Part shown: piece after piece, positions 1 to 48,431 of the stretch
How positions within the stretch are numbered: the first letter of the stretch is position 1
Layout: each line of letters opens with the position of its first letter
NCBI GenBank assembly: GCA_012646845.1
Contig: GCA_012646845.1_4707.1
Length of the DNA stretch: 48,431 nucleotides
Source of the DNA: a phage
Direction: 5' to 3' (one strand)
The notes under the pieces: model-generated
Told to the model about the DNA's origin: nothing
The model's database searches: none
What the model saw: the letters and a program-made list of their open reading frames with translations, nothing else
Made by a program: the position numbers and the translations under genes

Positions 1-723
1 CAGGGTACACGTCTTGGCGGATACGCTTATCGCAAAGTGGTTCCTGATAGCGGGTTTACACCGCAATTGTATCGTCATCGTGCTATCATGTTAGCGTTTA
101 CGAGATATGACGCTAACGTTGTTAACTTAACCGTGAACCATAAGAACGGAATTAAAGGTGACGATTGGTTTGATAACCTCGAATGGGCGACATATGCTGA
201 GAACAATCAACATGCTCGTATGGCAGGGTTGTGTATAGGTACATCAAAACCTGTTTTGGTTTATGATTACCGTGCACGAATCGAACGTCGTTTTAATAGT
301 ATCGCAGAAGCGGAACGTGCTTATCCGTACGTGCCGAAAGGACGTTTCAAATGGTGGGTGAACAATCCACCAAAACGTATTCCAGAATGCGATTTGTACA
401 TCAAGTTTGCCACGGATAATACGCCTTGGCCTGAGTGGAAACTCGGAGAAGATCGTCGCGTCGAGGACACCGATGGTCGTGGTATTCTTGCTATTAATAA
501 AGAGACGAACGAGCGACATGTGTTCCCATCGGTAACTGCTGCTGCAAATGCGTTAGGAATCTCCTGGATTACCGTAAGACGTCATTGCGATCGTCGTGCA
601 GTGCCTACGAAACAACCTTGGTGTTTTCGTTATGCTGATGATATTGCCGCCATGCCTGATTTCGATGTTAATAAATTAGTTCCTAAGAAGAAGCGTGTAT
701 TTAATGTTCCATTAGAACGATAA
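1..723 (+). CDS. HNH homing endonuclease (5'-partial; frame is open to position 1)
   Basis: HNH-type motif VNHKNGIKGDDWFDNLEWATYAENNQHA plus a C-terminal DNA-binding repeat-like segment (GILAINKETNERHVFPSVTAAANALGISWITVRR); reading frame continues upstream of the window. Confidence 0.8.
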   Translation, partial: QGTRLGGYAYRKVVPDSGFTPQLYRHRAIMLAFTRYDANVVNLTVNHKNGIKGDDWFDNLEWATYAENNQHARMAGLCIGTSKPVLVYDYRARIERRFNSIAEAERAYPYVPKGRFKWWVNNPPKRIPECDLYIKFATDNTPWPEWKLGEDRRVEDTDGRGILAINKETNERHVFPSVTAAANALGISWITVRRHCDRRAVPTKQPWCFRYADDIAAMPDFDVNKLVPKKKRVFNVPLER

Positions 724-1199
724 CAGGTCCCCCTACTTGTAATGAGTGGGTGAACTCTCTTTAATTGCTGGAAACCTTTAATGCCCCTCCACACCACAAC
801 GCAATCCGAAAGGGTAAACGTGATGGTTGTCGAAAGACAGAAAAAAGTTGGAGGGGATTACCTATGTTGCAATAAAAGCCATCGCTTTCTTGGATAACGA
901 AAGGTAACGATGGTACTAAGGGTAGAAGATAGAAATAAGGTAACCGTAGCAGCGAAGACCCTACGGACTGTCGTGACCGACTCGATGAGTTGGCGTGGTT
1001 AACACGGACAGGCTACGGGTAACGTTCAACGACCATCTGGTTGCGCGGAGTAGGAGAATTAGGATGTTCTCCCAAAAGGGAGAAGTCGGTCGAGGTGTTG
1101 TAGAAACACCGTTTGGTTTGCTAACGCGAATCTAAGACAGGCTAAGATATGGTCTATTTTTCGTTGCGTTCATGTATAGAAATTACTGAACCATCGTAA
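724..1199 (+). ncRNA. putative group I intron catalytic core (P/Q/R/S-like elements)
   Basis: R-like GTTCAACGACCA (1024-1035) and S-like AAGATATGGTC (1144-1154) with compensatory change preserving P7 pairing (GACCA/TGGTC); P/Q-like AATCCGAAAGGGTAAACG (803-820) and GAAAGGTAACGATGGTA (~899-915); several local hairpins; no convincing ORF in 724-1199. Confidence 0.45.
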
Positions 1200-1241
1200 G
1201 AGCTCGATATATCTTCAAGTTATCCAAATGGGCAGATCCTG

Positions 1242-1457
1242 TTGAATCTATCCAGAGCGTGTGTTTTTCGTGAGCTCTCGCGCATTGAGGGCGTCTCTGA
1301 CTATCAATTCAGGAAGTTAGGTATCAACTTTATTACCGGAGGTAAAACGAACGCTGTAGACTTCTGTAGAATCGTTTATAAAGCACCGTCGATGTTCGAA
1401 CTCTTAGAACATTTCGATGCAACGCGTCCAAAAGGGGAAGCGCGGACCATCGAATGA
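1242..1457 (+). CDS. small ORF, possibly 3' exon of an intron-interrupted gene (frame open from 1200)
   Basis: ORF track; in-frame stop at 1197-1199 then open frame to 1457; followed by hairpin plus T-rich tract. Confidence 0.3.
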   Translation: MNLSRACVFRELSRIEGVSDYQFRKLGINFITGGKTNAVDFCRIVYKAPSMFELLEHFDATRPKGEARTIE

Positions 1458-1504
1458 ATCAAGTATGTTGATCATCGTTTAACAAAAAGAAAACGCATGC
1501 GAAG

Positions 1505-1542
1505 CCCCTCCCCCTGGCAGAAGCCGGAGGGAGGGGTGGGGT
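1505..1542. terminator. GC-rich hairpin between convergent genes (CCCCTCCC...GGGAGGGG) followed by T-rich tract on plus strand
   Basis: inverted repeat read directly; T-run 1543-1560. Confidence 0.5.
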
Positions 1543-1998
1543 TTATGTGTTTTTAATTTTGGATTCGTCAATATACTTGGTGTCGTAGGACATATGCTGA
1601 ATTAATTTTCTAGGCTTGATGAAAATACGACACGTGATAAACACATCAGGATCGTATTGTTTCACGCAACGTTCGAAGGCTTGTTTTGCGGCTTGACGCA
1701 TCGATGTTATCTCCCGATCGTCCATCGCATTATCGAATTCGATGTTGATCGTGATTTTATCGGGAAATAAATAGATAGAGTAATCGCTACCAATATCGCC
1801 GTCGTCAAAACGATAATCGTTGTGGTAGTGGTGGAGTTTACCTTCGTGTTCTGTCTGATACCACCCGACGATACTATCAAGACCCATACCCAGGCGTCCG
1901 AATGCTTGGTTAATAATATCTTCGACGACGGATGCGGGTGTGGGACCATTGAACAATCTATCCAGACGTTTTTTCATCGATTCTATTTTCACGGTCAT
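1543..1998 (-). CDS. hypothetical protein, member of a 3-gene tandem paralogue family
   Basis: ORF track; start moved to internal ATG with AGGAA SD; C-terminal half alignable with the next two genes. Confidence 0.6.
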   Translation of the reverse strand: MTVKIESMKKRLDRLFNGPTPASVVEDIINQAFGRLGMGLDSIVGWYQTEHEGKLHHYHNDYRFDDGDIGSDYSIYLFPDKITINIEFDNAMDDREITSMRQAAKQAFERCVKQYDPDVFITCRIFIKPRKLIQHMSYDTKYIDESKIKNT

Positions 1999-2029
1999 CG
2001 TTTCTGTTCCTGTTATAGTCAACATATAG

Positions 2030-2060
2030 CCCTTCCCCGGCCTTGGTGGCTAGGGAAGGG
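2030..2060 (-). terminator. hairpin CCCTTCCC/GGGAAGGG downstream of gene 2076..2540
   Basis: perfect 8-bp inverted repeat; no strong U-tract. Confidence 0.4.
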
Positions 2061-2075
2061 TATGTTTACGGGTGA

Positions 2076-2540
2076 TTACTCTTTGGTGTTAGTTTCTTCT
2101 TCGTTTGGAGAATACTCCACGGTGTGGAATACACAGCCATCGACAAACTTGAGGGTTACGGTAATAGGGAAATCACACGGCATAGCAGACTTCTTAAATG
2201 CGTTTGAGGCAGCTTCAGACAACTGGAGTGCGGCATTAGTCACGCTTGTGTTGAATGGTAGTGTTATGTCGATAAGGATGCGGTGTTTGTAAACATGGAA
2301 GACAACGGTACTGTCAACATCTATACCACGAAACCGCATTGTCGGAATGTTCGTCACGATGGAATAGTATATCCCATCAATATCACTACTTCCCATCGAC
2401 CATTCATCATTTACGCATAGATTTTTCTTAAGGAATTCGAGGCTTCGAGTGACAGCCACGGCAGTAGGCGTGATGTAAGCGTCTTTATGCGTGTCGAAAA
2501 GTCTGTTGACGTTAGATTTGAATGAGTATTCTGCTGTCAT
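2076..2540 (-). CDS. hypothetical protein, tandem paralogue family
   Basis: ORF track; GAGGT SD before ATG; C-terminus DFPITVTLKFVDG...YSPNEEETN aligns with DMPVILTINGHDG...YDPDNENTEE of next gene. Confidence 0.65.
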   Translation of the reverse strand: MTAEYSFKSNVNRLFDTHKDAYITPTAVAVTRSLEFLKKNLCVNDEWSMGSSDIDGIYYSIVTNIPTMRFRGIDVDSTVVFHVYKHRILIDITLPFNTSVTNAALQLSEAASNAFKKSAMPCDFPITVTLKFVDGCVFHTVEYSPNEEETNTKE

Positions 2541-2606
2541 TATTCTACCTCAATGTTTAACCGACACGTGTCCCCACTTAACAAGGGACACGATATCGTT
2601 GATTAA

Positions 2607-3101
2607 TTATTCTTCTGTGTTTTCATTGTCAGGATCGTAGTGGAATTCGAACAGCCCTGAACCGTCATGTCCGTTGATTGTGAGTATAACGGGCATATCG
2701 AATCCTCGGACACGCGAATGAAAACACTGTGCTAATTTTAGTTTGGCGTATGCCGCTATTTCATTGACAGCAATACACGATTCACCTGTTATACTCAGTA
2801 TAACGTCGATACTAACAATGTTGTCGTGCAACGCAAAACGCCAACGATCGATACGAGTATTATCTTTAGCGGGTGTCTCGTTGACGAGATAGACTTTATC
2901 GTCAACTGACAAAGCAGGGCTCCAGCAACGTTCGTTTATTAAATTCGCTTGGAGTTTTAGTATCGTCTGATCGATAATATCCCAACACGTAACCAGCGTG
3001 GTGTCAGGCACTGAACAGAGAAGGGCGAGCACTTTATCCTTTATTTTAAGTGCTTCCGCAGAGCGTCCGCAAATACCATGCATTTCAACCTTCTTATCCA
3101 T
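2607..3101 (-). CDS. hypothetical protein, tandem paralogue family
   Basis: ORF track; start set to ATG at 3101 preceded by AGAGGTGA; paralogous to 2076..2540. Confidence 0.65.
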   Translation of the reverse strand: MDKKVEMHGICGRSAEALKIKDKVLALLCSVPDTTLVTCWDIIDQTILKLQANLINERCWSPALSVDDKVYLVNETPAKDNTRIDRWRFALHDNIVSIDVILSITGESCIAVNEIAAYAKLKLAQCFHSRVRGFDMPVILTINGHDGSGLFEFHYDPDNENTEE

Positions 3102-3126
3102 ATTCACCTCTTTTTTAATCTAAATG

Positions 3127-3495
3127 TTAGTTGGGGTAGGATACTACTTGTTTACCATTTGGTGTATGCAGGATTACCGCTACCTCCAAAACGCGTTGTA
3201 CTGCACGTTCACGTATTTCATCGTAAATAAATAGTTTATGCGAAAAGTCTGCTGGTGTACTGACAACCGCATTGACTTCCACTCTATTCTCTACGTGGCG
3301 TACAACGATATGCTTCACGGGCCCTTCTTTAAGTGTAAGGCAATGCTCGGTAGTAAAACACCGATACTTGGGGCTCCATCTGTCGATATGTTCAAAGATA
3401 ATGGTGGCGATTTCTTTAGCGTCTTTTCTTGATCGTCTGAAATATCTATCAGTCCTATCAAGCATCGTGTTAGCGAGTTTAAAAGCCTTCTTCAT
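3127..3495 (-). CDS. hypothetical protein
   Basis: ORF track; AAGAGGGAGAT upstream of ATG. Confidence 0.6.
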   Translation of the reverse strand: MKKAFKLANTMLDRTDRYFRRSRKDAKEIATIIFEHIDRWSPKYRCFTTEHCLTLKEGPVKHIVVRHVENRVEVNAVVSTPADFSHKLFIYDEIRERAVQRVLEVAVILHTPNGKQVVSYPN

Positions 3496-3525
3496 ATCTC
3501 CCTCTTCTTAGCTACTTTAGGATGA

Positions 3526-4128
3526 TCACATGCTTTCTAGCATATTGACGATCATGGAACCCATACCGAAACTCGGTCTTTCACCGATGTACTCAGCAAG
3601 CTGGCGATGGACGTCTTTTGGATTTCCTTCTTCACCATCGGCGTCGATGTAAACCGAAAAAGAAAATGAATCGGAATCCACGCTGATAACCAGACGACGC
3701 TCATTGCGTTCCTTGAGTGTGTCGACAATAGCTGCTTTCAGTACCGCGATCGCGTTCATCGCGTGCAAGATATCCCCATCGGGTTTCGGCAGATCGATCT
3801 TTTCTTTCAGATCGATATTGATGTTGGTTACAATTGGGTTGAGGTCGACCTTGACATAATCGTTAGGGTACATGCGAATAATCGCACGATCGATATCTGA
3901 ACCGTAAAAGTCAACACGTGGCTTTAACACTTCTTTGTTTGGATCCATGTTTTCATCCATACCCGCCTGTAGAAAGCGTTCTACGTTATCCAGTTCACGA
4001 TAGATTGACGCTTCGATTTCTTTCAGATAGTTGGCTGCGGTTTCATGTTCTTTACGCAGCTCGTCTTTAAGGAGCTGTACGGTGGTTTCACTGGAACGAA
4101 TGCTGTTTGCGAATTGGGTAATTGACAT
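3526..4128 (-). CDS. hypothetical protein
   Basis: ORF track (TTG start at 4158); preferred ATG at 4128 with AAGGAA SD. Confidence 0.6.
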   Translation of the reverse strand: MSITQFANSIRSSETTVQLLKDELRKEHETAANYLKEIEASIYRELDNVERFLQAGMDENMDPNKEVLKPRVDFYGSDIDRAIIRMYPNDYVKVDLNPIVTNINIDLKEKIDLPKPDGDILHAMNAIAVLKAAIVDTLKERNERRLVISVDSDSFSFSVYIDADGEEGNPKDVHRQLAEYIGERPSFGMGSMIVNMLESM

Positions 4129-4176
4129 ATCGAATTCCTTAAATTCTCTTGAGTTCAATTAATGATGAAAAGCTGT

Positions 4177-4201
4177 AAAAAAGGGTGGGGCGAACCCCAC
4201 C
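4177..4201 (-). terminator. intrinsic terminator-like hairpin GGTGGGG-CGAA-CCCCACC followed by U-run on minus strand
   Basis: perfect 7-bp stem, tetraloop, A-run 4177-4182 on plus strand. Confidence 0.6.
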
Positions 4202-4226
4202 AAAACGTCAGACACACGCAGGAAAA

Positions 4227-4649
4227 TTAATTCAGTGACGTGTACAACGCATAACGACTATAGATCTCAACCGCTGGTCCGTTATGCGTTAACAGACCAT
4301 CTCGGTTGTAGTATTGGAAAAATGAATAACGTTTGTCGAAGTGATAAACGAAAGCAATGTCTTTGTCAAGACCTGTGATGCGCGGTCTGTTTTTATCTAG
4401 CAATGCTTTGACTTTTAACAGTGTTGCCGCACGTGCTTTAACATTAGGGATTAATCCATCACAGTCGATATAAACCGTGTAACCTGTTTCAGATGTTGCG
4501 ACGGTTGTATTGCGATTGATGCGGAAGATTTTTGTTTTGTATGTATCATCTTCAAGAATTGGGTTTTGTTTTTCGTATTTTCGTTTACGCAGAAATTCTA
4601 CAACGGTAATATAGTTAGCGGTGATATGTCCGGTTATAGCTTGTAACAT
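4227..4649 (-). CDS. hypothetical protein
   Basis: ORF track; conserved leader with AAGAGGA SD immediately upstream. Confidence 0.65.
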   Translation of the reverse strand: MLQAITGHITANYITVVEFLRKRKYEKQNPILEDDTYKTKIFRINRNTTVATSETGYTVYIDCDGLIPNVKARAATLLKVKALLDKNRPRITGLDKDIAFVYHFDKRYSFFQYYNRDGLLTHNGPAVEIYSRYALYTSLN

Positions 4650-4795
4650 CTTGACATCCTCTTATATTGGATTGATTACAGTTATCTTAAATAGGCGATA
4701 AGATATCTTGCTCTTATCACCTAGGTTGCGTTTTGTTAATAACAAAACGCATCGCCTTAGTGACCTATGTCACTAAGGTAATATAGCCGTGAAAT
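4650..4795 (-). promoter_or_regulatory. conserved promoter/leader element copy A: CTATATTAC motif, two inserted hairpins, conserved 28-nt RBS leader
   Basis: 4650-4677 and 4777-4794 are identical to 32967-32994 and 33039-33056; copy A carries an extra ~51 nt (4726-4776) forming two perfect hairpins. Confidence 0.45.
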
Positions 4796-4830
4796 AGACT
4801 GCGTTAACAAGAAATAAAACAGCATAAAAC

Positions 4831-4870
4831 CTCCTCCCCCATCCTTCAAGAGGACGGTGGGAAGAGGGAG
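4831..4870 (-). terminator. pyrimidine/purine-arm hairpin downstream of gene 4876..5277
   Basis: CCTCCTCCCCC...GGTGGGAAGAGGGAG imperfect inverted repeat (pairs with G-U in minus-strand RNA). Confidence 0.35.
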
Positions 4871-4875
4871 AGAGA

Positions 4876-5277
4876 TTAAATGTCGTGGACGGCATTGCCG
4901 TTTAACCAGCAATACAGCTTAACGCGACACGGATACCGCTTCGTTGCAGCAACCATTTCACCGCGTAAACGCTGGTAGATTTCATCCTGGTGTTCACGTT
5001 CAATGGGGTAATCAGCCCAGCATTCGATCATGACGTCACCATTAGTCAGAATCGTCGTACGCATCCTGTCCTGGACTCGACGATCTTTCCCGGCATTAGG
5101 GAAATACATCCCTTCAGTACGAATAAGGTCGCCACAGGGCATGACTAACCACTCATTCGTTTTGCCGGTATTCTTATAATCCATTACAGCTTGCATTGCG
5201 GTGTCAACGCTAAAAGAAACATAATTCCAAACGGGGGTCCAACGATAGATTGCGGGTTGTTCAAGTGTTTCGTTCAT
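4876..5277 (-). CDS. hypothetical protein
   Basis: ORF track; AGGAAA SD. Confidence 0.6.
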   Translation of the reverse strand: MNETLEQPAIYRWTPVWNYVSFSVDTAMQAVMDYKNTGKTNEWLVMPCGDLIRTEGMYFPNAGKDRRVQDRMRTTILTNGDVMIECWADYPIEREHQDEIYQRLRGEMVAATKRYPCRVKLYCWLNGNAVHDI

Positions 5278-5491
5278 GAGGCGCTTTTCCTATTTTTATT
5301 TTCTGCACAGGATAAATTCAACGGCATAAAGCCCTTCCCTGCCCTTATATGGGGCGGGAAGAGTTTATGACCGCAATGAGAATCTCTCACGACAAGCTCA
5401 CGACGATTATCGCATCACCCCGCGAGTGAGGGAGATCAGGATCACCTCCTACGTCGTAACGACAGTAATCCCGTTAACGTCGCCTTAGGCA

Positions 5492-6130
5492 TTATGCGAA
5501 GCGACGCATGTAACCTGCCAGATAGTTACGTGTATCGAAGTAAGCAATTTCAGGAATTGCGATATTAAGGTCGATAGCACGGATTTCAACTTGGCGACGG
5601 CTTTCATCATAGATCGCATCCATCAGACGCAGTACTGTCAGGAAAGCCATGCGGGTATGGTAGTCCAGCGGCATGTTGTCGATACCGCGATACAGATAAC
5701 GGTTTGCGTTAAATGCCCCTTCGCGGTTATCTTTCCAGATCTTCAGAATATCAGCAAAGGCGGTGCGGAAAACCTCAGGATTATCCACATCCAGTAACGC
5801 ACGGAAAGCAGACATTAAAGACCGCTGATGACGGATCAACGACTGCGGCGTTTGCGGCATGGTCGGACCCATTTCTTCAGCATATTTTTGGAACGGGGCA
5901 ACCAGGGTTGCGGCACGAGAAGCAACGATAGAAATAGCAGAGGATTCATTCACCGCTGGTTTCGCAGGCTTTTCTTCAACGGCGGTTTCCTTCTTCTCGA
6001 CAGCGACCGTTTCCGGTTGTGCTACAACGTTGCTGGTCGAAGCAGCAGCCACACCATTTTCCACGGTGGTCTCTACTGCTGTAATCTTTTCTTCCACTTG
6101 TGCGGAACGTTGGTCTTTATTCTTGCTCAT
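5492..6130 (-). CDS. hypothetical protein (acidic, low-complexity N-terminus)
   Basis: ORF track; AAAGGAAA SD. Confidence 0.6.
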   Translation of the reverse strand: MSKNKDQRSAQVEEKITAVETTVENGVAAASTSNVVAQPETVAVEKKETAVEEKPAKPAVNESSAISIVASRAATLVAPFQKYAEEMGPTMPQTPQSLIRHQRSLMSAFRALLDVDNPEVFRTAFADILKIWKDNREGAFNANRYLYRGIDNMPLDYHTRMAFLTVLRLMDAIYDESRRQVEIRAIDLNIAIPEIAYFDTRNYLAGYMRRFA

Positions 6131-6155
6131 GTCTATTTCCTTTCATTTAACAAGG

Positions 6156-7457
6156 TTAACTAATATAAAGTTCAGGATCGTAAGGCGCTAACGATACACT
6201 GGCGTTATGCATTGCTTTCATCATAGTGTTCATGAAAACGTTGTTTACACCGGTGATCTCTGCCCCGATCGCGTCTGGGGTTGGAGCCATCGCGTTACCG
6301 CAACAGGTAGCACAGTATTCCAACGGACCCGCTTTACAGCGCTGAGGATCACGTAACTTGATGGTTTGTCCTTCCAAGGAAGCGAATAATTCAGCATCAA
6401 TAAGTTTAAGCGCTGCGCCATCGATCATGTAACGGCCGACGAGCAGTTTATCTTTGATGTGGTCGCGGTTTACCGTGAACAGAATATGTTCTTGGGTACC
6501 GCAGTCGTCCATCGTGATCTTAAGGTTCTGTGTTGCACGTTGCGATTCTTTAGCCGTTTGTCCAGCTAAAGCGGTCAACGCACCACGCGAGAACGAACCA
6601 GCACGTGCACTGTTGTTGTACTCCGCCCAATGGTCGACGCGCATCCCTTCGGCCAGGCTGTGCGTGATAACGTTACGTTTACCAGGGTCAACGAAGTCGG
6701 CTTCAACCCCCATCATGATGTGTGTTTTCTTTCGAGTATTACCGAAACTCTTACCGGGGTTAATATAGAACCCTTCCGATTCATCGCCCTTAAAGGATTC
6801 CTTATCCATTTTGGTTAGCGTGGCTTCGAGTTTGATCAGTTCTTCAGGCGTAAACTTACCTTCCTCTTGCAAGCGCGCTAACTCTTTATCACGATAGGCA
6901 ATAATATCATCATCGACCGTTAACGCTTTATCGCTCATTGAAGGCACAATTAAGCGGTTAATGGCGGTTAATGCGCTGATATTGTTGGTGAATTTCTTCA
7001 CCTCGCTTGCGTACAGTGGACCAATCGGACGTTCGTTAGGATCGGGTATTCCCTCTTCGGGATCATCTGCTACGCGCGGTGCAATCAGTGATTCTAGTGT
7101 ACCGCTGGTTAACCGTCCTGCCTGATATTCAATCTGAATACCGAAAGCGTCATAAAGGACGTACATATTGAACAACGCTTCACCGAAGGTTGTGGTGGTT
7201 GTGTTCTTAACCGACGGTAGATCGCCAGGCGCAAGCTCCAACGGATCCCAGAAATTCAACAAGGGTTTTGTTGGTTCTGTTTCCCATTGGTGTTCTTCAC
7301 CGTCGATGGTAACCGTAACGATGTTACCTTGACGACGTAATTTAGGCTGATACTTCTCAGCGCCGCCTTCCGTAAAAGCAAATGCGTCGTTAATCCACTC
7401 AAGATAACGGTAGTGCCCTTCACGCAACGCGTAAAGGAAATAATCACGAGGTGTCAT
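6156..7457 (-). CDS. multisubunit RNA polymerase beta-prime-like subunit, C-terminal fragment
   Basis: ITMDDCGTQEHI matches bacterial beta-prime VTEDDCGTHEGI; downstream C-x2-C-x-G (CATCCGN) and AIGAE segments at the spacing seen in RpoC; AAGGAG SD. Confidence 0.6.
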   Translation of the reverse strand: MTPRDYFLYALREGHYRYLEWINDAFAFTEGGAEKYQPKLRRQGNIVTVTIDGEEHQWETEPTKPLLNFWDPLELAPGDLPSVKNTTTTTFGEALFNMYVLYDAFGIQIEYQAGRLTSGTLESLIAPRVADDPEEGIPDPNERPIGPLYASEVKKFTNNISALTAINRLIVPSMSDKALTVDDDIIAYRDKELARLQEEGKFTPEELIKLEATLTKMDKESFKGDESEGFYINPGKSFGNTRKKTHIMMGVEADFVDPGKRNVITHSLAEGMRVDHWAEYNNSARAGSFSRGALTALAGQTAKESQRATQNLKITMDDCGTQEHILFTVNRDHIKDKLLVGRYMIDGAALKLIDAELFASLEGQTIKLRDPQRCKAGPLEYCATCCGNAMAPTPDAIGAEITGVNNVFMNTMMKAMHNASVSLAPYDPELYIS

Positions 7458-7470
7458 GTAACAACTCCTT

Positions 7471-8343
7471 TTAAACGTGGGTCAGGTCACCGTGACGTGA
7501 AACGAACTCTGATAACGCTCGAGTTGCTTCTTTGGATTCTTCAGCCATCGGGAAGTTTGTGGTAACAAGTTCTCGTAGGACAGGAATGATTTCGTTATCT
7601 TCAAGATCGGAAGCCAACGCGAATGCGATCAGTTCTTGGGTGTACGCATACGGCTGCTGACGTAATGCGGCAAGCTGATTCCGACACTGCGACATTAGCA
7701 GGTCCAGTGGAACCGCTATCGTACCCCCTTCATCAATATACTGACCGAATACCGGTGGGAACGCATCGCTGATTACACGAATTCGTCGACGGATGCGATC
7801 AGGAATCTGGACGTTTTCTTCATCAGCGATATTTTCGCTGTCTTTCTCCAGCTTCTTGGTTAACACCTGCTGGATACGTGGGAGCAGGCTTGAATGCACG
7901 AAACTGATTAATGATGCTACGCCCGCAGCATCGACACCGTAAATATAATGCACGCATTCCGCTAGCGCTTCAGCTGTGGTGTAGTCTTCATCTTCAACGA
8001 TGGCGAGTAGAAAAGCGGTATCGTCATGTGTTTCCAGGTCTAATAACGTAGACGCTAACGCATGAAGATACTTCAGGCTATCCAGGGATAGTTGTCCTTC
8101 GTTAATCCGTATCCCGAAGGCAAGCAATTGTTGTTTATAAAGTTCGATACACCCGTTTGTTAAAATGACATCTAATTCGTTTAAATCGTATTGTTCCCCA
8201 GCACCTGACAACATCGTACTACAAAACGTTTCCAGTTGCTCGCATTTAAAATCTTGGTATAAACGATACATGCAGTGCTGTAACAGCGTACGCCTTGTTT
8301 CAGGGATCTTACCTTCTAACAAAGCCAAGACGGAATCAATCAT
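7471..8343 (-). CDS. hypothetical protein
   Basis: ORF track; ATG at 8343 preferred over GTG at 8349. Confidence 0.55.
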   Translation of the reverse strand: MIDSVLALLEGKIPETRRTLLQHCMYRLYQDFKCEQLETFCSTMLSGAGEQYDLNELDVILTNGCIELYKQQLLAFGIRINEGQLSLDSLKYLHALASTLLDLETHDDTAFLLAIVEDEDYTTAEALAECVHYIYGVDAAGVASLISFVHSSLLPRIQQVLTKKLEKDSENIADEENVQIPDRIRRRIRVISDAFPPVFGQYIDEGGTIAVPLDLLMSQCRNQLAALRQQPYAYTQELIAFALASDLEDNEIIPVLRELVTTNFPMAEESKEATRALSEFVSRHGDLTHV

Positions 8344-8439
8344 ATCCACTCCGATGCGGTAAATGTCTACTAGCTCTCATAATCTATTGAAGAAACTACC
8401 AGCTTACGCCAACTTAGATTAATCAGGAGTAACCATCCC

Positions 8440-8913
8440 ATGCCAGTTTCATCCAAACCAAGAAAAAAATCCGTAGGGAACCCTAAAGCTCAGGAAACAA
8501 CAGCGATTCGTTGGGACGAGTTACGTGAACCTATCGAAAACTGCGAATTGTTATTAGGTACCCTGGGTGCAGCTATTTACCAAGCGACGCAACCCTGTCG
8601 TTTACGATTAACCCAAAACAAACGTGATGAGTTCGTTGCGTTATCAACGAGCACGAATAAAGATCTGACCGAACTTCAAACCGAGTTGACGACGATCAAG
8701 AACTCCATTACGCCGATGTACGGTAAAGAAGTTGATGAACAAAGTATTCTGTTACAGTACAACTACGGGATGTCGTTAATGAACATCCTGGAACGCGCAT
8801 CCGATATTCTGCGTCCTGACGTTGCACGCCTAAGCCAACTGCGTGTCGAAGGGATGGAGAACCAGATCCGATTCGCTAACAGTGTTAAATCTCAAGGAGC
8901 CACCGAAGCATGA
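8440..8913 (+). CDS. hypothetical protein
   Basis: ORF track; ATG at 8440, stop overlaps next start (ATGA). Confidence 0.6.
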   Translation: MPVSSKPRKKSVGNPKAQETTAIRWDELREPIENCELLLGTLGAAIYQATQPCRLRLTQNKRDEFVALSTSTNKDLTELQTELTTIKNSITPMYGKEVDEQSILLQYNYGMSLMNILERASDILRPDVARLSQLRVEGMENQIRFANSVKSQGATEA

Positions 8914-10568
8914 GCGAACAAGAAAAAGAAGTCGTGACGAATCAGGAAGCCACCGAACGTTCAGAGTCGTCCGTTGAAACTACGATTCCGGCAAGTGAGG
9001 GTAAAGACGAAGCTGTCACTACCGAAGGAGATGTAGCGGCTCCAGAAGCAACCCGTGAAGAAGAACCCTCACATCCACCGCTGGTTGATTTCTCGAAGGC
9101 GACGATACGTTTCCAATGCGAAGACATTCGTCCTAAGAGCCCAAAGAAAACAAAACGTCAGCCATTGGTGTTACCGCTGTATTCTCCGCGTGTACAGACA
9201 GCGTATTACAAGGAATACATCAACGAAGCAATGGATACCGTACAAGCCATTGTCGCTCAACGCGGTAAACCTTCGGACGAGCAATTTGATAAATTCAGTA
9301 AAGCGGTAGTGCAATCGGTTGCTGATGGGCAATACCAACCGCGTGGGCCAGCTCATGATCGTGCGTTGGAACGTAAGGGCAGTCAGTGGACTAACGTACC
9401 CGTAGACTCATCGGGTGTTGGTCGTGTTATTCCTGGCATCCCGCAACCGAACCATATTCCTGATGATGTCGAAGCGCCGTTGACAGGAACCGATGCAATC
9501 TATTTTGCTATCCGTAATACGAAATCAGGTGCGCCTGCTGTAATGCCGTTATGGCATAGCGGTATTAAGCTGCAGTTCAATCCACCGTCAAATGAACGTG
9601 TCGCAATTATGCATGAACGTATTGCACGCGATAAAATCCTGGGTGGACGTGATAGTACCGGTTTCCTGTTTTCGGCAACCTCGATTATCACCATGAAACA
9701 TGCTATCGAATTAGCGTTAGAATGCTGTTACATGGCCAACGTACCGAACCTGGATATCCAGCGTTTGAAAGACATTATTCCGGTTACCGATGTTCCAGCA
9801 CTGTTGTTGAACGTGCTGGTAACCATGTACCCGTACGGGTATCCTTACGTGCAGACCTGCTATCAGAATCCAGAAACCTGCGACTATCGTGTTGAAGATA
9901 CCGTAAGCTTTGCGAAGCTCTATCAAGTTGACAACAGTGCGATTACCAAACGTATGCGACAGATCATGACCGAAGGTCCGGTCATGACCGATGAACTTTT
10001 GCGTGAGTATGCAAACGAACTGGGTGAAACAAACTCCCGTACGCTGGATCTGTCTGACAACGGTTCGGTTATCATTGAGCTTGAAGTACCGAAGATCTCA
10101 CGTCAGATTGCCATGGGCGAACGCTGGTTAAGCGATACGCTGGAAGATCTGCGTGATATTCTATCGCGTCCGTCAATGACTGAAGAAGAGCGTGATCGTG
10201 TTATTCGTGAACGTCAGTTCTATAGCTGGATGCGTCAGTATGATGCATGGATCAAATCGATGCATGTGTCGGTAAACGGTACCATGCGTCGTGTGAGCGA
10301 TGCGGATACGGCAACGGTATTAGCACAGCTGTCTCGTGACAGCGACCTTCGTGAACGCTATATCGATGGGTTGATGCAATTCATCGGCGATTCGACGATT
10401 GCGCTCGCGGCAATGCCTGCCTGGAAATGTCCGAAATGTAATACCGATATTGCTGACAATCTGCGTGACCAGAAATACTACGATCTGATTGCTTTGGATG
10501 TACCCCAGCTTTTTTTTACCCTAAACTCCGTCCAATCTCTTCAGGAGGGGATGGACGCGGTATTCTAA
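8910..10568 (+). CDS. hypothetical protein, 552 aa, acidic low-complexity N-terminus
   Basis: ORF track; AAGGAG SD; no motif recognised with confidence. Confidence 0.65.
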   Translation: MSEQEKEVVTNQEATERSESSVETTIPASEGKDEAVTTEGDVAAPEATREEEPSHPPLVDFSKATIRFQCEDIRPKSPKKTKRQPLVLPLYSPRVQTAYYKEYINEAMDTVQAIVAQRGKPSDEQFDKFSKAVVQSVADGQYQPRGPAHDRALERKGSQWTNVPVDSSGVGRVIPGIPQPNHIPDDVEAPLTGTDAIYFAIRNTKSGAPAVMPLWHSGIKLQFNPPSNERVAIMHERIARDKILGGRDSTGFLFSATSIITMKHAIELALECCYMANVPNLDIQRLKDIIPVTDVPALLLNVLVTMYPYGYPYVQTCYQNPETCDYRVEDTVSFAKLYQVDNSAITKRMRQIMTEGPVMTDELLREYANELGETNSRTLDLSDNGSVIIELEVPKISRQIAMGERWLSDTLEDLRDILSRPSMTEEERDRVIRERQFYSWMRQYDAWIKSMHVSVNGTMRRVSDADTATVLAQLSRDSDLRERYIDGLMQFIGDSTIALAAMPAWKCPKCNTDIADNLRDQKYYDLIALDVPQLFFTLNSVQSLQEGMDAVF

Positions 10569-10630
10569 TCGATCCGCGATACGGGTTACACGACGGGCAA
10601 CTTGTTCGTAATGATGAAAAAATCTGGGAA

Positions 10631-10990
10631 TTGCTATTAGCGCGTAAAGGCGACGGTGGCATGAAACTGAACATCGAAATGGGTATTGCGTACGATACCA
10701 TGTTTGGCTTGTACGATCGCGTCAGCGACTGGACGCCGTTGAAATGGGTTGCTCAGCATCCCGCTGAAGATCCCTGGGACAGATTAGGAATTAAACCCTT
10801 AATCGAAGATTATGTCCGATTCGGTATTAAAGAGTTCATGACGCTGGATGCGTTTTTACAAGCACCGTATCCTTACGCGCAAACGGTACTCAAAATCGCA
10901 CAAGACGAACTGCGGAAACGTAGTGCGGTACTGGACGACGATGAGGACAAGTTACGACGAGAAGAAGAACGTTTACGAAACGGAAAATAA
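10631..10990 (+). CDS. hypothetical protein (start uncertain: TTG 10631 or ATG 10661)
   Basis: ORF track; frame open upstream into previous gene. Confidence 0.4.
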   Translation: MLLARKGDGGMKLNIEMGIAYDTMFGLYDRVSDWTPLKWVAQHPAEDPWDRLGIKPLIEDYVRFGIKEFMTLDAFLQAPYPYAQTVLKIAQDELRKRSAVLDDDEDKLRREEERLRNGK

Positions 10991-10991
10991 A

Positions 10992-11501
10992 ATGGCGAGA
11001 TTTACCAGTTTGATTGGGTTGGATATTTGGGAAACACCGGCCGACGTTCGGGTTATTCCTGTTAACACCGTCGGTGTGATGGGACGTGGTCTTGCCAAGC
11101 AGGCAGCCGATCGTGTGCCCGGTCTTCTTGAAGCGTACCGTAAGCAATGTCAAGATGGGTTTAAGGTGGGCGAAGTCGTGTCGTATCAACACGGTGATAA
11201 CGATCAACTCACCTACGTGCTGTTTCCATCAAAATCGGATTGGCGTGAAAGAACACGACGCGAGTATATCGTTAACGGTTTACTGGCGTTGAAAGCGTGG
11301 TTATTGGAGCTTCAGTTCGAAAGAGACGGCTTCTCATACCACCGTCCGGCTGAACCGTTGATTGTCGCAATTCCTCCGGTTGGTTCTGGTTGCGGTAATA
11401 TCGGTTACGGACAATCCGAAACAATCCAGCCTCAGTGGGTACGCGCACAAATCAAACAGTATCTTGCCACCGTACCGAACGTTCATTTCTACTTGTTCTA
11501 A
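10992..11501 (+). CDS. macro-domain protein (ADP-ribose binding/hydrolase family)
   Basis: VIPVNTVGVMGRGLAKQ and IVAIPPVGSGCGNIGYG resemble the two conserved macro-domain glycine-rich loops; ATG at 10992 in ORF-track frame. Confidence 0.65.
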   Translation: MARFTSLIGLDIWETPADVRVIPVNTVGVMGRGLAKQAADRVPGLLEAYRKQCQDGFKVGEVVSYQHGDNDQLTYVLFPSKSDWRERTRREYIVNGLLALKAWLLELQFERDGFSYHRPAEPLIVAIPPVGSGCGNIGYGQSETIQPQWVRAQIKQYLATVPNVHFYLF

Positions 11502-11517
11502 TGCAGCGGTAACATAA

Positions 11518-11549
11518 CCCTCCTCCAACCCGTAAGGGAAGGAGGAGGG
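11518..11549. terminator. hairpin CCCTCCTCC...GGAGGAGGG with nested CCC-GTAA-GGG, between convergent genes
   Basis: perfect 9-bp inverted repeat read directly. Confidence 0.5.
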
Positions 11550-11566
11550 CTTATGCTGTTATGCTA

Positions 11567-11941
11567 TTAATGTTCGTTCCAGACGGCATCTTCCGGTGGA
11601 ACAATAGGATCTTTCTTCGGCATTGACGGCACTTCATGACGATGTTTACGGAACTGTCCGTCGATAACTTCACGAAGCCGGTACGCATCAACCCACGTTG
11701 ATTTATTGAACAGCTCCAACGTCACAGTTAATCGCGTTCTTGACATTGAATAGCTTTTCTTTGCAATCAAATCGGGATAATTCAGTTGAGCGAACCATGC
11801 CCGTATTTGTGCTTCGGTAAAAGCGATGCTGTAATAACTAAGTTTACCGTCATTAAAATCGTGCGCGTGGGTGTAACGTCCAGCGTAACGCCAAACAAGA
11901 TGCACATTCAGATCTATCCATGGTGGGGTGGTATCAGCCAT
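11567..11941 (-). CDS. hypothetical protein
   Basis: ORF track; GAGGGT SD. Confidence 0.6.
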   Translation of the reverse strand: MADTTPPWIDLNVHLVWRYAGRYTHAHDFNDGKLSYYSIAFTEAQIRAWFAQLNYPDLIAKKSYSMSRTRLTVTLELFNKSTWVDAYRLREVIDGQFRKHRHEVPSMPKKDPIVPPEDAVWNEH

Positions 11942-11950
11942 GCGTTACCC

Positions 11951-12520
11951 TCAACGATTCTTCATCACTTTACCCAGGCTTTCGATATTATCCCAAAAGC
12001 GATTTTTACTTGGCGCATCGCCAACGATAACCGACATCAAATCGCGACGTTCACGACTGATGATGCCCTGCGATTTCCAGATCACCATCGTCCAGCAAGC
12101 AGCCAGAACAAACAGATGGTTAATACTCGGTTTGGTTTGTGCGATGAACGCAAGCCATGCCCAGATACCGGTGTATACTACCGTCACTAAAAAGAGAGAG
12201 ATTGTTGCAACGACAACAACGAAGTTTTGGATGGCTGGCTGATTGGCGTTATCCTGAAAAGCGGTAAGATCAGGAAGATTACCTTCAACGGAACTCGTAT
12301 CATCGATTTCCAATTCTTCGATTTCTTTTCGTATGTCGGGAGCTAATCCGGCATCATCAAGATGCTTCTTTAACCGCTGAATACTTAATCGTTGTCCGAC
12401 AGGGATATTAATGTTGTCGTAACTATTAAGCGCATCAACCAGGGAGCGTCCGTCAACGAGAACCAAGCTCGCAGTACCCATCGTCTGCGGTTTTATTTTG
12501 TAAAGGTCTTTTACTTTCAT
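11951..12520 (-). CDS. hypothetical membrane protein
   Basis: ORF track; hydrophobic segments (VVVVATISLFLVTVVYTGIWAWLAFI). Confidence 0.6.
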   Translation of the reverse strand: MKVKDLYKIKPQTMGTASLVLVDGRSLVDALNSYDNINIPVGQRLSIQRLKKHLDDAGLAPDIRKEIEELEIDDTSSVEGNLPDLTAFQDNANQPAIQNFVVVVATISLFLVTVVYTGIWAWLAFIAQTKPSINHLFVLAACWTMVIWKSQGIISRERRDLMSVIVGDAPSKNRFWDNIESLGKVMKNR

Positions 12521-12541
12521 GTAGACACCACCTCCAACGTG

Positions 12542-15154
12542 TTATACGTCCGGCGTAAAATCAAAAGGAACGTCCGTACGAATGATATCATAACGTTTTC
12601 CTAAGAAATAGAACTCTTCGGGAACCAGACCGGGAACGATGCTATCGCCGATGAACTGTGGGTATGCCCAGATGTACTGAGTGAGTCCTTCGAACATATC
12701 CAGGTTATTTGCGTGGTTACCCATGATACGTTTCCAGAGTTCGCGTTTATACGGTGTTTTAACATCGAACCCATAAAGCGGTGCGAGGTCTTCACCAGGA
12801 ACAAATCCCAGGTAATAGTGGATCTGACTAACCGGGAAACCAAGCGTATCTCGCGGAATGGTGATCGCTTGCTCAGCCTTGGTGACATGCGTCTCAATAA
12901 TCCAGTCGTAGCACTCCGAATAGAACCGATCGAATTTCTCTGGATTATACCACGCTTTGGGAAGATTCAGTTTCTCCGTGAACGCGTTCGACATGATCGT
13001 CGGCAAGAACGGAAGAACGCCGGTTTTGATCTGTGTGTATTTCGATTTTACCCGATTGACTAGATTCCAGCAACTGTATCCTAATTGATCGTTGCAGAAC
13101 TCAACGTAGAGATCGTAATCCCCACCCGATAATGGATTATTAATATCGCCGATGTCTGCCGCATATTTGTTGGGGTATCGGTTATTGAAAGCCAGTTTGG
13201 TTTGGTAATCGTAAATGCACGGTTTATTGTTCTTCGTGTTAATCCACCACCAGGGTTCACCCACCTGCACACAAATGTCTTGGACATGCGGGTAGATGAT
13301 ATCAGCAAACGCGGTTAACACATCCCCTAACCACGCCATCGCGTGTTGGTTGCATGGCGACAACAACCAAGACGGCGGCGTATATCCGGTTGCTGCTATG
13401 TTTCCTTCCCAATCCTGCTGCGCCCACTCGAACGGGCATGCCGTACTCATCAATTCGTAACTTAAACTGATTGTAACAGAGAAATGGTGTTTTGCAGCGT
13501 ATGCGGCGAAAGCTTCATGCCATGCGATACAGGGTGGGTTGAGTACATCTGTGGTGTTCACCAGTAACTTACTCGCACTTGGTGTCCAGACAGTATCGTA
13601 GAAATGCGACATTCCAACATAGTGCACTAATTCATCTTGATATCCCGCATAAACCAGGTTCTCAAATACGCGTTCCGGCGTGATATTGTAATGGTCGTCA
13701 TAAGCGGTTATCGCACGAAGCTCGTGTGGTGTACATTGGTGACGATTAACCGTCATTTCCTGATACACCCCATCAATAGGAAGAATCTCGAGGGTTAAAC
13801 AGAGGTCGATCGGTGTTTCCAGGTAGGTCGTTTCTGTAGCACCTTCCTTATAATGTCGAGAACTCATGCTGAACATCAACGACGTGACCGATTCGAGTTC
13901 GATAGGTTCGTCAGCATAGAACCCCGCCATTGCGTCGTTGAAATCGATCGTTACGATTGCGCTTGTACCGTCTTCAGAGACGTCGGTGGCGTATCGGGTT
14001 AATGAGATATACTGACGGCTATCGTCTTTGTGTACGACGGTTAAAACCGGCGGGTTTTCGGTATCTGCAAAGTTCCGCTGGTCACCAGTAAACGTGATCT
14101 TGGCTTTAAAGATCAAACCGAGCAACGACGTCATGGGATCATACGCAACACAACCATGATCTAGCGTATCCGTTGTCCGCCATTCTATCCCTACCAACCC
14201 GTTAGCGGTATGGCATCGCATATACGCATTAAGTGTCATGTCTTCACTGACAACCGCGAAGTTCTCTGTAGATTGACCATTGATAATCCAATACATCGGT
14301 TGCCAGAGGTTACGCGTGCCTTTTGCGTAGCGGTAGGTTGGTGCACCTTTAGGGTTGCCGTTATTGAGATGGAATACAGCCGTACCTTGGTAATGATCGT
14401 TCGTGTTAATCGGAACACTGTACGCGTCGCCGAGGTCCGTACGTTCGACCTTCGTGACAGTTGCGTTTTCAAACAGCCCACGTAGTGTAGGAAGACCAAT
14501 GTCATCAGGCGCGTTTTCTCGGCGAATCGCGTCCGCGATGCGGTGGGCTAGGGCGGGGTAAATGGTCTCACCCTGCTGTAGGTTTGCAAGACCTACAAAG
14601 CGATCGGGGTTGATACCAGCAATCAATAACTCGACATCGCCCTTCGTTCTATCGTCATGGAGGTATTTCAGTCCAGTAAGATCAAGATGTTGAATTAACG
14701 ACAACAGATTGTACTTACGGTTTTCAACAGTCAGTGCAAGATCACCCGCCCAAACCAAACTTCCCTCATCCGCCGTTACTCTAACGGATTGGCGGCCTGT
14801 GGTGGACGTTGTTGTCGTTTTATTTAATTGTCCTTGTAGGAAGTCGGTTGCGAGGTCAAAGGCAACGCCGTAACGGTCAGCGACCGCCTGCATGATTTCA
14901 CGTAACTGGGTATCTTCTTCAATGATGATCTTGACGGGTATTCCCAAGAACGCCTTGGCGAGGTCTCGCTTAACCATCGAGACGAATACGGATTTGTAAT
15001 ATCGGCCTCCATCTTTCCCTTTAAAAAGAATGGAGGTTGTTTCGGGTGACGATAGAACACGTGCAAATACAACATCGTCGAAAGTAAGAGAAAGTCCGTT
15101 TTTCTCGTTGGTTAATCTTAGTATTTCATTTTGCGCGGTTTCATGTAACTTCAT
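12542..15154 (-). CDS. tail fibre/tailspike-like protein with shared N-terminal anchor module
   Basis: 870 aa; N-terminal ~170 aa homologous to 21881..23635, 21196..21723 and 27286..28116 (RDLAKAFLGIP; NKTTTTSTTGRQSV...LTGLKYLHDDRTKG). Confidence 0.7.
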   Translation of the reverse strand: MKLHETAQNEILRLTNEKNGLSLTFDDVVFARVLSSPETTSILFKGKDGGRYYKSVFVSMVKRDLAKAFLGIPVKIIIEEDTQLREIMQAVADRYGVAFDLATDFLQGQLNKTTTTSTTGRQSVRVTADEGSLVWAGDLALTVENRKYNLLSLIQHLDLTGLKYLHDDRTKGDVELLIAGINPDRFVGLANLQQGETIYPALAHRIADAIRRENAPDDIGLPTLRGLFENATVTKVERTDLGDAYSVPINTNDHYQGTAVFHLNNGNPKGAPTYRYAKGTRNLWQPMYWIINGQSTENFAVVSEDMTLNAYMRCHTANGLVGIEWRTTDTLDHGCVAYDPMTSLLGLIFKAKITFTGDQRNFADTENPPVLTVVHKDDSRQYISLTRYATDVSEDGTSAIVTIDFNDAMAGFYADEPIELESVTSLMFSMSSRHYKEGATETTYLETPIDLCLTLEILPIDGVYQEMTVNRHQCTPHELRAITAYDDHYNITPERVFENLVYAGYQDELVHYVGMSHFYDTVWTPSASKLLVNTTDVLNPPCIAWHEAFAAYAAKHHFSVTISLSYELMSTACPFEWAQQDWEGNIAATGYTPPSWLLSPCNQHAMAWLGDVLTAFADIIYPHVQDICVQVGEPWWWINTKNNKPCIYDYQTKLAFNNRYPNKYAADIGDINNPLSGGDYDLYVEFCNDQLGYSCWNLVNRVKSKYTQIKTGVLPFLPTIMSNAFTEKLNLPKAWYNPEKFDRFYSECYDWIIETHVTKAEQAITIPRDTLGFPVSQIHYYLGFVPGEDLAPLYGFDVKTPYKRELWKRIMGNHANNLDMFEGLTQYIWAYPQFIGDSIVPGLVPEEFYFLGKRYDIIRTDVPFDFTPDV

Positions 15155-15176
15155 TGAAAACCTCAGCCCTTTAGAA

Positions 15177-15818
15177 TTAGATGTACTGCTTACCGCCCAC
15201 GAAGGAAGTTAGCCAGTTCCCACTGACAAGCTGTGATACCCAGCCAGGCACTGCCCTGCCATTCTGGCTCATGACATTACCACACCAGCCAGGGAATCCG
15301 GGACGGATATAATAGAAAGTTAAATTGTAGAGATGGCAATTCCATACCGCAACGTTATGTTTACCAGAAACCGCTTTAAAGACAAACGCAACGGGTAAAG
15401 GCGACGATAACAATTCGGTCACAGGGACGGCCGACCAGTTCGCATTCGCATTCCATGGTTGCCAGGTATGGCTACGCGAGTCGCAAAATACGTTACCGTT
15501 GTTACCGCGCCCACCCGCATGCCACCACAGCGACGGACTCATGTTCTTAAGTGAGGTAAATTGCTGTGGTGGAATATTAGGAATAATAACAGGGTTGGTA
15601 CCTTGCCCATGTTTCTTTTCTTTTGCGTTTACATACCCACTTATCGATTCGAGGTATTTGACACCAGGATAATTGTTCTGGACTTGTGTCGCAATATCAC
15701 GGACATCAAACGTCCAGCAGATCATGGTGTTGTAGTAAGCATCGGTGTTGTCGTACCAAGCGTTACCATCTTGTAAACGTGCGCCACTATTCGGTGTTTT
15801 ATCTGTGCTTATAGCCAT
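15177..15818 (-). CDS. hypothetical protein, paralogue sharing C-terminal module with 15925..16590
   Basis: C-terminus GFPGWCGNVMSQNGRAVPGWVSQLVSGNWLTSFVGGKQY nearly identical to neighbour; ~100-bp near-identical DNA. Confidence 0.65.
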   Translation of the reverse strand: MAISTDKTPNSGARLQDGNAWYDNTDAYYNTMICWTFDVRDIATQVQNNYPGVKYLESISGYVNAKEKKHGQGTNPVIIPNIPPQQFTSLKNMSPSLWWHAGGRGNNGNVFCDSRSHTWQPWNANANWSAVPVTELLSSPLPVAFVFKAVSGKHNVAVWNCHLYNLTFYYIRPGFPGWCGNVMSQNGRAVPGWVSQLVSGNWLTSFVGGKQYI

Positions 15819-15924
15819 GTTATTGTCCTATACTACGATGATTGAGATATCGAATGTCGGACGCTTGGTGCCGTCTGGTAGTACATACAGAAACACCCAC
15901 AGATAAAACAATAACTCCCATCAA

Positions 15925-16590
15925 TTAAATTGATGTTAGATACTGCTTACCTCCGACAAACGATGTCAACCAGTTCCCACTGACAAGCTGTGATACCCAG
16001 CCAGGCACTGCCCTGCCATTCTGGCTCATCACGTTACCGGCCCATCCCGGAAAACCAGGTCGGAAAATATATACTTGAATATGTGTTAAAGCGTTATCAT
16101 TACCTCCACCAACAGCAACATTACGACGTCCGGATGATGGGAAATATTCTTTTAAGAACAGGGGATCGTTTGCCAATAAAGAAGCAGGCCAAGGATTAGC
16201 GGATGCGTCAACATCGAATTCGGTCCATCGCCATTTGCGCCCAGTATCGAACCAGGTTGACGTACCACCGCCACGCACCGCAAGATTGCGTGCGTCACGG
16301 GCACTGTATATTGATTCGATGTTGCGCCACCCACCTTTTGCGACGTTTGCCGCATAGCAAATCGCATTACCACCATTCTTCTTTTCGTAAACGGTTCGTT
16401 TGATATGAACACGGTCGATAAACGCTTCACCGTATTTGTTGACGAGTGTTTGCGCGATATCACGAAGATCGTGCATATGAAAGGCGATGTCTTCGTTGTG
16501 GAACCACGTTGTCGGGTTCCAAACGGTGCCGTTTGGTTCGGCACACATCGATCTGATGTTGTTGCGTTGATTAATCGCGATAAAGCCCAT
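15925..16590 (-). CDS. hypothetical protein, paralogue of 15177..15818
   Basis: start set to ATG 16590 (GAGGTGGACC SD), aligns with N-terminus of paralogue. Confidence 0.6.
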   Translation of the reverse strand: MGFIAINQRNNIRSMCAEPNGTVWNPTTWFHNEDIAFHMHDLRDIAQTLVNKYGEAFIDRVHIKRTVYEKKNGGNAICYAANVAKGGWRNIESIYSARDARNLAVRGGGTSTWFDTGRKWRWTEFDVDASANPWPASLLANDPLFLKEYFPSSGRRNVAVGGGNDNALTHIQVYIFRPGFPGWAGNVMSQNGRAVPGWVSQLVSGNWLTSFVGGKQYLTSI

Positions 16591-16653
16591 GGTCCACCTC
16601 GTTCCTGTTCTCGAAGGAAATTTCATACGATGACGCCATAACAGCTCCCCCAT

Positions 16654-16695
16654 CCTCCCTTCCCTTACGGGTTGGGAGGATGTAAGGGAAGGAGG
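16654..16695 (-). terminator. long hairpin CCTCCCTTCCCTTAC...GTAAGGGAAGGAGG downstream of lipoprotein gene
   Basis: ~14-bp inverted repeat read directly. Confidence 0.5.
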
Positions 16696-16705
16696 AACTA
16701 CTTAA

Positions 16706-17209
16706 TTACTCGCTGACAACCTCAACGGAATTGGGATCGGCGATCAGCGCACGGTCGGTAGAACAATTGAAGAAGACCATGCCAACACCATCGCCGTTCG
16801 AGTTCAGGGTTGAACTTACGTAAGACAATGCTGGTTTATTCATACGGTAGAAGCGTTCGTTGGTGGTGGTATTGAACCCCAGATCAACGTAGTCTTTCAC
16901 CGTGGTGTACAACTGTGTGGACTCGAAAACGGTTACCGGAGAGTCAACGGTAAACTGACTACCTTCGTCCACTACCAGAACTTTATCGTTCCAGATTTCA
17001 GTGGTTGAGAACTTCGGTTTCCAGTGTTCGAATTCCTGGGTTGCTCCCCAGCAGGAATACACAGCGAGATCGCTGTTCTTCTCAACAGGTTTTAACCCCA
17101 CCAGTTGTGTCAGACCTTTATCCAGATTCGGTAAGCCTTCCAGTGTAGCACACCCACCCAGAGAAAGTACCATCAACATACCGAGAATAATCGCGCAAAG
17201 TTTCTTCAT
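16706..17209 (-). CDS. lipoprotein (signal peptide with lipobox LGGC)
   Basis: MKKLCAIILGMLMVLSLGGCATLEG; AAGGAAA SD. Confidence 0.75.
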   Translation of the reverse strand: MKKLCAIILGMLMVLSLGGCATLEGLPNLDKGLTQLVGLKPVEKNSDLAVYSCWGATQEFEHWKPKFSTTEIWNDKVLVVDEGSQFTVDSPVTVFESTQLYTTVKDYVDLGFNTTTNERFYRMNKPALSYVSSTLNSNGDGVGMVFFNCSTDRALIADPNSVEVVSE

Positions 17210-17253
17210 CGTCGGATTTCCTTATGTGTTAACGGAAGTGATTTCCATAGTAA

Positions 17254-17670
17254 TTACACAGTTTTAGGAAATTCCGGCCAATCGATATTTGGCGCGGCGT
17301 CGGTATCGATAGCCGTCACCTCGTCAATGTAATCCAAAACAGCATTAAGTTGGGCTGTTTCTTCCGGAGTCAGTTTTCGCCCGGCCCGTAATTTTAACTG
17401 AATAAGATCAATGGAAGCCAGCGCAGAGTCAATCAGAGATTTTTTCATCTGTTCTGCCTCGGCGACGAGATCTTCGTGTTGCCGCTCGGGTTCCGGAGGT
17501 GCGGTAAACTCACCATTTGAGTATAACCAACCTATTCCGGGCGACACAGCTCCCGTATCGCTAATGCCGACCAACTGTTGATTGTCAGATACATTGAGTT
17601 CTGCTTCGCCATCGTAAACGATCGTGTTTACTACCACCCCATTTTCAATAACAGCGTATGATGTACTCAT
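17254..17670 (-). CDS. tfa: tail fibre assembly chaperone (lambda Tfa-like)
   Basis: C-terminus AEAEQMKKSL...LDYIDEVTAIDTDAAPNIDWPEFP matches lambda Tfa C-terminal domain; ATG overlaps fibre stop (TAATG). Confidence 0.8.
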   Translation of the reverse strand: MSTSYAVIENGVVVNTIVYDGEAELNVSDNQQLVGISDTGAVSPGIGWLYSNGEFTAPPEPERQHEDLVAEAEQMKKSLIDSALASIDLIQLKLRAGRKLTPEETAQLNAVLDYIDEVTAIDTDAAPNIDWPEFPKTV

Positions 17671-20600
17671 TACATAAACTCCTCGATGATGCAAATCCCG
17701 TCAGCGCCACGCCCACCACGCATAACGGTTCCAGTGTAACCGTTATCGTAAGCGCCGCCACCGCCCGAACCTCGTGCGAGGCCGTTTGACCCGCCACCAA
17801 CAGCTGCGCGACCACCGCCACCCCAATATGACGCACCCCCACCACCACATACAGGAAATGCGCCAGCTTGACCGTCATCACCATCACCACCTGAAATGCG
17901 TATATCCCCGGTACTAGGTGTACCACCACCCCCACCACCAGTGTTTGTGACGGTTGTTTTTCCTGCGCCTTGCCCACCGGGAGCAGTTAGTAGGGATGCA
18001 AATTTACTATCCCCGCCCCTGTTTCCAATTGTTGCCCCGGAACCACCAGTGCCACCAGAACCAATTACGACAGAATAACTAGTAGCTGTTACCGCTATAA
18101 CCGAAATTACTGTTCCACCGGCCCCACCGCCAGCACCAAAAAACGTTTCGCTGTTGGAAAAAGCCTGGCAACCACCGCCGCCGCCTCCACCACCGGTTAA
18201 TATTACTCTAATCCGTTTTGTTCCTTGTGTTGGGGTGTACGTCCCTGACGATGTGAAAACACGCGTATTCAGTAAACGTCCGACATATCCGCTAGAATCG
18301 GCTAAACCAAGATCTTTAGCTGCTAACGTTATATTAGCTGTACCGTCAAACGGTTTACCGTTAATCGTGCGCGCGGTCTGCAACTTCGTGGCCGTTGCTG
18401 CGTTTCCTGACGTATTCTGGTTTCCCGCGGCGTTAACACCTGGTAGATTGATGTTCGCACTACCGTCGAAAGATACCCCACCAATGGTGCGGGCTGTTTT
18501 CAGTTTTGTCGCCGTGGCAGCATTACCGGTTGTGTCTTGGTTACCGGTGGTGTTTACCCCAGGCAGGTTGATATTGGCTGTTCCGTTAAATGAAACACCG
18601 CCAATCGTCCTTGCTGTTTGCAGCCTCGTTGCGGTTGCTGCGTTCCCCGTGGTGTTTTGGTTACCCGTTGCATTCACGCCCGGGATACTATCCTTAGATG
18701 TGTAGATCTGTGCCCATTCCGACCAGTTAGAATCGGCTGCATCACGACGTGAACGTAAATAAGCCGGAGCGTGTGTGCCCGAGGTACCTGACCAACCAAT
18801 GAGGATTTCACCTTCACCGGCCGATGAAGCACCTTTGAGGTGAATAACGTTACCATAGGCGGTTGGGTAGCCGTTACTGTACGCTTCATACATCTGGATA
18901 CCGGTATTACTACCTTGGGTCGCATTAGCTAACGCGGTAACACGACCTTTGGAGGCGAGAGCGGTAATACTGAAGCTAATGTCCTTAGTACCGTCAAAGG
19001 CGACCCCATTAATCTTCCGTGCTGTTTGGAGTTTCGTGGCAGTAGCCGCGTTACCAGAGGTACTCTGATTACCTGCTTTGTTCACGCCAGGCAAATCAAT
19101 GTTGGCTGTTCCATCAAAGGACACACCCCCTATGGTTCTCGCTGTCTGGAGTTTTGTTGCTGAGCCAGCGTTTCCGGAAGTACTTTGATTACCTGCCGCG
19201 TTGACGCCCGGTAGGTTAATGCTAGCAGAACCATCAAAAGAAACTCCACCTATCGTGATCGGTGTTTTCAATTTCGTGGCTGTCGCAGCGTTACCGGTTG
19301 TATTTTGATTGCCTGTCGCATTAACGCCCGGTAATGCAATATCCGCTGTTCCGTCAAAGGCAACGCCGCCGATTTTACGGGCGGTTTGTAGCTTGGTTGC
19401 ACTAGCAGCGTTACCACTGGTATTCTGGGTGCCAGCTTTGTTAACACCCGGGAGATCGATGTTAGCAGAACCATCGAAGCTGACGCCACCTATCGTTCTT
19501 GCAGTAGCGAGTTTAGCTGCTGTGGCTGCATTGTTACCCACTTTCAGCCAATCATCCCATGGACCATCCTGGCCGTTCCACGATGCCGTTAAACTACGTA
19601 CGTAAATATTGCCAGTACGTACAGTGTAACGTTGCGTTCCACCGAATTGTCCAGCAGGGAGCACTTCAAGGTAACCTGCGGCATTTGCTTCAGGGAAATT
19701 GTGGGCGACGTCCGCATTCGTCGTTATTGGTTTAGACCAAATACCCACAGACGCTTCAACCGGACCGTAAGTATTCAGATTTGCGTCGGTGGGGAGCTGT
19801 CCTCGAAAACGTTGGAATTGTGTCGCCGATAACCCCAACGTTGTTTGCATGCTTTCAATGCTGGATTGCTGAAGTAACGTCCGTGCTGTCGACGTAATCA
19901 CGGTAAGCGCAACTTTATTAACACCGGTGAAATACGGGAGTTTGTCTGCTGATGTCGCTAAACCTGAAAAGGCGGTCAGTAATGCGTTAAGGGGCTGCTT
20001 CCCAGCTAACGCATTTGTTACCGTCGTTGCGAAATTAGGATCGCTTCCTATAGCTCGAGCCAGCTTATTAAGCGTATTTAGCGTCGCTGGTGACGAGTCG
20101 ATCAGCGCCGTGATCGCACGCATCACAAATTCCGTGTTGGCTATCTGTCGACTGCTATTGTTAACTGCTGCGGTGGGCGCTGCTGGCGTACCAGTGAATA
20201 CAGGGCTATTAAGATCCGCCTTGAGGGCGATGAGACGTTTAAGCGCTTCAACATCAACTTTCAGGTTTTCCCATCCGATGAGAGAACCACCACTGCTGGC
20301 ATGGTAACGGTTGTACCAGAAGTCACCGTTAACGCCTAAAAAGAATATTCCCTTCTCTTCGTTTTGTGGACCGGAACTATTTCGTGACGAGCTGATGTAA
20401 TTGATTTCAATAAGACCAGTAAACGTCACTCCTGGGATTATTTTGTTGTCTCCAGCTGACTGTGATACTTGGTAAATCCCCGGGGTTGCGGCTTTAACCC
20501 ATGTTAAGAATTCTGTTACTCCAGCGGTACCGCTAAAATTCTTAACGTCGGTAAGTATCGCCCCATAACCGAACATACCGGGTAGAGCCACTCGTCCGCT

Positions 20601-21188
20601 GGTACGGTCACGAATATCTGTCGCAACAACAGGCAATTGTTTACGAACGGCATTAACCGCTTTAGGCGTGGCCGATTTTGTCTCGTCATCGCTATCGGTT
20701 TCATTACTTAGAATAGTTAAACCGCGTGTAGCAGTAGTTGCATCAGGAAGAAATGCGTTATCCAACACCTTAAGCTGTATTGCACTCGTATTACTAACAA
20801 CGACATGCACCTGACAGTTAAGAACGCTGGTTGCGCCTTCGGCAGGCGTAGGCTTATATCTTTCTGGTGCACTGCAGACGGCAATCAGAACACCTTTATC
20901 GTCGTACAGACCGATCTCACGTACCCAGAACCCACCTTGACCAGCAGGAATAATACCCTCAACGACAATCCTGGTTGTACTATCGCCATCCGCATGGATA
21001 TTAGAAACTTCCCCACGATAAACTTCGTGAACAAGTGCTGTTTGGCTGGCGGTCGGGGTTGGTGTCGAGCCGTTACCATCACCAACGGCAAAGTGTGTGA
21101 TTTTTAGTTTCTCACCGTCGGGAAGTAACGCAGCGGTGATACGTTCTGCTCCTTTATCGGTAACTACCGTTTTATATGCTGTACTCAT
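17670..21188 (-). CDS. long tail fibre protein: P2 gpH-like N-terminus, two blocks of ~38-aa fibre repeats, Gly-rich C-terminal tip
   Basis: N-term MSTAYKTVVTDKGAERITAA...HFAVGDGNG; repeats GNAATATKLxTARTIGGVSFDGxANIxLPGVN; C-terminal poly-Gly motifs; start set to ATG 21188. Confidence 0.85.
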   Translation of the reverse strand: MSTAYKTVVTDKGAERITAALLPDGEKLKITHFAVGDGNGSTPTPTASQTALVHEVYRGEVSNIHADGDSTTRIVVEGIIPAGQGGFWVREIGLYDDKGVLIAVCSAPERYKPTPAEGATSVLNCQVHVVVSNTSAIQLKVLDNAFLPDATTATRGLTILSNETDSDDETKSATPKAVNAVRKQLPVVATDIRDRTSGRVALPGMFGYGAILTDVKNFSGTAGVTEFLTWVKAATPGIYQVSQSAGDNKIIPGVTFTGLIEINYISSSRNSSGPQNEEKGIFFLGVNGDFWYNRYHASSGGSLIGWENLKVDVEALKRLIALKADLNSPVFTGTPAAPTAAVNNSSRQIANTEFVMRAITALIDSSPATLNTLNKLARAIGSDPNFATTVTNALAGKQPLNALLTAFSGLATSADKLPYFTGVNKVALTVITSTARTLLQQSSIESMQTTLGLSATQFQRFRGQLPTDANLNTYGPVEASVGIWSKPITTNADVAHNFPEANAAGYLEVLPAGQFGGTQRYTVRTGNIYVRSLTASWNGQDGPWDDWLKVGNNAATAAKLATARTIGGVSFDGSANIDLPGVNKAGTQNTSGNAASATKLQTARKIGGVAFDGTADIALPGVNATGNQNTTGNAATATKLKTPITIGGVSFDGSASINLPGVNAAGNQSTSGNAGSATKLQTARTIGGVSFDGTANIDLPGVNKAGNQSTSGNAATATKLQTARKINGVAFDGTKDISFSITALASKGRVTALANATQGSNTGIQMYEAYSNGYPTAYGNVIHLKGASSAGEGEILIGWSGTSGTHAPAYLRSRRDAADSNWSEWAQIYTSKDSIPGVNATGNQNTTGNAATATRLQTARTIGGVSFNGTANINLPGVNTTGNQDTTGNAATATKLKTARTIGGVSFDGSANINLPGVNAAGNQNTSGNAATATKLQTARTINGKPFDGTANITLAAKDLGLADSSGYVGRLLNTRVFTSSGTYTPTQGTKRIRVILTGGGGGGGGCQAFSNSETFFGAGGGAGGTVISVIAVTATSYSVVIGSGGTGGSGATIGNRGGDSKFASLLTAPGGQGAGKTTVTNTGGGGGGTPSTGDIRISGGDGDDGQAGAFPVCGGGGASYWGGGGRAAVGGGSNGLARGSGGGGAYDNGYTGTVMRGGRGADGICIIEEFM
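18290..18700 (-). repeat. coding tandem repeats (~114 bp) within tail fibre gene, block 2
   Basis: imperfect direct repeats visible in DNA and protein. Confidence 0.6.
18950..19520 (-). repeat. coding tandem repeats (~114 bp) within tail fibre gene, block 1
   Basis: imperfect direct repeats visible in DNA and protein. Confidence 0.6.
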
Positions 21189-21195
21189 GGTGTTT

Positions 21196-21723
21196 TTATC
21201 CTGGATAAATAGTGATGATATCACCAATGACCGTTGTGGCACCGGCGTAAAGATGAGCCGGAGATACATCGTGTTGGTTTGTCACGGTAAGATCTAATCG
21301 ACCACGCCAAACCATGGAGGTATTCGCGATGGGGATAGAAATCTTTTTGGATATATCGTCACGAAAATCAATAACAGTGGCAAGGGTAACTGCATCAAAG
21401 TCAACGTCGGGATCAAAGACGAACCCGTATTGATCTGAAATCGCCCGAATAATCGCGTGTATAGTTGTTGTCTTAACAGACTCTAAAACGATTTTTATTG
21501 GTATTCCTAGAAATGCCTTCGCAATATCGCGTCGAGCGTAAACGATAAAACTTTCACCGTTCCACCTTGTTCCTTCATTTGCTGTGACGATCACTTTTGC
21601 CCTGTTAGCACCAGAACTTCCATCCAAGACTAATGTAAGATCGGAGCTGTTGAATACGCTACTGTTACGTCTGTTTATCAACGACGTCAGTTCGTCTTTC
21701 CATGGCGGGTAAAGTGAACACAT
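21196..21723 (-). CDS. short protein consisting of the shared fibre N-terminal module
   Basis: YARRDIAKAFLGIPIKIV; start set to ATG 21723 (GGAGGAGGG SD). Confidence 0.65.
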   Translation of the reverse strand: MCSLYPPWKDELTSLINRRNSSVFNSSDLTLVLDGSSGANRAKVIVTANEGTRWNGESFIVYARRDIAKAFLGIPIKIVLESVKTTTIHAIIRAISDQYGFVFDPDVDFDAVTLATVIDFRDDISKKISIPIANTSMVWRGRLDLTVTNQHDVSPAHLYAGATTVIGDIITIYPG

Positions 21724-21836
21724 ATGTGCACCCTCCTCCAACATAACCAGATTAATTATAAATTTCTTAAACGTGGAACACGATTCGAGATAAACGTAAA
21801 CGGTCTTAACGACCGCATAAAATTCCGCGCATATTA

Positions 21837-21868
21837 CCCCTCTATCCCGACAAAGCGAGATAGAGGGG
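21837..21868 (-). terminator. hairpin CCCCTCTATC...GATAGAGGGG downstream of 21881..23635
   Basis: perfect 10-bp inverted repeat. Confidence 0.5.
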
Positions 21869-21880
21869 AGGATAATACGA

Positions 21881-23635
21881 TTATGCTGCTACATATCCAG
21901 GCCAACGTTCTCTTGGCCAGTTTGTTGCGCCCTGTCCAACGTTGTCCTTACCAGAAGTTACGTTACTCACATCCCATCCACTCAGATCCTGATTGAACGC
22001 GGTGTTTTCGCGCATCATGAGATCGATCTTACGTAGCGAACGGGTATTCCAGCCGGAAATGTCTTGGTTGAATGCCGTATTGTAGGCAAACATGTTAGAC
22101 ACGCTTTGTAATTTTGAGGTGTTCCAACCACTGATGTCGCTATTGAACGACATACTTGAGAACATGCTGCTCGCATCAACAAGACTGTCAGTTTTCCAAT
22201 TAACCAGTTTATCACCATCAAGTGCATCGCTGCTGCTGAACATAAAACTCATGTCGTTAACTTTGGACACATCCCATTTATCCAACCCGTTACCCACGAA
22301 CGCAGGACAGGACGAGAACATATAACTCATATTAGTAACCCGACTCACATTCCATTTACTGAAGTCGAGGTTAAGTTTCTGACACCCTAAGAAGGTTTTA
22401 CACATGTTGGTGATACGACTAACATCCCACTCTTGGATGTTGGGGTCGTTAAGCGTCGTTAAATAGTTGAACAATGTCGCTAACGACGTCCATTTCTCTG
22501 GAATCCGGTTTGGTACCGTACGAAGCGATGCGAGGTTGTTGGTTGACGGAGAGCAGAACATACCGTTATCCCAATTTACGATCTCCGTAATTTTGGACCC
22601 TTTGATCGTCTGAGTGACGTTACCATCTTTCACCATACCTGTAGCGACGATGGTATATTCACCAGTGTCCGCATAATCGTGGGTGTAGGAGTTGTTGCTT
22701 GAGGTCTCCGTTACTTTATTCCCATCACCCCAATCGATATTGACCTTATCCCATCCACCTAGGTAGAACTGTACTTTGCCTCCGGTGGCTTTTAGGATAT
22801 ATTTACCCCCATTGTCGGTATAATAACAGACAACCATTGAACCGTACAGATTACCTATCTGCCAATCATCCTTTTGCGATATTGCGATTTGCGCCGCACC
22901 ACGCTGTACGAAGAGTACCGTACGATTCTCGGCAGTCTGTAATGTGGTTATTGCCTGAGCTTTATCGTCCTCGCTAATTTCACCAGATCCCACCAAAGCG
23001 CTTAACATCCTTTCGAAGTATTCGATCGGTAACTCAGCTCCAACAGACTTATCAACAGACTGTACAGCAAGATCGCCCAATGCTGCAGTGGTAGCCAACG
23101 CCAATGAACCCTTGGTCATATCTGTTTCTTGGATGTAATGCAGTCCCGTAAGCTGGTACGCTTGAATAATAGTAATCAGGTTCAGCGTATCGTTAACGAC
23201 CTGTACCTGTAAATGCCCGGACCATACATAGCTGCTTTCAGCAATCGGTAGCTCGACCGATTGAATACCTGATGTTTCAAAGGTGATCTTCTTATTAAGA
23301 TCGGTTTCCAGGAAATCAACCGCGAGGTCGAAATTCATGCCGTACTTTTCAGCGATGGAATCTACGATATTCTTGAAAGCAACATCTGTGCTTACGATAA
23401 AACGTAACGGAATTCCCGTAAACGCTTTAGCGATGTCTCGACGAACATACGTAAGCGATTGTTCGAAGAAATAGGGACTGTTATCTCCAGGCTTGATGGT
23501 TACCTGACACGCTTCAGGATATTCAGCTGGGATGAACGATTCGAATTTAACGTCGGATTCCTTCAACGAAAGCTTGTTATTCCGGTTCACTAACGCCAGA
23601 AGATCGGCTTTCCATCCGGGGTAAACTGTAGACAT
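21881..23635 (-). CDS. tailspike/fibre-like protein: shared N-terminal module plus C-terminal DUF285-type repeats
   Basis: N-term YVRRDIAKAFTGIP; C-terminal repeats WDVSRITNMCKTF / WNVSRVTNMSYMFSSC / WDVSKVNDMSFMFSSS / WNTSKLQSVSNMFAYNTAFNQDISGWNT. Confidence 0.7.
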   Translation of the reverse strand: MSTVYPGWKADLLALVNRNNKLSLKESDVKFESFIPAEYPEACQVTIKPGDNSPYFFEQSLTYVRRDIAKAFTGIPLRFIVSTDVAFKNIVDSIAEKYGMNFDLAVDFLETDLNKKITFETSGIQSVELPIAESSYVWSGHLQVQVVNDTLNLITIIQAYQLTGLHYIQETDMTKGSLALATTAALGDLAVQSVDKSVGAELPIEYFERMLSALVGSGEISEDDKAQAITTLQTAENRTVLFVQRGAAQIAISQKDDWQIGNLYGSMVVCYYTDNGGKYILKATGGKVQFYLGGWDKVNIDWGDGNKVTETSSNNSYTHDYADTGEYTIVATGMVKDGNVTQTIKGSKITEIVNWDNGMFCSPSTNNLASLRTVPNRIPEKWTSLATLFNYLTTLNDPNIQEWDVSRITNMCKTFLGCQKLNLDFSKWNVSRVTNMSYMFSSCPAFVGNGLDKWDVSKVNDMSFMFSSSDALDGDKLVNWKTDSLVDASSMFSSMSFNSDISGWNTSKLQSVSNMFAYNTAFNQDISGWNTRSLRKIDLMMRENTAFNQDLSGWDVSNVTSGKDNVGQGATNWPRERWPGYVAA

Positions 23636-23652
23636 AAGCACTCCAAAGTTCA

Positions 23653-23669
23653 TGGGGCGGTAACCGCCC
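23653..23669 (-). other. short perfect hairpin GGGGCGG-TAA-CCGCCCC between large structural gene and downstream fibre gene
   Basis: read directly; lies just upstream of the start region of gene 21881..23635. Confidence 0.4.
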
Positions 23670-23675
23670 CGTTGG

Positions 23676-26600
23676 TTAAATTGTTGGTTTAATATCGCGT
23701 AATAGGGCGATATAATAGCCTAATCCTCGGAGGATCTCCCCGCTCCAGAAACCAAAATACATTCCGTCTCTGCCGAGATTAGCACTATCTGGTGCAGGAC
23801 TCCACCCACCATTCATTGCGTCATCAACGGTGTAACGGTTTATGTAGTTCTCAACGATCTCGTTATAAACATTAACAGCAACAGAATAGCCTTTATCGTT
23901 GGGATGTTCGTACAACATCGCTAACGACGCTCCGGCTAACCATAATCCCGCCATGTGACCAGTAAAGTCGTTCGGGATAAAAGCAGGGGGTTTATCCATC
24001 GGAAAATCCGTAGGAGACCGATAGGTGTTTTCCTGTTGATACGTAAACAAGAAATCGATCCAATGACTGATGTAAGTGGATAGCTTCTCAGGGATAGCTA
24101 AACCGCGATCATGCAGTCCTGCATAAAGCCTCACCGCTGAAAAGAAAGCCCTCGGCTGATAACCAGACCATGCTGTCTGATCGCCGAAGTGGTACATCGT
24201 AAAATCATTAACTTTCGATCCGCTTGGCGCATCCCAACGATCCCACACGTACGCACTCGCACCCGGCCCTAAAACCCCGAATTTCTGATAATACCACTGC
24301 TGTGAGTCATACCAGAAATTCACAACATTCCGAATCATGAGGTCACGCCGTTCAGTCGGTACGTCCATATCCAGGAAGACCCATGGATGTTGGTAGCCGG
24401 GATAAGGCTGACCACGCCAACTGTCGAACGTCGGTGCGTTAGGGATATAGTTGTTCGAGAACGGAATAATACCCGGAGTATAAGGTAACGGATCGAGGCG
24501 TTGGTTGACAATCGTGCAATCACCAACCCGTAATGTTCCCTCCGCCTCAAAGGCTGCTTTTAACGTAAACAGCATGGTATATCCGTCATCCGTGGTGTAA
24601 GTTGATGGTGGATTGTTGATGGCGTAAAGCTTAAATACCCCTTCAGCGATATCGCTGTCATCAGGCAAGAACAGAATTTCAGTTGAGCCATCACCCCACA
24701 CAGGTGCAGAAGGTTTAGGGTCAGTATCGGTGTGGTTCGGTTGATACCCTGAGAGCGTCCATCCGGTAGCCGAAAGCGTCAACGTATTTCTTGATGTGGT
24801 GGTCGGTAGCATCTGCCACCATCGCCAACCATTCGCATCTTCGACACGAACGTTGTAGTCAATCGACGCGAAATAACTGACCTGTCTTACGATCTGTTTT
24901 GCTGTTGGATTGAATTCAAATTGTCCGCCTGCCGCAGTAAGCTGCGCTTTTAAGAACAACCCATCCCAGGAATCTTCCGCTGCTTCGCTGAATTCTGTTG
25001 TGATTGCGACATCGTCTTTCCAGCCGACTTTATCAGCCGATATCAACACAGAACCCGTAACAGCATCACCGGTTGGTGTTGAAGCTTCATCGACCGCATC
25101 AGCAGGAATCAATGAGCCTATTTTGAAATCCCATCCTTTCGGTTCAACGCTGGAAGGTAATACCAGCTTATACGTTTTGGCTTTCGCTTCGGTTTTGTCC
25201 AAAGAAAGCGACAATGAGATCTCAACCGGAATTGCTACGCCTGTCGTATCTTTACCCCCGCAGGTTACCCGAAGAATTGAATCACGATTGACGCGGAACG
25301 GAATAGCCTGCTGTTCAAGGTAAATTTGTGCTGAAGATGCTTGAATCACGATCCAGCCATCGGTATCACGTGTGATTGTAAATGGTGCTTTCGATGGGTA
25401 TGTATACGTGTAAGCGATACCGTCGGTGTCGTAACGATCGGTTCCTTTTACCTGACGGAAGAACTTATCGTTGGCGTCGATACGGGTATATTCTTCAATC
25501 GTAAACAAAGATGCCTTGTACGCTTTCTGATAACGCTCCTGCTGCGTTAAACGGTATAAGGTGTAGGCTGATTCACAAAACCACTGTTCAGCGTCTGACG
25601 CGTTTCCCATGTAGTCTCTGGTGACCGGCACCTGGATCGGTCGGTTATGCTGACACTCGTTCGTTTTGATAAGGTATCCGCCATATTCAACAGGAACACG
25701 CGGTGCCCATGCAACCAAGTAAGAACCGTTGACGGATTTATCTTTGAGTACGATGGTACCTACCTCATCGTCAGTACACGCTTCAAGATCGTCCCCGTCA
25801 GCACTTACGTAACGTTTTGTGCGTAACGCAACTTTCTCGATAGGGAACACCGTACCCTTTGTATCCCAGTCAATCGTCCCATCATCATTGGTTTTGAACA
25901 CATCGGCGTTCAAATTCTGCCAGCCGAGTTTACCCTCATAGACCTGAACAACAAGATCCATGTATTCCCCGAATGTTGGTGCCCCATGTGTTATTTTCCC
26001 GATACCGTTGGTGAATGTAACCGCTGTGTCATGGAAACCCCCGTGTGTTGGGTAATCGTCTTTTGCAAGAGGATAATGAGCCAACACCGGTTGCTTACCA
26101 TTAACGATCCAGTTAGCGATCCAGCGTGTCGGTGTATCCGGTGGTTCAAGGCCTGCGTAGAACGCTTTTATATACGCATCGAACGATGCCTCTGCTAATG
26201 TGAGATAATGCGCTTTAAGCTTGGGGTCATCCGTTGTATGACTGAATATACCCGCACCCAGAATTAACAACGACTGTCCTTCTGTTGTTGCGTCACCATC
26301 CGGTTGTGCTTCTTGTCGTGTTGCTGCAATGAAGTGGCGATTGTTTACCATTACCCCGCTTTCATTTAACACGTAATGATCGGTTTCTGGGTCGGTAAAC
26401 GTTCCTGTATTTCGGGTTAAGAAGCTTGCGTGGCCATAACCAACAAAATTAACCGACGACGCTGTAATCATCCATTTACCGATAAGTTGGGCGACATCGT
26501 TATATCGCTCCGATGCGGTGATTTGTTTCACGTACCAATCTTTACGGTTGAATGTCCAAAGCAGGAAGTAATACGTGGCATCGATTTCCATTACCGGAAA

Positions 26601-27272
26601 CGTCGGTGTTAACGGCTCCAGCGTTAAGTAGTTGCTCCAGTCAATCTGTCCACCAACAACCGACGGGGTAATCTCTAATAACTGACACCACTCATAACGG
26701 TCTGGCACACTACTGGACGTTGCTGGTAAAGGTAACTTGTATACGCCAGTACGATTCAGATTGAATGCTTTCCTAGCCGATCCTAAATCAACATAAATAC
26801 CGGATGATACGCTTGCACTAGATGTCTCCAAAGCACCTAGCGTTGACCGATACATTGAGATGAACAGCGTATCTTTCCAGTAAGGGTTGTCCTTGGTTGG
26901 TTCTAGTGCGATTTGTGCGAAGATGCTGTTCTGCGTCCCTAACTGGTATGTTGCATTTAAAGATTCTTCTATGAAATAACTTTCTGCAATCGCCAGATGG
27001 AACTGCTCGTTCAATAACGCGAGTGCCGCTCGACCAGAAACCGCTTCATTGCCGGTTTCTTTTTTCATGATCGCACCGAACGGAAACAGTGTCGCGAATG
27101 ACCGTTTTGGTTTATTAACCGTAACCGTCCCCGTGTAATTTCCAACGCCATCAAGTTTTTGATTATCGCCAACAGCGGTGACTGTGATACCATCAGCCGG
27201 GATATCTGTTTTGTTTAGTACATTGAGTTGGTCGACCAGATCCTGTTTATCGTCAGGTAAGAATGTCGTCAT
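23676..27272 (-). CDS. large structural protein (1198 aa), putative fibre/baseplate-associated
   Basis: ORF track; AAGGCGGAG SD; located inside fibre locus; no catalytic motif recognised. Confidence 0.6.
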   Translation of the reverse strand: MTTFLPDDKQDLVDQLNVLNKTDIPADGITVTAVGDNQKLDGVGNYTGTVTVNKPKRSFATLFPFGAIMKKETGNEAVSGRAALALLNEQFHLAIAESYFIEESLNATYQLGTQNSIFAQIALEPTKDNPYWKDTLFISMYRSTLGALETSSASVSSGIYVDLGSARKAFNLNRTGVYKLPLPATSSSVPDRYEWCQLLEITPSVVGGQIDWSNYLTLEPLTPTFPVMEIDATYYFLLWTFNRKDWYVKQITASERYNDVAQLIGKWMITASSVNFVGYGHASFLTRNTGTFTDPETDHYVLNESGVMVNNRHFIAATRQEAQPDGDATTEGQSLLILGAGIFSHTTDDPKLKAHYLTLAEASFDAYIKAFYAGLEPPDTPTRWIANWIVNGKQPVLAHYPLAKDDYPTHGGFHDTAVTFTNGIGKITHGAPTFGEYMDLVVQVYEGKLGWQNLNADVFKTNDDGTIDWDTKGTVFPIEKVALRTKRYVSADGDDLEACTDDEVGTIVLKDKSVNGSYLVAWAPRVPVEYGGYLIKTNECQHNRPIQVPVTRDYMGNASDAEQWFCESAYTLYRLTQQERYQKAYKASLFTIEEYTRIDANDKFFRQVKGTDRYDTDGIAYTYTYPSKAPFTITRDTDGWIVIQASSAQIYLEQQAIPFRVNRDSILRVTCGGKDTTGVAIPVEISLSLSLDKTEAKAKTYKLVLPSSVEPKGWDFKIGSLIPADAVDEASTPTGDAVTGSVLISADKVGWKDDVAITTEFSEAAEDSWDGLFLKAQLTAAGGQFEFNPTAKQIVRQVSYFASIDYNVRVEDANGWRWWQMLPTTTSRNTLTLSATGWTLSGYQPNHTDTDPKPSAPVWGDGSTEILFLPDDSDIAEGVFKLYAINNPPSTYTTDDGYTMLFTLKAAFEAEGTLRVGDCTIVNQRLDPLPYTPGIIPFSNNYIPNAPTFDSWRGQPYPGYQHPWVFLDMDVPTERRDLMIRNVVNFWYDSQQWYYQKFGVLGPGASAYVWDRWDAPSGSKVNDFTMYHFGDQTAWSGYQPRAFFSAVRLYAGLHDRGLAIPEKLSTYISHWIDFLFTYQQENTYRSPTDFPMDKPPAFIPNDFTGHMAGLWLAGASLAMLYEHPNDKGYSVAVNVYNEIVENYINRYTVDDAMNGGWSPAPDSANLGRDGMYFGFWSGEILRGLGYYIALLRDIKPTI

Positions 27273-27285
27273 TATTTACTCCGCC

Positions 27286-28116
27286 TTAATCGTAACTGAA
27301 ATAAAGTTTGCTGCTGACGCCGCTATCGGAATGAGGTTTTAATACCAGAACAGAGCTTCCGAACGACGGAAGTATCGGAACATTTAAATCGTTTGCGTCG
27401 GCAACTTTTCCATTATAAACGACACTGGCTGTTGTGATGAGTTCCCAAGCTAAGGCATAACTCATTGAAATCAGTGAAGAGGCTAAACGGAACGCACTGT
27501 ATCCTTCAGGAGAATCTCCAACCAACATCGAACGTATCGCATCTTGCGGCGGTAAATTTAGCTTGATGCCGTAGGTGCTGAATGTGTGGAAATCCCCTTG
27601 TTTACTATCTTCCGGATAATAAGAGGTTAGTGGTTCTCGTACCGTAATCAGCTCGCTAATATCAGTACTTACCGCTTTTCGTACGAGGAATTGAAACGTA
27701 CCGTACCACGATGCTGAGGCATCAGAACGAATAGGAACAGATACGGTTTTCTCGTCACTTTCAAATTTAATCTGTGATGCTAGCGCTGAAGAATCAAAGA
27801 TCGTTAAATCGATCTTCAACCCATACTTCTTAAACAGCTGCGTTAAGCAGTCTGCTATAGTCGTCATATCAGCAACGACAATAAAAGGTTGGTGTTTGAT
27901 AAAGAGCTTATTAATGTCTCGACGTTGAAGATAAACCTGCACGGGGTCTTCGATATAGTAAGTCGATTGTGATGTGGGGACTATAGAAAGGCGTAACCGA
28001 CCTGATGCACCATACCAGGCTGGCGTTAGCGTAATGTCTGACGGGGATAATGGATGCTGGAGATCGGTGTTTATTTTAGATAACACTTCCTCTTGCCATG
28101 ATGCTTCAGGATACAT
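27286..28116 (-). CDS. protein with diverged copy of the shared fibre N-terminal module
   Basis: YLQRRDINKLFIKHQPFIVV...KKYGLKIDL aligns with RRDIAKAF-GIP module of the other three. Confidence 0.6.
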   Translation of the reverse strand: MYPEASWQEEVLSKINTDLQHPLSPSDITLTPAWYGASGRLRLSIVPTSQSTYYIEDPVQVYLQRRDINKLFIKHQPFIVVADMTTIADCLTQLFKKYGLKIDLTIFDSSALASQIKFESDEKTVSVPIRSDASASWYGTFQFLVRKAVSTDISELITVREPLTSYYPEDSKQGDFHTFSTYGIKLNLPPQDAIRSMLVGDSPEGYSAFRLASSLISMSYALAWELITTASVVYNGKVADANDLNVPILPSFGSSVLVLKPHSDSGVSSKLYFSYD

Positions 28117-28175
28117 GCTGACCTCATAGATGATCGTTGATAGGAAAGAGACCTAATTCATACCATGGGAACCTC

Positions 28176-28230
28176 AAAAAAAAAAACAAAAATAGGAAAA
28201 CGGTGCTCATCCTTTTAGGGATGAGCACCG
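28176..28230 (-). terminator. canonical intrinsic terminator: 12-bp perfect stem followed by long U-tract on minus strand
   Basis: CGGTGCTCATCC-TTTTAG-GGATGAGCACCG with A-run 28176-28200 on plus strand. Confidence 0.75.
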
Positions 28231-28250
28231 CGTACCATTATATCGAATGA

Positions 28251-28829
28251 TTAGTAAGGAATCAGATCGTTAAGCTTTTCTTCTTCAATGACAAAGAAGT
28301 TGTTCTGGTCGTCTAAATCTGTTAACAGGACTTGTCCGACAGTAAAGCACGTGCCACCCTTCTTAGGCATCCATACCGGCTCATTCGTTACCTTATCGGG
28401 ATACCATTTGAAACGATTGGTATCTAAGAAGAACGCTGCTTTGTTCACTTTATCCGTTGATCGGTAACTTACTAACGCTGGCCACTCAATCCAGGTATTT
28501 GTGCATGGCACATGTAAAGGATACCATGCGCGCCAGCGTTTGCCCGGCTTGTTAGGATCAACCCAATACTCGGCAGTCAATACAGCATCTTTATAATGTT
28601 TCTGTATTAACATTTCGAGCACAAGCTCATTGCCTTTTGATGAATCTAAAGTCACTTCAGCCATATAAAGAGATTTAGGTAATCCAGACTGTTTTGTGGG
28701 CAGCGTTACGACACCGGTAACCAACGGTCTGCTCGGCTTACGCTTCTGTTCTTTCCGATGTGTGTAAAGAAATAGCCCGATAGCTGCGGCAACAAGTATA
28801 ATAAACAACACTACCTTAATCCAATTCAT
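28251..28829 (-). CDS. membrane-anchored hypothetical protein
   Basis: N-terminal TM helix MNWIKVVLFIILVAAAIGLFLY; ATGA overlap with upstream gene. Confidence 0.6.
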   Translation of the reverse strand: MNWIKVVLFIILVAAAIGLFLYTHRKEQKRKPSRPLVTGVVTLPTKQSGLPKSLYMAEVTLDSSKGNELVLEMLIQKHYKDAVLTAEYWVDPNKPGKRWRAWYPLHVPCTNTWIEWPALVSYRSTDKVNKAAFFLDTNRFKWYPDKVTNEPVWMPKKGGTCFTVGQVLLTDLDDQNNFFVIEEEKLNDLIPY

Positions 28830-29575
28830 TCGTCAATATCTCCTTCTACAAACAGAGTCAATTTGATTTCAGGGTCATAGAACATAGTAATCACACCATC
28901 TTGCTCTACTGAACGTTGCGCTGTCCATATTAACTGTTCATCCCGAATATCAAATTTATGCCGTTCGTCACTCACCACAGCTTCCGCATCAACGTAATGG
29001 TAAACATCACCGAGGGGATTCTCAATCCAGCCGCGTACCATCAAACGTTCTTTTTGTTTACGTGTAAAGAAGCGATAAGGATCTTCGCACGTGCGCCATA
29101 CATCCCCGTTCCCGCTGACCAGCTCATCATAAACTTTAGAGAGTTCGTCAGGTACCGGAATCAAAATGTTATCTTGATAGTTCGACCAGAAACGACGTAC
29201 ATCTTGGATCAACTCATCGTCCTGCAGTTTAATTACCGCGTCATTATAATCGATTTTAACAGTATCGATATCAAGGCGGGTAAACGGAAGAGCGTCTAGG
29301 TTTGCCACACTGACTTCAATCCGATCGTGATGCACATAAACCCACCCGTCAAACCAGCGGTACCCATCAGCTTGATATAACGTTGTGTGATATCTGACGA
29401 CGTTGATGTCTTCGAACGATTCCAATAAAGCTTTAGCTGCTAAAAGCGGTGAAAAGTTCTTTGATTGTCCTGGTTTACGTATCTCTTCTTTGATGAACAA
29501 TTTACCAAGCAGTGGGTGTTCGATAACAAAACCACAGGAAAGCATGATGCTTCCTTGATAGCGGGGTTCTTGCAT
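28826..29575 (-). CDS. hypothetical protein
   Basis: ORF track; GAGGAA SD. Confidence 0.6.
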   Translation of the reverse strand: MQEPRYQGSIMLSCGFVIEHPLLGKLFIKEEIRKPGQSKNFSPLLAAKALLESFEDINVVRYHTTLYQADGYRWFDGWVYVHHDRIEVSVANLDALPFTRLDIDTVKIDYNDAVIKLQDDELIQDVRRFWSNYQDNILIPVPDELSKVYDELVSGNGDVWRTCEDPYRFFTRKQKERLMVRGWIENPLGDVYHYVDAEAVVSDERHKFDIRDEQLIWTAQRSVEQDGVITMFYDPEIKLTLFVEGDIDE

Positions 29576-29751
29576 TTTCTATTCCTCAAACAAAAAGATT
29601 GTCTTTTACGCGACATGATTACAAGTACACAGGTTACTGAATTTCTGTAAAAGTTAATTTTCGTAAACTAAAAGAAAATGTATCCGTGTTTCCTGGTTCT
29701 TCCCCTCCACAGCCTCAGGAAGAGAAGAACCGTTTGCTAAGTTGTTATGTA

Positions 29752-30000
29752 TTAAAATGCGTTGATTGGACTGTTCAACGCTTTATCACGGATTTGAATC
29801 GCCGCCAGCATTGCTTTCTGGTACGAATCGTAAGCATCAACAGAAACAGTCGTATCAACCAATTCCTTTAATACTGATTCAGCCGCTTTTACGCGGACGC
29901 GGAACTTGGTGATTGCGTTATCTTTGTTGCGATAAACCGTGATATGGTGCAGCGGTTGAACTTTGGTTTTAACGGATTTAGTTGCTTTGATCGTTTTCAT
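29752..30000 (-). CDS. small basic hypothetical protein
   Basis: ORF track; AAGGAAA SD. Confidence 0.5.
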   Translation of the reverse strand: MKTIKATKSVKTKVQPLHHITVYRNKDNAITKFRVRVKAAESVLKELVDTTVSVDAYDSYQKAMLAAIQIRDKALNSPINAF

Positions 30001-30054
30001 GGTGATTTCCTTCTTTATTAGGATGATTACATTTAGTCAGTTTGACAGCATAAA

Positions 30055-30079
30055 CCCTTCCCGCTTTATGCAGGAAGGG
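30055..30079 (-). terminator. hairpin CCCTTCC...GGAAGGG downstream of hydrolase gene
   Basis: inverted repeat read directly. Confidence 0.4.
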
Positions 30080-30093
30080 CATACGGATTTGTT

Positions 30094-30591
30094 TTACGTG
30101 TGTCGTCGTTTACCAAAGAAAATATGATTGTCTACCACGGTGATATTGGTAGCGTGTTTTCTGAAATGTTTAGGGCGAAGATGTTTCGCGTTAAAGAATA
30201 CGGCTCCTCGTGTTGGATCGGCTTTACGGTAAGCAACAATGTCGTTATTGCGCAATGTTGCGACCTCTCGTGCTATCGCTCTTGCACGATTGAATGCAGC
30301 ATGATCGCGTATGACAATTCGTTGTTGTCTTGCCCAGGGGAATTGACCTCTTTGCAGTACGACGTCTCTGACGTTCGTAGGGAATCGGTAGTCCATAGAT
30401 CGATTATGTATTAAAAACGCCACGGAGTATTGCCCTTTTACAGATTCGCCTCTGGCTTCCATATACACAGCGCATGCGACGATCTCTTTCCGGCAATCGA
30501 TTCTAGGTCCTGCGTTCACCGACGCCTGACTTAACGGTGCGATAAACAACATTACAAGCCCTAAAACCAACGTGTGTAAAATACCTTGCAT
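30094..30591 (-). CDS. SleB/CwlJ-family cell-wall hydrolase with N-terminal signal peptide (candidate endolysin)
   Basis: CAVYMEARGESVKGQYSVAFLIHNRS...VVLQRGQFPWA matches the Hydrolase_2 core; N-term MQGILHTLVLGLVMLFIAPLSQA; start set to ATG 30591. Confidence 0.7.
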   Translation of the reverse strand: MQGILHTLVLGLVMLFIAPLSQASVNAGPRIDCRKEIVACAVYMEARGESVKGQYSVAFLIHNRSMDYRFPTNVRDVVLQRGQFPWARQQRIVIRDHAAFNRARAIAREVATLRNNDIVAYRKADPTRGAVFFNAKHLRPKHFRKHATNITVVDNHIFFGKRRHT

Positions 30592-30845
30592 CTTAATTAA
30601 CCTCACGATAAGGTGCTGTCCACTGGCGTCTTGATAACGCAACCCGTCTATCGGGTTGTTCTATTCAGCGGGCAGCAGGTTAGCGTCAGATGTTTGCCCG
30701 ACATCCACGACAGAAATAAACGGTACTGAAAATACGGTCTCCTCTGGTTTGGCAATAAACATAACGTTGGATAACAGAACCCATTTCCCGCATCCAACGC
30801 GGTAAAGGCGTACATCGTTTGAATTCATATAGTTTCTCAAAGATG

Positions 30846-31148
30846 TTAACCTCTACCGTCAAGCCATAAGTTGTATTTCTCGCGAGCGTTAGGATCACGA
30901 TAGATGCGACGATACCTTAATTCCGGTAATAATCCGGTTCGCACTAACTCGTCAGTTAACTTTCTACGACGTTCTACGCCGTTATGGATACGACGTAACT
31001 CACGAAAGTTAAGCGGCGTTTGTTTCATTAGAACCCCCATTACGATCGGGCGATGATCGATTTCATACAGCGATAATACACCACGTATTTCATCTAATAC
31101 CCGCTCGCGATCGATTAGTATTCGATCATGATATTTTAATTGTTCCAT
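30846..31148 (-). CDS. hypothetical protein
   Basis: ORF track only. Confidence 0.4.
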   Translation of the reverse strand: MEQLKYHDRILIDRERVLDEIRGVLSLYEIDHRPIVMGVLMKQTPLNFRELRRIHNGVERRRKLTDELVRTGLLPELRYRRIYRDPNAREKYNLWLDGRG

Positions 31149-31174
31149 AACAGTCGCTCTCGTTTCAGGGGGAG

Positions 31175-31378
31175 TTAAGTATTGTGTTTATTCCTACCTA
31201 CGTTCCTCAACAGTGTAACGATAACGAATACCGCCACCATCAAGAAGACGAACCATAACCCGACATTAATTCGGGCGGCCGGTACATCCACCATAAGGAG
31301 CATCGTCCCACAAAACCCAAGGACTATCCATACTAACATCATCCCTATCAACCCTCGCAACAACTTAAGCCAGATCAC
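31175..31378 (-). CDS. small membrane protein (two hydrophobic helices; holin-like candidate)
   Basis: GTG start preceded by AAGGAGAAG; MIWLKLLRGLIGMMLVWIVLGFCG...LWFVFLMVAVFVIVTLL. Confidence 0.5.
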   Translation of the reverse strand: MIWLKLLRGLIGMMLVWIVLGFCGTMLLMVDVPAARINVGLWFVFLMVAVFVIVTLLRNVGRNKHNT

Positions 31379-31551
31379 AAACTTCTCCTTACTTTCTCTG
31401 ATAAAGCGACGATTCTAATTTTAGAAACATCCCTAATGCGAATGCGAGTAATGACGCACGTACCCACATACCTCCTTGAAAACTGTTGTACAACATAAAG
31501 ACCAGAGCGATGCCGCCCATATGCAGGCGGCACTTATCGAACAGTGTTGGT

Positions 31552-31761
31552 TTATACATAGGAGATTAAACGTTGAATGATTTTTACTTTGCCTTTGCCT
31601 GGACCTTTCTTGCGACGATTCAACAGACGGATACGGTTTCCAATTACGGAATCACCATCATAATCAGCCTGGAACCGTGATAAAAAAGCAGGTTGTACCC
31701 GGTCGACACCAGGATTGCTATAGAAACGATTGAAACTTAAAAGATGGTTAGTTGGAATCAT
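31552..31761 (-). CDS. hypothetical protein
   Basis: ORF track; ATG at 31761 with AAGGA SD. Confidence 0.4.
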   Translation of the reverse strand: MIPTNHLLSFNRFYSNPGVDRVQPAFLSRFQADYDGDSVIGNRIRLLNRRKKGPGKGKVKIIQRLISYV

Positions 31762-31779
31762 TGTATTGTCCTTATTCAA

Positions 31780-32130
31780 TTATTTACCAAGATAGAGGTA
31801 TTCTCCGCCCTGAATAACACCGGTTGATGGGTCAACAAGTATGCGAACCCGTGCATAGGTCTTGAAAGAGGGGTTGAAAACTTCGAAGTCAGTCACTTTC
31901 AATTTCACGCTGGGGTTAATTGGGTTCTTAACTCCTGGAAGTTCTTTCGGTAATCCGAAGTCGACTCCATATTCTTCAAGGTCCGCTGGCGTCATGCTCT
32001 CCATGGCCATGTAGATTGCTTTTGCTTTATCGTAAACCTCTGGACTATCCAGCAATCCAGCCTGCGCTGAACCGACAACACTACCGAACAGAATAGCAAC
32101 AGCAACAAACAATTTAGTTAATGTTTTCAT
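31780..32130 (-). CDS. secreted hypothetical protein (signal peptide)
   Basis: MKTLTKLFVAVAILFGSVVGSAQA; AAGGAAA SD. Confidence 0.6.
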   Translation of the reverse strand: MKTLTKLFVAVAILFGSVVGSAQAGLLDSPEVYDKAKAIYMAMESMTPADLEEYGVDFGLPKELPGVKNPINPSVKLKVTDFEVFNPSFKTYARVRILVDPSTGVIQGGEYLYLGK

Positions 32131-32168
32131 GATCGTTTCCTTAATAACTTAAATAAACCAATTTAATA

Positions 32169-32591
32169 TTAACGTACGGCTGCTACGCTGTTAGCGCATG
32201 CCTGAATATCATCGGTATTTACGATGATGGTTTCGTTAAATGCACGAATACGCGCACGACGTGCTTCTTTAAGGCTGGCGATTGCGTTAGCAGCTTGGTC
32301 TGTATTCGCAAGGCTAATAACTGGGATCAAGCGCATGTCAGGACTGCAGATATTCAATGCTTGGTATACACGCCCATTGATTCCTACGGTATCAGACATC
32401 GGATAGTGCGCACGACATTGAAATTGACCCATGACAACAAGCGAACGATCGGAGATGCCAATCTGATAACGACCGTCTTCGCTGTAGGTGTAGCAGTTAT
32501 TCCCACGAGCCATCCAGTTAGCTTGTGCTTGTGCACTAACAAAAGCCAGGGTAGCGACGATAGCAAATACGATATTTTTGAACAGTTTCAT
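32169..32591 (-). CDS. secreted hypothetical protein (signal peptide)
   Basis: MKLFKNIVFAIVATLAFVSAQAQA; AAGGATC SD. Confidence 0.6.
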   Translation of the reverse strand: MKLFKNIVFAIVATLAFVSAQAQANWMARGNNCYTYSEDGRYQIGISDRSLVVMGQFQCRAHYPMSDTVGINGRVYQALNICSPDMRLIPVISLANTDQAANAIASLKEARRARIRAFNETIIVNTDDIQACANSVAAVR

Positions 32592-32609
32592 GATAAAGAT
32601 CCTTATTGA

Positions 32610-32642
32610 AATAAAAACGGTATAAAGCCCCCATTTAGGGGG
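32610..32642 (-). terminator. hairpin CCCCC-ATTTA-GGGGG followed by U-rich tract on minus strand
   Basis: read directly; lies just downstream of 32649..32966. Confidence 0.5.
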
Positions 32643-32648
32643 ACCTGA

Positions 32649-32966
32649 TTAGTTTGCACTTAAGAAATGACCCAGAACCGTTACGATTGGAAACAGTCCC
32701 GTAACCGTATTATCGCCCGAAAACATCATCTTTGAGTCGTTAACGGTGATGAAACGGATGTCGGTTGCAGACCCATCGATAGCGACAAAACGCATCGAGT
32801 TCGGTGGAAGATCCTCAACAACTTCCACGAGATGTTCACGATTTTCAAAGGCTTCTTTAACACGACGCATGAAACGAATCAATGTTCCTTCAGCGTCGGC
32901 TTCCAAATGACCTAGGATATCGCGATTATTACGAATAGCGAATACAGCCATTTTAAACATACACAT
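32649..32966 (-). CDS. hypothetical protein
   Basis: ORF track; conserved leader identical to that of 4227..4649. Confidence 0.6.
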   Translation of the reverse strand: MCMFKMAVFAIRNNRDILGHLEADAEGTLIRFMRRVKEAFENREHLVEVVEDLPPNSMRFVAIDGSATDIRFITVNDSKMMFSGDNTVTGLFPIVTVLGHFLSAN

Positions 32967-33056
32967 CTTGACATCCTCTTATATTGGATTGATTGCTAAT
33001 AATTCAAGGTGAAGCCAATGACTCCATTGCTTCACCTAGGTAATATAGCCGTGAAA
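32967..33056 (-). promoter_or_regulatory. conserved promoter/leader element copy B (CTATATTAC motif, hairpin, conserved RBS leader)
   Basis: 32967-32994 and 33039-33056 identical to copy A; motif overlaps stop codon of 33036..34028. Confidence 0.45.
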
Positions 33057-34028
33057 ATTAATGCATTGACTCACGTCTTTGCTACATGGGGGCTGAATCT
33101 CGTCGATGCGTTTAACCACAACCTCAGGGAAAAGTTGGAGGATTTCATCAGGTGGTGTCGTACCTTCTGTCCAACGATAACGTTCAACCTTTTCGATGCG
33201 TGGACTCCCTCCGACGTCAGCGATACGAAAGATACAGGCGATACCTAAATCGAAACATACGCTGTAAATATCTTCCGTGCCTCCTTTATCGGCAAGTATT
33301 TTCGCAAAATGCTCGTTATCGGGAAGAATGGCTAAATTACGGATACACCAAACATTATCACCCATTTCTTCAAGTTTTGGGTAGGTTAAAGTGTGCCCGT
33401 AGCATGTTAACCATCGATGATTTTCTAGGCGGAAGTCCTTATCTCCTGGCCGATAACCCAGTATCACCTCGGTGTAGAAGAGATTAGGCATATTGAGCAG
33501 TTCTCTAATCGTTGGACCGGTATGCTCCCAGAGACAGATTTGTTTACGGTCTATATCGTAATCTGTGACGTTACTCACCTCCCAACTTATCGTAAGTTCA
33601 TCGACAACGTGCCAACCTAAAGCATGTTCACCACCAAGCAGATTAACAATAGCTGCTATCTCGTGCTTGTCAAATACCCCCAAATTCTGCGGTGGTTGCA
33701 TCGTACGTAATGGCTCCCATAACGCACTGTAATCATAGAGCAAATGACGACATAAACTTTTTGTTAGGGGGGTATGTTCAGTAAACAGTGGAAGAATCAC
33801 CGTATCCAACAATGGACGTAATGGATGATTGTCGGGTGGCAACGAAGCGTATAGCCGACTTTCCTTTTTAGGAATGTCGTAACCAAACCCGTAACGCTCC
33901 GAAATGAGTGCAATCAACACTTTTGCTATGCGATTACGTAGCATGCGATGGATATCATCAGTGTAACAGAATTTCGGTCTGTTACCACAAACGAAGGTGA
34001 AGTATCTGGGCGTTAGCGCAGCCATCAT
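33036..34028 (-). CDS. hypothetical protein
   Basis: ORF track; GAGGGAAAG SD. Confidence 0.6.
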   Translation of the reverse strand: MMAALTPRYFTFVCGNRPKFCYTDDIHRMLRNRIAKVLIALISERYGFGYDIPKKESRLYASLPPDNHPLRPLLDTVILPLFTEHTPLTKSLCRHLLYDYSALWEPLRTMQPPQNLGVFDKHEIAAIVNLLGGEHALGWHVVDELTISWEVSNVTDYDIDRKQICLWEHTGPTIRELLNMPNLFYTEVILGYRPGDKDFRLENHRWLTCYGHTLTYPKLEEMGDNVWCIRNLAILPDNEHFAKILADKGGTEDIYSVCFDLGIACIFRIADVGGSPRIEKVERYRWTEGTTPPDEILQLFPEVVVKRIDEIQPPCSKDVSQCINFHGYIT

Positions 34029-34035
34029 CTTTCCC

Positions 34036-34482
34036 TCAATCTAAATAGTAGGTGATGGAAAGATCTTTTCCATCGAACACGATATCCGTGCAGTCATGGA
34101 CCGTCGGTAATACCATTTTGGCGGCTACCGGAACATACGCCTGCAACTCCATGAAGTTATCCATACGGAATGCACGACGCACCATCAGCGGCGTTAGTGT
34201 AAACGTTACGCTGACGCTACCACCTGAGGTCAAGTGCATTATCGCATGCCCATGATCGCACCAACAATGGTTTTCGATCCATCCGGTGTAAATCAGAATA
34301 TTTTTATCTTCGTCGTAATAAGCAATGCCAGTCTGCTTTAAACGGCTGGTAAACCGAGAGGCTTGCTCGTAGCCTGCACGCAACATTCGAGCAACCAGTC
34401 GAGTATTGTTAGCGATTCGATTCTGTTCGTTGGTTTTTGTGGCTTTGAAAAGTTCGATACGTTCTGCTTTTGTAATTTGCAT
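34036..34482 (-). CDS. hypothetical protein
   Basis: ORF track; AGGACAG SD. Confidence 0.55.
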   Translation of the reverse strand: MQITKAERIELFKATKTNEQNRIANNTRLVARMLRAGYEQASRFTSRLKQTGIAYYDEDKNILIYTGWIENHCWCDHGHAIMHLTSGGSVSVTFTLTPLMVRRAFRMDNFMELQAYVPVAAKMVLPTVHDCTDIVFDGKDLSITYYLD

Positions 34483-34484
34483 GG

Positions 34485-34901
34485 TTACTGTCCTATTGAA
34501 TTGTGTTTAAATAATTGGATAAATGGGGTACCAAACAAAGGGCTATATGAATGTATTCGGTTCTCCTCTGATTCGTAATACTCGATAGGCCACGATATTG
34601 GTTTAGGTAGACGATCTAATGCTTGCAACACAGCGAGTTTAACATCATTACTTTCGATCGGATACGGAAGTACCGTTGACGAACAGAACACACGTGTTCG
34701 ATGTAAATAAATGAGATGCTGTTGTAGCTTAGACAAACGCCTACGCTTGATTAAGAAACTGGTTACGCGACAATCGGGATGATCGTAACGGTAACGTGCG
34801 CTGTCGAAATAAGCATATTCTCTTCTAACAACGAGATACTTTAACGCATGTATGAATGAATAACGACGTAGTTCTCCATCAGCCAACATAACACGGATCA
34901 T
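34485..34901 (-). CDS. hypothetical protein
   Basis: ORF track; TAATG overlap with upstream gene. Confidence 0.55.
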   Translation of the reverse strand: MIRVMLADGELRRYSFIHALKYLVVRREYAYFDSARYRYDHPDCRVTSFLIKRRRLSKLQQHLIYLHRTRVFCSSTVLPYPIESNDVKLAVLQALDRLPKPISWPIEYYESEENRIHSYSPLFGTPFIQLFKHNSIGQ

Positions 34902-35500
34902 TACTTAGGCTCCAGAATCGGACCGAACAACCAGAAAGTCAGACGCTGATAGATCTGTTCGATGACGGCGGATTCTGTTTGCTCTTCCCACGATTTCCCT
35001 TTCTTATACTTTATTTCTGGCGGAACATCGCCAGCGTAAACGTACCCCGTTGAGAAGTCCCACGCCAGCCGTTTACCGAAAGCGGGTAAGAACACCTCTT
35101 CGAATCTGAACGCTTTCGAATTCCAATGCAGCAATTGATCGGATTCAACATGTAAAGTTTTATTACGTTTGCTTGGCATGTTTCCGAAGTACTGAACGAT
35201 GGCTGACTTCATAACCCGATCAGCGAAGTCCTTGGCTTCAGCCTCATCGAGGGGTGGTAGATGATGCGACAGATTTAGCTTGCGTTGTTCGATATCGATC
35301 TTACGCATTGCTTTAATTAAATCGCCAGGGGTAATTTTACCCTTATGTCCTTCCTGTCGGTGTATGAAACACCCCTGGAATAATACGCAAAGCTCTTGAG
35401 GTGCGGTACTTTCCATTCGTCCGTAAGCAACAATCACCGATCGACGACGATCGATAACATCACGGATAAACCGCGGCTCAGTAATACTCACCACTGTCAT
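34901..35500 (-). CDS. hypothetical protein
   Basis: ORF track; AAGAGGG SD. Confidence 0.6.
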   Translation of the reverse strand: MTVVSITEPRFIRDVIDRRRSVIVAYGRMESTAPQELCVLFQGCFIHRQEGHKGKITPGDLIKAMRKIDIEQRKLNLSHHLPPLDEAEAKDFADRVMKSAIVQYFGNMPSKRNKTLHVESDQLLHWNSKAFRFEEVFLPAFGKRLAWDFSTGYVYAGDVPPEIKYKKGKSWEEQTESAVIEQIYQRLTFWLFGPILEPK

Positions 35501-35544
35501 TTAAAGCCCTCTTTATCTTTTTCCATTTCTCTTTACATAACCAC

Positions 35545-36231
35545 TTAAGACGTCGCCATCTTATCTTCCAGAGACTTCTTCGGTAAACCATGGATAACTC
35601 CTTCCGGGGTTAAGAACACACAGTCTGGATTCTGCGTTCGTGAGCGGTCGTCTGGACTATTCAATGAAAACAGCAACGCAGAAATACCTTTCGTCCGATT
35701 TAATGCCGCTACGATCACATCAAGCTGTCGCAGCGCATCCGACACCGTTCGATGAGGAACAATACGTGACTGTTTGAAGCTGGCTAACCGCCAAGTCTCG
35801 AACAAACAACGTAGTTTAAACACGTCGGACGGAATAGCGGTAGATCCCTGTTCGATAACCTCAACACGATCAGCTTCAGGATAACCTACAGCAACCGCAC
35901 TAAAGTGTCTTACCCCATTATGAAAATCGTCGATAGATGCTTCGGCGTATTTACATACCGTGCCAGAAACGACCATCACTTTTGCTAAACCGCGATAATT
36001 GATCGTCAACGGAATACGAAATACACGTAAAGCATGTTCCGGATTTAATGAGACGTCGTTAACCTTCGTTGCGGTCAGCTTACCACGCTCGTAACGTGCG
36101 GTGAACGGTAGCCCGTCATAAACGGGATTGATTACAACGCCCCCTGGGGAGGCGTTAGCGTTAAGATGGACATTAAGCCAATCGGATACTTCCTGTCTAC
36201 TAGTTACGATTAACATAAAACGGTCCTCCAT
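35545..36231 (-). CDS. hypothetical protein
   Basis: ORF track; start set to ATG 36231 with AAAGGAAAAG SD. Confidence 0.55.
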   Translation of the reverse strand: MEDRFMLIVTSRQEVSDWLNVHLNANASPGGVVINPVYDGLPFTARYERGKLTATKVNDVSLNPEHALRVFRIPLTINYRGLAKVMVVSGTVCKYAEASIDDFHNGVRHFSAVAVGYPEADRVEVIEQGSTAIPSDVFKLRCLFETWRLASFKQSRIVPHRTVSDALRQLDVIVAALNRTKGISALLFSLNSPDDRSRTQNPDCVFLTPEGVIHGLPKKSLEDKMATS

Positions 36232-36241
36232 TTCTTTTCCT

Positions 36242-36892
36242 TTATTCATGACGCATATCTTCCAAATCATCCCTTTGTTTTGTAAATTCTGATTGCTTGC
36301 GATAAACCGTCCACGAATCGTATATGCCGTGAAAGTTCAAATGACGTGCATTTAAGTTAACGGTGAATTCTTCCACAGAGGAGAAATCCGAACGAAGCAT
36401 CGAATGGAAGGCGTCATCTCCGGTGCAGCCCCCGTATCCCTCACCCTGATAGATCAAAAGCTGATGTGGTTGAATACGCGCGGCAACCAACGCAGCTTGT
36501 GGTTTGTCGTAAGGTGGCCACGACAGTAAAATAACATCGTACTGTGAAAGATCGATGTTCGTATAGTCGACCTGTTGAATGTCCTCGATAAACGGGTGGG
36601 GATGTAATTCCATATCGTAAGCGGTAATGTCCTCAACACCGAGTTTACGCAGGACGTAAGTCAGGTAACCTGTCCCACAACCCAAGTCAGCGACGCGTCG
36701 CCCGTAACAGATGTTCGCTAACTGGAGCGCGGTATCCATGGTTAACAACGACCAACCAATGTGTTGTGTATATTCTTCACGCACACTCCATTGTTGATGG
36801 TACGTCATGGGTTCTATGATACTAGCAAGCTGCTGGTACGGCAGCGGCATTTTGGTTTCGCCTTGCGTGAGTAAAGCAATAACATCGTTCAT
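36242..36892 (-). CDS. class I SAM-dependent amino-methyltransferase (motif I DLGCGTG, motif IV SWPPY); possible DNA N6-A/N4-C methyltransferase
   Basis: VADLGCGTGYLT and ILLSWPPYD; AAGGAAACAAA SD before ATG 36892. Confidence 0.65.
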   Translation of the reverse strand: MNDVIALLTQGETKMPLPYQQLASIIEPMTYHQQWSVREEYTQHIGWSLLTMDTALQLANICYGRRVADLGCGTGYLTYVLRKLGVEDITAYDMELHPHPFIEDIQQVDYTNIDLSQYDVILLSWPPYDKPQAALVAARIQPHQLLIYQGEGYGGCTGDDAFHSMLRSDFSSVEEFTVNLNARHLNFHGIYDSWTVYRKQSEFTKQRDDLEDMRHE

Positions 36893-36916
36893 TTTGTTTC
36901 CTTTTATCGGCATAAG

Positions 36917-36935
36917 CCCTCCCATGTTGGGAGGG
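36917..36935 (-). terminator. hairpin CCCTCCC-ATGTT-GGGAGGG
   Basis: perfect 7-bp inverted repeat just downstream of 36941..37366 and upstream of methyltransferase RBS. Confidence 0.4.
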
Positions 36936-36940
36936 TACGA

Positions 36941-37366
36941 TTATTCATTTTCAATAACTTTAAGATTCGGTGTACCGAGCGTTTTCTTCACCAACGCCTC
37001 AGCAACGCGTTTCTCGATGAAATCGGTCGCATTGCTTCCGTCTATCGTACGCATATCACCACGGAAATTGTTGAAGACCATAAACAGGTCACAACCGTCG
37101 ATAGGTATCGCAAGATCATAACTGACTTGTGATGCCGTGAAATGGACACCGACGATAACGGCTGGGACGAAGATAGCTGTTGCATTGTTTCCTTCTCCGG
37201 TTCCAAATGGAAGTTCAACACGATCACCGATAGAGAATTGAGTGACATCATTAATCGCGTGAGTTAGTGCGATTCGTTGCATGTCGGCGATCTTTTCCTT
37301 ATTCGCGTCGCAAGGTAGGTCCAAGACTTCTTCCAACGTGAAGAATTTACGATCGAACCAGCTCAT
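36941..37366 (-). CDS. hypothetical protein
   Basis: ORF track; AAGGAG SD. Confidence 0.55.
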   Translation of the reverse strand: MSWFDRKFFTLEEVLDLPCDANKEKIADMQRIALTHAINDVTQFSIGDRVELPFGTGEGNNATAIFVPAVIVGVHFTASQVSYDLAIPIDGCDLFMVFNNFRGDMRTIDGSNATDFIEKRVAEALVKKTLGTPNLKVIENE

Positions 37367-37367
37367 G

Positions 37368-37901
37368 TTAAGCTCCTTCGTGTTTTACGGATGATGTTAA
37401 CCAAGATGATCTTACCGTGAAACCCTCAGACTCGTAGAACGCCTGGGCTTCATCATTGTCGGCACGAACATCCAGACCGATAGAATGACCACCACACTGG
37501 TAAGCGATGTTGCGCGCTTCATTCATCAGGGCATGGCCGATACCGCGTCCGCGATATTCGGGTTTTACAATAATCGATGTAACGTCATGAATACCCATAT
37601 GGCTCTCGGTGCTCACTTCCAAGAGGCCTACCGGCGTCGAAACGATAGCGTCGATCATAACGACCAGCATCGCGGCGTCCGGTAAACGCTGTTCTAATTC
37701 TAAGGAATCATATTCACGTTTTAAATCGGGAATATTCCCAAACATAAACGTGGTGCCCCACGCCTCCGATTCCGCATCATCGAGAATACGGTACAGTTCA
37801 CGAATCTGCTGTTTGTGTGGGTAAAGATGTGGATCAGCGACCGTCGAGGTGCTAACGCAAAAGAACGGTCGTTCGTTAATAACCAGTGTTTTGATGCTCA
37901 T
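37368..37901 (-). CDS. GNAT-family N-acetyltransferase
   Basis: motif A IVKPEYRGRGIGHALM and C-terminal EAQAFYESEGF; start overlaps stop of upstream HTH gene (ATGA). Confidence 0.8.
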   Translation of the reverse strand: MSIKTLVINERPFFCVSTSTVADPHLYPHKQQIRELYRILDDAESEAWGTTFMFGNIPDLKREYDSLELEQRLPDAAMLVVMIDAIVSTPVGLLEVSTESHMGIHDVTSIIVKPEYRGRGIGHALMNEARNIAYQCGGHSIGLDVRADNDEAQAFYESEGFTVRSSWLTSSVKHEGA

Positions 37902-38404
37902 GCTAAAATTCCTTCATTACCTAACAGTCGATTACGATGACGTCGGTACATTTGACAAAGTGTTGTGATTTGATAAAGTTTGTTGTAACGTACCTCGATA
38001 CGTTTTTGCACCTCTTTCCACGGAAGTTTATCGTATTGCCGATAACGATGGATTTCATTCAACATCCGAAGACGTGTAGGATCGGTATTCTTTATTGTTA
38101 CGAGCTTCACGCGCTGGTATCCGCGCTGCAACCCCGATTCCGAATACGTAATGCCGAACTCATCCTGAATGATAGTAATGATCTCCCGCCATCGGCGCTT
38201 CTCGCCGTCACGTAAATGGACAACCCGCGATAAGATATCGTTCCGATTACGATGACTCAGTTTAATGTTAAGCATTGAAGCAATCGCGCTAATTGCTCTC
38301 TGACTCCGCCCTAACGCCTCACCGATCTCTTTCGATGTCATGACGCCAGCGTTTCGACGTATGAATGCGATTTCGGTTGTTGTGTATTCTTTACCTGCCG
38401 CCAT
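37898..38404 (-). CDS. HTH-domain paralogue F (tandem array of six)
   Basis: TTEIAFIRRNAGVMTSKEIGEALGRSQRAISAI and repeated W...FGIT...LYQ motifs; translationally coupled to GNAT. Confidence 0.65.
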   Translation of the reverse strand: MAAGKEYTTTEIAFIRRNAGVMTSKEIGEALGRSQRAISAIASMLNIKLSHRNRNDILSRVVHLRDGEKRRWREIITIIQDEFGITYSESGLQRGYQRVKLVTIKNTDPTRLRMLNEIHRYRQYDKLPWKEVQKRIEVRYNKLYQITTLCQMYRRHRNRLLGNEGILA

Positions 38405-38868
38405 TTCTTACCACGCGTGTTATAATAGTAACGTTGACAAAGATGTGTGTGATGGTACTCCCGTTTGAACTCGACATTGATAATGCGAGCAACTTCTCTC
38501 CAGCTAACCCCTTCATGTCGCAGTGACGTGATGCGGTCTGAAATTTTGCACCATTCATCTGGGTCGTATCGTCGTAGCTTATGGCGTCGTATTACGGAGG
38601 CGACACTCGCTCTCGATCGACCAAGATGATTTGACAGTTGTTTAACCGAGTATCTGTGGATATTGTCGCGAATATAGGAAATCTCGTTGTTCGTATATGC
38701 CTCATTGGTTCTTGACGAAGGGAACAGCATATACAACTTATTCTTAATCGCGCTTTCTGTGCGTTGAAATACAGTAGCCAAATCACTAACCGGTGGTCTG
38801 GGTATCTGATCCGCGTAACTCTCGAGGCGTGAGAGTTCCTCATCTGTCCAGCGACGGTATTTGCGCAT
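38338..38868 (-). CDS. HTH-domain paralogue E
   Basis: RRWTDEELSRL..., ...LGRSRASVASVIRR; start set to ATG 38868 with AAAGGAG SD. Confidence 0.65.
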   Translation of the reverse strand: MRKYRRWTDEELSRLESYADQIPRPPVSDLATVFQRTESAIKNKLYMLFPSSRTNEAYTNNEISYIRDNIHRYSVKQLSNHLGRSRASVASVIRRHKLRRYDPDEWCKISDRITSLRHEGVSWREVARIINVEFKREYHHTHLCQRYYYNTRGKKWRQVKNTQQPKSHSYVETLAS

Positions 38869-39343
38869 AGGCAACTCCTTTGTTTTTCGTGTAGTAACAC
38901 CAACGTTGATACAACGCATGTTTATTCGTTGTAATCCCAAATTTAACAACAACGTCGTATGTGATAACATTCCAATTTTGGGTAACGTTAAGTCGTTCCG
39001 CGATAAACGCGATAATTGCTTCCCGTTCTTGCTTTGTTAACGCACGACGAATTCCATTAAGCCGTATAAACTGACGAACCGAGTCATACGAGCGGTTTAA
39101 ATCGTACGCGATCTCACGCAGCGATTTTTGTTTGATTACGGACTTGATGTACGCGCGTTCTTCTTCCGTATAAGGTCGATGCTTTTGGCGTTGACGTATT
39201 CCCAAACGTCCCAGACGCGCGTCGATGCTGGCGCGTGTTCGTCCTGTCCGTTGTGCGATTTCATCAATCGTCATCGATGTGTTTAAGTACAGATGCGTGA
39301 CGTCTTTCAGCTCGTCGTCACGCCACGGTTGAGATCGTCCCAT
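38840..39343 (-). CDS. HTH-domain paralogue D
   Basis: WRDDELKDVTHLY...IDEIAQRTGRTRASIDARL; AGAGGGA SD. Confidence 0.7.
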   Translation of the reverse strand: MGRSQPWRDDELKDVTHLYLNTSMTIDEIAQRTGRTRASIDARLGRLGIRQRQKHRPYTEEERAYIKSVIKQKSLREIAYDLNRSYDSVRQFIRLNGIRRALTKQEREAIIAFIAERLNVTQNWNVITYDVVVKFGITTNKHALYQRWCYYTKNKGVAYAQIPSLDR

Positions 39344-39821
39344 CTTGTATCCCTCTTTTCTTTCTATGATGCCACCAACGCTGATAGACAGCCTGCTTCG
39401 TACGTGTTATACCGAAATGCGCATTAACCCGTTCAGCAATGTGGTGCCAGTCCTGTGTTTCTTCTAACAATGTATCAACGAAGGCTATGAAGATCTTAGT
39501 ATCATCCTCGCTTAACCGCTTGAAACCATGACGGTGTGCTATCGTTCTAATACTGTTTGGATCCCTGTTTAAATCGCGTGCGAGTTGTTTGTAACTTTTG
39601 TGTTTGCAGTGTGCTCTGATATATTCCAACTCATCGACACTGAAACGTTTATGCGGTTTACGACGTTCAACATTTAAGTATATCAACCTCGATTTAATTG
39701 CACCGTACGTTGTTTCCATGATTTCTGCGATTTCACGGATTTTTAATTTCGGGTGACGATAGTACAATTCCAGCAACTGTTCATCATCCTTACGATTCCA
39801 TCGTCGTATTGGAGGTTTCAC
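39318..39821 (-). CDS. HTH-domain paralogue C (GTG start)
   Basis: RRWNRKDDEQLLELY...IREIAEIMETTYGAIKSRL; AGGAGAAA SD before GTG. Confidence 0.65.
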   Translation of the reverse strand: MKPPIRRWNRKDDEQLLELYYRHPKLKIREIAEIMETTYGAIKSRLIYLNVERRKPHKRFSVDELEYIRAHCKHKSYKQLARDLNRDPNSIRTIAHRHGFKRLSEDDTKIFIAFVDTLLEETQDWHHIAERVNAHFGITRTKQAVYQRWWHHRKKRGIQDGTISTVA

Positions 39822-39834
39822 AACGAGATTTCTC

Positions 39835-40302
39835 CTATTCTGCGCGTTTTAATGCTTGAGTGTAGTAGAGGCTATGAACACCGCTTAACGTGTAATGGGT
39901 GTTAAATTCGTTATTGATGATATTCCGTATTCTCTCCCAGGTGTTATTCTCTTTTCTAAGGGTGTGTATTCGATAATAAATCATCTCTCGACGTTGCGCT
40001 TTGCATGCAACAATACCATAACGGTAGCAGAGTTTAGCGATTGCATCCACGCTACGATTGAACATCACTGCAGCTTCTTTTACGCTATGTGTCTTGAGAT
40101 AATCGGCTAACATCACGCGTTCTTCGAAGCAACAATAGCGATGACGCGACATGAGTTTCCAGCGCTTGCGATTACGGTTAATTCGACCTTGAACCGAACC
40201 TTCTGTTCGACCAAGCCGTTCCGCAATCTCTTGCATCGGTATACCGTTTCGGTACAGGGTAATCAACATCGCATCTTCTTCGGGTGTCCAGTCCTTGACC
40301 AT
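39835..40302 (-). CDS. HTH-domain paralogue B
   Basis: WTPEEDAMLITLYRNGIPMQEIAERLGRTEGSVQGRINR. Confidence 0.7.
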   Translation of the reverse strand: MVKDWTPEEDAMLITLYRNGIPMQEIAERLGRTEGSVQGRINRNRKRWKLMSRHRYCCFEERVMLADYLKTHSVKEAAVMFNRSVDAIAKLCYRYGIVACKAQRREMIYYRIHTLRKENNTWERIRNIINNEFNTHYTLSGVHSLYYTQALKRAE

Positions 40303-40314
40303 AGTACCACCCCA

Positions 40315-42978
<2,664 letters not shown>

Positions 42979-43086
42979 GTTGTCGTTTCCTCCATACGAA
43001 ACCAAAAAATTGTCAAAATGTACATCGGCATAACGCCCGTGCCCACCCGCGATGGGAGGGACACAGGCAATACGCTTTTTATTTCT

Positions 43087-43695
43087 TCAAGACTTCACAA
43101 CACATTCGACTTCGTCGTTCATATAGGCTTCGTATAAAGACAGCACTTCCTTCATTTTAATTTCAGGTAGCGCGACGGAACGAATCGCTTTCAGGATATT
43201 CCGTGTTTGATGGTGTTTAACCTTCGCTTCACGCAGTTTACAGAATTGACGGATACAGGTATTAACTTTACCGCCTTCCGCACGTTCGAGGGCGACATGC
43301 AGTTTCAGATCCAGTAATACTTCCGTGAGTTCCTGGGTGGCAGGATCGTTACGAATAAGCCGCACTGTACGTTCATCCGGATTCAGCATCTCGAGGAACT
43401 GAAGTTTGATCTGTTCAGGTACGGGTTTCGTGTTCATCATGATGGCATCAAGCTGTTCCTTAACACCCGGCTCATTAAACACGTAACGTTCGATGTTTAC
43501 GACGTGTGCTTTTCCTGACTCACCATAAACCGCCATCGCACGATAGTCATCAAACAGCACAGCATACAACAAATCCTGTTCCGGTCCGATGGTACCATCG
43601 ATGAGCTTCGGTGCATGCTTCTTCAGGAAGCCGTAGCGAATCGCCTCATCCGGCATGAGCGTCCACGCATTAACGGGTTGTTTTACGAGTTCCAT
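43087..43695 (-). CDS. hypothetical protein
   Basis: ORF track; GAGGTG SD before ATG 43695. Confidence 0.55.
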   Translation of the reverse strand: MELVKQPVNAWTLMPDEAIRYGFLKKHAPKLIDGTIGPEQDLLYAVLFDDYRAMAVYGESGKAHVVNIERYVFNEPGVKEQLDAIMMNTKPVPEQIKLQFLEMLNPDERTVRLIRNDPATQELTEVLLDLKLHVALERAEGGKVNTCIRQFCKLREAKVKHHQTRNILKAIRSVALPEIKMKEVLSLYEAYMNDEVECVVKS

Positions 43696-43963
43696 GTAAC
43701 ACCTCATCAAGATTATCACTTACACCTGGCGGTACCACGATACCGGTACGAATCACAGCAGCAACTTCCTGCATGCCTTTACCCTTCAACGCATAGGTTT
43801 CATATACCGTATTACGTCGCGTCGTTAATCCAACAAATTTACATACAACCATGTTGTTTTCTGAAAGGTAGGCGGTGTCGAGTTCACCGTGCAACAATTC
43901 TTTTTCTTTGGTATCAATGCCTAATAACGCAATTTGATAAGCAGAAAGTTTCCAATAACGCAT
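43670..43963 (-). CDS. hypothetical protein
   Basis: ORF track; overlaps neighbour by ~26 nt. Confidence 0.4.
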   Translation of the reverse strand: MRYWKLSAYQIALLGIDTKEKELLHGELDTAYLSENNMVVCKFVGLTTRRNTVYETYALKGKGMQEVAAVIRTGIVVPPGVSDNLDEVLHGTRKTTR

Positions 43964-43979
43964 GTTATCACCCAAACTG

Positions 43980-44396
43980 TTAAGAAGCATCCTGTTTAAT
44001 GTTGATGACTATTTCCGTTCGAACCGGATTGGTCAGTACGGCCTGCATGCGTTCAAGCATCATTGGGTTATCCGTAACCACCACATCGGCGTAACACAAC
44101 GGATGGCTTTCGAACGCTTCGGTGTCACTTACTAACAGAACACCCATCACATTTACGTATTGCGGTATGCGACCACGAATGCGTTGCCACATGTCTTGAG
44201 TAAGGTCCTCGCTTTCTAATGCGACCACGACAACAGGACTGATATTTACCGGGAAACGCGGATGCACAGTGCGGCGAAACGTTACCCAGTTTTCGACGTG
44301 GGATAATGCAAGTTCAAGAGAACAGCATTTTGGAGAAATCTGTATGTTTATTTGCTGAATCAATGAAAGGGGGTTTTGTACAGTCTCTTCAGCCAT
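43980..44396 (-). CDS. hypothetical protein
   Basis: ORF track; ATG directly follows upstream stop. Confidence 0.55.
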   Translation of the reverse strand: MAEETVQNPLSLIQQINIQISPKCCSLELALSHVENWVTFRRTVHPRFPVNISPVVVVALESEDLTQDMWQRIRGRIPQYVNVMGVLLVSDTEAFESHPLCYADVVVTDNPMMLERMQAVLTNPVRTEIVINIKQDAS

Positions 44397-45374
44397 TTAC
44401 TTTTTCCTGAAAATCAATGTCGGTAAGCCGTTTCTTACAGCATAATACAACACTAAGAGGTTAATCTTGCCTGCGGATACCGTAAGCATTTTACGACGAC
44501 GCGGTAAACTAACCGGTACGGTAGATGCCATCGTCGCACTGTTCTTGAACGTTTGGGAATAACGTCGCAGCGACGCTTCACCTAACAATGGAAGGAAAAG
44601 ATCCTCGGTAAGAATATCGTCGCAGATATACGTAATCGCAAGTAACGGTGGATTCCACTCGTTCAGGAACTCGAAAATCTCGTTTGCGATACCCAGCGCA
44701 TTATTAGGAAGCGGAACCTCACGAACGTATTTCTGATTACCTTTATCCAACAGGATTCTTGACATGCAGTAATCGTGGATTATACCCGCGATGTCATCCG
44801 CTGTCTCAGCATTCTGCATCAATGCTTGTGCTTCTTCCCAAGCCAGCTGACGTTTTGTTTCGTAATAGGTTGGTTTCAAAACCGCGTAGAAATCATGGAT
44901 TAAGCGACCAACGTCACCACGGGTTTTCTCAGCCAGCGCGATTGCGTACGCTTTCTTCTCCGCATCCGTTAAGATCTGATTACGCCACAGTTCATATTCG
45001 TCTAACAGCTCGGTGTATTTGGCGGTCCAGTCAGAGGAAAGATAATAACCGATGCTATCAATCAACGCCTTCGTTAAAACACCCAGACGTTCGCGTCTTG
45101 GATCGACCGACGGCTCATAGACGAAAGGTAGCTTCGGTTTTTCAAAGCCGCTGGCTACGACGGTATCTGAAAAAGCGTTCGCGAAAACACCCATCGGTTT
45201 CCATGACGTGAGGAGATCCTGATACAGCATCGGATGAACGTTATTAATCGCTGTGAATTTATCGTCGAAAAGACTCACGCTTGGATGTTCGGCATTCGCA
45301 AGTTCAAAATAAATTATTTCGAGCAACGCCTTTACCGCATCGCGTGTCTTATCGATTGGGCCAACAGAAGCCAT
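44397..45374 (-). CDS. hypothetical protein
   Basis: ORF track; GAGGATAA SD. Confidence 0.6.
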   Translation of the reverse strand: MASVGPIDKTRDAVKALLEIIYFELANAEHPSVSLFDDKFTAINNVHPMLYQDLLTSWKPMGVFANAFSDTVVASGFEKPKLPFVYEPSVDPRRERLGVLTKALIDSIGYYLSSDWTAKYTELLDEYELWRNQILTDAEKKAYAIALAEKTRGDVGRLIHDFYAVLKPTYYETKRQLAWEEAQALMQNAETADDIAGIIHDYCMSRILLDKGNQKYVREVPLPNNALGIANEIFEFLNEWNPPLLAITYICDDILTEDLFLPLLGEASLRRYSQTFKNSATMASTVPVSLPRRRKMLTVSAGKINLLVLYYAVRNGLPTLIFRKK

Positions 45375-45388
45375 GTAAATTATCCTCG

Positions 45389-45655
45389 TTAAAAAGTACC
45401 CATGATCGATAGGGCAATATGGTCTTTATTCGCACGCGCTTGTAACGACATATCGAGACCGCTTTTCTTAATATGCCAGCGTGCCACCAGTTCCGGTTGG
45501 TCAACGGAATACAACCCTTCTCGATGTTGATTCAACCATTTAGCAATCGGATGCAATTTATCGGGATTGACCACACCCAATTCCAAGCCGCCAGGTGTTA
45601 ATGGTTTAGAATAAAAGTCAAGTGCGTTCCGTAAAAAGTCATCCTCGATGTTCAT
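45389..45655 (-). CDS. hypothetical protein
   Basis: ORF track. Confidence 0.5.
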   Translation of the reverse strand: MNIEDDFLRNALDFYSKPLTPGGLELGVVNPDKLHPIAKWLNQHREGLYSVDQPELVARWHIKKSGLDMSLQARANKDHIALSIMGTF

Positions 45656-45768
45656 CGTAGCATACCTACCATGCCAATTACAGCAAACAGTACGCCGACG
45701 GCGCTATACGCAAGCAGCGCTTTAGCAACCCAAGATTTTATTTCCGTAAGCTCGTCATTATTTACCAT
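45652..45768 (-). CDS. very small hydrophobic protein (38 aa), not in ORF track
   Basis: ATG with GGGGTGAG SD; MVNNDELTEIKSWVAKALLAYSAVGVLFAVIGMVGMLR; stop overlaps next start (ATGA). Confidence 0.3.
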   Translation of the reverse strand: MVNNDELTEIKSWVAKALLAYSAVGVLFAVIGMVGMLR

Positions 45769-45844
45769 ATCTCACCCCGTTATGTTATTGTCTGATCTCA
45801 TACCTTTACCTAAGCGTATCCCCGCCATTAAGACGGGGTGCTTA

Positions 45845-46219
45845 TCACCAGAGACGATTACCTTCCTCGTCCCACCAAGCAATCGCTTGTGTCGACCCAA
45901 ATGCGTTAGGGCGTAATGCCATGCCCTTACGGTCAACGATTAACCGCAACTCAGTACCGAACCATTCAATCGAGATAAACAAACCCTTCCGAATGATTGC
46001 TTGATAACCTGATAGCCGTTCAAAGAGTCGTTGAAAAATCTCATCGTGTTCACACGACGTTAACGCTTCCGAATAGCGCTGCATCGATCTTGCATCAACA
46101 GGTAAACGTGTTCTACAGTTCCACCATAACACAGCGTACATCAATGCAGCATTACGTAATCGTAACGATTGAACCGGCGTTAATTGTCGTCCTTCAACAT
46201 CGTCGATAATAACGTACAT
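45845..46219 (-). CDS. hypothetical protein
   Basis: ORF track. Confidence 0.5.
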   Translation of the reverse strand: MYVIIDDVEGRQLTPVQSLRLRNAALMYAVLWWNCRTRLPVDARSMQRYSEALTSCEHDEIFQRLFERLSGYQAIIRKGLFISIEWFGTELRLIVDRKGMALRPNAFGSTQAIAWWDEEGNRLW

Positions 46220-46225
46220 TGCGTC

Positions 46226-46480
46226 TTATTCCGCACTTGTTTCCTTAACATGAACACATTCCGCATCGATAGTCACGCCGGTAGAACGATGGGTCTCGTT
46301 GGGAGAATCAAATCCGCCATTGAACAGCATCGCGAACGTGTTATTATCCATACGAGCAAAGGTCTCCGCAATACGATCGGGATGAAAATCGGTGCGGTTG
46401 ATGGTCGATTTCACAAAAACTCCTATAAACAATTTAATTATTGGTATTAAGATTAAAGCAGGATCTGCGGACAACAGCAT
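46226..46480 (-). CDS. hypothetical protein (start uncertain)
   Basis: ORF track; overlaps upstream gene end. Confidence 0.35.
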   Translation of the reverse strand: MLLSADPALILIPIIKLFIGVFVKSTINRTDFHPDRIAETFARMDNNTFAMLFNGGFDSPNETHRSTGVTIDAECVHVKETSAE

Positions 46481-46938
46481 GATTCGTAACCACCTTCATG
46501 TGGTAGCGTATTGCTGGTGTCAGGCCAGACAAGCTGAATGCCCGCAACTTTTTTACCATATCGAGCGAAAGCCGATATCGCATACACTTCATTGAAGGAT
46601 TCAATATCTTCAATTTCGCGTACGTCAAGACGTAACGTTTCGCCCGTACCTTTCAAAGTCAGATTGCCATCGAACGCGCCTAACGGGATGGTCTTTGCCT
46701 TCACCATGAAGTTACCCAGCTTATTGATTGCTGAACCGAGGGCAGGGCAGTAACCGGATACGAAAATTTCTGGCATTCCATGTTCGGTTAGACCAACAGT
46801 ATACATAAAGCCAGGCTCGTCGCTTCCCTCATCAGGAGCGACACTGATAATAGCCCATTGCTTTTTCTCGATATATTCTTCGATAAAATCGTCCAGTTTT
46901 GAAAAATTGTTTTCATTAAGTTTGACTGTGTTACTCAT
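46453..46938 (-). CDS. hypothetical protein, DUF4262-like
   Basis: FMYTVGLTEHGMPEIFVSG pattern recalled for DUF4262; AAAGGATAAAG SD. Confidence 0.5.
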   Translation of the reverse strand: MSNTVKLNENNFSKLDDFIEEYIEKKQWAIISVAPDEGSDEPGFMYTVGLTEHGMPEIFVSGYCPALGSAINKLGNFMVKAKTIPLGAFDGNLTLKGTGETLRLDVREIEDIESFNEVYAISAFARYGKKVAGIQLVWPDTSNTLPHEGGYESCCCPQILL

Positions 46939-47212
46939 GTTCTTTATCCTTTAATGCGTTTTCTAACCAGCGGACATAACTTTCACGATAAACATGAATA
47001 TGTCTTTTACCGTCGCGAAAGTTGGGATCAATAAGATGAATCGCAGCGTGGGTTGAGGCAGCCGCATGCTGCAAATGTTTTCGTGTTAATCGTCCACGTT
47101 TTACCCAGCGTTGAATATACCGTGCATCTGCTGCGAGACAGGTACGTTCATCGATGAAAGGTACCAATACCTGAACGATGCTACCGTAATACACCATCGA
47201 ACTGTTGAACAT
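46931..47212 (-). CDS. hypothetical protein
   Basis: ORF track; GGAGACG SD. Confidence 0.5.
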   Translation of the reverse strand: MFNSSMVYYGSIVQVLVPFIDERTCLAADARYIQRWVKRGRLTRKHLQHAAASTHAAIHLIDPNFRDGKRHIHVYRESYVRWLENALKDKEHE

Positions 47213-47242
47213 CTGCGTCTCCGTGCAAATGGATGGGGCGGA

Positions 47243-47548
47243 TTAGTGAAGAATTACTGTTTGCGATCCGTTCTCGTATTCAGCAAGTAACTCGTCGTAC
47301 CGACGATCAACTGCCTTGATTGCATTATCAATCTCCGACATGTCTGATGCCGTAGATCGTTTCGCTTCCAATCGATATACTAACGCATCACGCATACCCT
47401 CGGCCGCAGCGAGTTCACAGGTTGCTTGATGTTTATTATCCGAAAAGACGAAGAACGGTTTGTTTTCTTCATCAGCCAAGAAGTAGTTACGAATCTCAAC
47501 CAACCTTTCATCTGGAACCAGGTTACAACTGTTTTCGTTCATTTTCAT
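47243..47548 (-). CDS. hypothetical protein
   Basis: ORF track. Confidence 0.5.
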   Translation of the reverse strand: MKMNENSCNLVPDERLVEIRNYFLADEENKPFFVFSDNKHQATCELAAAEGMRDALVYRLEAKRSTASDMSEIDNAIKAVDRRYDELLAEYENGSQTVILH

Positions 47549-47556
47549 CAGCTCTC

Positions 47557-47883
47557 TTAAAGTTTTAATGTATTGACGCCATTTATAAAGGCATTGATTT
47601 CATTGTCGATGTTACCAATTTGTTCGATAATCTTCTCCACCATCAATCGTGGTTTGTTGTAAGCGATGCTTACAGCATCAGGACCATTTCCATACATGCT
47701 TGCAACGTAAATTCGAAGTTCTTTTAAACGATCGAGCAACAACTGCGCGATTTCCAGAACTTCTTCTGTAGCGGTCTGTACGTTGCATTCGCGTAACTTG
47801 TGCTCTAACAGCGAAGTCGCAGCATCGAGCATGGATGTGTATTTACGATAGTTATAAATATCAATTATAGCTGTCTGATTCAT
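47557..47883 (-). CDS. hypothetical protein
   Basis: ORF track; ATG at 47883; no clear SD. Confidence 0.45.
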   Translation of the reverse strand: MNQTAIIDIYNYRKYTSMLDAATSLLEHKLRECNVQTATEEVLEIAQLLLDRLKELRIYVASMYGNGPDAVSIAYNKPRLMVEKIIEQIGNIDNEINAFINGVNTLKL

Positions 47884-47894
47884 ATACACGTTAT

Positions 47895-48263
47895 TTATTT
47901 ATCGGGGTCTGGAAAATAGTAAAATCGCCAATGCAACATAGAGATCGCATTTCTTATTTGATTCGCACGAACATTGCGTCCGAGAAAGGACTTGTAGCAA
48001 GAATCGCAATCCATAAACAACTCATGGCTCGATTTCATCAGAACCACGATGTCTCTTATATACGAATTGCAGTACTCGATAAACGGGTCTGTATCGTACG
48101 TATATTTCCTCGCACTACCTATCCCCAACTCTCTATTTAACTCACGACAATTTATCATGAGCTTCACATAACGGATAAGCCGAACGAAGTCACGTAAATT
48201 ACGATTAAACCAATATCGATACCAAAATGACTGTATACTCCGAACAGTTCTATTTAACTTCAT
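47895..48263 (-). CDS. hypothetical protein
   Basis: ORF track coordinates used; displayed sequence appears to carry one extra base near 48240. Confidence 0.5.
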   Translation of the reverse strand: MKLNRTVRSIQSFWYRYWFNRNLRDFVRLIRYVKLMINCRELNRELGIGSARKYTYDTDPFIEYCNSYIRDIVVLMKSSHELFMDCDSCYKSFLGRNVRANQIRNAISMLHWRFYYFPDPDK

Positions 48264-48431
48264 TGATACCTTCTATTAGTTGTACAGCAACTTCTTTTTC
48301 GGTGCTATAAAAGAACTTGCGGTGGAACTGAACAAGAAGCTTTTCGAATTTACATTGAACGATCTTTTTGCGTTCGATATGACCCAGGGAGAGCAAAGCA
48401 CCCATGCAACGTACCGCTTGTTCAAGAACCT

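Follow-up and report, generated by a model that had tools for sequence, protein, structure and literature searches.

We report that a stretch of phage DNA of 48,431 nucleotides (hereafter the window) very probably carries, at 724-1202 together with the HNH ORF immediately upstream, a group I intron of subgroup IA that splits the family-B DNA polymerase gene of its phage. Positions 724-1202 form the catalytic (ribozyme) core of what is predicted to be a self-splicing intron. The phage carrying the split polymerase is a Goslar-like, nucleus-forming jumbo phage of Escherichia coli. The element is of a well-known mobile sort, found here at a new site, and the intron was previously unannotated; the open-access literature yielded no account of it, an absence that proves nothing by itself. 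The window holds neither the 5′ exon, the 5′ splice site nor the first third of the ORF, and these parts were supplied from Goslar, L007, L021 and L022, whose identity to the window ranges from 77 to 96% (Goslar, 94%). Two of them, L021 and L022, are further Goslar-type introns recovered in a metagenome scan. By homology with Goslar and the three other Goslar-type genomes, the whole intron measures ~1.76 kb (81,187-82,948 in Goslar), and its 5′ splice site falls, by homology with Goslar, ~560 nt upstream of window base 1.

The interrupted gene, which the first-pass annotation had left open, is the chimallivirus family-B DNA polymerase gene (PHROG 3011; the phiKZ gp82 / 201phi2-1 gp144 family). 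In Goslar, exon 1 (Goslar_00068) closes with ...LFVAD-TAA; translated from 1203, the window gives LDISSSYPN..., and uninterrupted homologues read ..ADLDIVSTYPN.. at the junction. Joining the exons at GAT|CTC restores ...FVAD|LDISSSYPN... (spliced protein LFVAD|LDISSSYPNGQILLNLSR, junction peptide LFVADLDISSSYPNGQILLNLSR), and the predicted ligated-exon junction in Goslar is GTTGCGGAT|CTCGATATATCT (GCGGAU|CUCGAU). Comparison of the predicted spliced product, a protein of 583 aa, with PHROG 3011 'DNA polymerase' gives an end-to-end match, residues 8-576 aligning to profile positions 5-570 of 576 (E 4e-178). A tblastn search with exon 2 matched 280 jumbo-phage records at the C-terminal end of 'DNA polymerase', and the junction is contiguous in 284 of 291 matching phage records from the phiKZ-like jumbo phage group. 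Further, a natural uninterrupted allele of 583 aa (P0001) exists on a 237,273-bp Goslar-like metagenomic contig (L011). It is 99% identical to the spliced product, reads GTTGCAGAC|CTTGACATTAGCAGTTCATAC at the junction, and is without both the HNH ORF and the core. Together, protein homology and this intron-less allele fix the 3′ splice site at 1202|1203. The TAA at 1197-1199 and the open frame running on through 1457 had been noted from the letters alone, and the suggestion that a 3′ exon opens near 1200 is borne out at 1203.

As to the protein itself, the host gene encodes a family-B DNA polymerase whose modelled structure combines an N-terminal and a 3′-5′ exonuclease fold with Exo I, II and III motifs. 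Foldseek on the AlphaFold model found its best matches in RB69/T4 gp43 (E 2e-12, ~450 aligned columns). An hhalign comparison with E. coli Pol II aligned the Exo motifs DIET, WN..FD and YN..D at E 0.0017, reaching the exonuclease domain only, and sequence and profile searches against PDB chains found no polymerase. The segment D-I-S-S-S-Y-P-N is located just past the exonuclease domain, where hhalign stops short and AlphaFold pLDDT is below 50 (residues 495-526). By pattern and position, the insertion site is assigned to a putative motif A (D-x-x-S-L-Y-P-S). All 44 homologues compared have D501, Y506 and P507.

The HNH ORF is contained in the intron, downstream of the 5′ splice site and upstream of P2. 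The full ORF has 396 codons in Goslar. Its product matches Pfam NUMOD1 (E 2.9e-7, 31 bits against a cut-off of 22.8), PHROG 59 HNH endonuclease (E 3.8e-18) and, slightly under the cut-off of 24.8, Pfam HNH_3 (E 3.4e-4, 20.6-23.3 bits); the HNH motif gives only a weak alignment to I-HmuI (1u3e, E 0.54). The combination of an HNH motif with a NUMOD-type DNA-binding module marks the predicted protein as an I-HmuI-like HNH homing endonuclease. No long ORF follows its stop codon (721-723), in line with the earlier description. That description had also raised the idea of a short intron at ~724-1202 that lacks an ORF, with the HNH gene next to it, either free-standing or as part of the upstream exon. 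Such a layout could account for the Shine-Dalgarno sequence and start codon that the ORF possesses in Goslar, and ORF-less versions of the intron are known (L014, L018, L019). It is nevertheless highly improbable: exon 1 stops at ...FVAD-TAA (L001 5440), 92 nt upstream of the HNH start codon, so that the polymerase frame breaks upstream of the ORF and resumes only at window 1203, and the L011 allele loses ORF and core together. Membership in the upstream exon is contradicted by the ORF's context, which differs from exon 1 and involves no fusion.

The Rfam model Intron_gpI (RF00028) matches window positions 659-1179 along its entire length (model positions 1-253 of 253) with 46 bits, at E 2.4e-10 on 1 kb and 1.2e-8 on the whole window, and this is its sole match in the 48 kb. 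The covariance search proposed in the first-pass annotation thus returns a significant full-length match whose score lies 4 bits under the curated gathering score of 50 bits, which is an operational annotation cut-off and no biological criterion. Consequently, a default Rfam scan of the window at the gathering threshold gave no match, and E-value mode alone revealed RF00028. The introns of Goslar and L007 score 44.7 and 47 bits, and other introns at the same site exceed the cut-off (L015, 89.3 bits; L014, 79.7 bits). The shortfall coincides with three long insertions, in P5 (158 nt), P6 and P8. Rfam's default threshold misses phage group I introns with large peripheral insertions of this kind.

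Two of the four sequence elements originally picked out were placed correctly. The R-like element GTTCAACGACCA (1024-1035) and the S-like element AAGATATGGTC (1144-1154) are both present; as a pair at the observed spacing they occur once in the window and in 0 of 100 shuffles, and the S-like motif by itself occurs once against 0.04 expected. GACCA and TGGTC can indeed pair as P7, are kept paired by compensatory changes, and covary in related introns. The segments proposed as P and Q (803-820 and ~899-915) belong instead to hairpins of the P5 extension, one with a GAAA tetraloop at 804-815 and the other contributing the 3′ strand of the hairpin at 878-914. The covariance model and comparison with relatives put the true P element (J3/4 plus the 5′ strand of P4, AAUUGCUGGAAAC) at 763-775 and the true Q element (AAGGUAACCGUAGCAGC) at 937-953. 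Short motifs chosen by eye, half of them wrong, might have been a chance occurrence of R/S-like words in an ordinary intergenic region or 3′ UTR. That reading is refuted by the full-model E-value, the joining of the exons, the intron-less allele and the covariation, and we give it practically no weight. The same lines of evidence uphold the original reading of a group I core downstream of the HNH ORF.

Table 1. Features of the predicted intron and its surroundings, in window coordinates.
Feature	Position	Strand	Basis
HNH/NUMOD1 ORF, 3′ two-thirds (240 codons + stop), cut by the window edge	1-723	+	Pfam, PHROG
Probable internal guide sequence GGUCC	726-730	+	Inferred from same-site introns
P2 hairpin CCUACUU-GUAAU-GAGUGGG	732-750	+	Folding
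P3 5′ strand CUCUCUUU, partner 1075-1082	755-762	+	Rfam alignment, folding, covariation
J3/4 (AAU), P4 5′ strand 766-771, J4/5, P5 5′ strand 774-778	763-778	+	Rfam alignment, folding, comparison
P5 extension, 158 nt, multi-branched, with two GAAA tetraloop hairpins and hairpin 878-914	779-936	+	Folding
P5 3′ strand 937-941, J5/4, P4 3′ strand 944-951 with GU bulge	937-951	+	Covariance model, folding, comparison
P6 (952-954/1023-1025; 957-960/1016-1019), branched extension	952-1025	+	Folding; RNAalifold in relatives
P7 5′ strand, within R element 1024-1035	1029-1035	+	Rfam alignment, folding, covariation
P7.1 (1036-1039/1046-1049) and P7.2 (1053-1059/1066-1072)	1036-1072	+	Folding, covariation
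P3 3′ strand AAAGGGAG	1075-1082	+	Covariance model, folding, comparison
P8, enlarged, three-way junction with two hairpins	1084-1143	+	Folding
J8/7 (AAGAUA) and P7 3′ strand (UGGUCU), S element	1144-1155	+	Rfam alignment, motif counts
Terminal P9 hairpin 1165-1193, 9-nt tail, terminal G1202 (omega G)	1165-1202	+	Folding
Exon 2 of the DNA polymerase gene, 84 codons + stop, starting LDISSSYPN	1203-1457	+	tblastn, alignment
GC-rich hairpin between convergent genes, probable terminator of the polymerase transcript	1504-1537	.	Sequence, hairpin-type spurious matches

The core helices follow one another in the canonical order P3-P4-P5-P6-P7-P3′-P8-P7′, with a P3/P7 pseudoknot (Table 1). The intron is placed in subgroup IA because P7.1 and P7.2 are inserted between the 5′ strand of P7 and the 3′ strand of P3. 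Within P7 there is a G-C pair with an adjacent bulge (G1031-C1154, C1030), predicted to be the guanosine-binding pair on the strength of established group I architecture. The P2 hairpin is unchanged in five Goslar-type introns, and a homologous hairpin with a GUAA loop precedes P3 in L014, L015 and L019. The P5 extension is missing or far shorter in relatives, and its stem 878-884/908-914 carries compensatory double changes at 4 of 7 pairs among the five Goslar-type introns. P8 shows one-sided changes that keep wobble pairs among Goslar-type introns, and the simple P8 hairpin of relatives covaries.

Covariation was assessed by RNAalifold, by a hand-made helix table checked by script, and by counts of structure pairs. 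The catalytic helices are invariant within the Goslar-type group, and their covariation comes from distant introns at the same site, whose helices were partly aligned by hand. Across seven same-site introns P3, P4, P6, P7, P7.1, P7.2 and P8 covary, and all 11 helices of the helix table can pair and follow the canonical order in each of the seven. For example, P3 appears in relatives as ACUGCU/AGCAGU, GUUAUU/AAUAAC, UCUUUU/GGAAGA or CCUCUC/GGGAGG, and P7 as GACUA/UAGUC, GAUCA/UGAUC or GGCCA/UGGUC. Covariation is also strong in P7.1/P7.2 (UCCG/CGGA, UGGG/CCCA, GCC/GGC, GAGC/GCUC). Applied to five same-site introns, RNAalifold recovered P6, P7, P7.1, P7.2, P8 and P9 without guidance, and 29 of its 48 pairs were compensatory. 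Among the five Goslar-type introns, 97.6% of the positions in 145 pairs are paired, a level attained by 0 of 500 shuffles, and four pairs are compensatory. In a MAFFT alignment of composite sequences, P8 and the S element of Goslar-type introns were out of register with those of short introns, and this alignment was excluded from the counts.

The Asp|Leu codon boundary holds a diverse family of introns, both with and without an ORF, in at least 10 uncultivated jumbo phages, which suggests that it is a long-standing insertion hot spot. Exon 1 ends GAU| in Goslar, L007, L021 and eight further same-site introns, with U at -1 in all of them, and the intron-terminal G directly precedes the Leu codon in all six same-site introns with a readable 3′ end. 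One further candidate from the 20-mer scan of viral contigs (L006) was rejected as a chance match in a protein-coding gene, having neither similarity to the window nor an intron match.

Purifying selection is evident in every part of the element. It acts on exon 2 and on the HNH ORF, since synonymous changes dominate in both: relative to Goslar, exon 2 has 13 synonymous changes to one non-synonymous, and the HNH ORF has 40 synonymous codon differences to none non-synonymous. The core differs from that of Goslar at 13 of 479 nt, and its coding flanks at ~5.5% of positions, nearly all of them synonymous sites. In comparison with L021, the catalytic segments are 95-96% identical and the HNH protein 70%. 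These rates bear on whether the intron might be a decayed, non-splicing relic, with either the truncated 499-aa exon-1 polymerase functional or exon 2 made separately. The sub-threshold Rfam score, the large insertions in P5, P6 and P8 and the weak P1 could all be read as decay. Moreover, gp56, gp72 and gp179 of phiKZ, all predicted intron endonucleases, showed no splicing by ONT-cappable-seq (PMC10914365), so that prediction alone is no proof in this phage family. Against this, the rate of change in the core is roughly a tenth of that at synonymous sites, with changes that preserve base pairs, and U(-1) is conserved, as is the terminal G. In exon 2 purifying selection is seen from the first codon onward, and the TTG at 1242 is CTC in Goslar, leaving no conserved start codon there. 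The invariant D501, Y506 and P507 are encoded in exon 2 only. We consequently regard decay as improbable. The phiKZ protein gp179 and the HNH protein of this intron share 29% identity, a similarity that the Goslar record also notes, and phiKZ belongs to the same phage family; what sets the present case apart from gp56, gp72 and gp179 is the exact exon junction, the natural intron-less allele and the covariation.

Two candidates exist for P1. In the first, G726 would probably pair with exon-2 C1203 as P10 and GUCC (727-730) with the exon-1 end GGAU as P1, giving 4 bp plus a 2-bp P10. In the second, GUUCUGUAA, located 9-17 nt into the intron, would form 8 bp with one bulge. GUCC lies immediately 5′ of P2 in seven of eight same-site introns, 14 nt (L014) and 8 nt (L019) from the 5′ splice site in ORF-less ones, and the base preceding it covaries with the first base of exon 2 (G:C in four introns, A:U in L019). 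The proximal P1, with the ORF in the joining region after it, was demoted to an alternative because GUCC adjoins P2 in ORF-less relatives. The proposed GUCC pairing has a U.G wobble at the splice site.

We propose the following course of events. The 5′ splice site would lie after ...GCG GAU (Ala-Asp), with the intron starting in an in-frame UAA and continuing through the 396-codon HNH/NUMOD1 ORF, the guide GGUCC, P2 and P3-P9 to the terminal G1202. Once the pre-mRNA has folded, an exogenous guanosine bound at G1031-C1154 in P7 would attack after U(-1), and the freed exon 1 would attack after G1202, ligating GAU|CUC to encode the 583-aa polymerase. Translation of unspliced RNA would end at the UAA, two codons ahead of the invariant Asp of D-x-x-S-x-Y-P.

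Subgroup IA phage introns generally self-splice in vitro, and HNH endonucleases are not known to serve as maturases. Both points speak against a true group I intron that is inefficient alone and needs a protein helper, whether its own HNH/NUMOD protein or a phage or host chaperone, and we consider such dependence unlikely, if the most credible of the alternatives. The case for it draws on a putative P1 of just 3-4 bp in several family members and on the ~1.3 kb separating the 5′ splice site from the conserved guide sequence. Further, efficient splicing of T4 introns in vivo reportedly depends on translation (Sandegren and Sjoberg 2007, as cited in PMC10914365), and the jumbo phage family to which this phage belongs keeps transcription apart from translation (PMC12908238). 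In these phages transcription takes place within a protein-walled nucleus, with the ribosomes outside, and the intron would therefore have to splice without translation. Under our preferred reading of a self-splicing intron, the element offers a test case for group I splicing under physical separation of the two processes.

Several known systems resemble this one in part. The td intron of T4 (subgroup IA2) likewise has P7.1/P7.2 between P7 and P3, an in-frame UAA at its start and a short P1 (putative here, with an 8-nt loop in ORF-less L019), and likewise interrupts a nucleotide-metabolism gene at a conserved motif. It differs in carrying its ORF, I-TevI of the GIY-YIG type, in the P6 loop, whereas the HNH ORF here precedes P2, the P5, P6 and P8 extensions are large, and a single hairpin is all that remains of the P9 region. 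Parallels in both host gene and enzyme are offered by the group I introns in polymerase genes of the Bacillus phages SPO1, SP82 and phi-e (I-HmuI, I-HmuII) and Bastille (I-BasI), systems named in the references of PMC11620839 and PMC12908238, which also have an HNH enzyme with NUMOD-like modules. As in the SPO1-type systems, ribozyme cores are similar while ORFs are far more divergent (95% against 70% here, in L021). Compared by description, the present intron is distinguished by its chimallivirus family-B polymerase lineage, another phage group and host, and the ORF between the 5′ splice site and P2; its enzyme is predicted to nick. The Pseudomonas phage LUZ24 has a group I intron in its DNA polymerase gene whose excision restores the frame (PMC10914365). 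Compared by description, it differs from ours as a 669-bp element in a podovirus with a family-A-type polymerase context.

Among nucleus-forming jumbo phages, PhiPA3 carries a self-splicing intron with an HNH endonuclease, gp210, in an RNA polymerase gene (Birkholz et al. 2024, PMC11620839). Both cases place an HNH-bearing intron in an essential polymerase gene, that of RNA polymerase in PhiPA3 and of DNA polymerase here. An unannotated PhiPA3 ORF, which we do not equate with gp210, is 27% identical to the Goslar enzyme, and related ribozyme sequence (P3-P5) occurs in RNA polymerase-gene introns of the jumbo phages Miami, pAEv1810 and pir03. If it acts like I-HmuI and the intron endonuclease of PhiPA3, the HNH enzyme would nick intron-less polymerase alleles of co-infecting relatives, and repair would then copy the intron and short exon flanks into them. 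Between the intron-less and intron-containing alleles, 27 of 90 nt near the site differ, all without effect on the protein sequence, compared with 43 of 1452 elsewhere (Fisher p 2e-17). We tentatively speculate, as a joint scenario with less than even prospects, that the element is a weapon of competition between co-infecting Goslar-like phages, as in PhiPA3 and phiKZ, that the synonymous block was co-converted or is endonuclease-resistant, that splicing proceeds without translation and that the site is a hot spot.

Work on nucleus-forming jumbo phages in E. coli uses Goslar as its model. In its public record, exon 1 is a 'hypothetical protein', the endonuclease a separate gene, and exon 2 and the intron are unannotated, so the polymerase gene model is wrong. 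With the intron recognised, the sequence of an essential replication protein can be corrected. The intron also adds a second system, in E. coli and genetically tractable, where interference between jumbo phages by intron endonucleases can be tested, with natural intron-containing alleles and intron-less alleles with a recoded target site now at hand. The recoding near the site includes serine codons, AGC-AGT-TCA versus TCT-TCA-AGY.

Over bases 1-2060 the window shares 94% identity with the nucleus-forming jumbo phage Escherichia phage vB_EcoM_Goslar. The open frame at 1200-1457 that the first-pass annotation had described after a TAA at 1197-1199 is present in the sequence, and it matches (tblastn) the C-terminal ~75 residues of a 'DNA polymerase' in 280 phiKZ-like jumbo-phage records. 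Directly upstream of the HNH ORF in Goslar lies Goslar_00068, a 499-aa 'hypothetical protein' in the annotation, whose last residues are ...IRLFVAD before a TAA stop; uninterrupted homologues read ...H[VI]ADLDIVSTYPN... Joining ...GCG GAT to CTC GAT... (window 1203) yields ...FVAD/LDISSSYPN... (slash, junction), and moving either splice site by one base would produce AELD or ADFD. The protein encoded by the joined exons (583 aa) aligns end to end with PHROG 3011 'DNA polymerase' (E 4e-178). The restored motif and this match together place the intron at Goslar 81,187 to 82,948, a length of 1,762 nt, with its last base at window 1202. It opens with an in-frame UAA, is preceded by U, and ends in G. 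Neither intron nor exon 2 is annotated in the Goslar database record.

A natural uninterrupted allele also exists. Searching proteins with the predicted spliced product as query retrieved P0001 (583 aa, 99% identity, full coverage), whose gene is one uninterrupted ORF on L011, a 237,273-bp Goslar-like metagenomic contig. Its junction DNA, ...GTT GCA GAC/CTT GAC ATT AGC AGT TCA TAC CCG..., translates identically to the joined Goslar exons. Because L011 carries this allele, the junction is fixed independently, and the intron is a presence/absence polymorphism among near-identical phages. The site is contiguous in 284 of the 291 phage records with a match.

At its start the window cuts into an ORF for a protein that combines a NUMOD1 domain with an HNH motif. 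This is Goslar_00069, which has 396 codons in Goslar, the last 240 of them in the window. The suggestion that it might be free-standing does not hold, since it lies wholly inside the intron, at 5533-6723 of the Goslar locus L001. From the 5′ splice site to its start codon, 92 nt (L001 5441-5532) form a long hairpin, the 3′ strand of which holds the ORF's Shine-Dalgarno GAGG. In L021, a more distant Goslar-type phage with the same intron, this hairpin is absent and the first 25 intron nt are unchanged. The same-site intron of metagenomic contig L012 has a second ORF of 215 aa (6929-7576), with no Pfam match on record, after a 435-aa HNH ORF.

A default (gathering) Rfam scan of the window reported nothing. 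In E-value mode, the whole Intron_gpI model (RF00028) aligned to 659-1179 at 46 bits, against a 50-bit cut-off, as the sole match in 48 kb (E 2.4e-10 on 1 kb, 1.2e-8 on the whole window). The covariance search proposed by the first-pass annotation gives a significant but sub-threshold match, and in the alignment the shortfall accompanies very long insertions in P5, P6 and P8. The reported positions of the R-like word (1024-1035) and the S-like word (1144-1154) are correct; as a pair they occur once in the window and never in shuffled sequence. The segments previously taken for P and Q fall in the P5 extension; the true elements are AAUUGCUGGAAAC at 763-775 and AAGGUAACCGUAGCAGC at 937-953. The intron belongs to subgroup IA, because P7.1 and P7.2 are present. 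An exact 20-mer match to the R region at 3870-3889 of a viral contig (L006) lies inside an unrelated protein-coding gene and was rejected as chance, which is a caution for short-pattern scans of large collections.

Structural elements of the intron (window coordinates) and introns at the same site in metagenomic contigs (length)
Feature	Position or length	Detail
P2	732-750	
P3	755-762 / 1075-1082	
J3/4	763-765	AAU
P4	766-771 / 944-951	GU bulge
P5	774-778 / 937-941	
P5 extension	779-936	branched
P6	952-1025	
P7	1029-1035 / 1150-1155	G1031-C1154, bulged C1030
P7.1	1036-1049	
P7.2	1053-1072	
P8	1084-1143	three-way junction
J8/7		AAGAUA
Terminal hairpin	1165-1193	
Tail and terminal G	to G1202	
L015 intron	1,685 nt	HNH ORF; Rfam 89.3 bits
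L014 intron	372 nt	ORF-less; Rfam 79.7 bits
L018 intron	387 nt	ORF-less
L019 intron	369 nt	ORF-less
L012 intron	2,434 nt	HNH ORF and second ORF; Rfam 29 bits
L013, L016, L017 introns		cut by contig ends; L013 26.9 bits, truncated match

Among five Goslar-type introns (window, Goslar, L007, L022 and L021), 97.6% of 723 pair cells are paired, a value reached by 0 of 500 shuffles. Fully compensatory changes occur in four pairs, all in the P5-extension stem (AUCG/CGAU, ACCG/CGGU, ACUG/CAGU, GUUA/UAAC), and many one-sided changes keep a wobble pair. The catalytic helices give no covariation signal in this group because they are invariant within it. The decisive comparison comes from metagenomic, C-terminally truncated polymerase homologues that end ...HVAD-stop, like Goslar, and whose contigs hold introns at the same codon boundary. 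Unguided RNAalifold on five same-site introns recovered P6, P7, P7.1, P7.2, P8 and three P9 hairpins, with compensatory changes in 29 of 48 pairs. In a seven-sequence helix table, P3, P4, P5, P6, P7, P7.1, P7.2, P8 and the last hairpin are complementary and in canonical order in every sequence. Its strands were set by hand and checked by script, and the circularity that this introduces is offset by the fixed strand spacing and the unaided RNAalifold result. P3 occurs as CUCUCUUU/AAAGGGAG, ACUGCU/AGCAGU and GUUAUU/AAUAAC, and P7 as GACCA/UGGUC, GACUA/UAGUC, GAUCA/UGAUC and GGCCA/UGGUC. The earlier proposal that compensatory changes keep P7 paired is borne out, as P7 differs in sequence yet pairs across same-site introns.

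In the ORF-less introns L019 and L014, the 5′ splice site is followed by an 8- or 14-nt loop, respectively, then GUCC, P2 and P3. GUCC stands directly 5′ of P2 in 7/8 family members, after the ORF where there is one. It can pair with the end of exon 1 (GGAU/GUCC, with U.G at the splice site), and the preceding base covaries with position +1 of exon 2, as expected of a P10 pairing. Because of this conservation, pairing and P10-like covariation, we place a candidate guide sequence at window 726-730, which would put the ORF in the P1 loop. A competing P1 would pair intron nt 9-17 (GUUCUGUAA) with exon UUGCGGAU through 8 bp and one bulge, and the first 25 intron nt, which span this segment, are identical in Goslar, L007 and L021.

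Codon differences between window and Goslar number 13 synonymous to 1 non-synonymous in exon 2, and 40 to 0 in the HNH ORF. The 479-nt core differs at 13 nt (2.7%) and the coding flanks at about 5.5%, nearly all at synonymous sites. In L021, where the surrounding DNA is 77% identical to the window, identity is 95-96% in catalytic segments, about 62% at peripheral hairpin tips and 70% in the HNH protein. These patterns show that the intron is constrained as RNA, that the reading frame of exon 2 is in use from the first codon onwards, and that the endonuclease gene is intact. The sole candidate start in the ORF list for exon 2, TTG at window 1242, is CTC in Goslar.

The 45 nt on each side of the site (L011 4453-4542 versus L001 5396-5440 and 7203-7247) differ between L011 and Goslar at 27/90 nt with zero amino-acid change, versus 43/1,452 nt in the rest of exon 1 (Fisher p 2e-17). 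Three serine codons switch codon family, from AGC AGT TCA in L011 to TCT TCA AGC in Goslar. The intron-plus L021 reads ATT AGC AGT TCA like the intron-less allele, and because it carries some L011 codons, the flank is a mosaic. Such a pattern would fit recurrent gene conversion near a homing site, or else selection acting on the target of the endonuclease. Core and HNH gene diverge differently, as is known for SPO1-group introns.

In an AlphaFold model of P0001, residues 7-450 are predicted with confidence; structurally, the model comes closest to RB69 and T4 gp43, polymerase epsilon and E. coli Pol II (E 2e-12). An hhalign comparison with Pol II aligned the three exonuclease motifs and did not include the insertion-site motif. 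The insertion falls between D499 and L500, two codons before the invariant D501 of D-I-S-S-S-Y-P-N, in a region where pLDDT is below 50 (495-526). In its pattern and position the motif resembles polymerase motif A, which in RB69 reads D411-L-T-S-L-Y-P-S. The chimallivirus 'DNA polymerase' (P0001, alignment A7, 583 aa) ends ~80 residues past D-x-x-S-x-Y-P, with a tail predicted to be disordered alone. The remaining palm, fingers and thumb presumably reside in another polypeptide, in which case this family-B polymerase would be naturally split. Homologues P0042, P0057, P0076 and P0117 end ...HVADLD, and P0064, P0093 and P0103 end ...ADLDV plus a few odd residues. Truncation two or three codons past the Goslar site suggests further insertion sites in the same motif.

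Phage DNA polymerase group I introns with HNH endonucleases are a classic kind, with SPO1/SP82 I-HmuI and I-HmuII, Bastille I-BasI and Pf-WMP3 I-PfoP3I as listed examples (PMC12908238, PMC11620839). In the chimallivirus PhiPA3, an RNA polymerase gene contains a self-splicing intron whose encoded HNH enzyme is harmful to co-infecting phiKZ (PMC11620839); for predicted intron endonucleases of phiKZ, long-read transcriptomes showed no splicing (PMC10914365). Our search of the open-access literature found no published description of the polymerase intron. We conclude that it is, in all likelihood, a real group I intron of this well-known kind, with an intact homing-endonuclease gene at a conserved DNA polymerase motif; splicing, P1 and endonuclease activity are predicted. 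It matters chiefly because it puts right a model phage's annotation and provides a counterpart of the PhiPA3 system that can be tested in E. coli.

The P3-P5 segment is similar to introns from Staphylococcus, Brochothrix and Listeria phages. It is also 72-76% identical to introns that lack annotation and interrupt RNAP beta-prime genes at their NADFDG motif in the jumbo phages Miami (Klebsiella; L008 ~3468-3787), pAEv1810 (Aeromonas; L009 3451-3806) and pir03 (Vibrio; L010 3431-3810), which score 42.9, 42.3 and 54.7 bits in Rfam. The upstream protein ends at NADFDG in Miami and pAEv1810, and the pir03 intron is flanked by genes annotated as RNA polymerase beta-prime subunit.

Exon 2 is followed by a series of small genes, similar in size, on the minus strand. 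Where the polymerase exon 2 and these genes converge, a GC-rich perfect hairpin at window 1504-1537 (GCCCCTCCCCCTGGC...GCCGGAGGGAGGGGT) is likely a bidirectional terminator; it draws spurious miRNA and RsaJ matches in Rfam E-value mode. In Goslar, an additional minus-strand gene, Goslar_00070, separates the terminator from the gene that follows; the window lacks Goslar_00070 (1547-1559 versus L001 7543-8148). Window 1559-2060 is only 89.6% identical to Goslar_00071.

Follow-up and report, generated by a model that had tools for sequence, protein, structure and literature searches.

Transcription terminators have been mapped by transcript ends in phiKZ and 201phi2-1, two giant phages that have RNA polymerases of their own, whereas the elements described here were identified in sequence. 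In phiKZ, 61 terminator regions defined by ONT-cappable-seq have a common motif, BCCYCCCCHWWDGGGRRGGBYTTATKYYGT, and the "intrinsic" label of these terminators is an ARNold prediction (Putzeys 2024, Microlife, PMC10914365). The phiKZ terminators lie after genes and are bidirectional between convergent genes. Processing, or the stopping of an exonuclease, might in principle account for the 3′ ends obtained by ONT-cappable-seq in phiKZ. In 201phi2-1, five terminator motif classes have been described, motif A is similar to the phiKZ motif, members of motif A and of the A/B combination terminate in vivo, and a terminator trap showed activity for eight terminators (PMC11512511). Infection by phiKZ, a nucleus-forming phage with its own multisubunit RNA polymerases, is not stopped by the host RNA polymerase inhibitor rifampicin (PMC4666361).

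The window analyzed here, a whole stretch of 48,431 nucleotides of phage DNA, is ~93% identical to the E. coli jumbo phage Goslar, a phiKZ-like chimallivirus of the genus Goslarvirus. The hairpin-bearing phage is, like phiKZ, nucleus-forming and equipped with its own multisubunit RNA polymerases; in contrast to phiKZ, its host is E. coli and it belongs to Goslarvirus. A polymerase subunit of this type is encoded in the window itself, where gp078 is homologous to phiKZ gp80-type RNA polymerase subunits across 308 phage records. No Rfam family matched at gathering score anywhere in the window. Many of its genes are followed by GC-rich hairpins, several of which carry a fixed tail, and we consider it probable that these hairpin-and-tail elements are transcription terminators of a type that phiKZ-like nucleus-forming jumbo phages have in common. 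The terminator type is already known from phiKZ and 201phi2-1 and is found here in a Goslar-like E. coli phage. The elements are as follows (MFE in kcal/mol).

1483..1551, both strands: putative bidirectional terminator at the convergent junction of DNA polymerase exon 2 (unannotated, + strand, stop ~1458-1460) and gp071 (- strand, stop 1543-1545); hairpin 1505-1536, MFE -28.4, z -4.0; tails GGGG-TTTATGTGTT on the + strand (1534-1551, 3 mismatches) and degenerate CTTCGCATGCGTTTTC on the - strand.
2018..2060, - strand: putative phiKZ-type terminator after gp072; hairpin 2030-2060 (CCCTTCCC...GGGGAAGGG), tail CTATATGTTGAC; z -4.4.
4177..4201, - strand: putative canonical intrinsic terminator after gp075; GGTGGGG-TTCG-CCCCACC then CTTTTTT, purine-rich 5′ arm; orthologue labelled putative terminator in the Goslar record.
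4819..4870, - strand: putative phiKZ-type terminator after gp076; long pyrimidine-rich/purine-rich hairpin, tail TTTTATGCTGT, 1 mismatch; MFE -28.4.
5321..5363, - strand: putative phiKZ-type terminator in the gp077-gp076 gap; hairpin 5332-5363, tail CTTTATGCCGT, 1 mismatch; z -3.6; TTTATG also trails the hairpin on the opposite strand.
11507..11559, both strands: putative bidirectional phiKZ-type terminator between convergent gp083 (+) and gp084 (-); hairpin 11518-11549, z -6.1; tails CTTATGCTGT on the + strand and TTATGTTACCG on the - strand; orthologue labelled putative terminator in the Goslar record.
16633..16695, - strand: hairpin after gp088 with degenerate tail GGGGAGCTGTTATGGCGT, 3 mismatches; z -3.2; adjoins the start of gene x2, which is absent from Goslar.
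21825..21868, - strand: putative phiKZ-type terminator after x3; hairpin 21837-21868, tail TAATATGCGCGG; z -5.1.
28176..28231, - strand: putative canonical intrinsic terminator after gp094; 13-bp stem, then a long U-rich run; z -8.4.
29695..29731, - strand: intergenic GC hairpin after gp097, class uncertain; pyrimidine-rich 5′ arm without a TATG or U-run tail; z -3.8.
30045..30080, - strand: putative phiKZ-type terminator after the endolysin gene gp098; GCCCTTCCTGC-ATAAA-GCGGGAAGGG then TTTATGCTGT, 0 mismatches; z -5.5.
31490..31533, - strand: hairpin 31510-31533 after gp102; an atypical member or a non-member, because TTTATGTTGT lies as far as 12 nt downstream.
32610..32643, - strand: short hairpin CCCCC-TAAAT-GGGGG after gp105; variant tail CTTTATACCGTTTTTATTT, 3 mismatches; weak, z -1.6.
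36907..36935, - strand: putative phiKZ-type terminator after gp112; CCCTCCC-AACAT-GGGAGGG then CTTATGCCGA; z -4.0; the ATG in the tail is the annotated gp111 start.
43022..43069, - strand: putative phiKZ-type terminator after gp123; hairpin 43034-43069, tail TTATGCCGATGT; z -3.7.
45820..45838, - strand: hairpin CCCCGTC-TTAAT-GGCGGGG after gp129, without a canonical tail; z -4.0.

The tail of these elements is more informative than their arm composition. On the transcribed strand, the 3′ arm runs straight into the sequence (Y)TTATGC(Y)G(T) at 2030, 4836, 11518 (both strands), 21837, 30049, and 36917, with TATG beginning +1 to +4 past the stem, and it is degenerate at 1505 (- strand), 16654, and 31510. 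Its polarity follows the coding strand at 7/7 tandem junctions, and both convergent junctions in the window (1505 and 11518) have tails on both strands. When the window was scanned for the 3′ half of the phiKZ consensus with up to 3 mismatches allowed, 12 matches were found against 1.9 expected, a number reached in 0/100 shuffles; one match was exact (30045-30062) and three had 1 mismatch. The stems are G+C-rich and 7-14 bp long, enclosing loops of 3-12 nt, with CCYCCC-like 5′ arms (CCCTCCC or CCCTTCC types) and GGRRGG-like 3′ arms, so that arms and tail resemble the CCYCCC, GGRRGG, and YTTATKYYGT parts of the phiKZ motif. Unlike the 4-nt consensus loop of phiKZ, however, the loops (5-14 nt in this comparison) are longer and more variable, the stems often have a second inner helix, and the K of the phiKZ tail is G in nearly all copies. 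The 201phi2-1 motif A and A/B combination likewise consist of a hairpin and a TTTATG(C/T)(C/T)GTT tail just past stop codons, although their stems are mostly of the GCCCC/GGGGC type rather than CCCTCCC.

Hairpins in the window are concentrated between genes. Coding-strand hairpins with dG <= -12 kcal/mol numbered 5.39 per kb between genes (3.9 kb in total) and 0.40 per kb in coding DNA, a 13-fold difference (binomial p = 1.6e-13). The folding energies of the listed hairpins were 3 to 8 sd below those of dinucleotide shuffles, except for 32622 (z = -1.6), and the ten core members form stable stem-loops with MFE values of -14 to -29 kcal/mol and z of -3.2 to -6.1. The initial annotation had placed a hairpin after nearly every gene, which is overstated: 36/66 genes are followed by a gap of 15 nt or more, a hairpin of dG <= -9 occurs in 24 of those 36 gaps, giving 24/66 genes only, and the 37-48 kb block of overlapping genes is almost hairpin-free. 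Its eight CCCTCCC/GGGAGGG-type and three "canonical" hairpins were all recovered (11/11), and two further phiKZ-type members, 5332-5363 and 43034-43069, were absent from its list. The bias toward pyrimidine-rich 5′ arms that it described is real, with 12 hairpins having a 5′ arm of at least 70% pyrimidine versus 3 with at most 30% among intergenic hairpins (p = 0.035), and this asymmetry is independent of strand because an inverted repeat reads identically on both strands. Reading arm composition merely as "phage-specific" overlooked the more informative conserved tail. What was described as "often without a U-tract" is in fact a short interrupted U-tract of fixed sequence, because the tail holds 2-4 U followed by AUGCYG. 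Of the hairpins assigned a canonical U-run, 4177-4201 and 28176-28231 keep that assignment, and 32610-32642 bears a variant of the TATG-type tail (CTTTATACCGT). The phiKZ-type members do not have at least 5-6 U within 8 nt past the stem, as canonical intrinsic terminators do, and a canonical terminator consensus scan of positions 1-20000 had its sole match at 4184-4201.

Comparison with Goslar indicates what is retained in these elements. The rate of change was 3.5% in stems, 15.7% in loops (p = 2.8e-5), and 10% in far flanks. Of ten changed stem pairs, three were compensatory double changes, four kept pairing through one change, and three were broken, all three within hairpins outside the phiKZ type. 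Two of the compensatory double changes lie in the 11518 element, a C-G to T-A compensatory change lies in 28176-28231, and a T-A to T-G change in 21837-21868 keeps pairing. At 2030-2060, the hairpin and tail are kept while the 5′ flank has diverged; 5321-5363 and 29695-29731 are identical in Goslar, and the changes in the 36917 element are confined to the loop. The pairing of the stems is under purifying selection. The tail cores (TATG or TATA) were changed in 0/10 cases, although the 12-nt tail as a whole was not significantly better conserved than the flanks in the Goslar comparison (7.4% vs 10%, p = 0.29).

The combination of hairpin and tail is also largely a jumbo-phage feature. In IMG/VR, CCCTCCC-N3-12-GGGAGGG followed by YTTATG was found in 72 stretches, and for 59/72 the contig was 170 kb or longer, compared with 2/12 for the same hairpin with a scrambled tail and, among the matches listed, 1/80 for the hairpin with a U-run tail. 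With a U-run tail, the CCCTCCC hairpin occurs in ordinary phages among the matches listed; with a TTATG tail, it is nearly exclusive to jumbo contigs. Across seven chimallivirus loci, 38/39 hairpin-plus-TTATG sites lay at most 70 nt downstream of a same-strand ORF end, typically ~11 nt, and 0/39 lay inside ORFs; in six chimallivirus loci, TATG was the commonest 4-mer right after post-stop hairpins (38/72). Both-strand tails at convergent junctions recur in SL2 (29935), 201phi2-1 (two sites), RAY (two), and PCH45 (one). The TATG tail is not universal in the family: within the 40-kb regions covered, the tails of SPN3US-like SPLA3, Asesino, and a Vibrio phage are U-rich.

Could the tail instead belong to the next gene? 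TATG is also the core tetranucleotide of the phiKZ late promoter (Yakunina 2015; de Martin Garrido 2024 and 2026), so a terminator joined to a promoter for the non-virion RNA polymerase, starting at the G and re-initiating the next gene, would make the conserved tail a promoter rather than a terminator part. phiKZ late promoters have the consensus TATG, start at G, and need the motif in vitro (PMC4666361); the phiKZ beta-like subunit gp123 contacts TATG on the non-template strand (PMC12809450); TATG leads the 4-mers after post-stop hairpins as noted above; and several window elements precede 30-180 nt leaders ahead of the next gene. Nevertheless, we consider this unlikely. Both-strand TATG occurs at convergent junctions (11518 and 1505 here, and in SL2, 201phi2-1, RAY, and PCH45), where a promoter would fire solely antisense into the opposing gene. 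At the late promoter p119L, the DNA upstream is AT-rich and there is no GC hairpin, whereas the window tail is fixed in the context GG-Y-T-TATG-C-Y-G; TATG by itself is insufficient for promoter activity, and the conserved Y, C, G, and T past it are unreported for late promoters (PMC4666361). A start at the tail G of 36917 would, moreover, delete the annotated gp111 AUG. That AUG raises the possibility of translational control, with GGGAGGG as the Shine-Dalgarno sequence, the tail AUG as the start codon, and the CCCUCCC arm masking the ribosome-binding site of the next gene. The tail AUG at 2030 is in frame with gp071 (ORF 1543-2025), and the 16654 hairpin adjoins the x2 start. However, a genuine start codon 5-10 nt past the purine-rich arm is absent at most sites, a possible start adjoins 3/13 of them, and each of the three has a better downstream start or poor support; both gp111 and gp071 contain another in-frame AUG, 7-9 codons further on, that has an AGGA-type site of its own. 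The frame beginning at the tail AUG is a mere 4-22 codons long in most elements, the AUG stands just 4 nt from GGAGG, two elements lie where genes converge and there is no gene to control, and the G of the ATG corresponds to K (G or T) in the phiKZ motif (PMC10914365). Translational control thus has only a very remote chance of being correct.

The remaining readings leave termination aside. Stable 3′ hairpins generally protect mRNA in bacteria, and polymerase might read through the elements, which would then halt 3′ exonucleases or mark the places where endonucleases cut the single-stranded AU-rich tail, with stable 3′ ends arising without termination; 3′-end sequencing alone cannot tell termination from trimming. 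Against such processing, the RNase E degradosome is inhibited by the phiKZ protein Dip, an exonuclease block has no need of a conserved sequence 3′ of the stem, and RNase III requires ~20 bp or more of dsRNA, for which stems of 7-14 bp are too short. In addition, the eight 201phi2-1 terminators cut downstream reporter expression in the terminator trap in uninfected host cells (PMC11512511). RNA processing, which the initial annotation had offered as an alternative, gained no positive support here, and we judge it highly improbable. At the DNA level, the palindromes could be sites for dimeric phage proteins, cruciforms, or REP-like mobile repeats spread through intergenic DNA. In ~55-70% of 74 IMG/VR instances, the palindrome reaches into the flanks as CATAA(C/T)G-hairpin-C-TTATG, and the 11518 and 16654 hairpins carry a common 20-nt loop core in opposite orientation, so the elements can be copied. 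Yet the stems vary by site and lineage while staying complementary (e.g., AGGAGAG/CTCTCCT in RAY), and orthologues differ by compensatory changes, which together indicate selection on pairing rather than on a fixed protein-binding half-site. The elements also sit just past stop codons, and their tails are polar with gene direction at 7/7 tandem junctions, leaving a DNA-level role barely credible.

Transcription termination remains the reading that we favor, and it is consistent with the position of the elements, which follow genes, share their orientation, and are bidirectional where two genes converge. Canonical intrinsic terminators likewise have a GC-rich hairpin near the 3′ end and a weak rU:dA hybrid downstream, and they can work in both directions when a sequence upstream complements the tail. 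In the phiKZ-type elements, by contrast, the U-run is reduced to 2-4 U followed by a fixed AUGCYG, and arm polarity is reversed relative to the purine-rich 5′ arms of canonical terminators in this window and in T4. The fixed tail (Y)TTATGC(Y)G(T) would replace the usual U-run: as polymerase copies the stem, the nascent hairpin would fold with the RNA 3′ end in a weak UUAU hybrid ~5-8 nt downstream, and the transcript would then be released as at an intrinsic terminator. A partial analogy is the class II signal (ATCTGTT) of T7 RNA polymerase, at which pausing and termination are sequence-specific and need no hairpin. There, too, a phage polymerase reads a short conserved sequence that aids pausing or termination, but the T7 enzyme is single-subunit whereas the window elements always have a hairpin and would face a multisubunit polymerase; the likeness is a lead on mechanism and implies no membership.

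The initial annotation had proposed a phage-specific termination signal rather than host intrinsic terminators. The signal is better called lineage-typical, matching the phiKZ motif (PMC10914365) and the similar 201phi2-1 motif (PMC11512511) and being nearly confined, as hairpins with a YTTATG tail, to contigs of jumbo-phage size in IMG/VR. The exclusion of host polymerase was too strong, since the host enzyme sufficed for the eight 201phi2-1 terminators to work in uninfected Pseudomonas chlororaphis; the elements would therefore be a lineage-specific flavor of intrinsic-type terminator that host polymerase does not ignore. In this phage, we infer that transcripts end at these elements and that the enzymes halted are the phage's own multisubunit RNA polymerases. 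Transcription units would be closed just past their stop codons, at convergent junctions a single palindrome with one tail per strand would halt transcription in both directions, and the tail, whose TATG core is that of the phiKZ late promoter, may have a second function.

The window is closely matched by Escherichia phage vB_EcoM_Goslar, a 237-kb phage of the genus Goslarvirus, with 93% identity over a 12-kb slice and collinearity from gp069 to gp135 of Goslar, after which the genes are named here. Nearly all window genes lie on the minus strand. One of them (6156-7457) is homologous to the phiKZ gp80-type RNA polymerase subunit, with homologues in 308 jumbo-phage records. The collinearity and this subunit together indicate a phiKZ-like nucleus-forming phage (chimallivirus) that encodes its own multisubunit RNA polymerases. 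Our model of 66 window genes, based on Goslar homology plus open reading frames (ORFs), includes three without a counterpart in Goslar:

Window genes absent from Goslar
3127-3495: x1
15925-16653: x2, a paralogue of gp087 (38% identical)
21881-23653: x3, 590 aa, N-terminal part like gp086, gp091 and gp093

Conversely, homology mapping of Goslar proteins gave no match in the window for gp070, gp096, gp100 and gp120. The terminator hairpins at 16654 and 21837 border window-Goslar indels, and gp115 to gp119 (38338-40635, minus strand) are tandem paralogues with mutual tblastn matches at 25-38% identity.

All eleven hairpins named in the initial annotation were recovered at their positions (11/11). 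Its wording that nearly every gene is followed by one was too strong: a downstream gap of 15 nt or more is present for just 36 genes, a hairpin occurs in 24 of those gaps, and hairpins are nearly missing from the block of overlapping genes at 37-48 kb. Coding-strand hairpins with dG <= -12 kcal/mol reach a density of 5.39 per kb in intergenic sequence (3.9 kb) versus 0.40 per kb in coding sequence (p = 1.6e-13), and the folding energies of individual elements are 3 to 8 sd lower than those of dinucleotide shuffles. The bias toward a pyrimidine-rich 5' arm also held, with twelve intergenic hairpins pyrimidine-rich versus three purine-rich (p = 0.035); this is a true asymmetry because an inverted repeat shows the same 5' arm on either strand. 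No Rfam family reached its gathering score in the window. Loop and stem lengths differ so widely among the elements that a MAFFT alignment would be unreliable, and covariation is circular when instances are selected as hairpins; selection on pairing was therefore judged from orthologous window-Goslar comparisons instead of a covariance model. Hairpin scans were anchored on the tail described below or on the stop codon and required contiguous stems, a setting that missed the elements at 4836, 5336 and 21837. The hairpins at 11518-11549 and 16654-16695 have a common core of about 20 nt, TTCCCTTACGGGTTGG(G)AGGA, in opposite genomic orientation, and Goslar shows the same cross-match; it appears that terminators can be copied between sites.

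While the hairpins themselves were real, the initial annotation overlooked a conserved tail directly 3' of them on the mRNA strand:

Hairpin 3' arms and tails (window start of hairpin; arm-tail on the mRNA strand unless stated)
2030: GGGAAGGG-CTATATGTTG
4836: GGAGGAGG-TTTTATGCTGT
5336: GGGAAGGG-CTTTATGCCGT, newly added member
21837: GGGG-TAATATGCGCGG
30049: GGGAAGGG-TTTATGCTGT
36917: GGGAGGG-CTTATGCCG
43034: GGGCG-TTATGCCG, newly added member
1505: convergent junction, plus-strand tail TTTATGTG
11518: convergent junction, plus-strand tail CTTATGCTGT, minus-strand tail TTATGTTACCG

The window has eight intergenic TTATGC copies, of which seven stand directly 3' of a hairpin and one is located within the loop of the hairpin at 30055-30079. 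At 7/7 same-direction gene junctions, the coding strand carries the tail, and both convergent junctions carry a palindrome with a tail on each strand; the junction at 1505 is convergent because 1200-1457 (plus strand) encodes the C-terminal end of a DNA polymerase. The element is thus a hairpin plus a short UUAU-containing tail right after stop codons, polar with transcription and doubled at convergent junctions.

Transcript 3' ends of phiKZ have been mapped by ONT-cappable-seq (Putzeys et al. 2024, PMC10914365), and 61 terminator regions have in common 5'-BCCYCCCCHWWDGGGRRGGBYTTATKYYGT-3', in which a TTAT region comes after a stem-loop, the motif terminators being intrinsic by ARNold prediction (PMC10914365). 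The 3' half of this consensus, allowing up to 3 mismatches, matched the window 12 times versus 1.9 expected, a count reached by 0/100 shuffles, and one match (30045-30062) was exact. From these matches, the hairpins are identified as the Goslar-lineage version of a known jumbo-phage terminator, mapped experimentally in phiKZ. The kind has been known since 2024, and what is new is its occurrence in an E. coli phage lineage. Two of the hairpins, 4184 and 11518, have equivalents annotated as putative terminators in the Goslar GenBank record, the only two annotated across the stretch in a Goslar-like genome. Among 132 terminators of phage 201phi2-1 is a motif "strongly resembling" the phiKZ one, and eight chosen 201phi2-1 terminators were active when assayed in uninfected P. 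chlororaphis with a terminator trap (PMC11512511).

When seventeen intergenic hairpins were aligned to their Goslar orthologues, changes affected 3.5% of paired positions, 15.7% of loop positions (p = 2.8e-5) and 10% of far-flank positions. Ten base pairs differed: three by compensatory double changes (two at 11518, one at 28200), four with pairing retained through one change, and three broken, all of the latter in hairpins outside the phiKZ type. Immediately upstream of the 2030 and 1505 hairpins, the sequence has diverged from Goslar beyond alignment, with hairpin and tail intact. The tail cores were unchanged (0/10), and in the same comparison the tail over its full 12 nt did not evolve significantly more slowly than the flanks (p = 0.29). 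The elements are under selection for pairing, and they match sites where phiKZ RNAs end.

The distribution of the signal was followed in nine other jumbo phages, over about 40 kb surrounding the homologous polymerase gene, with a similar T4 stretch as control, listing hairpins directly after ORF ends at each locus. In the window, SL2 (a phiKZ-like phage), 201phi2-1, RAY, PCH45 and EL, the top 4-mer just after the stem was TATG (38/72), beginning one to four bases past it, with TTAT ranking second (34). In SPLA3 (SPN3US-like), Asesino, the Vibrio phage, AR9 and T4, it was TTTT (26/51), and TATG was rare (3/51, p = 1.7e-8). Post-stop hairpins in SPLA3, Asesino and Vibrio phage pVp-JHP1101 have ordinary U-rich tails. 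The family thus seems to be split into TATG-tail and U-tail lineages, judged from 40 kb sampled per phage. Erwinia phage RAY has AGGAGAG...CTCTCCT arms of opposite polarity, yet the same TTTATGCCG tail. Arm polarity is less conserved than the tail, and it is the tail rather than arm composition that is common across genera. Across seven chimallivirus loci, 38/39 hairpin-plus-TTATG sites lay just past a same-strand ORF end and none inside an ORF; the permutation control for this 5-mer was only moderately clean, since overlapping permutations (GTTTA, GTTAT) score from the same sites. In Goslar-, phiKZ-, 201phi2-1-, RAY-, PCH45- and EL-type phages, the invariant part of the tail is TATG(Y)(Y)G rather than TTAT, a modest addition to the known signal.

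Exact scans of the 2.9 million IMG/VR contigs found CCCTCCC-N3-12-GGGAGGG followed by YTTATG in 72 stretches, and 59/72 were on contigs of 170 kb or more. When the tail was scrambled, this hairpin occurred in 12 stretches (2/12 on large contigs). A U-run tail behind it gave more than 120 stretches, nearly all from ordinary-sized contigs; among the matches listed, 1/80 was on a contig of 170 kb or more (p = 4e-28). In the 74 unique instances from IMG/VR, TTATG was followed by Y, C, G and T, and an upstream flank CATAA(C/T)G, present in about 55-70%, lengthens the palindrome. A tblastn search with a chimallivirus protein panel matched 17/72 loci, a figure that says little given that the panel spans about 40 kb per genome. 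Hairpin plus tail comes near to being a signature of jumbo-phage contigs. The signal is found in phages of Escherichia, Pseudomonas, Erwinia and Serratia and is nearly absent from ordinary phage contigs, a distribution suggesting that it tracks the phage polymerase lineage rather than the host.

Mechanistically, the nascent hairpin would form with the RNA 3' end held in a weak UUAU hybrid, and the transcript would be freed as at an intrinsic terminator. The enzymes stopped would be the phage's own polymerases, since phiKZ infection resists rifampicin, an inhibitor of the host enzyme. Host factors such as Rho would be kept out of the phage nucleus. The initial annotation had favored a phage-specific termination or RNA-processing signal over host intrinsic terminators; the element does belong to a jumbo-phage terminator type, but the activity of 201phi2-1 terminators in uninfected cells shows that the signal is not lost on the host polymerase. 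The phiKZ protein gp123, the beta-like subunit of the non-virion polymerase, binds TATG on the non-template strand at late promoters, and the identity of this tetranucleotide with the tail core raises the idea, to our minds an improbable one, that the tail is a sequence-specific signal read by the phage polymerase to pause and terminate, not a degenerate U-tract. In an elongating enzyme, the promoter pocket of gp123 could catch TATG in the bubble, pausing 5-7 nt past the hairpin, and this promoter-like pause would stand in for a long U-run. That would account for the confinement of the motif to this polymerase lineage and for its absence from relatives with U-rich tails. The elemental pause consensus of multisubunit polymerases, G(-10)...Y(-1)G(+1), is a further possible parallel to the G-rich 3' arm plus U-G.

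Since TATG is also the phiKZ late-promoter core, with transcription starting at the G, a terminator-promoter cassette in which the tail is a late promoter is attractive; it is weakened by convergent junctions in five phages that have tails on both strands and by the model late promoter p119L, which has no GC hairpin. RNA processing or stability elements would be compatible with current 3'-end data, but they are hard to reconcile with the terminator-trap results and with sequence conservation 3' of the stem. A DNA site for a dimeric protein is argued against by stem sequences that vary between sites yet remain complementary. The ChmC eCLIP paper reported no binding motif. Shine-Dalgarno masking, suggested by GGGAGGG followed by ATG, failed once all junctions were listed: the frames opened by most tail AUGs are only a few codons long, no gene lies downstream of two of the sites, and for gp111 and gp071 better start codons occur a few codons further on.

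The terminator reading, which we retain, touches on gene starts. At 36892-36916 and 1999-2025 (minus strand), the terminator tail mimics a ribosome-binding site (GGGAGGG-CTT-ATG), and its ATG is the annotated gp111 start (36913) and the start of the longest gp071 ORF (2025). Both genes have a second in-frame ATG 7-9 codons downstream, each with its own AGGA site, and N-termini may be over-extended in such genomes. At 23654-23670 (minus strand), the hairpin GGGGCGG-TTA-CCGCCCC fills the 22-nt gap from the gp092 stop to the x3 ATG, leaving no space for a free ribosome-binding site; it is kept in Goslar despite the missing x3.

Upstream of gp075 and gp105 (4646-4808 and 32963-33070, minus strand), two segments are held in common: a 32-nt segment, 100% identical over the start codon and ribosome-binding site, and a second one, some 100 nt farther upstream, in which TTTCACGGCTATATTACCT(T)AG runs straight into a hairpin. 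The arrangement resembles a duplicated promoter/leader module and may represent an early-type phage promoter. Three more AT-richer palindromes, CCTTAGTGACATAGGTCACTAAGG, GCGTTTTGTTATTAACAAAACGC and GGTGATAAGAGCAAGATATCTTATCGCC (4680-4790), lie in the 226-nt gap upstream of gp075; they come after the terminator and are candidate operators or leader structures. A group I intron appears to interrupt the family-B DNA polymerase gene (1-1460, plus strand). An Rfam Intron_gpI match at 659-1179 (46 bits, E = 4e-10, just below the gathering score of 50) adjoins and slightly overlaps the 3' end of an HNH/NUMOD homing-endonuclease ORF (1-723, the Goslar gp069 equivalent), and 1200-1457 encodes the last ~85 polymerase residues (tblastn E = 5e-15 to SL2, 5e-16 to RAY). 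The Goslar record leaves this exon unannotated and shows an 819-nt "empty" gap in its place.

For engineering, the elements are compact candidate insulators, some of them bidirectional. For annotation, they putatively mark transcription-unit ends in a Goslar-like genome, and GGGAGGG-NNN-ATG mimicry can draw gene starts upstream, as in gp111 and gp071. Given a signal that appears to track the polymerase lineage, the link between terminator tail and promoter core is directly testable.

Follow-up and report, generated by a model that had tools for sequence, protein, structure and literature searches.

Candidate early promoters with stem-loops, a shared leader and a polymorphic two-palindrome cassette in a Goslar-like jumbo phage

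The DNA considered here, referred to as the window, is a phage contig of 48,431 nucleotides (GCA_012646845.1_4707.1) that shares 91–95% nucleotide identity with the E. coli jumbo phage Goslar, a member of the Chimalliviridae. A search for the phage in complete E. coli RefSeq genomes and GTDB representative genomes gave no match. The annotation of Goslar contains several RNA polymerase (RNAP) beta-subunit-like genes together with a nuclear shell protein and PhuZ, and through this annotation and the close identity the window can be linked to the phiKZ-type trait of a virion-packaged multisubunit RNAP; a non-virion multisubunit RNAP is encoded as well. Two minus-strand genes, A and B, are of interest, and searches of Pfam and PHROGs returned no family for either of them or for their upstream neighbours. 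Each is preceded by the same leader and, further upstream, by the same motif (Table 1).

Table 1. Features at the two loci, in window coordinates
Feature	Position	Strand	Basis or description
Early-promoter copy A (candidate)	4770..4807	minus	exact 19-nt repeat; aligns with 12 Goslar sites; literature consensus
Blocks of promoter A	TTAAC 4803-4807, TTTCA 4790-4794, TATATTAC 4778-4785, CTTAGTGA 4770-4777	minus	
Early-promoter copy B (candidate), TCAAT ... TTTCACGGCTATATTACCTAGGTGA	33032..33069	minus	conserved in 19 B-site alleles
Cassette M1, 53 bp	4717..4769	minus	alignment with Goslar and 9 A-site alleles
Palindrome 1 (hp1), CCTTAGTGAC-ATAG-GTCACTAAGG	4755..4778	minus	perfect
Palindrome 2 (hp2), GCGTTTTGTT-ATT-AACAAAACGC	4728..4750	minus	perfect
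Native start-proximal stem-loop (hp3), TAGGTGATAAGA-GCAAGATA-TCTTATCGCCTA	4692..4723	minus	
Start-proximal stem-loop B, AGGTGAAGCAATG-GAGT-CATTGGCTTCACCT	33007..33037	minus	
Leader copy A, AATCAATCCAATATAAGAGGATGTCAAGATG	4647..4677	minus	contains Shine-Dalgarno AAGAGGA and ATG
Leader copy B	32964..32994	minus	same sequence as copy A
Gene A, 140 aa	4227..4649	minus	Goslar gp075 homologue, no known family
Gene B, 105 aa	32649..32966	minus	Goslar gp105 homologue, no known family
Terminator-like 16-bp stem + GTTTTAT	4830..4867	minus	closes upstream gene, just 5' of promoter A
Intrinsic terminator after gene A, GGTGGGGTTCGCCCCACC + T-run	4184..4201	minus	Goslar terminator annotated at same place
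Upstream ORF, gp106 homologue	33036..34028	minus	330 aa; TAG at 33036-33038

Gene A is a single-gene unit because it is followed by an intrinsic terminator, and the sites after this gene, at 4182–4201, are the only ones that a terminator scan flagged on the minus strand. The terminator-like stem on the other side of the locus (-28.4 kcal/mol, z = -4.0) was not flagged by this simple scan. Two alternative upstream genes adjoin promoter A among the relatives. At copy B the upstream gp106 homologue reads for an additional 12–13 codons through the promoter. The overlap between motif and stop codon that a preliminary description of this DNA had pointed out is present here, but it is specific to this allele, as the orthologues (317–318 aa) stop before the promoter.

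The leader occurs exactly twice in the window, on the minus strand, where 0 occurrences are expected. An identical 31-nt leader with ribosome binding site and ATG had been described at the two genes; the repeat is indeed exact and the identity between the copies runs to 32 nt. It is found only at gp075 and gp105 homologues. In one relative (L080) all 31/31 positions are retained though the coding sequence differs from codon 2; in L083 and L085 homology starts exactly at the 5' end of the leader, with no promoter upstream, and in L087 the homology breakpoint is also placed exactly at the leader edge. To judge from these sequences, the leader is a genuine shared translation-initiation region that outlasts the coding sequence adjoining it, and a recombination junction coincides with its 5' edge.

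A rather doubtful alternative is that the identity of the leaders marks the site of a trans-acting translational regulator, either a protein or a small RNA, which co-controls gp075 and gp105, recombination playing no part. The conservation does extend beyond the Shine-Dalgarno sequence and the ATG and exceeds that of the adjacent coding sequence, and an A/G polymorphism at leader position 17 is present at both loci and concordant within 5/6 genomes. However, a search of the window gave no complement long enough to serve as an antisense partner, no Rfam family was matched, the leader has diverged in L088, and the breakpoints at the leader edges are those that recombination predicts. Two opposite-strand 12-mers complementary to the leader are present in Goslar and are not conserved in the window.

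Further upstream, the motif TTTCACGGCTATATTACC is found at exactly two sites in the window, 4777–4794 and 33039–33056, with no other site at three or fewer mismatches. The identity between copies A and B extends to 19 nt, which bears out the earlier claim of a common upstream motif at both genes. This 18–19-nt motif forms the core of a ~38-nt element, TTAAY-N7-TTTCACGGCTATATTACCTnnGTGA. The bare 8-mer TATATTAC occurs at three sites in the window against 1.8 expected, and so is not enriched; its third copy (4606–4614) falls within gene A and has no conserved counterpart in Goslar. Counts of bare TATATTAC or CTATATTAC were consequently set aside as uninformative for the window, the signal being carried by the extended motif.

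Across the genome of Goslar the pattern TAYATTACYTNNNTGA has 12 minus-strand occurrences and none on the plus strand. A scan of the same genome with a position weight matrix (PWM) gave 13 sites scoring 29–55, a next site at 19.9 and none above 12 in the remainder. All 13 strong sites are on the gene strand and stand upstream of minus-strand genes, chmA (gp246) among them. The extended motif is rare genome-wide, with ~13 sites per 237 kb, and two sites belong to the window, where promoters A and B score 45.8 (background <12) and 47.9, respectively. The string TA[CT]ATTAC is invariant across 12 aligned sites and both window copies, and TTTCA and TTAAY blocks are held at fixed distances from the core in the aligned Goslar sites and the matrix. 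The element is also retained in front of gp021 homologues with as little as 42% protein identity. No such motif was found near the RNAP subunit gene of the window (6156–7457).

A literature search on Goslar-like phages yielded no promoter for Goslar and no mapped 5' end or timing. The element was compared with the promoters of relatives. Early-promoter consensus sequences are published for phiKZ (TATATTAC), 201phi2-1 (TTAWTAVAA_HYWTTTRARR_BTATATTACDWHDGTG) and N1M2 (...TTTCARRYAKATATTATYWAAGTGWA), and likewise for OBP and EL (PMC7058600). The AT-rich early motif has its centre near -10 (PMC7598289), the promoter consists of an extended -10 and a T-rich block upstream of -19 (PMC8244752), and conserved regions are located at -10, -20 and -30 (PMC11512511). 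The chmA gene of phiKZ (PHIKZ054) has an early promoter (PMC8244752). Block for block, the Goslar-type element matches the consensus of phiKZ, 201phi2-1, OBP and N1M2: the TATATTAC core, TTT(C/R)A ~10 nt upstream, a block near -30 and the terminal GTG are common to both, at equal spacing. This four-block agreement is stronger than the likeness to phiKZ early promoters that the preliminary description had suggested.

As in the phiKZ type, the Goslar copies are numerous, intergenic and co-oriented, and include the nuclear-shell gene, although the 13 or so sites compare with 28–32 early promoters reported for phiKZ. The segment between the T-rich block and the core is CACGG in the Goslar type, whereas it is purine-rich in the phiKZ-like relatives, and Goslar-type promoters are often joined to an inverted repeat that spans the start, unlike those of the relatives. 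In contrast to the phiKZ-like set, the Goslar-type promoters are predicted from sequence, with an assignment by homology.

The element would thereby be a ~38-bp promoter for the virion-packaged multisubunit RNAP, with TTAAY near -30, TTTCA near -20, TATATTAC near -10 and CYTnnGTGA at the start; the polymerase, the start site and the early timing are all assigned by homology. Transcription would most likely begin at, or adjoining, the G of the invariant TGA, that is at G4771 ±3 nt for promoter A and G33033 ±3 nt for promoter B. The resulting 5'UTR of copy B would measure 67 nt, whereas that of copy A would reach 122 nt, or 69 nt in copy A alleles that are free of the cassette. It is highly improbable that the motif instead serves the host sigma-70 enzyme as an early promoter, in the manner of the promoter-early stem-loops (PeSLs) of T4-type phages. 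Copy A can be read as TTAACG-16 nt-TATATT, with 9/12 matches to sigma-70; TATATT resembles a -10 hexamer and TTAAY stands roughly at the -35 position. Copy B has no sigma-70-type match, and the strongest conservation (TTTCACGG, ACYT and TGA) falls where a sigma-70 promoter would have its spacer and discriminator, which are not conserved. Moreover, the blocks and their spacing agree with the published virion-RNAP promoters of relatives (PMC7058600), and phiKZ-type development is independent of the host RNAP (PMC13282480, PMC10914365).

Both promoters are followed by a start-proximal stem-loop. At copy A this is hp3, which begins at the start region in cassette-free alleles and in which the stem is kept and the loop is variable across 9 A-site alleles. 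Stem-loop B reaches z = -3.2 when 5 nt upstream of the TGA are included and z = -0.5 from G33033. At the 13 Goslar sites folding energies are no different from those of random genomic segments (p = 0.11–0.16); the invariant TGA is located in a 5' stem arm at 8/13 of them, versus 29% of controls (p = 0.014). A start-proximal hairpin as a universal rule was rejected, as it is only a tendency across these sites. The inverted repeats extend 3–7 nt upstream of the inferred start, and a purely RNA role as a 5' stem-loop does not explain this reach.

Copy A carries the cassette M1, which comprises the 3' arm of palindrome 1, CGAT, palindrome 2 and a second copy of ACCTAGGTGA. It is absent from the orthologous site in Goslar and from most A-site orthologues, and the flanking repeat ACCTTAGTGA / ACCTAGGTGA leaves an uncertainty of up to 7 nt in its position. 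A 51-nt double-hairpin insert had been proposed here; its two perfect palindromes are confirmed as extra sequence relative to Goslar, but against orthologues the length is 53 bp, the figure of 51 nt having come from a comparison of two paralogous copies. The 5' arm of hp1 corresponds to promoter positions -7 to +3. Since the consensus is intact through +3, copy A should still fire, and its transcript would be ~53 nt longer and would include one complete stable stem-loop, hp2. Together hp1 and hp2 fold at -27.9 kcal/mol (z = -6.6), and the fold of the copy-A UTR has z = -5.9.

Two other identities were considered for the M1 region and dropped. Rfam 15 returned sub-threshold matches only for both loci, the best being SNORA68 at 29.7 bits, below the gathering score of 43, which is regarded as a chance match to two hairpins. 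A leader peptide was rejected because the Shine-Dalgarno spacing of the 11-codon ORF at 4717–4752 is poor and the reading frames do not agree from one cassette type to another.

The palindromes also vary in their loops. The loop of hp1 is inverted from ATAG to CTAT in L058, and that of hp2 is AAT instead of ATT in phage X, L053 and L055, in genomes that are otherwise near-identical. The flip-flop of a spacer between short inverted repeats is well known in plastid DNA, where it is associated with hairpins. Here small inversions of this type would affect a phage promoter region, although for hp2 one substitution is another possible cause.

M1 is one member of a family of cassettes of 43–53 bp, each with two palindromes, found between TATATTAC and a repeated ACCTnnnTGA, the second copy of which reads (TT)ACCTnnnTGA. 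Identical or homologous cassettes are present at three different early promoters (gp021, gp075 and gp200), in phages with only 52–90% identity between the neighbouring proteins, and a pattern scan gave one cassette member per promoter. Cassettes M2 and M4 contain CGCGTAAGCG, a homologue of palindrome hp2 of M1. One and the same 54-nt M2 tract is located at the promoter of gp021 in phage X and at that of gp075 in a phage from a Salmonella assembly, and at the M2 sites sequence divergence starts directly after TTACCTT. M3 is fixed at gp200 in three genomes. In M4, from a phage of a Shigella assembly, palindrome 1 is preserved by compensatory changes. The presence or absence of a cassette is polymorphic: of 23 alleles at the A site 11 have none, seven carry M1, three carry M2 and two are promoterless. 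The same 140-aa gene-A protein is encountered both with and without a cassette (the latter in L056). A search of the window and of phage X gave no donor copy of M1; each has one M1 copy. Short alleles at the A site accompany both upstream-gene backgrounds and the most divergent relatives (56–79% protein identity), and SKEV is short in spite of flanks of the window/X type.

This distribution bears on the direction of change. Palindromes between 10-nt direct repeats are a textbook target of slippage deletion, and it is possible, though not the favoured view, that the long copy A is ancestral and that the short alleles of Goslar and others arose by deletion between the flanking repeats. Such short alleles end ...ACCTTAGTGA|TAAG (Goslar, L056) or ...ACCTAGGTGA|TAAG (ERZ1643250), and both can be derived from the long form by crossovers at different points of the repeat; the stable fixation of M3 at gp200 also fits. 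The frequency of short alleles at the A site and their occurrence in both backgrounds, in the most divergent relatives and in SKEV all tell against ancestry of the long form. Furthermore, the A site holds M1 or M2 according to lineage, and both cannot be ancestral.

If cassettes were gained, it could be imagined that they are autonomous non-coding mobile elements, MITE-like or homing, that target and duplicate TTACCTT in early promoters. They always occupy the same promoter position between direct-repeat flanks (TTACCTT in M2; 13 nt at gp021 of phage X), and the identical 54-nt tract lies at non-orthologous sites in divergent phages. This is unlikely to be the explanation. There are no terminal inverted repeats (M1 ends CATAGG...AACGCA), the flanking repeats are imperfect in M1 (8/10) and vary in length from 4 to 13 nt, and where it can be checked there is one copy per type per genome, not several. 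As the repeat belongs to the promoter consensus, homology-guided conversion accounts for the flanks without a transposase.

The probable reading is that these loci are PeSL-like early-promoter/stem-loop/leader cassettes built on a virion-RNAP promoter and reshuffled by recombination. Each would consist of (a) the ~38-bp promoter, (b) an inverted repeat beginning in or just upstream of the start region and (c) the 31-nt A/C-rich leader ending AAGAGGA-N7-ATG. These paralogous cassettes would swap segments by recombination, which would place the same leader before two unrelated ORFs, give rise to mosaic neighbours and account for the extra 53 bp in copy A. The two-palindrome cassettes would be copied among early promoters, with the promoter and the short TTACCT(T) repeat providing the homology.

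PeSLs themselves are mobile regulatory cassettes of T4-type phages (PMC2839356, PMC4122927). The likeness is seen in the composite of early promoter, stem-loop and Shine-Dalgarno/start codon that extends from the upstream stop to the downstream ATG, in its repetition within the genome, mostly before genes without known function, and in the indels, gene replacements and shuffling found at these sites among close relatives. Unlike the Goslar-type promoters, which do not fit sigma-70 and number ~13, those of PeSLs match the sigma-70 consensus and number ~50 per genome. Nothing like the extra two-palindrome unit, which moves between promoters, is described among PeSLs.

A further possibility, again the less probable one, is that the cassette is a selected cis-regulatory device and not a recombination passenger: a 5'UTR attenuator, a source of short RNA, an mRNA stabiliser or a one-way insulator, the last acting through the first hairpin, whose 5' arm is located upstream of the local start, so that it would form in read-through transcripts alone. 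The core GGCGACGCGTAAGCGTTACCT is 23/24 identical between phages in which the adjacent protein is ~52% identical, compensatory changes keep palindrome 1 paired, and M3 is fixed at gp200. The stem-loops of PeSLs are terminators or attenuators (PMC2839356), and in phiKZ and 201phi2-1 abundant short RNAs arise by premature termination in 5'UTRs, likewise at structured elements between start site and start codon (PMC10914365, PMC11512511). M1 differs from these in that it bears no signature of a terminator: the terminator scan flagged nothing within 4692–4778, and a U-tract follows neither of the palindromes, nor the start-proximal stems. Moreover, the loop sequences flip freely, the high identity could equally reflect recent transfer, and, as the cassette varies among phages with identical downstream proteins, it is dispensable.

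A bolder extension of the PeSL-like reading, and a distinctly tentative one, is that the two-palindrome cassettes are a dedicated and selected add-on to virion-RNAP promoters, spanning chimalliviruses of E. coli, Shigella and Salmonella, which homes to the TTACCT initiation box of early promoters and alters how the early transcript is made or handled. Possible effects would include promoter-proximal pausing where the initiation box is duplicated, insulation from read-through in one direction, or a structured tag at the 5' end that may affect stability or export from the early infection vesicle.

The PeSL-like arrangement is not a new principle but is useful for phage engineering, Goslar being the E. 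coli model for nucleus-forming jumbo phages. The ~38-bp element is a concrete early-promoter candidate, with a predicted early regulon of ~13 units that includes chmA, and it could serve engineering directly, like the phiKZ consensus early promoter, which is already used in this way (PMC12676376). The natural alleles of a single promoter (none, M1 or M2, with identical downstream proteins) offer a direct test of the influence of 5'UTR structure on transcription by the virion RNAP and on the fate of early mRNA. If true, the cassette add-on would amount to a layer of regulation that has not been described in jumbo phages. Chimallivirus genomes, like those of T4-type phages, would contain repeated promoter/stem-loop/leader modules that act as recombination joints, and these joints would help to explain the mosaic ORFan regions.

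Over positions 4000-9000 and 31500-35500 the window is 94.9% and 90.7% identical, respectively, to Escherichia phage vB_EcoM_Goslar (NC_048170.1, Chimalliviridae), the sole matching record when the phage collection was searched with both segments. The Goslar annotation includes several RNA polymerase (RNAP) beta-subunit-like genes, a nuclear shell protein and PhuZ, and the phage therefore belongs to the group in which a virion-packaged multisubunit RNAP transcribes the early genes (PMC7598289; PMC13282480). Genes A and B, which follow the two promoter copies of the same name, gave no known family in family searches. Many NCBI bacterial isolate assemblies contain Goslar-like contigs of 234-250 kb, and the proteins from such assemblies carry the labels E. 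coli, E. coli O157, Shigella sonnei, Shigella flexneri and Salmonella enterica. Searches of complete RefSeq E. coli genomes and of GTDB species representatives found no such contig. This hints that surveillance isolates contain the phage in a carrier state or as a contaminant.

The motif, an extended early-promoter element, occurs exactly twice in the window as an 18-nt sequence, with identity extending to 19 nt and no further site within three mismatches, and a weight matrix built from the Goslar TAYATTACYTNNNTGA sites finds only the two reported copies there (scores 45.8 and 47.9). Taken by itself, the 8-mer TATATTAC shows no enrichment (3 observed versus 1.8 expected), its third copy lying within gene A where Goslar has CTATATCAC. 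When the search covers the whole Goslar genome the motif is not limited to two sites: the pattern TAYATTACYTNNNTGA gives 12 minus-strand and 0 plus-strand sites, and in the weight-matrix scan 13 sites score 29-55, one scores 19.9 and none other exceeds 12. All 13 are upstream of minus-strand genes (gp004, gp021, gp040, gp047, gp075, gp105, gp159, gp175, gp182, gp200, gp214, gp225 and gp246), of which gp246 is the nuclear-shell gene chmA; chmA of phiKZ (PHIKZ054) carries an early promoter (PMC8244752). The aligned sites give the consensus TTAAYnCA-N5-TTTCACGGCTATATTACCTnnGTGA, with TA.ATTAC.T...TGA invariant, and the element is also found 5' of gp021 homologues with just 42-61% protein identity, on contigs that come from Salmonella, Shigella and E. 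coli assemblies. By analogy with published early promoters, transcription would start at the G of the invariant TGA or the adjoining base.

Two of the Goslar loci have features of their own. The annotated start of gp047 is upstream of an early promoter, the true start probably being the ATG that follows CGAGGATACAGTC. The gp021 early promoter is preceded by an 854-nt unannotated gap in which there are GC-rich hairpins as well as AT-rich repeats, and the non-coding gp021 5'UTR (GAATAGAAATCAATACGTT...AACGTGAAA) is nearly unchanged in three relatives (L079, L075 and L077), being more conserved than gp021 itself, whose protein is only 42-61% identical.

The published early-promoter consensuses are TATATTAC for phiKZ, TTAWTAVAA_HYWTTTRARR_BTATATTACDWHDGTG for 201phi2-1, TBYAWWWWWTTTCARRYAKATATTATYWAAGTGWA for N1M2 and WTTTYAAACCTACATTATY for EL (PMC7058600). 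The likeness to phiKZ noted in the preliminary description is borne out, as the Goslar-type element agrees with these consensuses in four blocks (TTAWT, TTT.A, TATATTAC and GTG) at equal spacing. Early motifs are AT-rich with a centre at about -10 (PMC7598289), comprise an extended -10 and a T-rich block upstream of -19 (PMC8244752) and are conserved at -10, -20 and -30 (PMC11512511). No Goslar transcript map was found in the searched literature. On its sequence, the Goslar-type promoter can be added, as a new member, to the phiKZ-type class of virion-RNAP early promoters. It is unlikely to be a host sigma-70 promoter: a sigma-70 scan gave a 9/12 match at copy A, but this was the sole match, with none at copy B, and conservation is strongest at positions not expected to be conserved in a sigma-70 promoter.

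The 31-nt leader, which holds the Shine-Dalgarno sequence and ATG and had been reported as identical at both genes, occurs exactly twice in the window against 0 expected, with identity extending to 32 nt. No genes other than the gp075 and gp105 homologues are preceded by it (10 mismatches in the next best match), and it is nearly invariant among 19 B-site alleles. At the A site of an E. coli O157-assembly phage (L080) the leader is 31/31 identical and the coding sequence differs from codon 2 (79% protein identity). Alleles L083 and L085 encode the same protein as L084 but have an unrelated upstream region (around positions 600-700) without early promoter or hairpin, and their homology to other alleles begins exactly at the leader 5' end, between GC and AATCAATCC. 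Homology stops after AAGAGGATG in L087 (56% identity), and L088 has a drifted leader. Leader position 17 shows the same A/G polymorphism at both loci, concordant in 5/6 genomes. Taken together, the conservation, allele breakpoints and shared polymorphism point to a conserved translation-initiation module whose edges may serve as recombination joints; a regulator-binding site is a conceivable alternative role. Four short-read (Logan) contigs (L059-L062) have position 1 inside the leader, 27 nt 5' of the ATG, because assembly breaks in this 31-32-nt repeat. Within Goslar coding genes, the opposite strand carries the leader 12-mer AATCAATCCAAT at two places, an occurrence not seen in the window.

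Copy A had been described as carrying a 51-nt insertion of two hairpins. Both palindromes are perfect (fold -27.9 kcal/mol, z = -6.6) and Goslar lacks the extra DNA, but its size is 53 bases: the Goslar A site runs from TACATTACCTTAGTGA directly into TAAGAGC, whereas the window's extra bases are flanked by ACCTTAGTGA and ACCTAGGTGA. The overlap of motif B with the upstream stop codon is a property of the window allele, where the gp106-homologue ORF, owing to an indel close to its 3' end, reads through promoter B to a TAG (330 aa); the orthologues (317-318 aa) end before the promoter.

The 53-bp block is one type (M1) of two-palindrome cassette lying between an early promoter and a repeated ACCTnnnTGA. 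Cassette states were scored over 23 A-site alleles (Table); the identical 140-aa gene-A protein is found with M1 and without a cassette (L056), and no B-site allele examined carries one. A-site alignment reveals a homology junction just 5' of promoter A. Directly upstream of this promoter, different Goslar-like genomes have one or the other of two unrelated genes, both with a terminator of their own. M1 also contains an 11-codon mini-ORF (ATG CGT TTT GTT ATT AAC AAA ACG CAA CCT AGG TGA) terminating at the second invariant TGA, and M3 a similar 10-codon ORF; both are probably incidental because of poor Shine-Dalgarno spacing.

Table. Features of the promoter loci and cassette states at the A site
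Feature	Sequence	Position	Strand	Remark
Gene A	window	4227-4649	minus	Goslar gp075 homologue
Gene B	window	32649-32966	minus	Goslar gp105 homologue
gp106 homologue	window	33036-34028	minus	TAG at 33036-33038
Third TATATTAC copy	window	4606-4614		
Candidate start, copy A	window	4771		
Candidate start, copy B	window	33033		
M1 mini-ORF	window	4717-4752	minus	
Palindrome 1 loop	window	4765-4768		ATAG/CTAT
Palindrome 2 loop	window	4738-4740		ATT/AAT
Region upstream of promoter A	window	4808-4900		homology junction
Unannotated gap	Goslar	14972-15825		
gp021 5'UTR	Goslar	14972-15060		
gp047, annotated	Goslar	49584-49772		early promoter at 49732
Leader 12-mer	Goslar	103978; 174598	plus	
A site, no cassette				11: Goslar, Y, ERZ1643250, SKEV, ERZ1026852, JACXXQ, L056, L080, L081, L087, L088
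A site, M1				7: window, X, L053, L054, L055, L057, L058
A site, M2 (different cassette)				3: OGZS, L084, L086
A site, no promoter				2: L083, L085

The cassettes share the layout X1, loop, X', CGA, short GC hairpin, A or TT, X2, in which X1 is the ACCTnnnTGA at promoter positions -6 to +3, X' its complement and X2 again ACCTnnnTGA. M1, at the gp075 promoter of the window and six other alleles, follows this layout with the second palindrome expanded. M2 is found at the gp021 promoter of the relative X and the gp075 promoter of a Salmonella-assembly phage, the two sharing an identical 54-nt tract and diverging immediately past TTACCTT, and an M2-like hybrid is present at the gp021 promoter of L074. 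M4, at the gp021 promoter of a Shigella sonnei-assembly phage (52% protein identity), is 23/24 identical to the M2 core and retains palindrome 1 via a compensatory change (CTTGA/TCAAG replacing CATGA/TCATG), and M3 is a fixed feature of the gp200 promoter, being present there in Goslar, X and Y. The gp021 promoter is without a cassette in Goslar, Y, L075 (61%) and L079 (42%). An IMG/VR pattern scan found true family members in Goslar-like genomes only, and Rfam, searched at both loci, gave no family match. Given the M1-M4 distribution and the cassette-less gp021 alleles, the cassette is an old, conserved unit, patchy in its distribution and present at non-orthologous promoters. Its loops are inverted between near-identical genomes (window, L058, L053, L055 and L010). 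Flipping of loop sequences is typical of DNA-level hairpin recombination, and the inversions suggest a hairpin-mediated flip-flop of the DNA.

Both window copies also have an inverted repeat that starts in the start region. The copy B hairpin, AGGTGAAGCAATG-GAGT-CATTGGCTTCACCT, folds with z = -3.2 from 5 nt upstream of the TGA and z = -0.5 from the putative +1, whilst the native hairpin of copy A, present without the cassette, is TAGGTGATAAGA-N8-TCTTATCGCCTA and retains its stem with a variable loop in nine alleles. Over the 13 Goslar sites the start-proximal hairpin is no more than a tendency: their folding energies are not distinguishable from those of random segments (p = 0.11-0.16), and the TGA lies within the 5' stem arm at 8/13 sites versus 29% of controls (p = 0.014). 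The repeats extend 3-7 nt upstream of the putative start, making the outer base pairs impossible in locally started transcripts; only in DNA or in read-through RNA could these pairs form.

The best-supported account of the cassette is gene conversion, in which homology-guided copying would occur among the paralogous early promoters, about 13 in number, as well as between relatives that co-infect, with the promoter (about 40 bp) as left homology and the short TTACCT(T) box as right homology. It fits the identical tracts bounded by promoter and TTACCT(T), the X1/X' hybrid of L074, the mosaicism of the genes upstream of promoter A and the extended upstream sequence common to gp047 and A-site cassettes. 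The allele distribution at the A site favours gain of the cassette, but both short types could also be obtained from the long form by deletion with different crossover points. As a transposon-like element the cassette failed on three points tested: terminal inverted repeats, exact duplication and copy number. The cassette may be a selected regulatory element: it is highly conserved, shows compensatory change and is fixed at gp200, all of which speak for such a role, whereas its dispensability, lack of a U-tract and freely flipping loops speak against it.

The closest overall arrangement is found in T4-type phages, whose PeSLs are repeated cassettes of early promoter, stem-loop and Shine-Dalgarno sequence that precede ORFans and mediate modular shuffling (PMC2839356; PMC4122927). 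The Goslar-type arrangement is not a strict PeSL because its promoter is not of sigma-70 type, and the movable two-palindrome add-on is without a described counterpart. On the whole, the analysis supports the preliminary observation and its interpretation and extends both. No evidence so far indicates a new mechanism; the small recombining element is new, and for the chimallivirus model of E. coli there is now a useful, testable promoter definition.

Follow-up and report, generated by a model that had tools for sequence, protein, structure and literature searches.

The minus-strand open reading frame at 6156..7457 encodes, with a probability that we put at about 0.95, the middle fragment of the β′ subunit (Mid-β′, or β′M) of a virion RNA polymerase (vRNAP), the multisubunit enzyme that a Goslar-like, nucleus-forming jumbo phage packages in its particles. 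The reading rests on a remote but consistent homology to cellular β′, on the place where the chain ends, and on orthologs that have been found in phage heads and virions. Below, "the window" denotes the whole stretch of DNA analysed, 48,431 nucleotides in length.

The gene and its genome of origin

The frame specifies a protein of 433 residues, running on the minus strand from an ATG start to a stop codon at 6156-6158. A canonical Shine-Dalgarno sequence, AAGGAG, can be read at 7465..7470 on the same strand, 7 nt 5′ of the ATG, and 13 nt separate the ATG from the TAA stop of the upstream gene (7471-7473). The initial annotation had listed this frame together with three motifs, and all of them are present: ITMDDCGTQEHI at residues 314-325, CATCCG at residues 382-387, 63 residues past C319, and AIGAE at residues 396-400.

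At the DNA level, the window is colinear with Escherichia phage Goslar, with 93.7% identity across 3520-15870 and 95% identity over 5000-9000. The protein itself is 98.6% identical to Goslar gp78 (gp078, YP_009820763.1), which has the same length of 433 residues and occupies the same locus; the two differ by six conservative substitutions, D5E, L11M, I46V, N68S, D71E and F358L. RefSeq labels gp78 "RNA polymerase beta subunit", an imprecise name since the protein is β′-like. A tblastn search of the phiKZ genome matched a single place, gp80, at 32% identity (E 6e-42). Both phiKZ gp80 and SPN3US gp42 are orthologs, with 29-32% identity over 97-100% of the length and chains of ~431-449 residues; both are head-associated and retain synteny with the gp79 homolog, and they differ from the present protein in the host range and genus of their phages and by a sequence divergence of ~70%. 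Judged from these sequence relationships, the source genome is that of a Goslar-like, phiKZ-type, nucleus-forming jumbo phage (a chimallivirus, Chimalliviridae), which bears out the genome type first proposed from the presence of a β′-like gene.

The surrounding genes fit a cluster of virion genes. Immediately upstream on the minus strand lies a 292-residue gene (7471..8349), a homolog of phiKZ gp79, annotated "structural head protein" (PHROG 5038, E 6e-26), for which Pfam gave only a sub-threshold HEAT match. The adjacency of gp79 and gp80 also occurs in phiKZ, and the window genes at 7471-8349(-), 8440-8913(+) and 8910-10568(+) match phiKZ gp79, gp78 and gp77 in size and order. Downstream, a 212-residue minus-strand gene (5492..6130) is, by PHROG 18957 and the Goslar annotation, the positional counterpart of Goslar gp77, reported to be a capsid decorator protein (bioRxiv 10.64898/2026.04.21.720040). 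The minus-strand run of genes, and with it the cluster, appears to end at a strong hairpin resembling an intrinsic terminator, GGTGGGG-TTCG-CCCCACC with T6 after it, at 4184..4201 on the minus strand; it is the first convincing hairpin downstream, and a terminator is annotated at the equivalent position in Goslar. No match was obtained in the window with Rfam or in a tRNA scan. Matches to σ70-type promoters within 4000-9000 were at chance level, with 7 found and 6.6 expected, and have no bearing on a phage that relies on RNA polymerases of its own.

Homology to β′ and residue-level anatomy

Searches with the single sequence gave little. Pfam returned no match to the 433-residue protein even at E 10, and phmmer against the PDB gave a marginal match (E 0.05) that aligned residues 263-329 with E. 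coli β′ 758-824 without gaps. The Pfam RNA polymerase models miss the protein because of its extreme divergence, ~16-18% identity to cellular β′ by Foldseek, and since they also miss all of the Goslar RNA polymerase subunits, their silence is uninformative here. A large family emerged from an exhaustive HMMER search: there are 1,282 representatives at 50% identity, of which 370 lie below E 1e-30, and nearly all have 415-460 residues. When a profile built from a 90-sequence alignment of this family was run against all PDB chains, 78 matches were returned at E ≤ 0.01, and every one listed was a β′-type RNA polymerase chain. The best was a bacterial β′ (E 1.1e-9), and the non-virion RNA polymerases (nvRNAPs) of phages were also matched, that of AR9 (7s00_D) at 1.7e-8 and phiKZ gp74 (7ogp_D) at 3.6e-7. 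Against E. coli RpoC directly, the profile reached 5.3e-11 over residues 740-905.

The predicted fold agrees with the profiles. An AlphaFold2 model computed on the 90-sequence alignment has a pLDDT of 93.6 and a pTM of 0.82, and the top 50 Foldseek matches to it in the PDB are all β′ chains or chain D/F of the AR9 nvRNAP, with E-values from 3e-11 to 1.5e-8, a probability of 1.00 and 360-500 aligned columns; TM-scores normalised to the query lie between 0.42 and 0.56. The protein is a genuine homolog of RNA polymerase β′. The initial annotation had called it β′-like from its motifs, and a check set beforehand, a profile or structural match to RpoC, turned out positive by both routes.

To place individual residues, we used rpoC of MG1655 as the E. 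coli reference and mapped positions through the profile alignment and the ungapped phmmer alignment, with conservation counted over the 90 aligned family sequences. We take the functions of these E. coli positions as established, with a bridge helix at ~770-805, Zn ligands at C814, C888, C895 and C898, and trigger-loop residues M932, R933 and H936. The bridge helix corresponds to residues 274-309 (6531..6638, minus strand), which form a long helix in the AlphaFold2 model. Within it, R285 aligns with E. coli β′ R780 (conserved in 88/90 sequences), G287 with G782 (83/90), T295 with T790 and G299 with G794 (90/90 each); R291 is likewise invariant among the 90 relatives.

The bridge helix is followed by a predicted Zn-binding segment, residues 319-385 (6303..6503, minus strand), identified from the profile alignment to E. 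coli RpoC. All four cysteines are present, C319, C374, C382 and C385 corresponding to C814, C888, C895 and C898, and each occurs in 90/90 sequences, so that the equivalent of the second Zn site of β′ is predicted here. Trigger helix 1 spans residues 397-417 (6207..6269, minus strand) and is helical in the model. Its register was set by eye, from the family consensus ...FMKAMHG against E. coli ...LTMRTFHIGG, and is supported by the profile alignment to phiKZ gp74, which over positions 315-421 runs through the helix. The sequence here reads ...TMMKAMH417 where E. coli has ...LTMRTFH936, which pairs M413 with M932 (81/90, the rest Leu), K414 with R933 (50/90) and the invariant H417 with H936 (90/90). 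The motifs that had first suggested β′ thus find their places in the alignments, DDCGT in the C814 region, CxxCxG at C895/C898 and AIGAE at the start of the trigger loop.

Towards the N-terminus, TTTFG at residues 88-92 corresponds to the TT.GR motif of bacterial β′ (TTVGR 572-576 in E. coli), and an alignment to a Streptomyces-type β′ begins at this point. With this motif included, the residue mapping implies that the protein spans roughly E. coli β′ 520-950, the N-terminal limit being approximate. Compared with this part of RpoC (~520-950), it has the same fold and functional residues at ~16-18% identity, here as a free-standing polypeptide.

A middle fragment of a virion RNA polymerase

The chain ends 16 residues past the trigger-loop histidine H417, and the corresponding distance is 15-21 residues, with a median of 16, in 90/90 relatives. 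Stopping here, the protein has neither trigger helix 2 nor the C-terminal regions of β′. Nor is it a complete single-polypeptide β′, as the chain contains no DPBB domain or NADFDGD catalytic loop, no trigger helix 2 and no a17-a20 or region H. The protein is a middle fragment of β′, and in this respect the initial annotation, which had taken it for the C-terminal half of a split β′, has to be amended.

The comparison with phage nvRNAPs brings out the difference. In AR9 (7S00_D) and phiKZ gp74 (7OGP_D), the bridge helix, Zn site and trigger helix 1 are homologous to those described above, but these chains, of 631-677 residues, continue into trigger helix 2 and on to the C-terminal regions of β′ in the same polypeptide and belong to a late enzyme that is not packaged. 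In general, β′ C-terminal proteins of the nvRNAP type have 630-680 residues and continue for ~250 residues past the trigger-loop histidine, whereas the present protein, at 433 residues, gives only partial matches to them and does not extend through trigger helix 2.

The break at the trigger-loop tip falls at what we take to be the place of the E. coli SI3 insertion. The largest subunit is likewise split in cyanobacteria (γ/β′) and in archaea (A′/A″), where the polypeptides assemble into one catalytic core; the archaeal break precedes the trigger loop, and we know of no cellular counterpart to a split inside the trigger loop such as that between Mid-β′ and C-β′. N-β′ and Mid-β′ are divided past the DPBB domain, at the point where the cyanobacterial subunit is also split (review PMC7598289), and the β′In6 insertion has been placed immediately after region a16 (PMC5105663).

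Published work on the orthologs connects the family with the virion. The vRNAP core has been described as N-β′, Mid-β′, C-β′, N-β and C-β (review PMC7598289), and the phiKZ vRNAP as gp178, gp149, gp180 and gp80 (PMC8287921). SPN3US gp42, of 431 residues, is the β′M of that phage; mass spectrometry of tailless particles associated it with the head, and it was gone from heads after knockout of βN, so that its packaging is βN-dependent (PMC5105663). In Goslar, virion mass spectrometry detected five vRNAP subunits, gp78 together with gp196, gp205, gp207 and gp210 (bioRxiv 10.64898/2026.04.21.720040). Early transcription by the injected enzyme is resistant to rifampicin (PMC13282480). For the exact protein encoded here, packaging and activity are probable by analogy with these close orthologs.

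By its extent on E. coli β′, Mid-β′ contributes the module of the secondary channel and bridge helix, the predicted second Zn site, and trigger helix 1 with the catalytic histidine. From homology and the literature, the following scheme may be proposed for the rest. Mid-β′ would assemble with four distantly encoded polypeptides, namely N-β′, which bears the catalytic DFDGD loop, N-β, C-β and a small polypeptide proposed as C-β′, into a vRNAP that would function without α, ω or σ. The enzyme would be made late in infection, packaged in the head and injected with the DNA, and would then transcribe the early genes independently of the host RNA polymerase.

Other explanations of the gene were weighed against this scheme. 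The failure of Pfam and the E-value of 0.05 in the single-sequence PDB search are what one would expect if an unrelated protein merely resembled β′ in its motifs by chance, and we give this essentially no weight: the family profile reaches E-values of 1e-9 with exclusively β′ matches, the fold match has a probability of 1.0 over nearly the full length, and at least seven functional residues stand in exact positional correspondence. Assignment to the late, nucleus-resident nvRNAP, as its β′ C-terminal subunit, has more substance, since the bridge-helix, Zn and trigger-helix core is common to both enzymes and is what the matches to PHROG 3015, 7s00_D and 7ogp_D reflect. Yet PHROG 3015 (nvRNAP-type, 653 positions) aligns only residues 261-389 with its profile positions 212-343 (E 1e-11), whereas the best full-length family, PHROG 2962, aligns end to end, residues 1-432 with positions 1-432 of 433 (E 7e-106). 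The protein and all of its 90 aligned relatives stop shortly after the histidine, far short of the nvRNAP length; gp80 is the only match in phiKZ by tblastn; and virion mass spectrometry has detected the Goslar and phiKZ orthologs in particles. We regard the nvRNAP assignment as very improbable.

Slightly less probable still is an exaptation in which a β′-derived protein has lost its role in transcription and serves, without catalysis, inside the head or in ejection. It would account for phiKZ gp80 being annotated only as "structural head protein", for the missing second half of the trigger loop, and for the return of no vRNAP structure by the PDB searches. It sits poorly with the bridge-helix R, T and G, the Met and His of the trigger loop and all four Zn cysteines, which vary little or not at all among more than 90 divergent relatives at ~30% identity and therefore point to selection for a catalytic-core function, and with the rifampicin resistance of early transcription by the injected enzyme noted above. 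Mid-β′ of the vRNAP remains our preferred assignment.

Partner subunits and the completion of the trigger loop

A β′ fragment of this kind had led the initial annotation to predict further RNA polymerase genes, nearby or elsewhere in the genome. Elsewhere they do occur, in the sibling genome of Goslar. There N-β is gp207 (1,448 residues, PHROG 3148), N-β′ is gp205 (502 residues, PHROG 2986), C-β is gp196 (224 residues, PHROG 3233) and the proposed C-β′ is gp210 (236 residues, PHROG 2926); a further gene, gp247 (423 residues, PHROG 2987), encodes an nvRNAP subunit. The four other vRNAP genes of Goslar lie 115-140 kb from gp78. Nearby, none was found in the window: PHROG scans of its 20 largest other open reading frames showed no piece of an RNA polymerase, the products being an HNH endonuclease, tail fibre or tail proteins, virion proteins, an NAD-dependent ligase, a member of a macro-domain-type phosphatase family, and unknowns. 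Similarly, no match below E 0.5 was obtained in the window by tblastn with Goslar gp196, gp205, gp207, gp210 and gp247, while a control query, the HNH endonuclease gp206 that adjoins gp205, matched a related HNH gene at 19-489. The phage from which the window derives would accordingly be expected, by analogy with Goslar, to encode N-β′, N-β, C-β and C-β′ partners.

A search for NADFDGD, the signature suggested for finding the N-terminal part of β′, had a similarly divided outcome. A scan of the window DNA with the degenerate motif yielded three near-matches, each with 3 mismatches, which we rejected as a β′ catalytic domain; two lie on the plus strand inside the long minus-strand frames 12542-15154 and 23676-27272, and the third reads QADYDGD in a frame of 75 residues. 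In Goslar, the motif is found in what looks like a second exon of gp205. The annotated coding sequence of gp205 stops at ...GLGGD, and FDGDTVSVNV... is encoded by a short frame on the far side of an annotated group I intron and HNH gene; splicing, as the sequence suggests, would join the two as GGDFDGD. For the Goslar nvRNAP N-β′ gene, which also has an intron and HNH gene, we looked downstream of these for a second exon and found none.

Since Mid-β′ ends at the trigger-loop tip, any second trigger helix would have to be supplied in trans. As this holds for every aligned relative, we tentatively propose, at somewhat less than even odds, that two polypeptides together make up the trigger loop, which is thus completed in trans, and that the chain break lies in the former SI3/β′In6 insertion; in a more radical variant, the enzyme would have no second trigger helix and would catalyse with half a loop. 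No vRNAP structure was among the PDB search matches against which either could be compared.

The natural candidate for the second polypeptide is Goslar gp210. Its homology to phiKZ gp176 was confirmed here, and its link to SPN3US gp244 is given by matches in SPN3US-like Salmonella phages together with the published work (PMC5105663). The gp210 family is found in 275 phage records and closely tracks Mid-β′, found in 311. None of our searches linked it significantly to β′, in agreement with the published C-β′ assignment, which had an HHpred E-value of 0.05 and rested on genetics and proteomics (PMC5105663). The gp210 family profile matched nothing in the PDB, and hhalign against E. coli β′ 1120-1407, with the single E. 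coli sequence as template, gave a probability of 0.1. In an AlphaFold2 model of gp210 (pLDDT 81), the N-terminal domain is rich in β-structure and helices come after it; Foldseek found no match to this model, the best E-value being 0.18. Among the matches listed, none of them significant, a cyanobacterial SI3-tail (8h02_A) ranks first and E. coli SI3 appears twice (2auk_A, 4iqz_A), and plastid β″, cyanobacterial β′, archaeal Rpo1C and AR9 7s00_D also appear; these entries are not mutually independent. Such a pattern is compatible with a chain break inside the former trigger-loop insertion and proves nothing.

Mid-β′ is already known: it is named in a review (PMC7598289), has been dissected genetically and proteomically in SPN3US, and has been detected in Goslar virions. 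We assign the window to a nucleus-forming jumbo phage of the Goslar kind, with an injected, host-independent, σ-less RNA polymerase for its early genes, and to that picture our analysis adds nothing new; it does touch on how the active site is completed in an enzyme with its trigger loop cut at the tip. Its value for annotation lies in the name, which would accurately be "Virion RNA polymerase β′ subunit, middle fragment" in place of the RefSeq label. The exact protein is already public on 21 contigs, the longest of 241,409 bp, among them ~240-kb contigs in assemblies of E. coli isolates, where it is labelled "hypothetical protein".

The Mid-β′ neighbourhood and homologs of the Mid-β′ protein

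The gene that lies directly upstream of Mid-β′ (7471-8349 (-)) is gp79-like, an adjacency also seen in Goslar and phiKZ, where gp79 is a head protein. The two reading frames are separated by a 13-nt gap in the window, whereas in phiKZ they overlap by 14 nt. Against Pfam, the sole match of the gp79-like protein was to HEAT, below threshold.

Four metagenomic homologs of Mid-β′ (P0013, P0030, P0053 and P0078) carry an additional N-terminal domain of roughly 145-240 aa, marked by 'YHGS...AVFAT...' and unrelated to any RNAP subunit. In one of the four, a near-threshold match to DUF6886 was detected (26.0 bits, with a cutoff of 27). A fifth homolog, P0127, has an internal insertion instead of the N-terminal domain. 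The insertion had no match in Pfam and includes a stretch, 'VVDGGHRLQKA', in which a similarity to a ParB/Srx-type motif can be seen by eye.

The exact Mid-β′ protein occurs in NCBI on 21 contigs, the longest of 241,409 bp, where entries such as EFI3750071.1 name it 'hypothetical protein [Escherichia coli]'. Clustering at 90% identity places it in a group of 321 members, with isolate assemblies of E. coli, Salmonella and Shigella as sources; Goslar-like jumbo phage genomes are therefore often co-assembled with enterobacterial isolates.

The β′ catalytic motif, introns and homing endonucleases

By scanning the window for motifs, we found 'RFQADYDGDSV', which nearly reproduces NADFDGD, the catalytic motif of β′, in a 75-aa ORF with a TTG start (31552-31779 (-)). 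Both ORF and motif are kept in Goslar, inside the annotated gp102 (69 aa), although many of the surrounding residues differ. Since the ORF is too short for a DPBB domain and had no match in a PHROG search, the DYDGD resemblance is probably a coincidence.

In Goslar itself, both N-β′ genes (46572-46817 (-) and 4270-5911 (-), NC_048170) appear to be split at the catalytic motif by annotated group I introns. An HNH gene, gp206, and a group I intron lie between the vRNAP genes gp205 (N-β′) and gp207 (N-β). The gp205 CDS ends in ...GLGGD, and a frame reading FDGDTVSVNV... occurs downstream, just before gp207. The CDS of gp247, the N-β′ subunit of the nvRNAP, ends in ...YNADFSFFN at the intron; a second exon, sought downstream of the intron and HNH gene, was not found. 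The annotated CDSs of gp205 and gp247 look truncated. The window, for its part, begins within an HNH/NUMOD homing-endonuclease gene (37-723 (+); Goslar gp069) that is kin to gp206 and to phiKZ ORF179.

Insertions, tail fibre and other differences from Goslar

Comparison with Goslar revealed an insertion of about 1.75 kb that carries the gene for a 590-aa protein (21881-23653 (-)). PHROGs 1037 and 2935 ('virion structural protein') match the N-terminus of this protein, at residues 17-189, and also the N-termini of the neighbouring 870-aa and 276-aa proteins. These common N-terminal matches suggest that the 590-aa protein is an additional module, of the receptor-binding or tail-fibre kind, attached to an adaptor that is shared. 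On a second insertion, of about 0.7 kb, lies a 242-aa ORF (15925-16653 (-)) with no match in a PHROG search. The P1 gpS-like tail fibre (17670-21269 (-)) measures 1,199 aa, compared with 1,324 aa for its Goslar counterpart, gp090; its central part, which has internally repeated segments, is only 68-88% identical to that of Goslar. The tail fibre is thus a likely point of difference in host range.

Elsewhere, the window lacks about 600 bp at 1547-1559, corresponding to Goslar gp070, and about 500 bp at 29659-29690, corresponding to gp096. Near 3145-3520, about 375 bp are additional or replaced relative to Goslar, and a stretch near 31.1 kb (31033-31197) is shorter than its Goslar equivalent.

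What the first reader, a model, noticed from the sequence alone, without database searches (positions are those of the whole stretch)
8440..11501. Plus-strand gene island ending in a macro-domain protein
Four co-directional plus-strand genes interrupt an otherwise minus-strand region and are bounded by a divergent intergenic region (8344-8439) and a convergent hairpin (11518-11549). The last gene encodes a macro domain (VIPVNTVGVMGRGLAKQ ... IVAIPPVGSGCGNIGYG). Phage macro domains are candidate erasers of ADP-ribosylation, for example against DarT-like host toxins or to reverse phage-directed ADP-ribosylation. The upstream 552-aa protein with an acidic low-complexity N-terminus is unassigned.
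Basis: partly seen in the sequence, partly recalled or inferred. Interest (0 to 1): 0.6.

Follow-up and report, generated by a model that had tools for sequence, protein, structure and literature searches.

The report
Known anti-DarT macrodomain gene (AdfM)
The last gene of this block is a near-identical copy of a published jumbo-phage enzyme (AdfM) that strips ADP-ribose off DNA to defeat the bacterial DarT toxin. The three genes before it are a conserved but still unexplained core block of nucleus-forming phages, so the finding is real but already explained.

Summary
Four co-directional plus-strand genes (8440-11501) sit between minus-strand genes, bounded by a 96-nt divergent intergenic region and a strong convergent hairpin.

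The window is a close relative of Escherichia phage Goslar (95.8% nt identity here), a nucleus-forming chimallivirus.

The macro protein (10992-11501, 169 aa) is 97.6% identical to Goslar gp83. Morgan et al. 2026 (Cell Rep, PMC13309987) list Goslar gp83 as a homolog of AdfM, the PhiKZ gp104 anti-DarT factor shown to remove DarT2 ADP-ribose from DNA. It is 31% identical to PhiKZ gp104. Its best sequence and fold matches are DarG macrodomains, and it keeps the catalytic Asn and Lys (N25, K81).

The 552-aa protein is chimallivirus core gene cg18 (PhiKZ gp077). Its function is unknown. It has four invariant cysteines, no ADP-ribosyltransferase signature, and was detected in Goslar virion mass spectrometry.

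The small gene–cg18–small gene unit, divergent from a virion RNA polymerase subunit gene, recurs in most chimalliviruses examined. AdfM lies elsewhere in PhiKZ and PhiPA3, so the macro gene is an accessory add-on here, not a partner of cg18.

Verdict: correct reading, already known, low novelty.

The parts
8344..8439 (.). Divergent intergenic region between gp079-like (cg19, minus strand) and gp080-like (plus strand). Presumed site of divergent phage-RNAP promoters. AGGAG ribosome-binding site 10 nt before ATG 8440.
   Evidence: Sequence. 96/96 identical to Goslar while flanking genes differ by 2-6%. No sigma-70-like site inside it and no motif repeated elsewhere in the window. The promoters themselves are not identified.
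8440..8913 (+). gp080-like 157-aa protein, function unknown. Its stop overlaps the start of the next gene (ATGA), which suggests translational coupling.
   Evidence: 100% aa identity to Goslar gp080, with 9 synonymous and 0 non-synonymous codon changes. No family hit above threshold. Same position as PhiKZ gp78 / PhiPA3 gp075 / Noxifer gp074, but no detectable sequence similarity to them.
8910..10568 (+). 552-aa chimallivirus core protein cg18 (Goslar gp081 = PhiKZ gp077 = PhiPA3 gp074 = RAY gp267). Variable acidic N-terminus, conserved core about residues 140-540, four invariant cysteines (C317, C324, C507, C510). Function unknown.
   Evidence: 96.9% identical to Goslar gp081; 24% identical to PhiKZ gp077 (E 4e-28); 160 phage records. 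phrog_4585, E 8e-67. Listed as cg18 in Table S3 of PMC10299810. 1307 cluster representatives at E<=1e-3. Invariant residues. No PDB or Pfam relative. AF2 model failed, pLDDT 35.7. Goslar virion mass spectrometry: 49% coverage, about 15-35 copies per virion.
10661..10990 (+). gp082-like 109-aa protein (an alternative TTG start lies at 10631). It is the conserved small gene downstream of cg18. Function unknown.
   Evidence: 98.2% identical to Goslar gp082; the Noxifer homolog lies directly downstream of the Noxifer cg18 gene. In a 9-sequence comparison it is similar to Noxifer gp072 (8e-15), PhiPA3 gp073 (1e-9) and Deimos-Minion 272 (3e-5), and through PhiPA3 gp073 it links to PhiKZ gp76.4 (7e-10). 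phrog_12109, 7e-9.
10992..11501 (+). AdfM ortholog: a stand-alone DarG-type macrodomain of 169 aa, predicted to be an ADP-ribosyl-DNA glycohydrolase. Catalytic N25 and K81; glycine-rich loops G28/G31/G33 and G131/G133/G135.
   Evidence: 97.6% identical to Goslar gp83. 31% identical to PhiKZ gp104 over the full length, E 1e-24. PDB sequence hits: T. aquaticus DarG 5M31/5M3E, 5.6e-15. PADLOC DarG 4e-22 and NCBIfam antitoxin_DarG 8e-23, macro part only. AF2 pLDDT 85.5. Foldseek top hits are DarG macrodomains, TM 0.79/0.87. Invariant N25 and K81.
11518..11549 (.). GC-rich hairpin between convergent genes. Probable bidirectional terminator, with no classical U-tract.
   Evidence: -33.7 kcal/mol (plus strand) and -34.7 kcal/mol (minus strand), z -5.1 and -7.5, 0 of 200 shuffles as stable. 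Two compensatory pair changes relative to Goslar keep a perfect 9-bp stem. Annotated as a terminator in Goslar. Missed by the U-tract scan.
6156..8343 (-). Context: the divergently transcribed partners. gp079-like = cg19 (7471-8343) and the virion RNA polymerase subunit gp078-like = cg20 (6156-7457).
   Evidence: Goslar annotation. Table S3 of PMC10299810. Goslar gp78 is named as a vRNAP subunit in bioRxiv 10.64898/2026.04.21.720040. The same divergent layout is seen in PhiKZ, PhiPA3, Noxifer, Deimos-Minion, RSL2 and pir03.

Best explanation
The region holds two separate things in one plus-strand transcription unit of a Goslar-like nucleus-forming jumbo phage.

(1) The last gene encodes AdfM, a stand-alone DarG-type macrodomain. 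By homology to PhiKZ gp104, it should hydrolyse the ADP-ribose that host DarT2 toxins attach to thymidine in single-stranded phage DNA. That would keep replication and packaging going in hosts that carry DarTG2. Shown here: orthology, fold and catalytic residues. Inferred from the PhiKZ/PhiPA3 experiments: enzyme activity, import into the phage nucleus and the anti-DarTG2 phenotype.

(2) The first three genes are a conserved chimallivirus block: a small variable protein, core protein cg18 (about 500-550 aa, with a probable four-cysteine metal site), and a small conserved partner. In most chimalliviruses examined the block is transcribed divergently from the cg19 / virion-RNA-polymerase-subunit genes. 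Its function is unknown. My best guess is a late-expressed, virion-associated factor. The macro gene was appended to this unit only in the Goslar lineage, and a shared hairpin terminates it.
For: Identity of the phage:
- 95.8% nt identity to Goslar across the region.

Macro protein:
- 97.6% identical to Goslar gp83, which PMC13309987 Fig. 1B lists as an AdfM homolog.
- PhiKZ AdfM de-ADP-ribosylates DarT2-modified DNA. It rescues DarT2 toxicity, localises to the phage nucleus, and its loss costs 3-6 logs of titre on DarTG2 hosts.
- Window protein vs PhiKZ gp104: 31% identity, E 1e-24, end to end.
- Best PDB sequence hits are DarG macrodomains.
- Best folds are 5M3E, 5M31, 5M3I and 7OMU, ahead of TARG1 and Poa1p.
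- N25 and K81 are invariant across 14 homologs.

Block:
- cg18 identity.
- The same layout in six other chimallivirus genera.
- Homology of the downstream small gene.
- Purifying selection on all four genes.
- AdfM is unlinked to cg18 in PhiKZ and PhiPA3.
- gp081 was detected in Goslar virion preparations at about the same level as vRNAP subunit gp078.
Against: - No experiment exists for the Goslar-type protein itself. It is only 31% identical to the tested PhiKZ enzyme, and it carries two insertions (about residues 105-122 and 135-146, the latter with pLDDT below 50) that DarG and PhiKZ AdfM lack.
- Substrate specificity among TARG1/DarG-like macrodomains cannot be read from sequence.
- For cg18 the virion evidence is weak. 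The same preparation also contained chimallin, ChmC, PhuZ and thymidylate synthase, which the authors attribute to co-purifying assemblies. PhiKZ gp77 is not annotated as structural, whereas gp79-81 are.
- Co-transcription of the four genes is inferred from spacing and the single terminator. It was not shown.
Confidence: 0.8

Rival explanations
1. The macro protein acts on a substrate other than DarT-modified DNA. Candidates are ADP-ribosylated proteins or RNA, or small molecules such as ADP-ribose-1''-phosphate or O-acetyl-ADP-ribose. This is what the older annotations imply ('Poa1p-like', 'phosphatase', 'O-acetyl-ADP-ribose deacetylase').
For: RefSeq annotates Goslar gp083 as Macro_Poa1p_like. 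phrog_335 is labelled 'phosphatase'. Some metagenomic homologs are named O-acetyl-ADP-ribose deacetylase. TARG1, which acts on proteins and nucleic-acid ends, is the next-best fold.
Against: DarG macrodomains beat TARG1 and Poa1p by 4-7 orders of magnitude in Foldseek E-value, and with higher TM-scores. The DarG-type FP(S/T)K..WR lysine motif is conserved. The PhiKZ ortholog has demonstrated DNA de-ADP-ribosylation and an anti-DarTG2 phenotype.
Confidence: 0.13
2. The four genes form a writer-eraser module. The 552-aa protein would be a phage ADP-ribosyltransferase, like the virion-packaged T4 Alt, and the macro protein would reverse or limit its action.
For: Adjacency in one transcription unit. 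gp081 is found in virion preparations at tens of copies, as T4 Alt is (my own knowledge, not tested here).
Against: - No ART family hit in Pfam, NCBIfam, PADLOC or PHROGs.
- A profile of 105 homologs finds nothing in the PDB.
- The family's invariant residues are G246, D294, C317, C324, Y367, W406, C507, C510 and F535. There is no invariant Glu, His, Arg or Ser to form an H-Y-E or R-S-E triad.
- cg18 is in 160 phage records, including chimalliviruses whose macro gene is tens of kb away. About half of chimalliviruses have no AdfM at all.
Confidence: 0.03
3. The plus-strand block is a horizontally acquired island or mobile insertion in a minus-strand gene array.
For: Strand switch on both sides. 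The macro gene has a patchy distribution across unrelated phages, including phiEco32-like podoviruses.
Against: GC content (0.44-0.48) is the same as the surroundings. Three of the four genes belong to a block with the same divergent layout in PhiKZ, PhiPA3, Noxifer, Deimos-Minion, RSL2 and pir03. No repeats, integrase or tRNA are present. Only the macro gene itself may have been acquired or relocated.
Confidence: 0.04

Closest known systems
AdfM (anti-DarT factor macro; PhiKZ gp104, PhiPA3 gp108, Asesino gp217, Goslar gp83), Morgan et al. 2026, Cell Rep, PMC13309987
   Same: Chimallivirus-encoded, stand-alone macrodomain of about 160-170 aa. End-to-end homology to PhiKZ gp104 (31% identity, E 1e-24). 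Catalytic Asn and Lys conserved. 97.6% identical to Goslar gp83, which the paper itself aligns as an AdfM.
   Different: The Goslar-type protein was not assayed in that paper. It has two insertions relative to PhiKZ AdfM and DarG. Its gene sits at the end of the cg18 block rather than at the PhiKZ/PhiPA3 location.
DarG antitoxin macrodomain of DarTG2 toxin-antitoxin systems (T. aquaticus 5M31/5M3E, M. tuberculosis 5M3I)
   Same: Best sequence and structural match (E 5.6e-15; TM 0.79/0.87, rmsd 1.9 A). Shared VNTVGVMGxG and FP(S/T)K..WR motifs with the catalytic N and K.
   Different: It lacks the C-terminal DarT-binding half of DarG: it matches only positions 7-146 of the 338-position NCBIfam model and scores 81 bits against a cut-off of 250. 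There is no adjacent DarT gene. It is phage-encoded and acts as a counter-defence rather than as an antitoxin partner.
Chimallivirus core gene cg18 (PhiKZ gp077 / RAY gp267), block 3 of Prichard et al. 2023, Cell Rep, PMC10299810
   Same: The 552-aa protein is 96.9% identical to Goslar gp081, which is listed as cg18. Same neighbourhood next to cg19 and the vRNAP subunit cg20.
   Different: Nothing differs. The family has no assigned function in the literature I could search.
TARG1 / Poa1p-type macrodomains
   Same: Same macro fold, and the same lysine-based catalytic arrangement as TARG1.
   Different: Clearly weaker matches (Foldseek E 3e-10 and 3e-7, against 2e-14 for DarG). The older 'Poa1p-like' and 'phosphatase' labels are superseded.

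Membership tests
AdfM (chimallivirus anti-DarT macrodomain) | Encoded by a chimallin-encoding (nucleus-forming) jumbo phage | tested here: met
   The window is 95.8% identical to Goslar in this region and carries the chimallivirus core genes cg18, cg19 and cg20.
AdfM (chimallivirus anti-DarT macrodomain) | Full-length homology to PhiKZ gp104 and orthology to a listed member | tested here: met
   31% identity, E 1e-24 over residues 1-162. 97.6% identity to Goslar gp83, which is named in Fig. 1B of PMC13309987.
AdfM (chimallivirus anti-DarT macrodomain) | DarG-like macro fold with the catalytic Asn (PhiKZ N23 / Taq N22) and Lys (PhiKZ K78 / Taq K80) | tested here: met
   N25 and K81 are invariant in alignment A2. 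AF2 pLDDT 85.5. Top Foldseek hits are 5M3E, 5M31 and 5M3I.
AdfM (chimallivirus anti-DarT macrodomain) | Removes DarT2-made ADP-ribose from ssDNA and protects the phage from DarTG2 | not testable with these tools
   Shown only for PhiKZ (enzyme assay and genetics) and PhiPA3 (genetics) in PMC13309987.
AdfM (chimallivirus anti-DarT macrodomain) | Imported into the phage nucleus (PicA-dependent) | not testable with these tools
   Shown for the Asesino, PhiKZ and PhiPA3 proteins. No import signal is recognisable from sequence.
DarG antitoxin (type II TA, DarTG) | Two-domain protein: N-terminal macrodomain plus C-terminal DarT-binding domain | tested here: not met
   169 aa. It matches only positions 7-146 of 338 in NF048014 (81 bits against a cut-off of 250) and 8-143 of 329 in PADLOC DarG.
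DarG antitoxin (type II TA, DarTG) | Encoded next to a DarT toxin gene | tested here: not met
   The neighbours are gp082-like and gp084-like hypothetical proteins. PADLOC finds no DarT among the four genes.
ADP-ribosyltransferase (hypothesis for the 552-aa protein) | ART fold with a conserved H-Y-E or R-S-E catalytic triad | tested here: not met
   No ART hit in four HMM libraries. No PDB relative by profile. No invariant Glu, His, Arg or Ser among 105 homologs. The fold itself is untested because the AF2 model failed (pLDDT 35.7).
Chimallivirus core gene cg18 | Homology to Goslar gp081 / PhiKZ gp077 and position beside cg19 and cg20 (vRNAP subunit) | tested here: met
   96.9% identity to Goslar gp081 and E 4e-28 to PhiKZ gp077. 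Table S3 of PMC10299810. Synteny.

The most novel reading that the evidence does not exclude
The unexplained part is the conserved block, not the macro gene. Core protein cg18 would bind a metal through four invariant cysteines. Its acidic N-terminus, rich in (S/A/G)-x-E motifs, may be a substrate for the prohead protease. Together with its small partner (gp082-like), cg18 could be a virion-packaged factor delivered with the DNA that works alongside the virion RNA polymerase in the earliest stage of infection. Its gene is paired divergently with a vRNAP subunit gene in most chimalliviruses examined, and in Goslar virion preparations it is as abundant as that subunit.
Probability: 0.2. Interest if true: 0.5.

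Novelty: already known. Interest (0 to 1): 0.2.

Why it matters
The macro gene confirms that Goslar-type E. coli/Salmonella jumbo phages carry the published AdfM counter-defence. This matters for predicting host range on DarTG2-bearing enterobacteria, but it adds no new principle.

The more useful by-product concerns cg18. It is a large, deeply conserved family (1307 cluster representatives) that still has no function, no structural relative and no confident model. It always travels with the same small partner gene next to a virion RNA polymerase subunit gene. That makes it a well-defined target for future work on early infection by nucleus-forming phages.

Tried and rejected
- AF2 of the 552-aa protein with a 7-sequence alignment gave pLDDT 35.7, too poor for a fold search. 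Both AF2 jobs were then spent.
- The word-indexed homolog search found only 6 close relatives, and repeating it with the alignment added none.
- A 105-sequence profile against PDB sequences gave only a chance hit (RIB43A, E 0.11).
- gp080 vs PhiKZ gp78 gave nothing by BLASTP, a small HMM or hhalign. Only positional equivalence can be claimed.
- The sigma-70 promoter scan and a k-mer search for a repeated promoter motif in the 8344-8439 region found nothing. These phages use their own RNA polymerases.
- Rfam and tRNA scans of the window were empty.
- Literature searches for PhiKZ gp77, PhiPA3 gp74, 201phi2-1 gp136 and cg18 found no functional study.
- The (S/A/G)-x-E motif count in the gp081 N-terminus (4 in 60 aa, against 6 in the other 492) mostly reflects its acidity. 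I treat it as a lead only.
Full report
**1. What is there**

The window is a close relative of Escherichia phage vB_EcoM_Goslar, a nucleus-forming jumbo phage (Chimalliviridae). Positions 8300-11600 match Goslar 90221-93527 at 95.8% identity over their whole length.

- 8440-8913, 157 aa, Goslar gp080
- 8910-10568, 552 aa, gp081
- 10661-10990, 109 aa, gp082 (an upstream TTG lies at 10631)
- 10992-11501, 169 aa, gp083

Every long ORF from 1543 to 8349 and from 11567 to 27272 is on the minus strand, so the strand switch is real.

All four are under purifying selection relative to Goslar:

| Gene | Synonymous codon changes | Non-synonymous |
|---|---|---|
| gp080 | 9 | 0 |
| gp082 | 6 | 2 |
| macro (gp083) | 16 | 4 |

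In gp081, residues 145-552 are identical at the protein level although the gene is 94.4% identical at DNA level. Its indels are confined to the acidic N-terminus.

**2. Boundaries**

The 96-nt divergent intergenic region 8344-8439 is 96/96 identical to Goslar. It ends in an AGGAG ribosome-binding site. I could not identify promoters in it, which is expected for a phage that uses its own RNA polymerases.

The hairpin at 11518-11549 is strong, at -33.7 and -34.7 kcal/mol on the two strands (z -5.1 and -7.5). Compared with Goslar, its 9-bp stem carries two compensatory pair changes (CCCTCCTCC/GGAGGAGGG against CCCTCTCCC/GGGAGAGGG). That is direct evidence the structure is selected. It has no U-tract. 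Goslar annotates it as a terminator.

gp080 and gp081 overlap by ATGA, and the gp082 stop lies one base before the macro ATG. This is consistent with a single transcription unit, though that remains an inference.

**3. The macro protein**

Pfam Macro is above threshold. Sequence evidence points to the DarG type:
- The best solved-structure sequence hits are the DarG macrodomains of Thermus aquaticus (5M31/5M3E, E 5.6e-15) and M. tuberculosis (5M3I).
- PADLOC DarG (4e-22) and NCBIfam antitoxin_DarG (8e-23) match, but only over the macro half of those models and far below the equivalog cut-off.

Structural evidence agrees. An AF2 model from 14 sequences is confident (pLDDT 85.5). Its best Foldseek matches are the same DarG structures (E 2e-14, TM 0.79/0.87, rmsd 1.9 Å), followed by T. 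africanus DarTG, then TARG1, then Poa1p.

N25 and K81 are invariant across homologs down to 33% identity. They align with the catalytic N22/K80 of T. aquaticus DarG and N23/K78 of PhiKZ gp104.

**4. This is a published system**

Morgan et al. [quoted passage not shown] They showed that:
- it removes DarT2-made ADP-ribose from a DNA oligonucleotide, and this is reduced by N23A;
- it neutralises DarT2 toxicity;
- it localises to the phage nucleus;
- it is needed for PhiKZ and PhiPA3 to grow on DarTG2 hosts, where deletion costs 3-6 logs of titre.

Their Fig. 1B alignment includes Goslar gp83 (YP_009820768.1). The window protein is 97.6% identical to that protein and 31% identical, end to end, to PhiKZ gp104 (E 1e-24).

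The 169-aa form begins MARF, matching MAEF in PhiKZ and MANF in 47%-identical homologs.

Activity, localisation and phenotype have not been tested for the Goslar-type protein. It also has two insertions relative to DarG and PhiKZ AdfM, one of them modelled with low confidence.

**5. The other three genes**

The 552-aa protein matches PhiKZ gp077 and PhiPA3 gp074, and is found in 160 phage records, all of them jumbo phages of about 220-320 kb. Table S3 of Prichard et al. 2023 (PMC10299810) lists Goslar gp081 = PhiKZ gp077 = RAY gp267 as core gene cg18. It sits next to cg19 (Goslar gp079) and cg20 (gp078, a virion RNA polymerase subunit).

An exhaustive HMMER search found 1307 cluster representatives, 547 of them at E<=1e-30. 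Across 105 homologs the invariant residues are G246, D294, C317, C324, Y367, W406, C507, C510 and F535. The four cysteines suggest a metal site built from two distant CxnC pairs.

There is no Pfam, NCBIfam or PADLOC family, and PHROGs gives only families of unknown function. The family has no relative of known structure. The invariant set contains none of the Glu, His, Arg or Ser residues that an ADP-ribosyltransferase catalytic triad requires. My AF2 model failed (pLDDT 35.7), so the fold remains open.

In the Goslar virion mass spectrometry of bioRxiv 10.64898/2026.04.21.720040, gp081 has 49% coverage and an estimated 15-35 copies per virion. That is the same as vRNAP subunit gp078. The authors note, however, that the preparation also carried chimallin, ChmC and PhuZ assemblies.

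**6. Synteny**

The layout is the same in PhiKZ, PhiPA3, Noxifer, Deimos-Minion, RSL2 and Vibrio phage pir03:
- minus strand: vRNAP subunit, then cg19;
- plus strand: a small protein abutting or overlapping the cg18 start, then cg18, then a small protein;
- after that, a return to the minus strand.

Huxley has the same genes, but all in one direction.

The downstream small proteins are homologous. Goslar-type gp082 matches Noxifer gp072 (8e-15), PhiPA3 gp073 (1e-9) and Deimos-Minion 272 (3e-5). PhiPA3 gp073 links to PhiKZ gp76.4 (7e-10). These E-values come from a nine-sequence comparison.

The upstream small proteins of PhiKZ, PhiPA3 and Noxifer are clearly related to each other (E 1e-14 to 2e-27), and Deimos-Minion 274 only weakly (E 0.003). 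Goslar-type gp080 shows no detectable similarity to any of them.

The macro gene is not part of this block elsewhere. PhiPA3 gp108 lies 41 kb from gp074, and PhiKZ gp104 is likewise distant from gp077. Only about half of chimalliviruses have AdfM. DarG-like stand-alone macro genes also occur in unrelated phages such as phiEco32-like podoviruses.

So the 'island' is a conserved core block with an accessory counter-defence gene appended in the Goslar lineage. It is not a writer-eraser module and not a foreign insertion. GC content matches the surroundings.

**7. Verdict**

It is already in the literature for this very ortholog group, so novelty is low.

The residual open question is the function of cg18 and its partners. 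Here I can offer only a weakly supported guess: a metal-binding, late or virion-associated factor linked to the virion RNA polymerase.

Noticed in passing
window 10941-10991 (Goslar NC_048170 92868-92918): The RefSeq start of Goslar gp083 lies 51 nt upstream and overlaps gp082. Alignment with PhiKZ gp104 and with 47%-identical homologs supports the shorter 169-aa form starting at window 10992 instead.
   Followed up: yes
proteins P0002 and P0007: Near-identical copies of gp081 (87%) and of the macro protein (99%) are recorded in NCBI assemblies labelled Salmonella enterica serovar Panama (a 180-kb contig) and serovar Muenchen. Goslar-like phages therefore turn up in Salmonella isolate assemblies, and the window may come from such a source. 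A preprint on persistent virulent phages in bacterial isolates (10.1101/2024.12.31.630880) mentions Goslar often; I did not read it.
   Followed up: no
window 17650-21300 (minus-strand 1199-aa ORF; Goslar gp090 tail fibre): The tail-fibre region is much more diverged from Goslar (about 84-88% identity, with internal repeats that cross-match at 65-72%) than the rest of the aligned region (about 94%). This hints at a different host range.
   Followed up: no
window 1559-3520 vs Goslar locus L001 2073-4276: There is a patch of low identity (81%) and small gene-content differences: about 600 nt of Goslar are absent around gp070, and window 3145-3520 is unaligned. This lies in the array of small minus-strand hypothetical genes upstream of the capsid decorator gene.
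   Followed up: partly
window 5492-6130 (minus strand): This is the ortholog of Goslar gp77, which the 2026 Goslar cryo-EM preprint identifies as an outer capsid decorator protein. Window 12542-15154 (870 aa) is the ortholog of gp86, one of the DUF7941 'filament cloud' host-recognition proteins.
   Followed up: partly
window 8910-9090 (gp081 residues 1-60): The acidic N-terminus (17 Asp/Glu, 4 Lys/Arg) is the only part of gp081 that differs from Goslar, through indels. It holds 4 of the protein's 10 (S/A/G)-x-E motifs, the pattern cut by the PhiKZ-type prohead protease (my own knowledge). It may be a cleaved targeting propeptide.
   Followed up: partly
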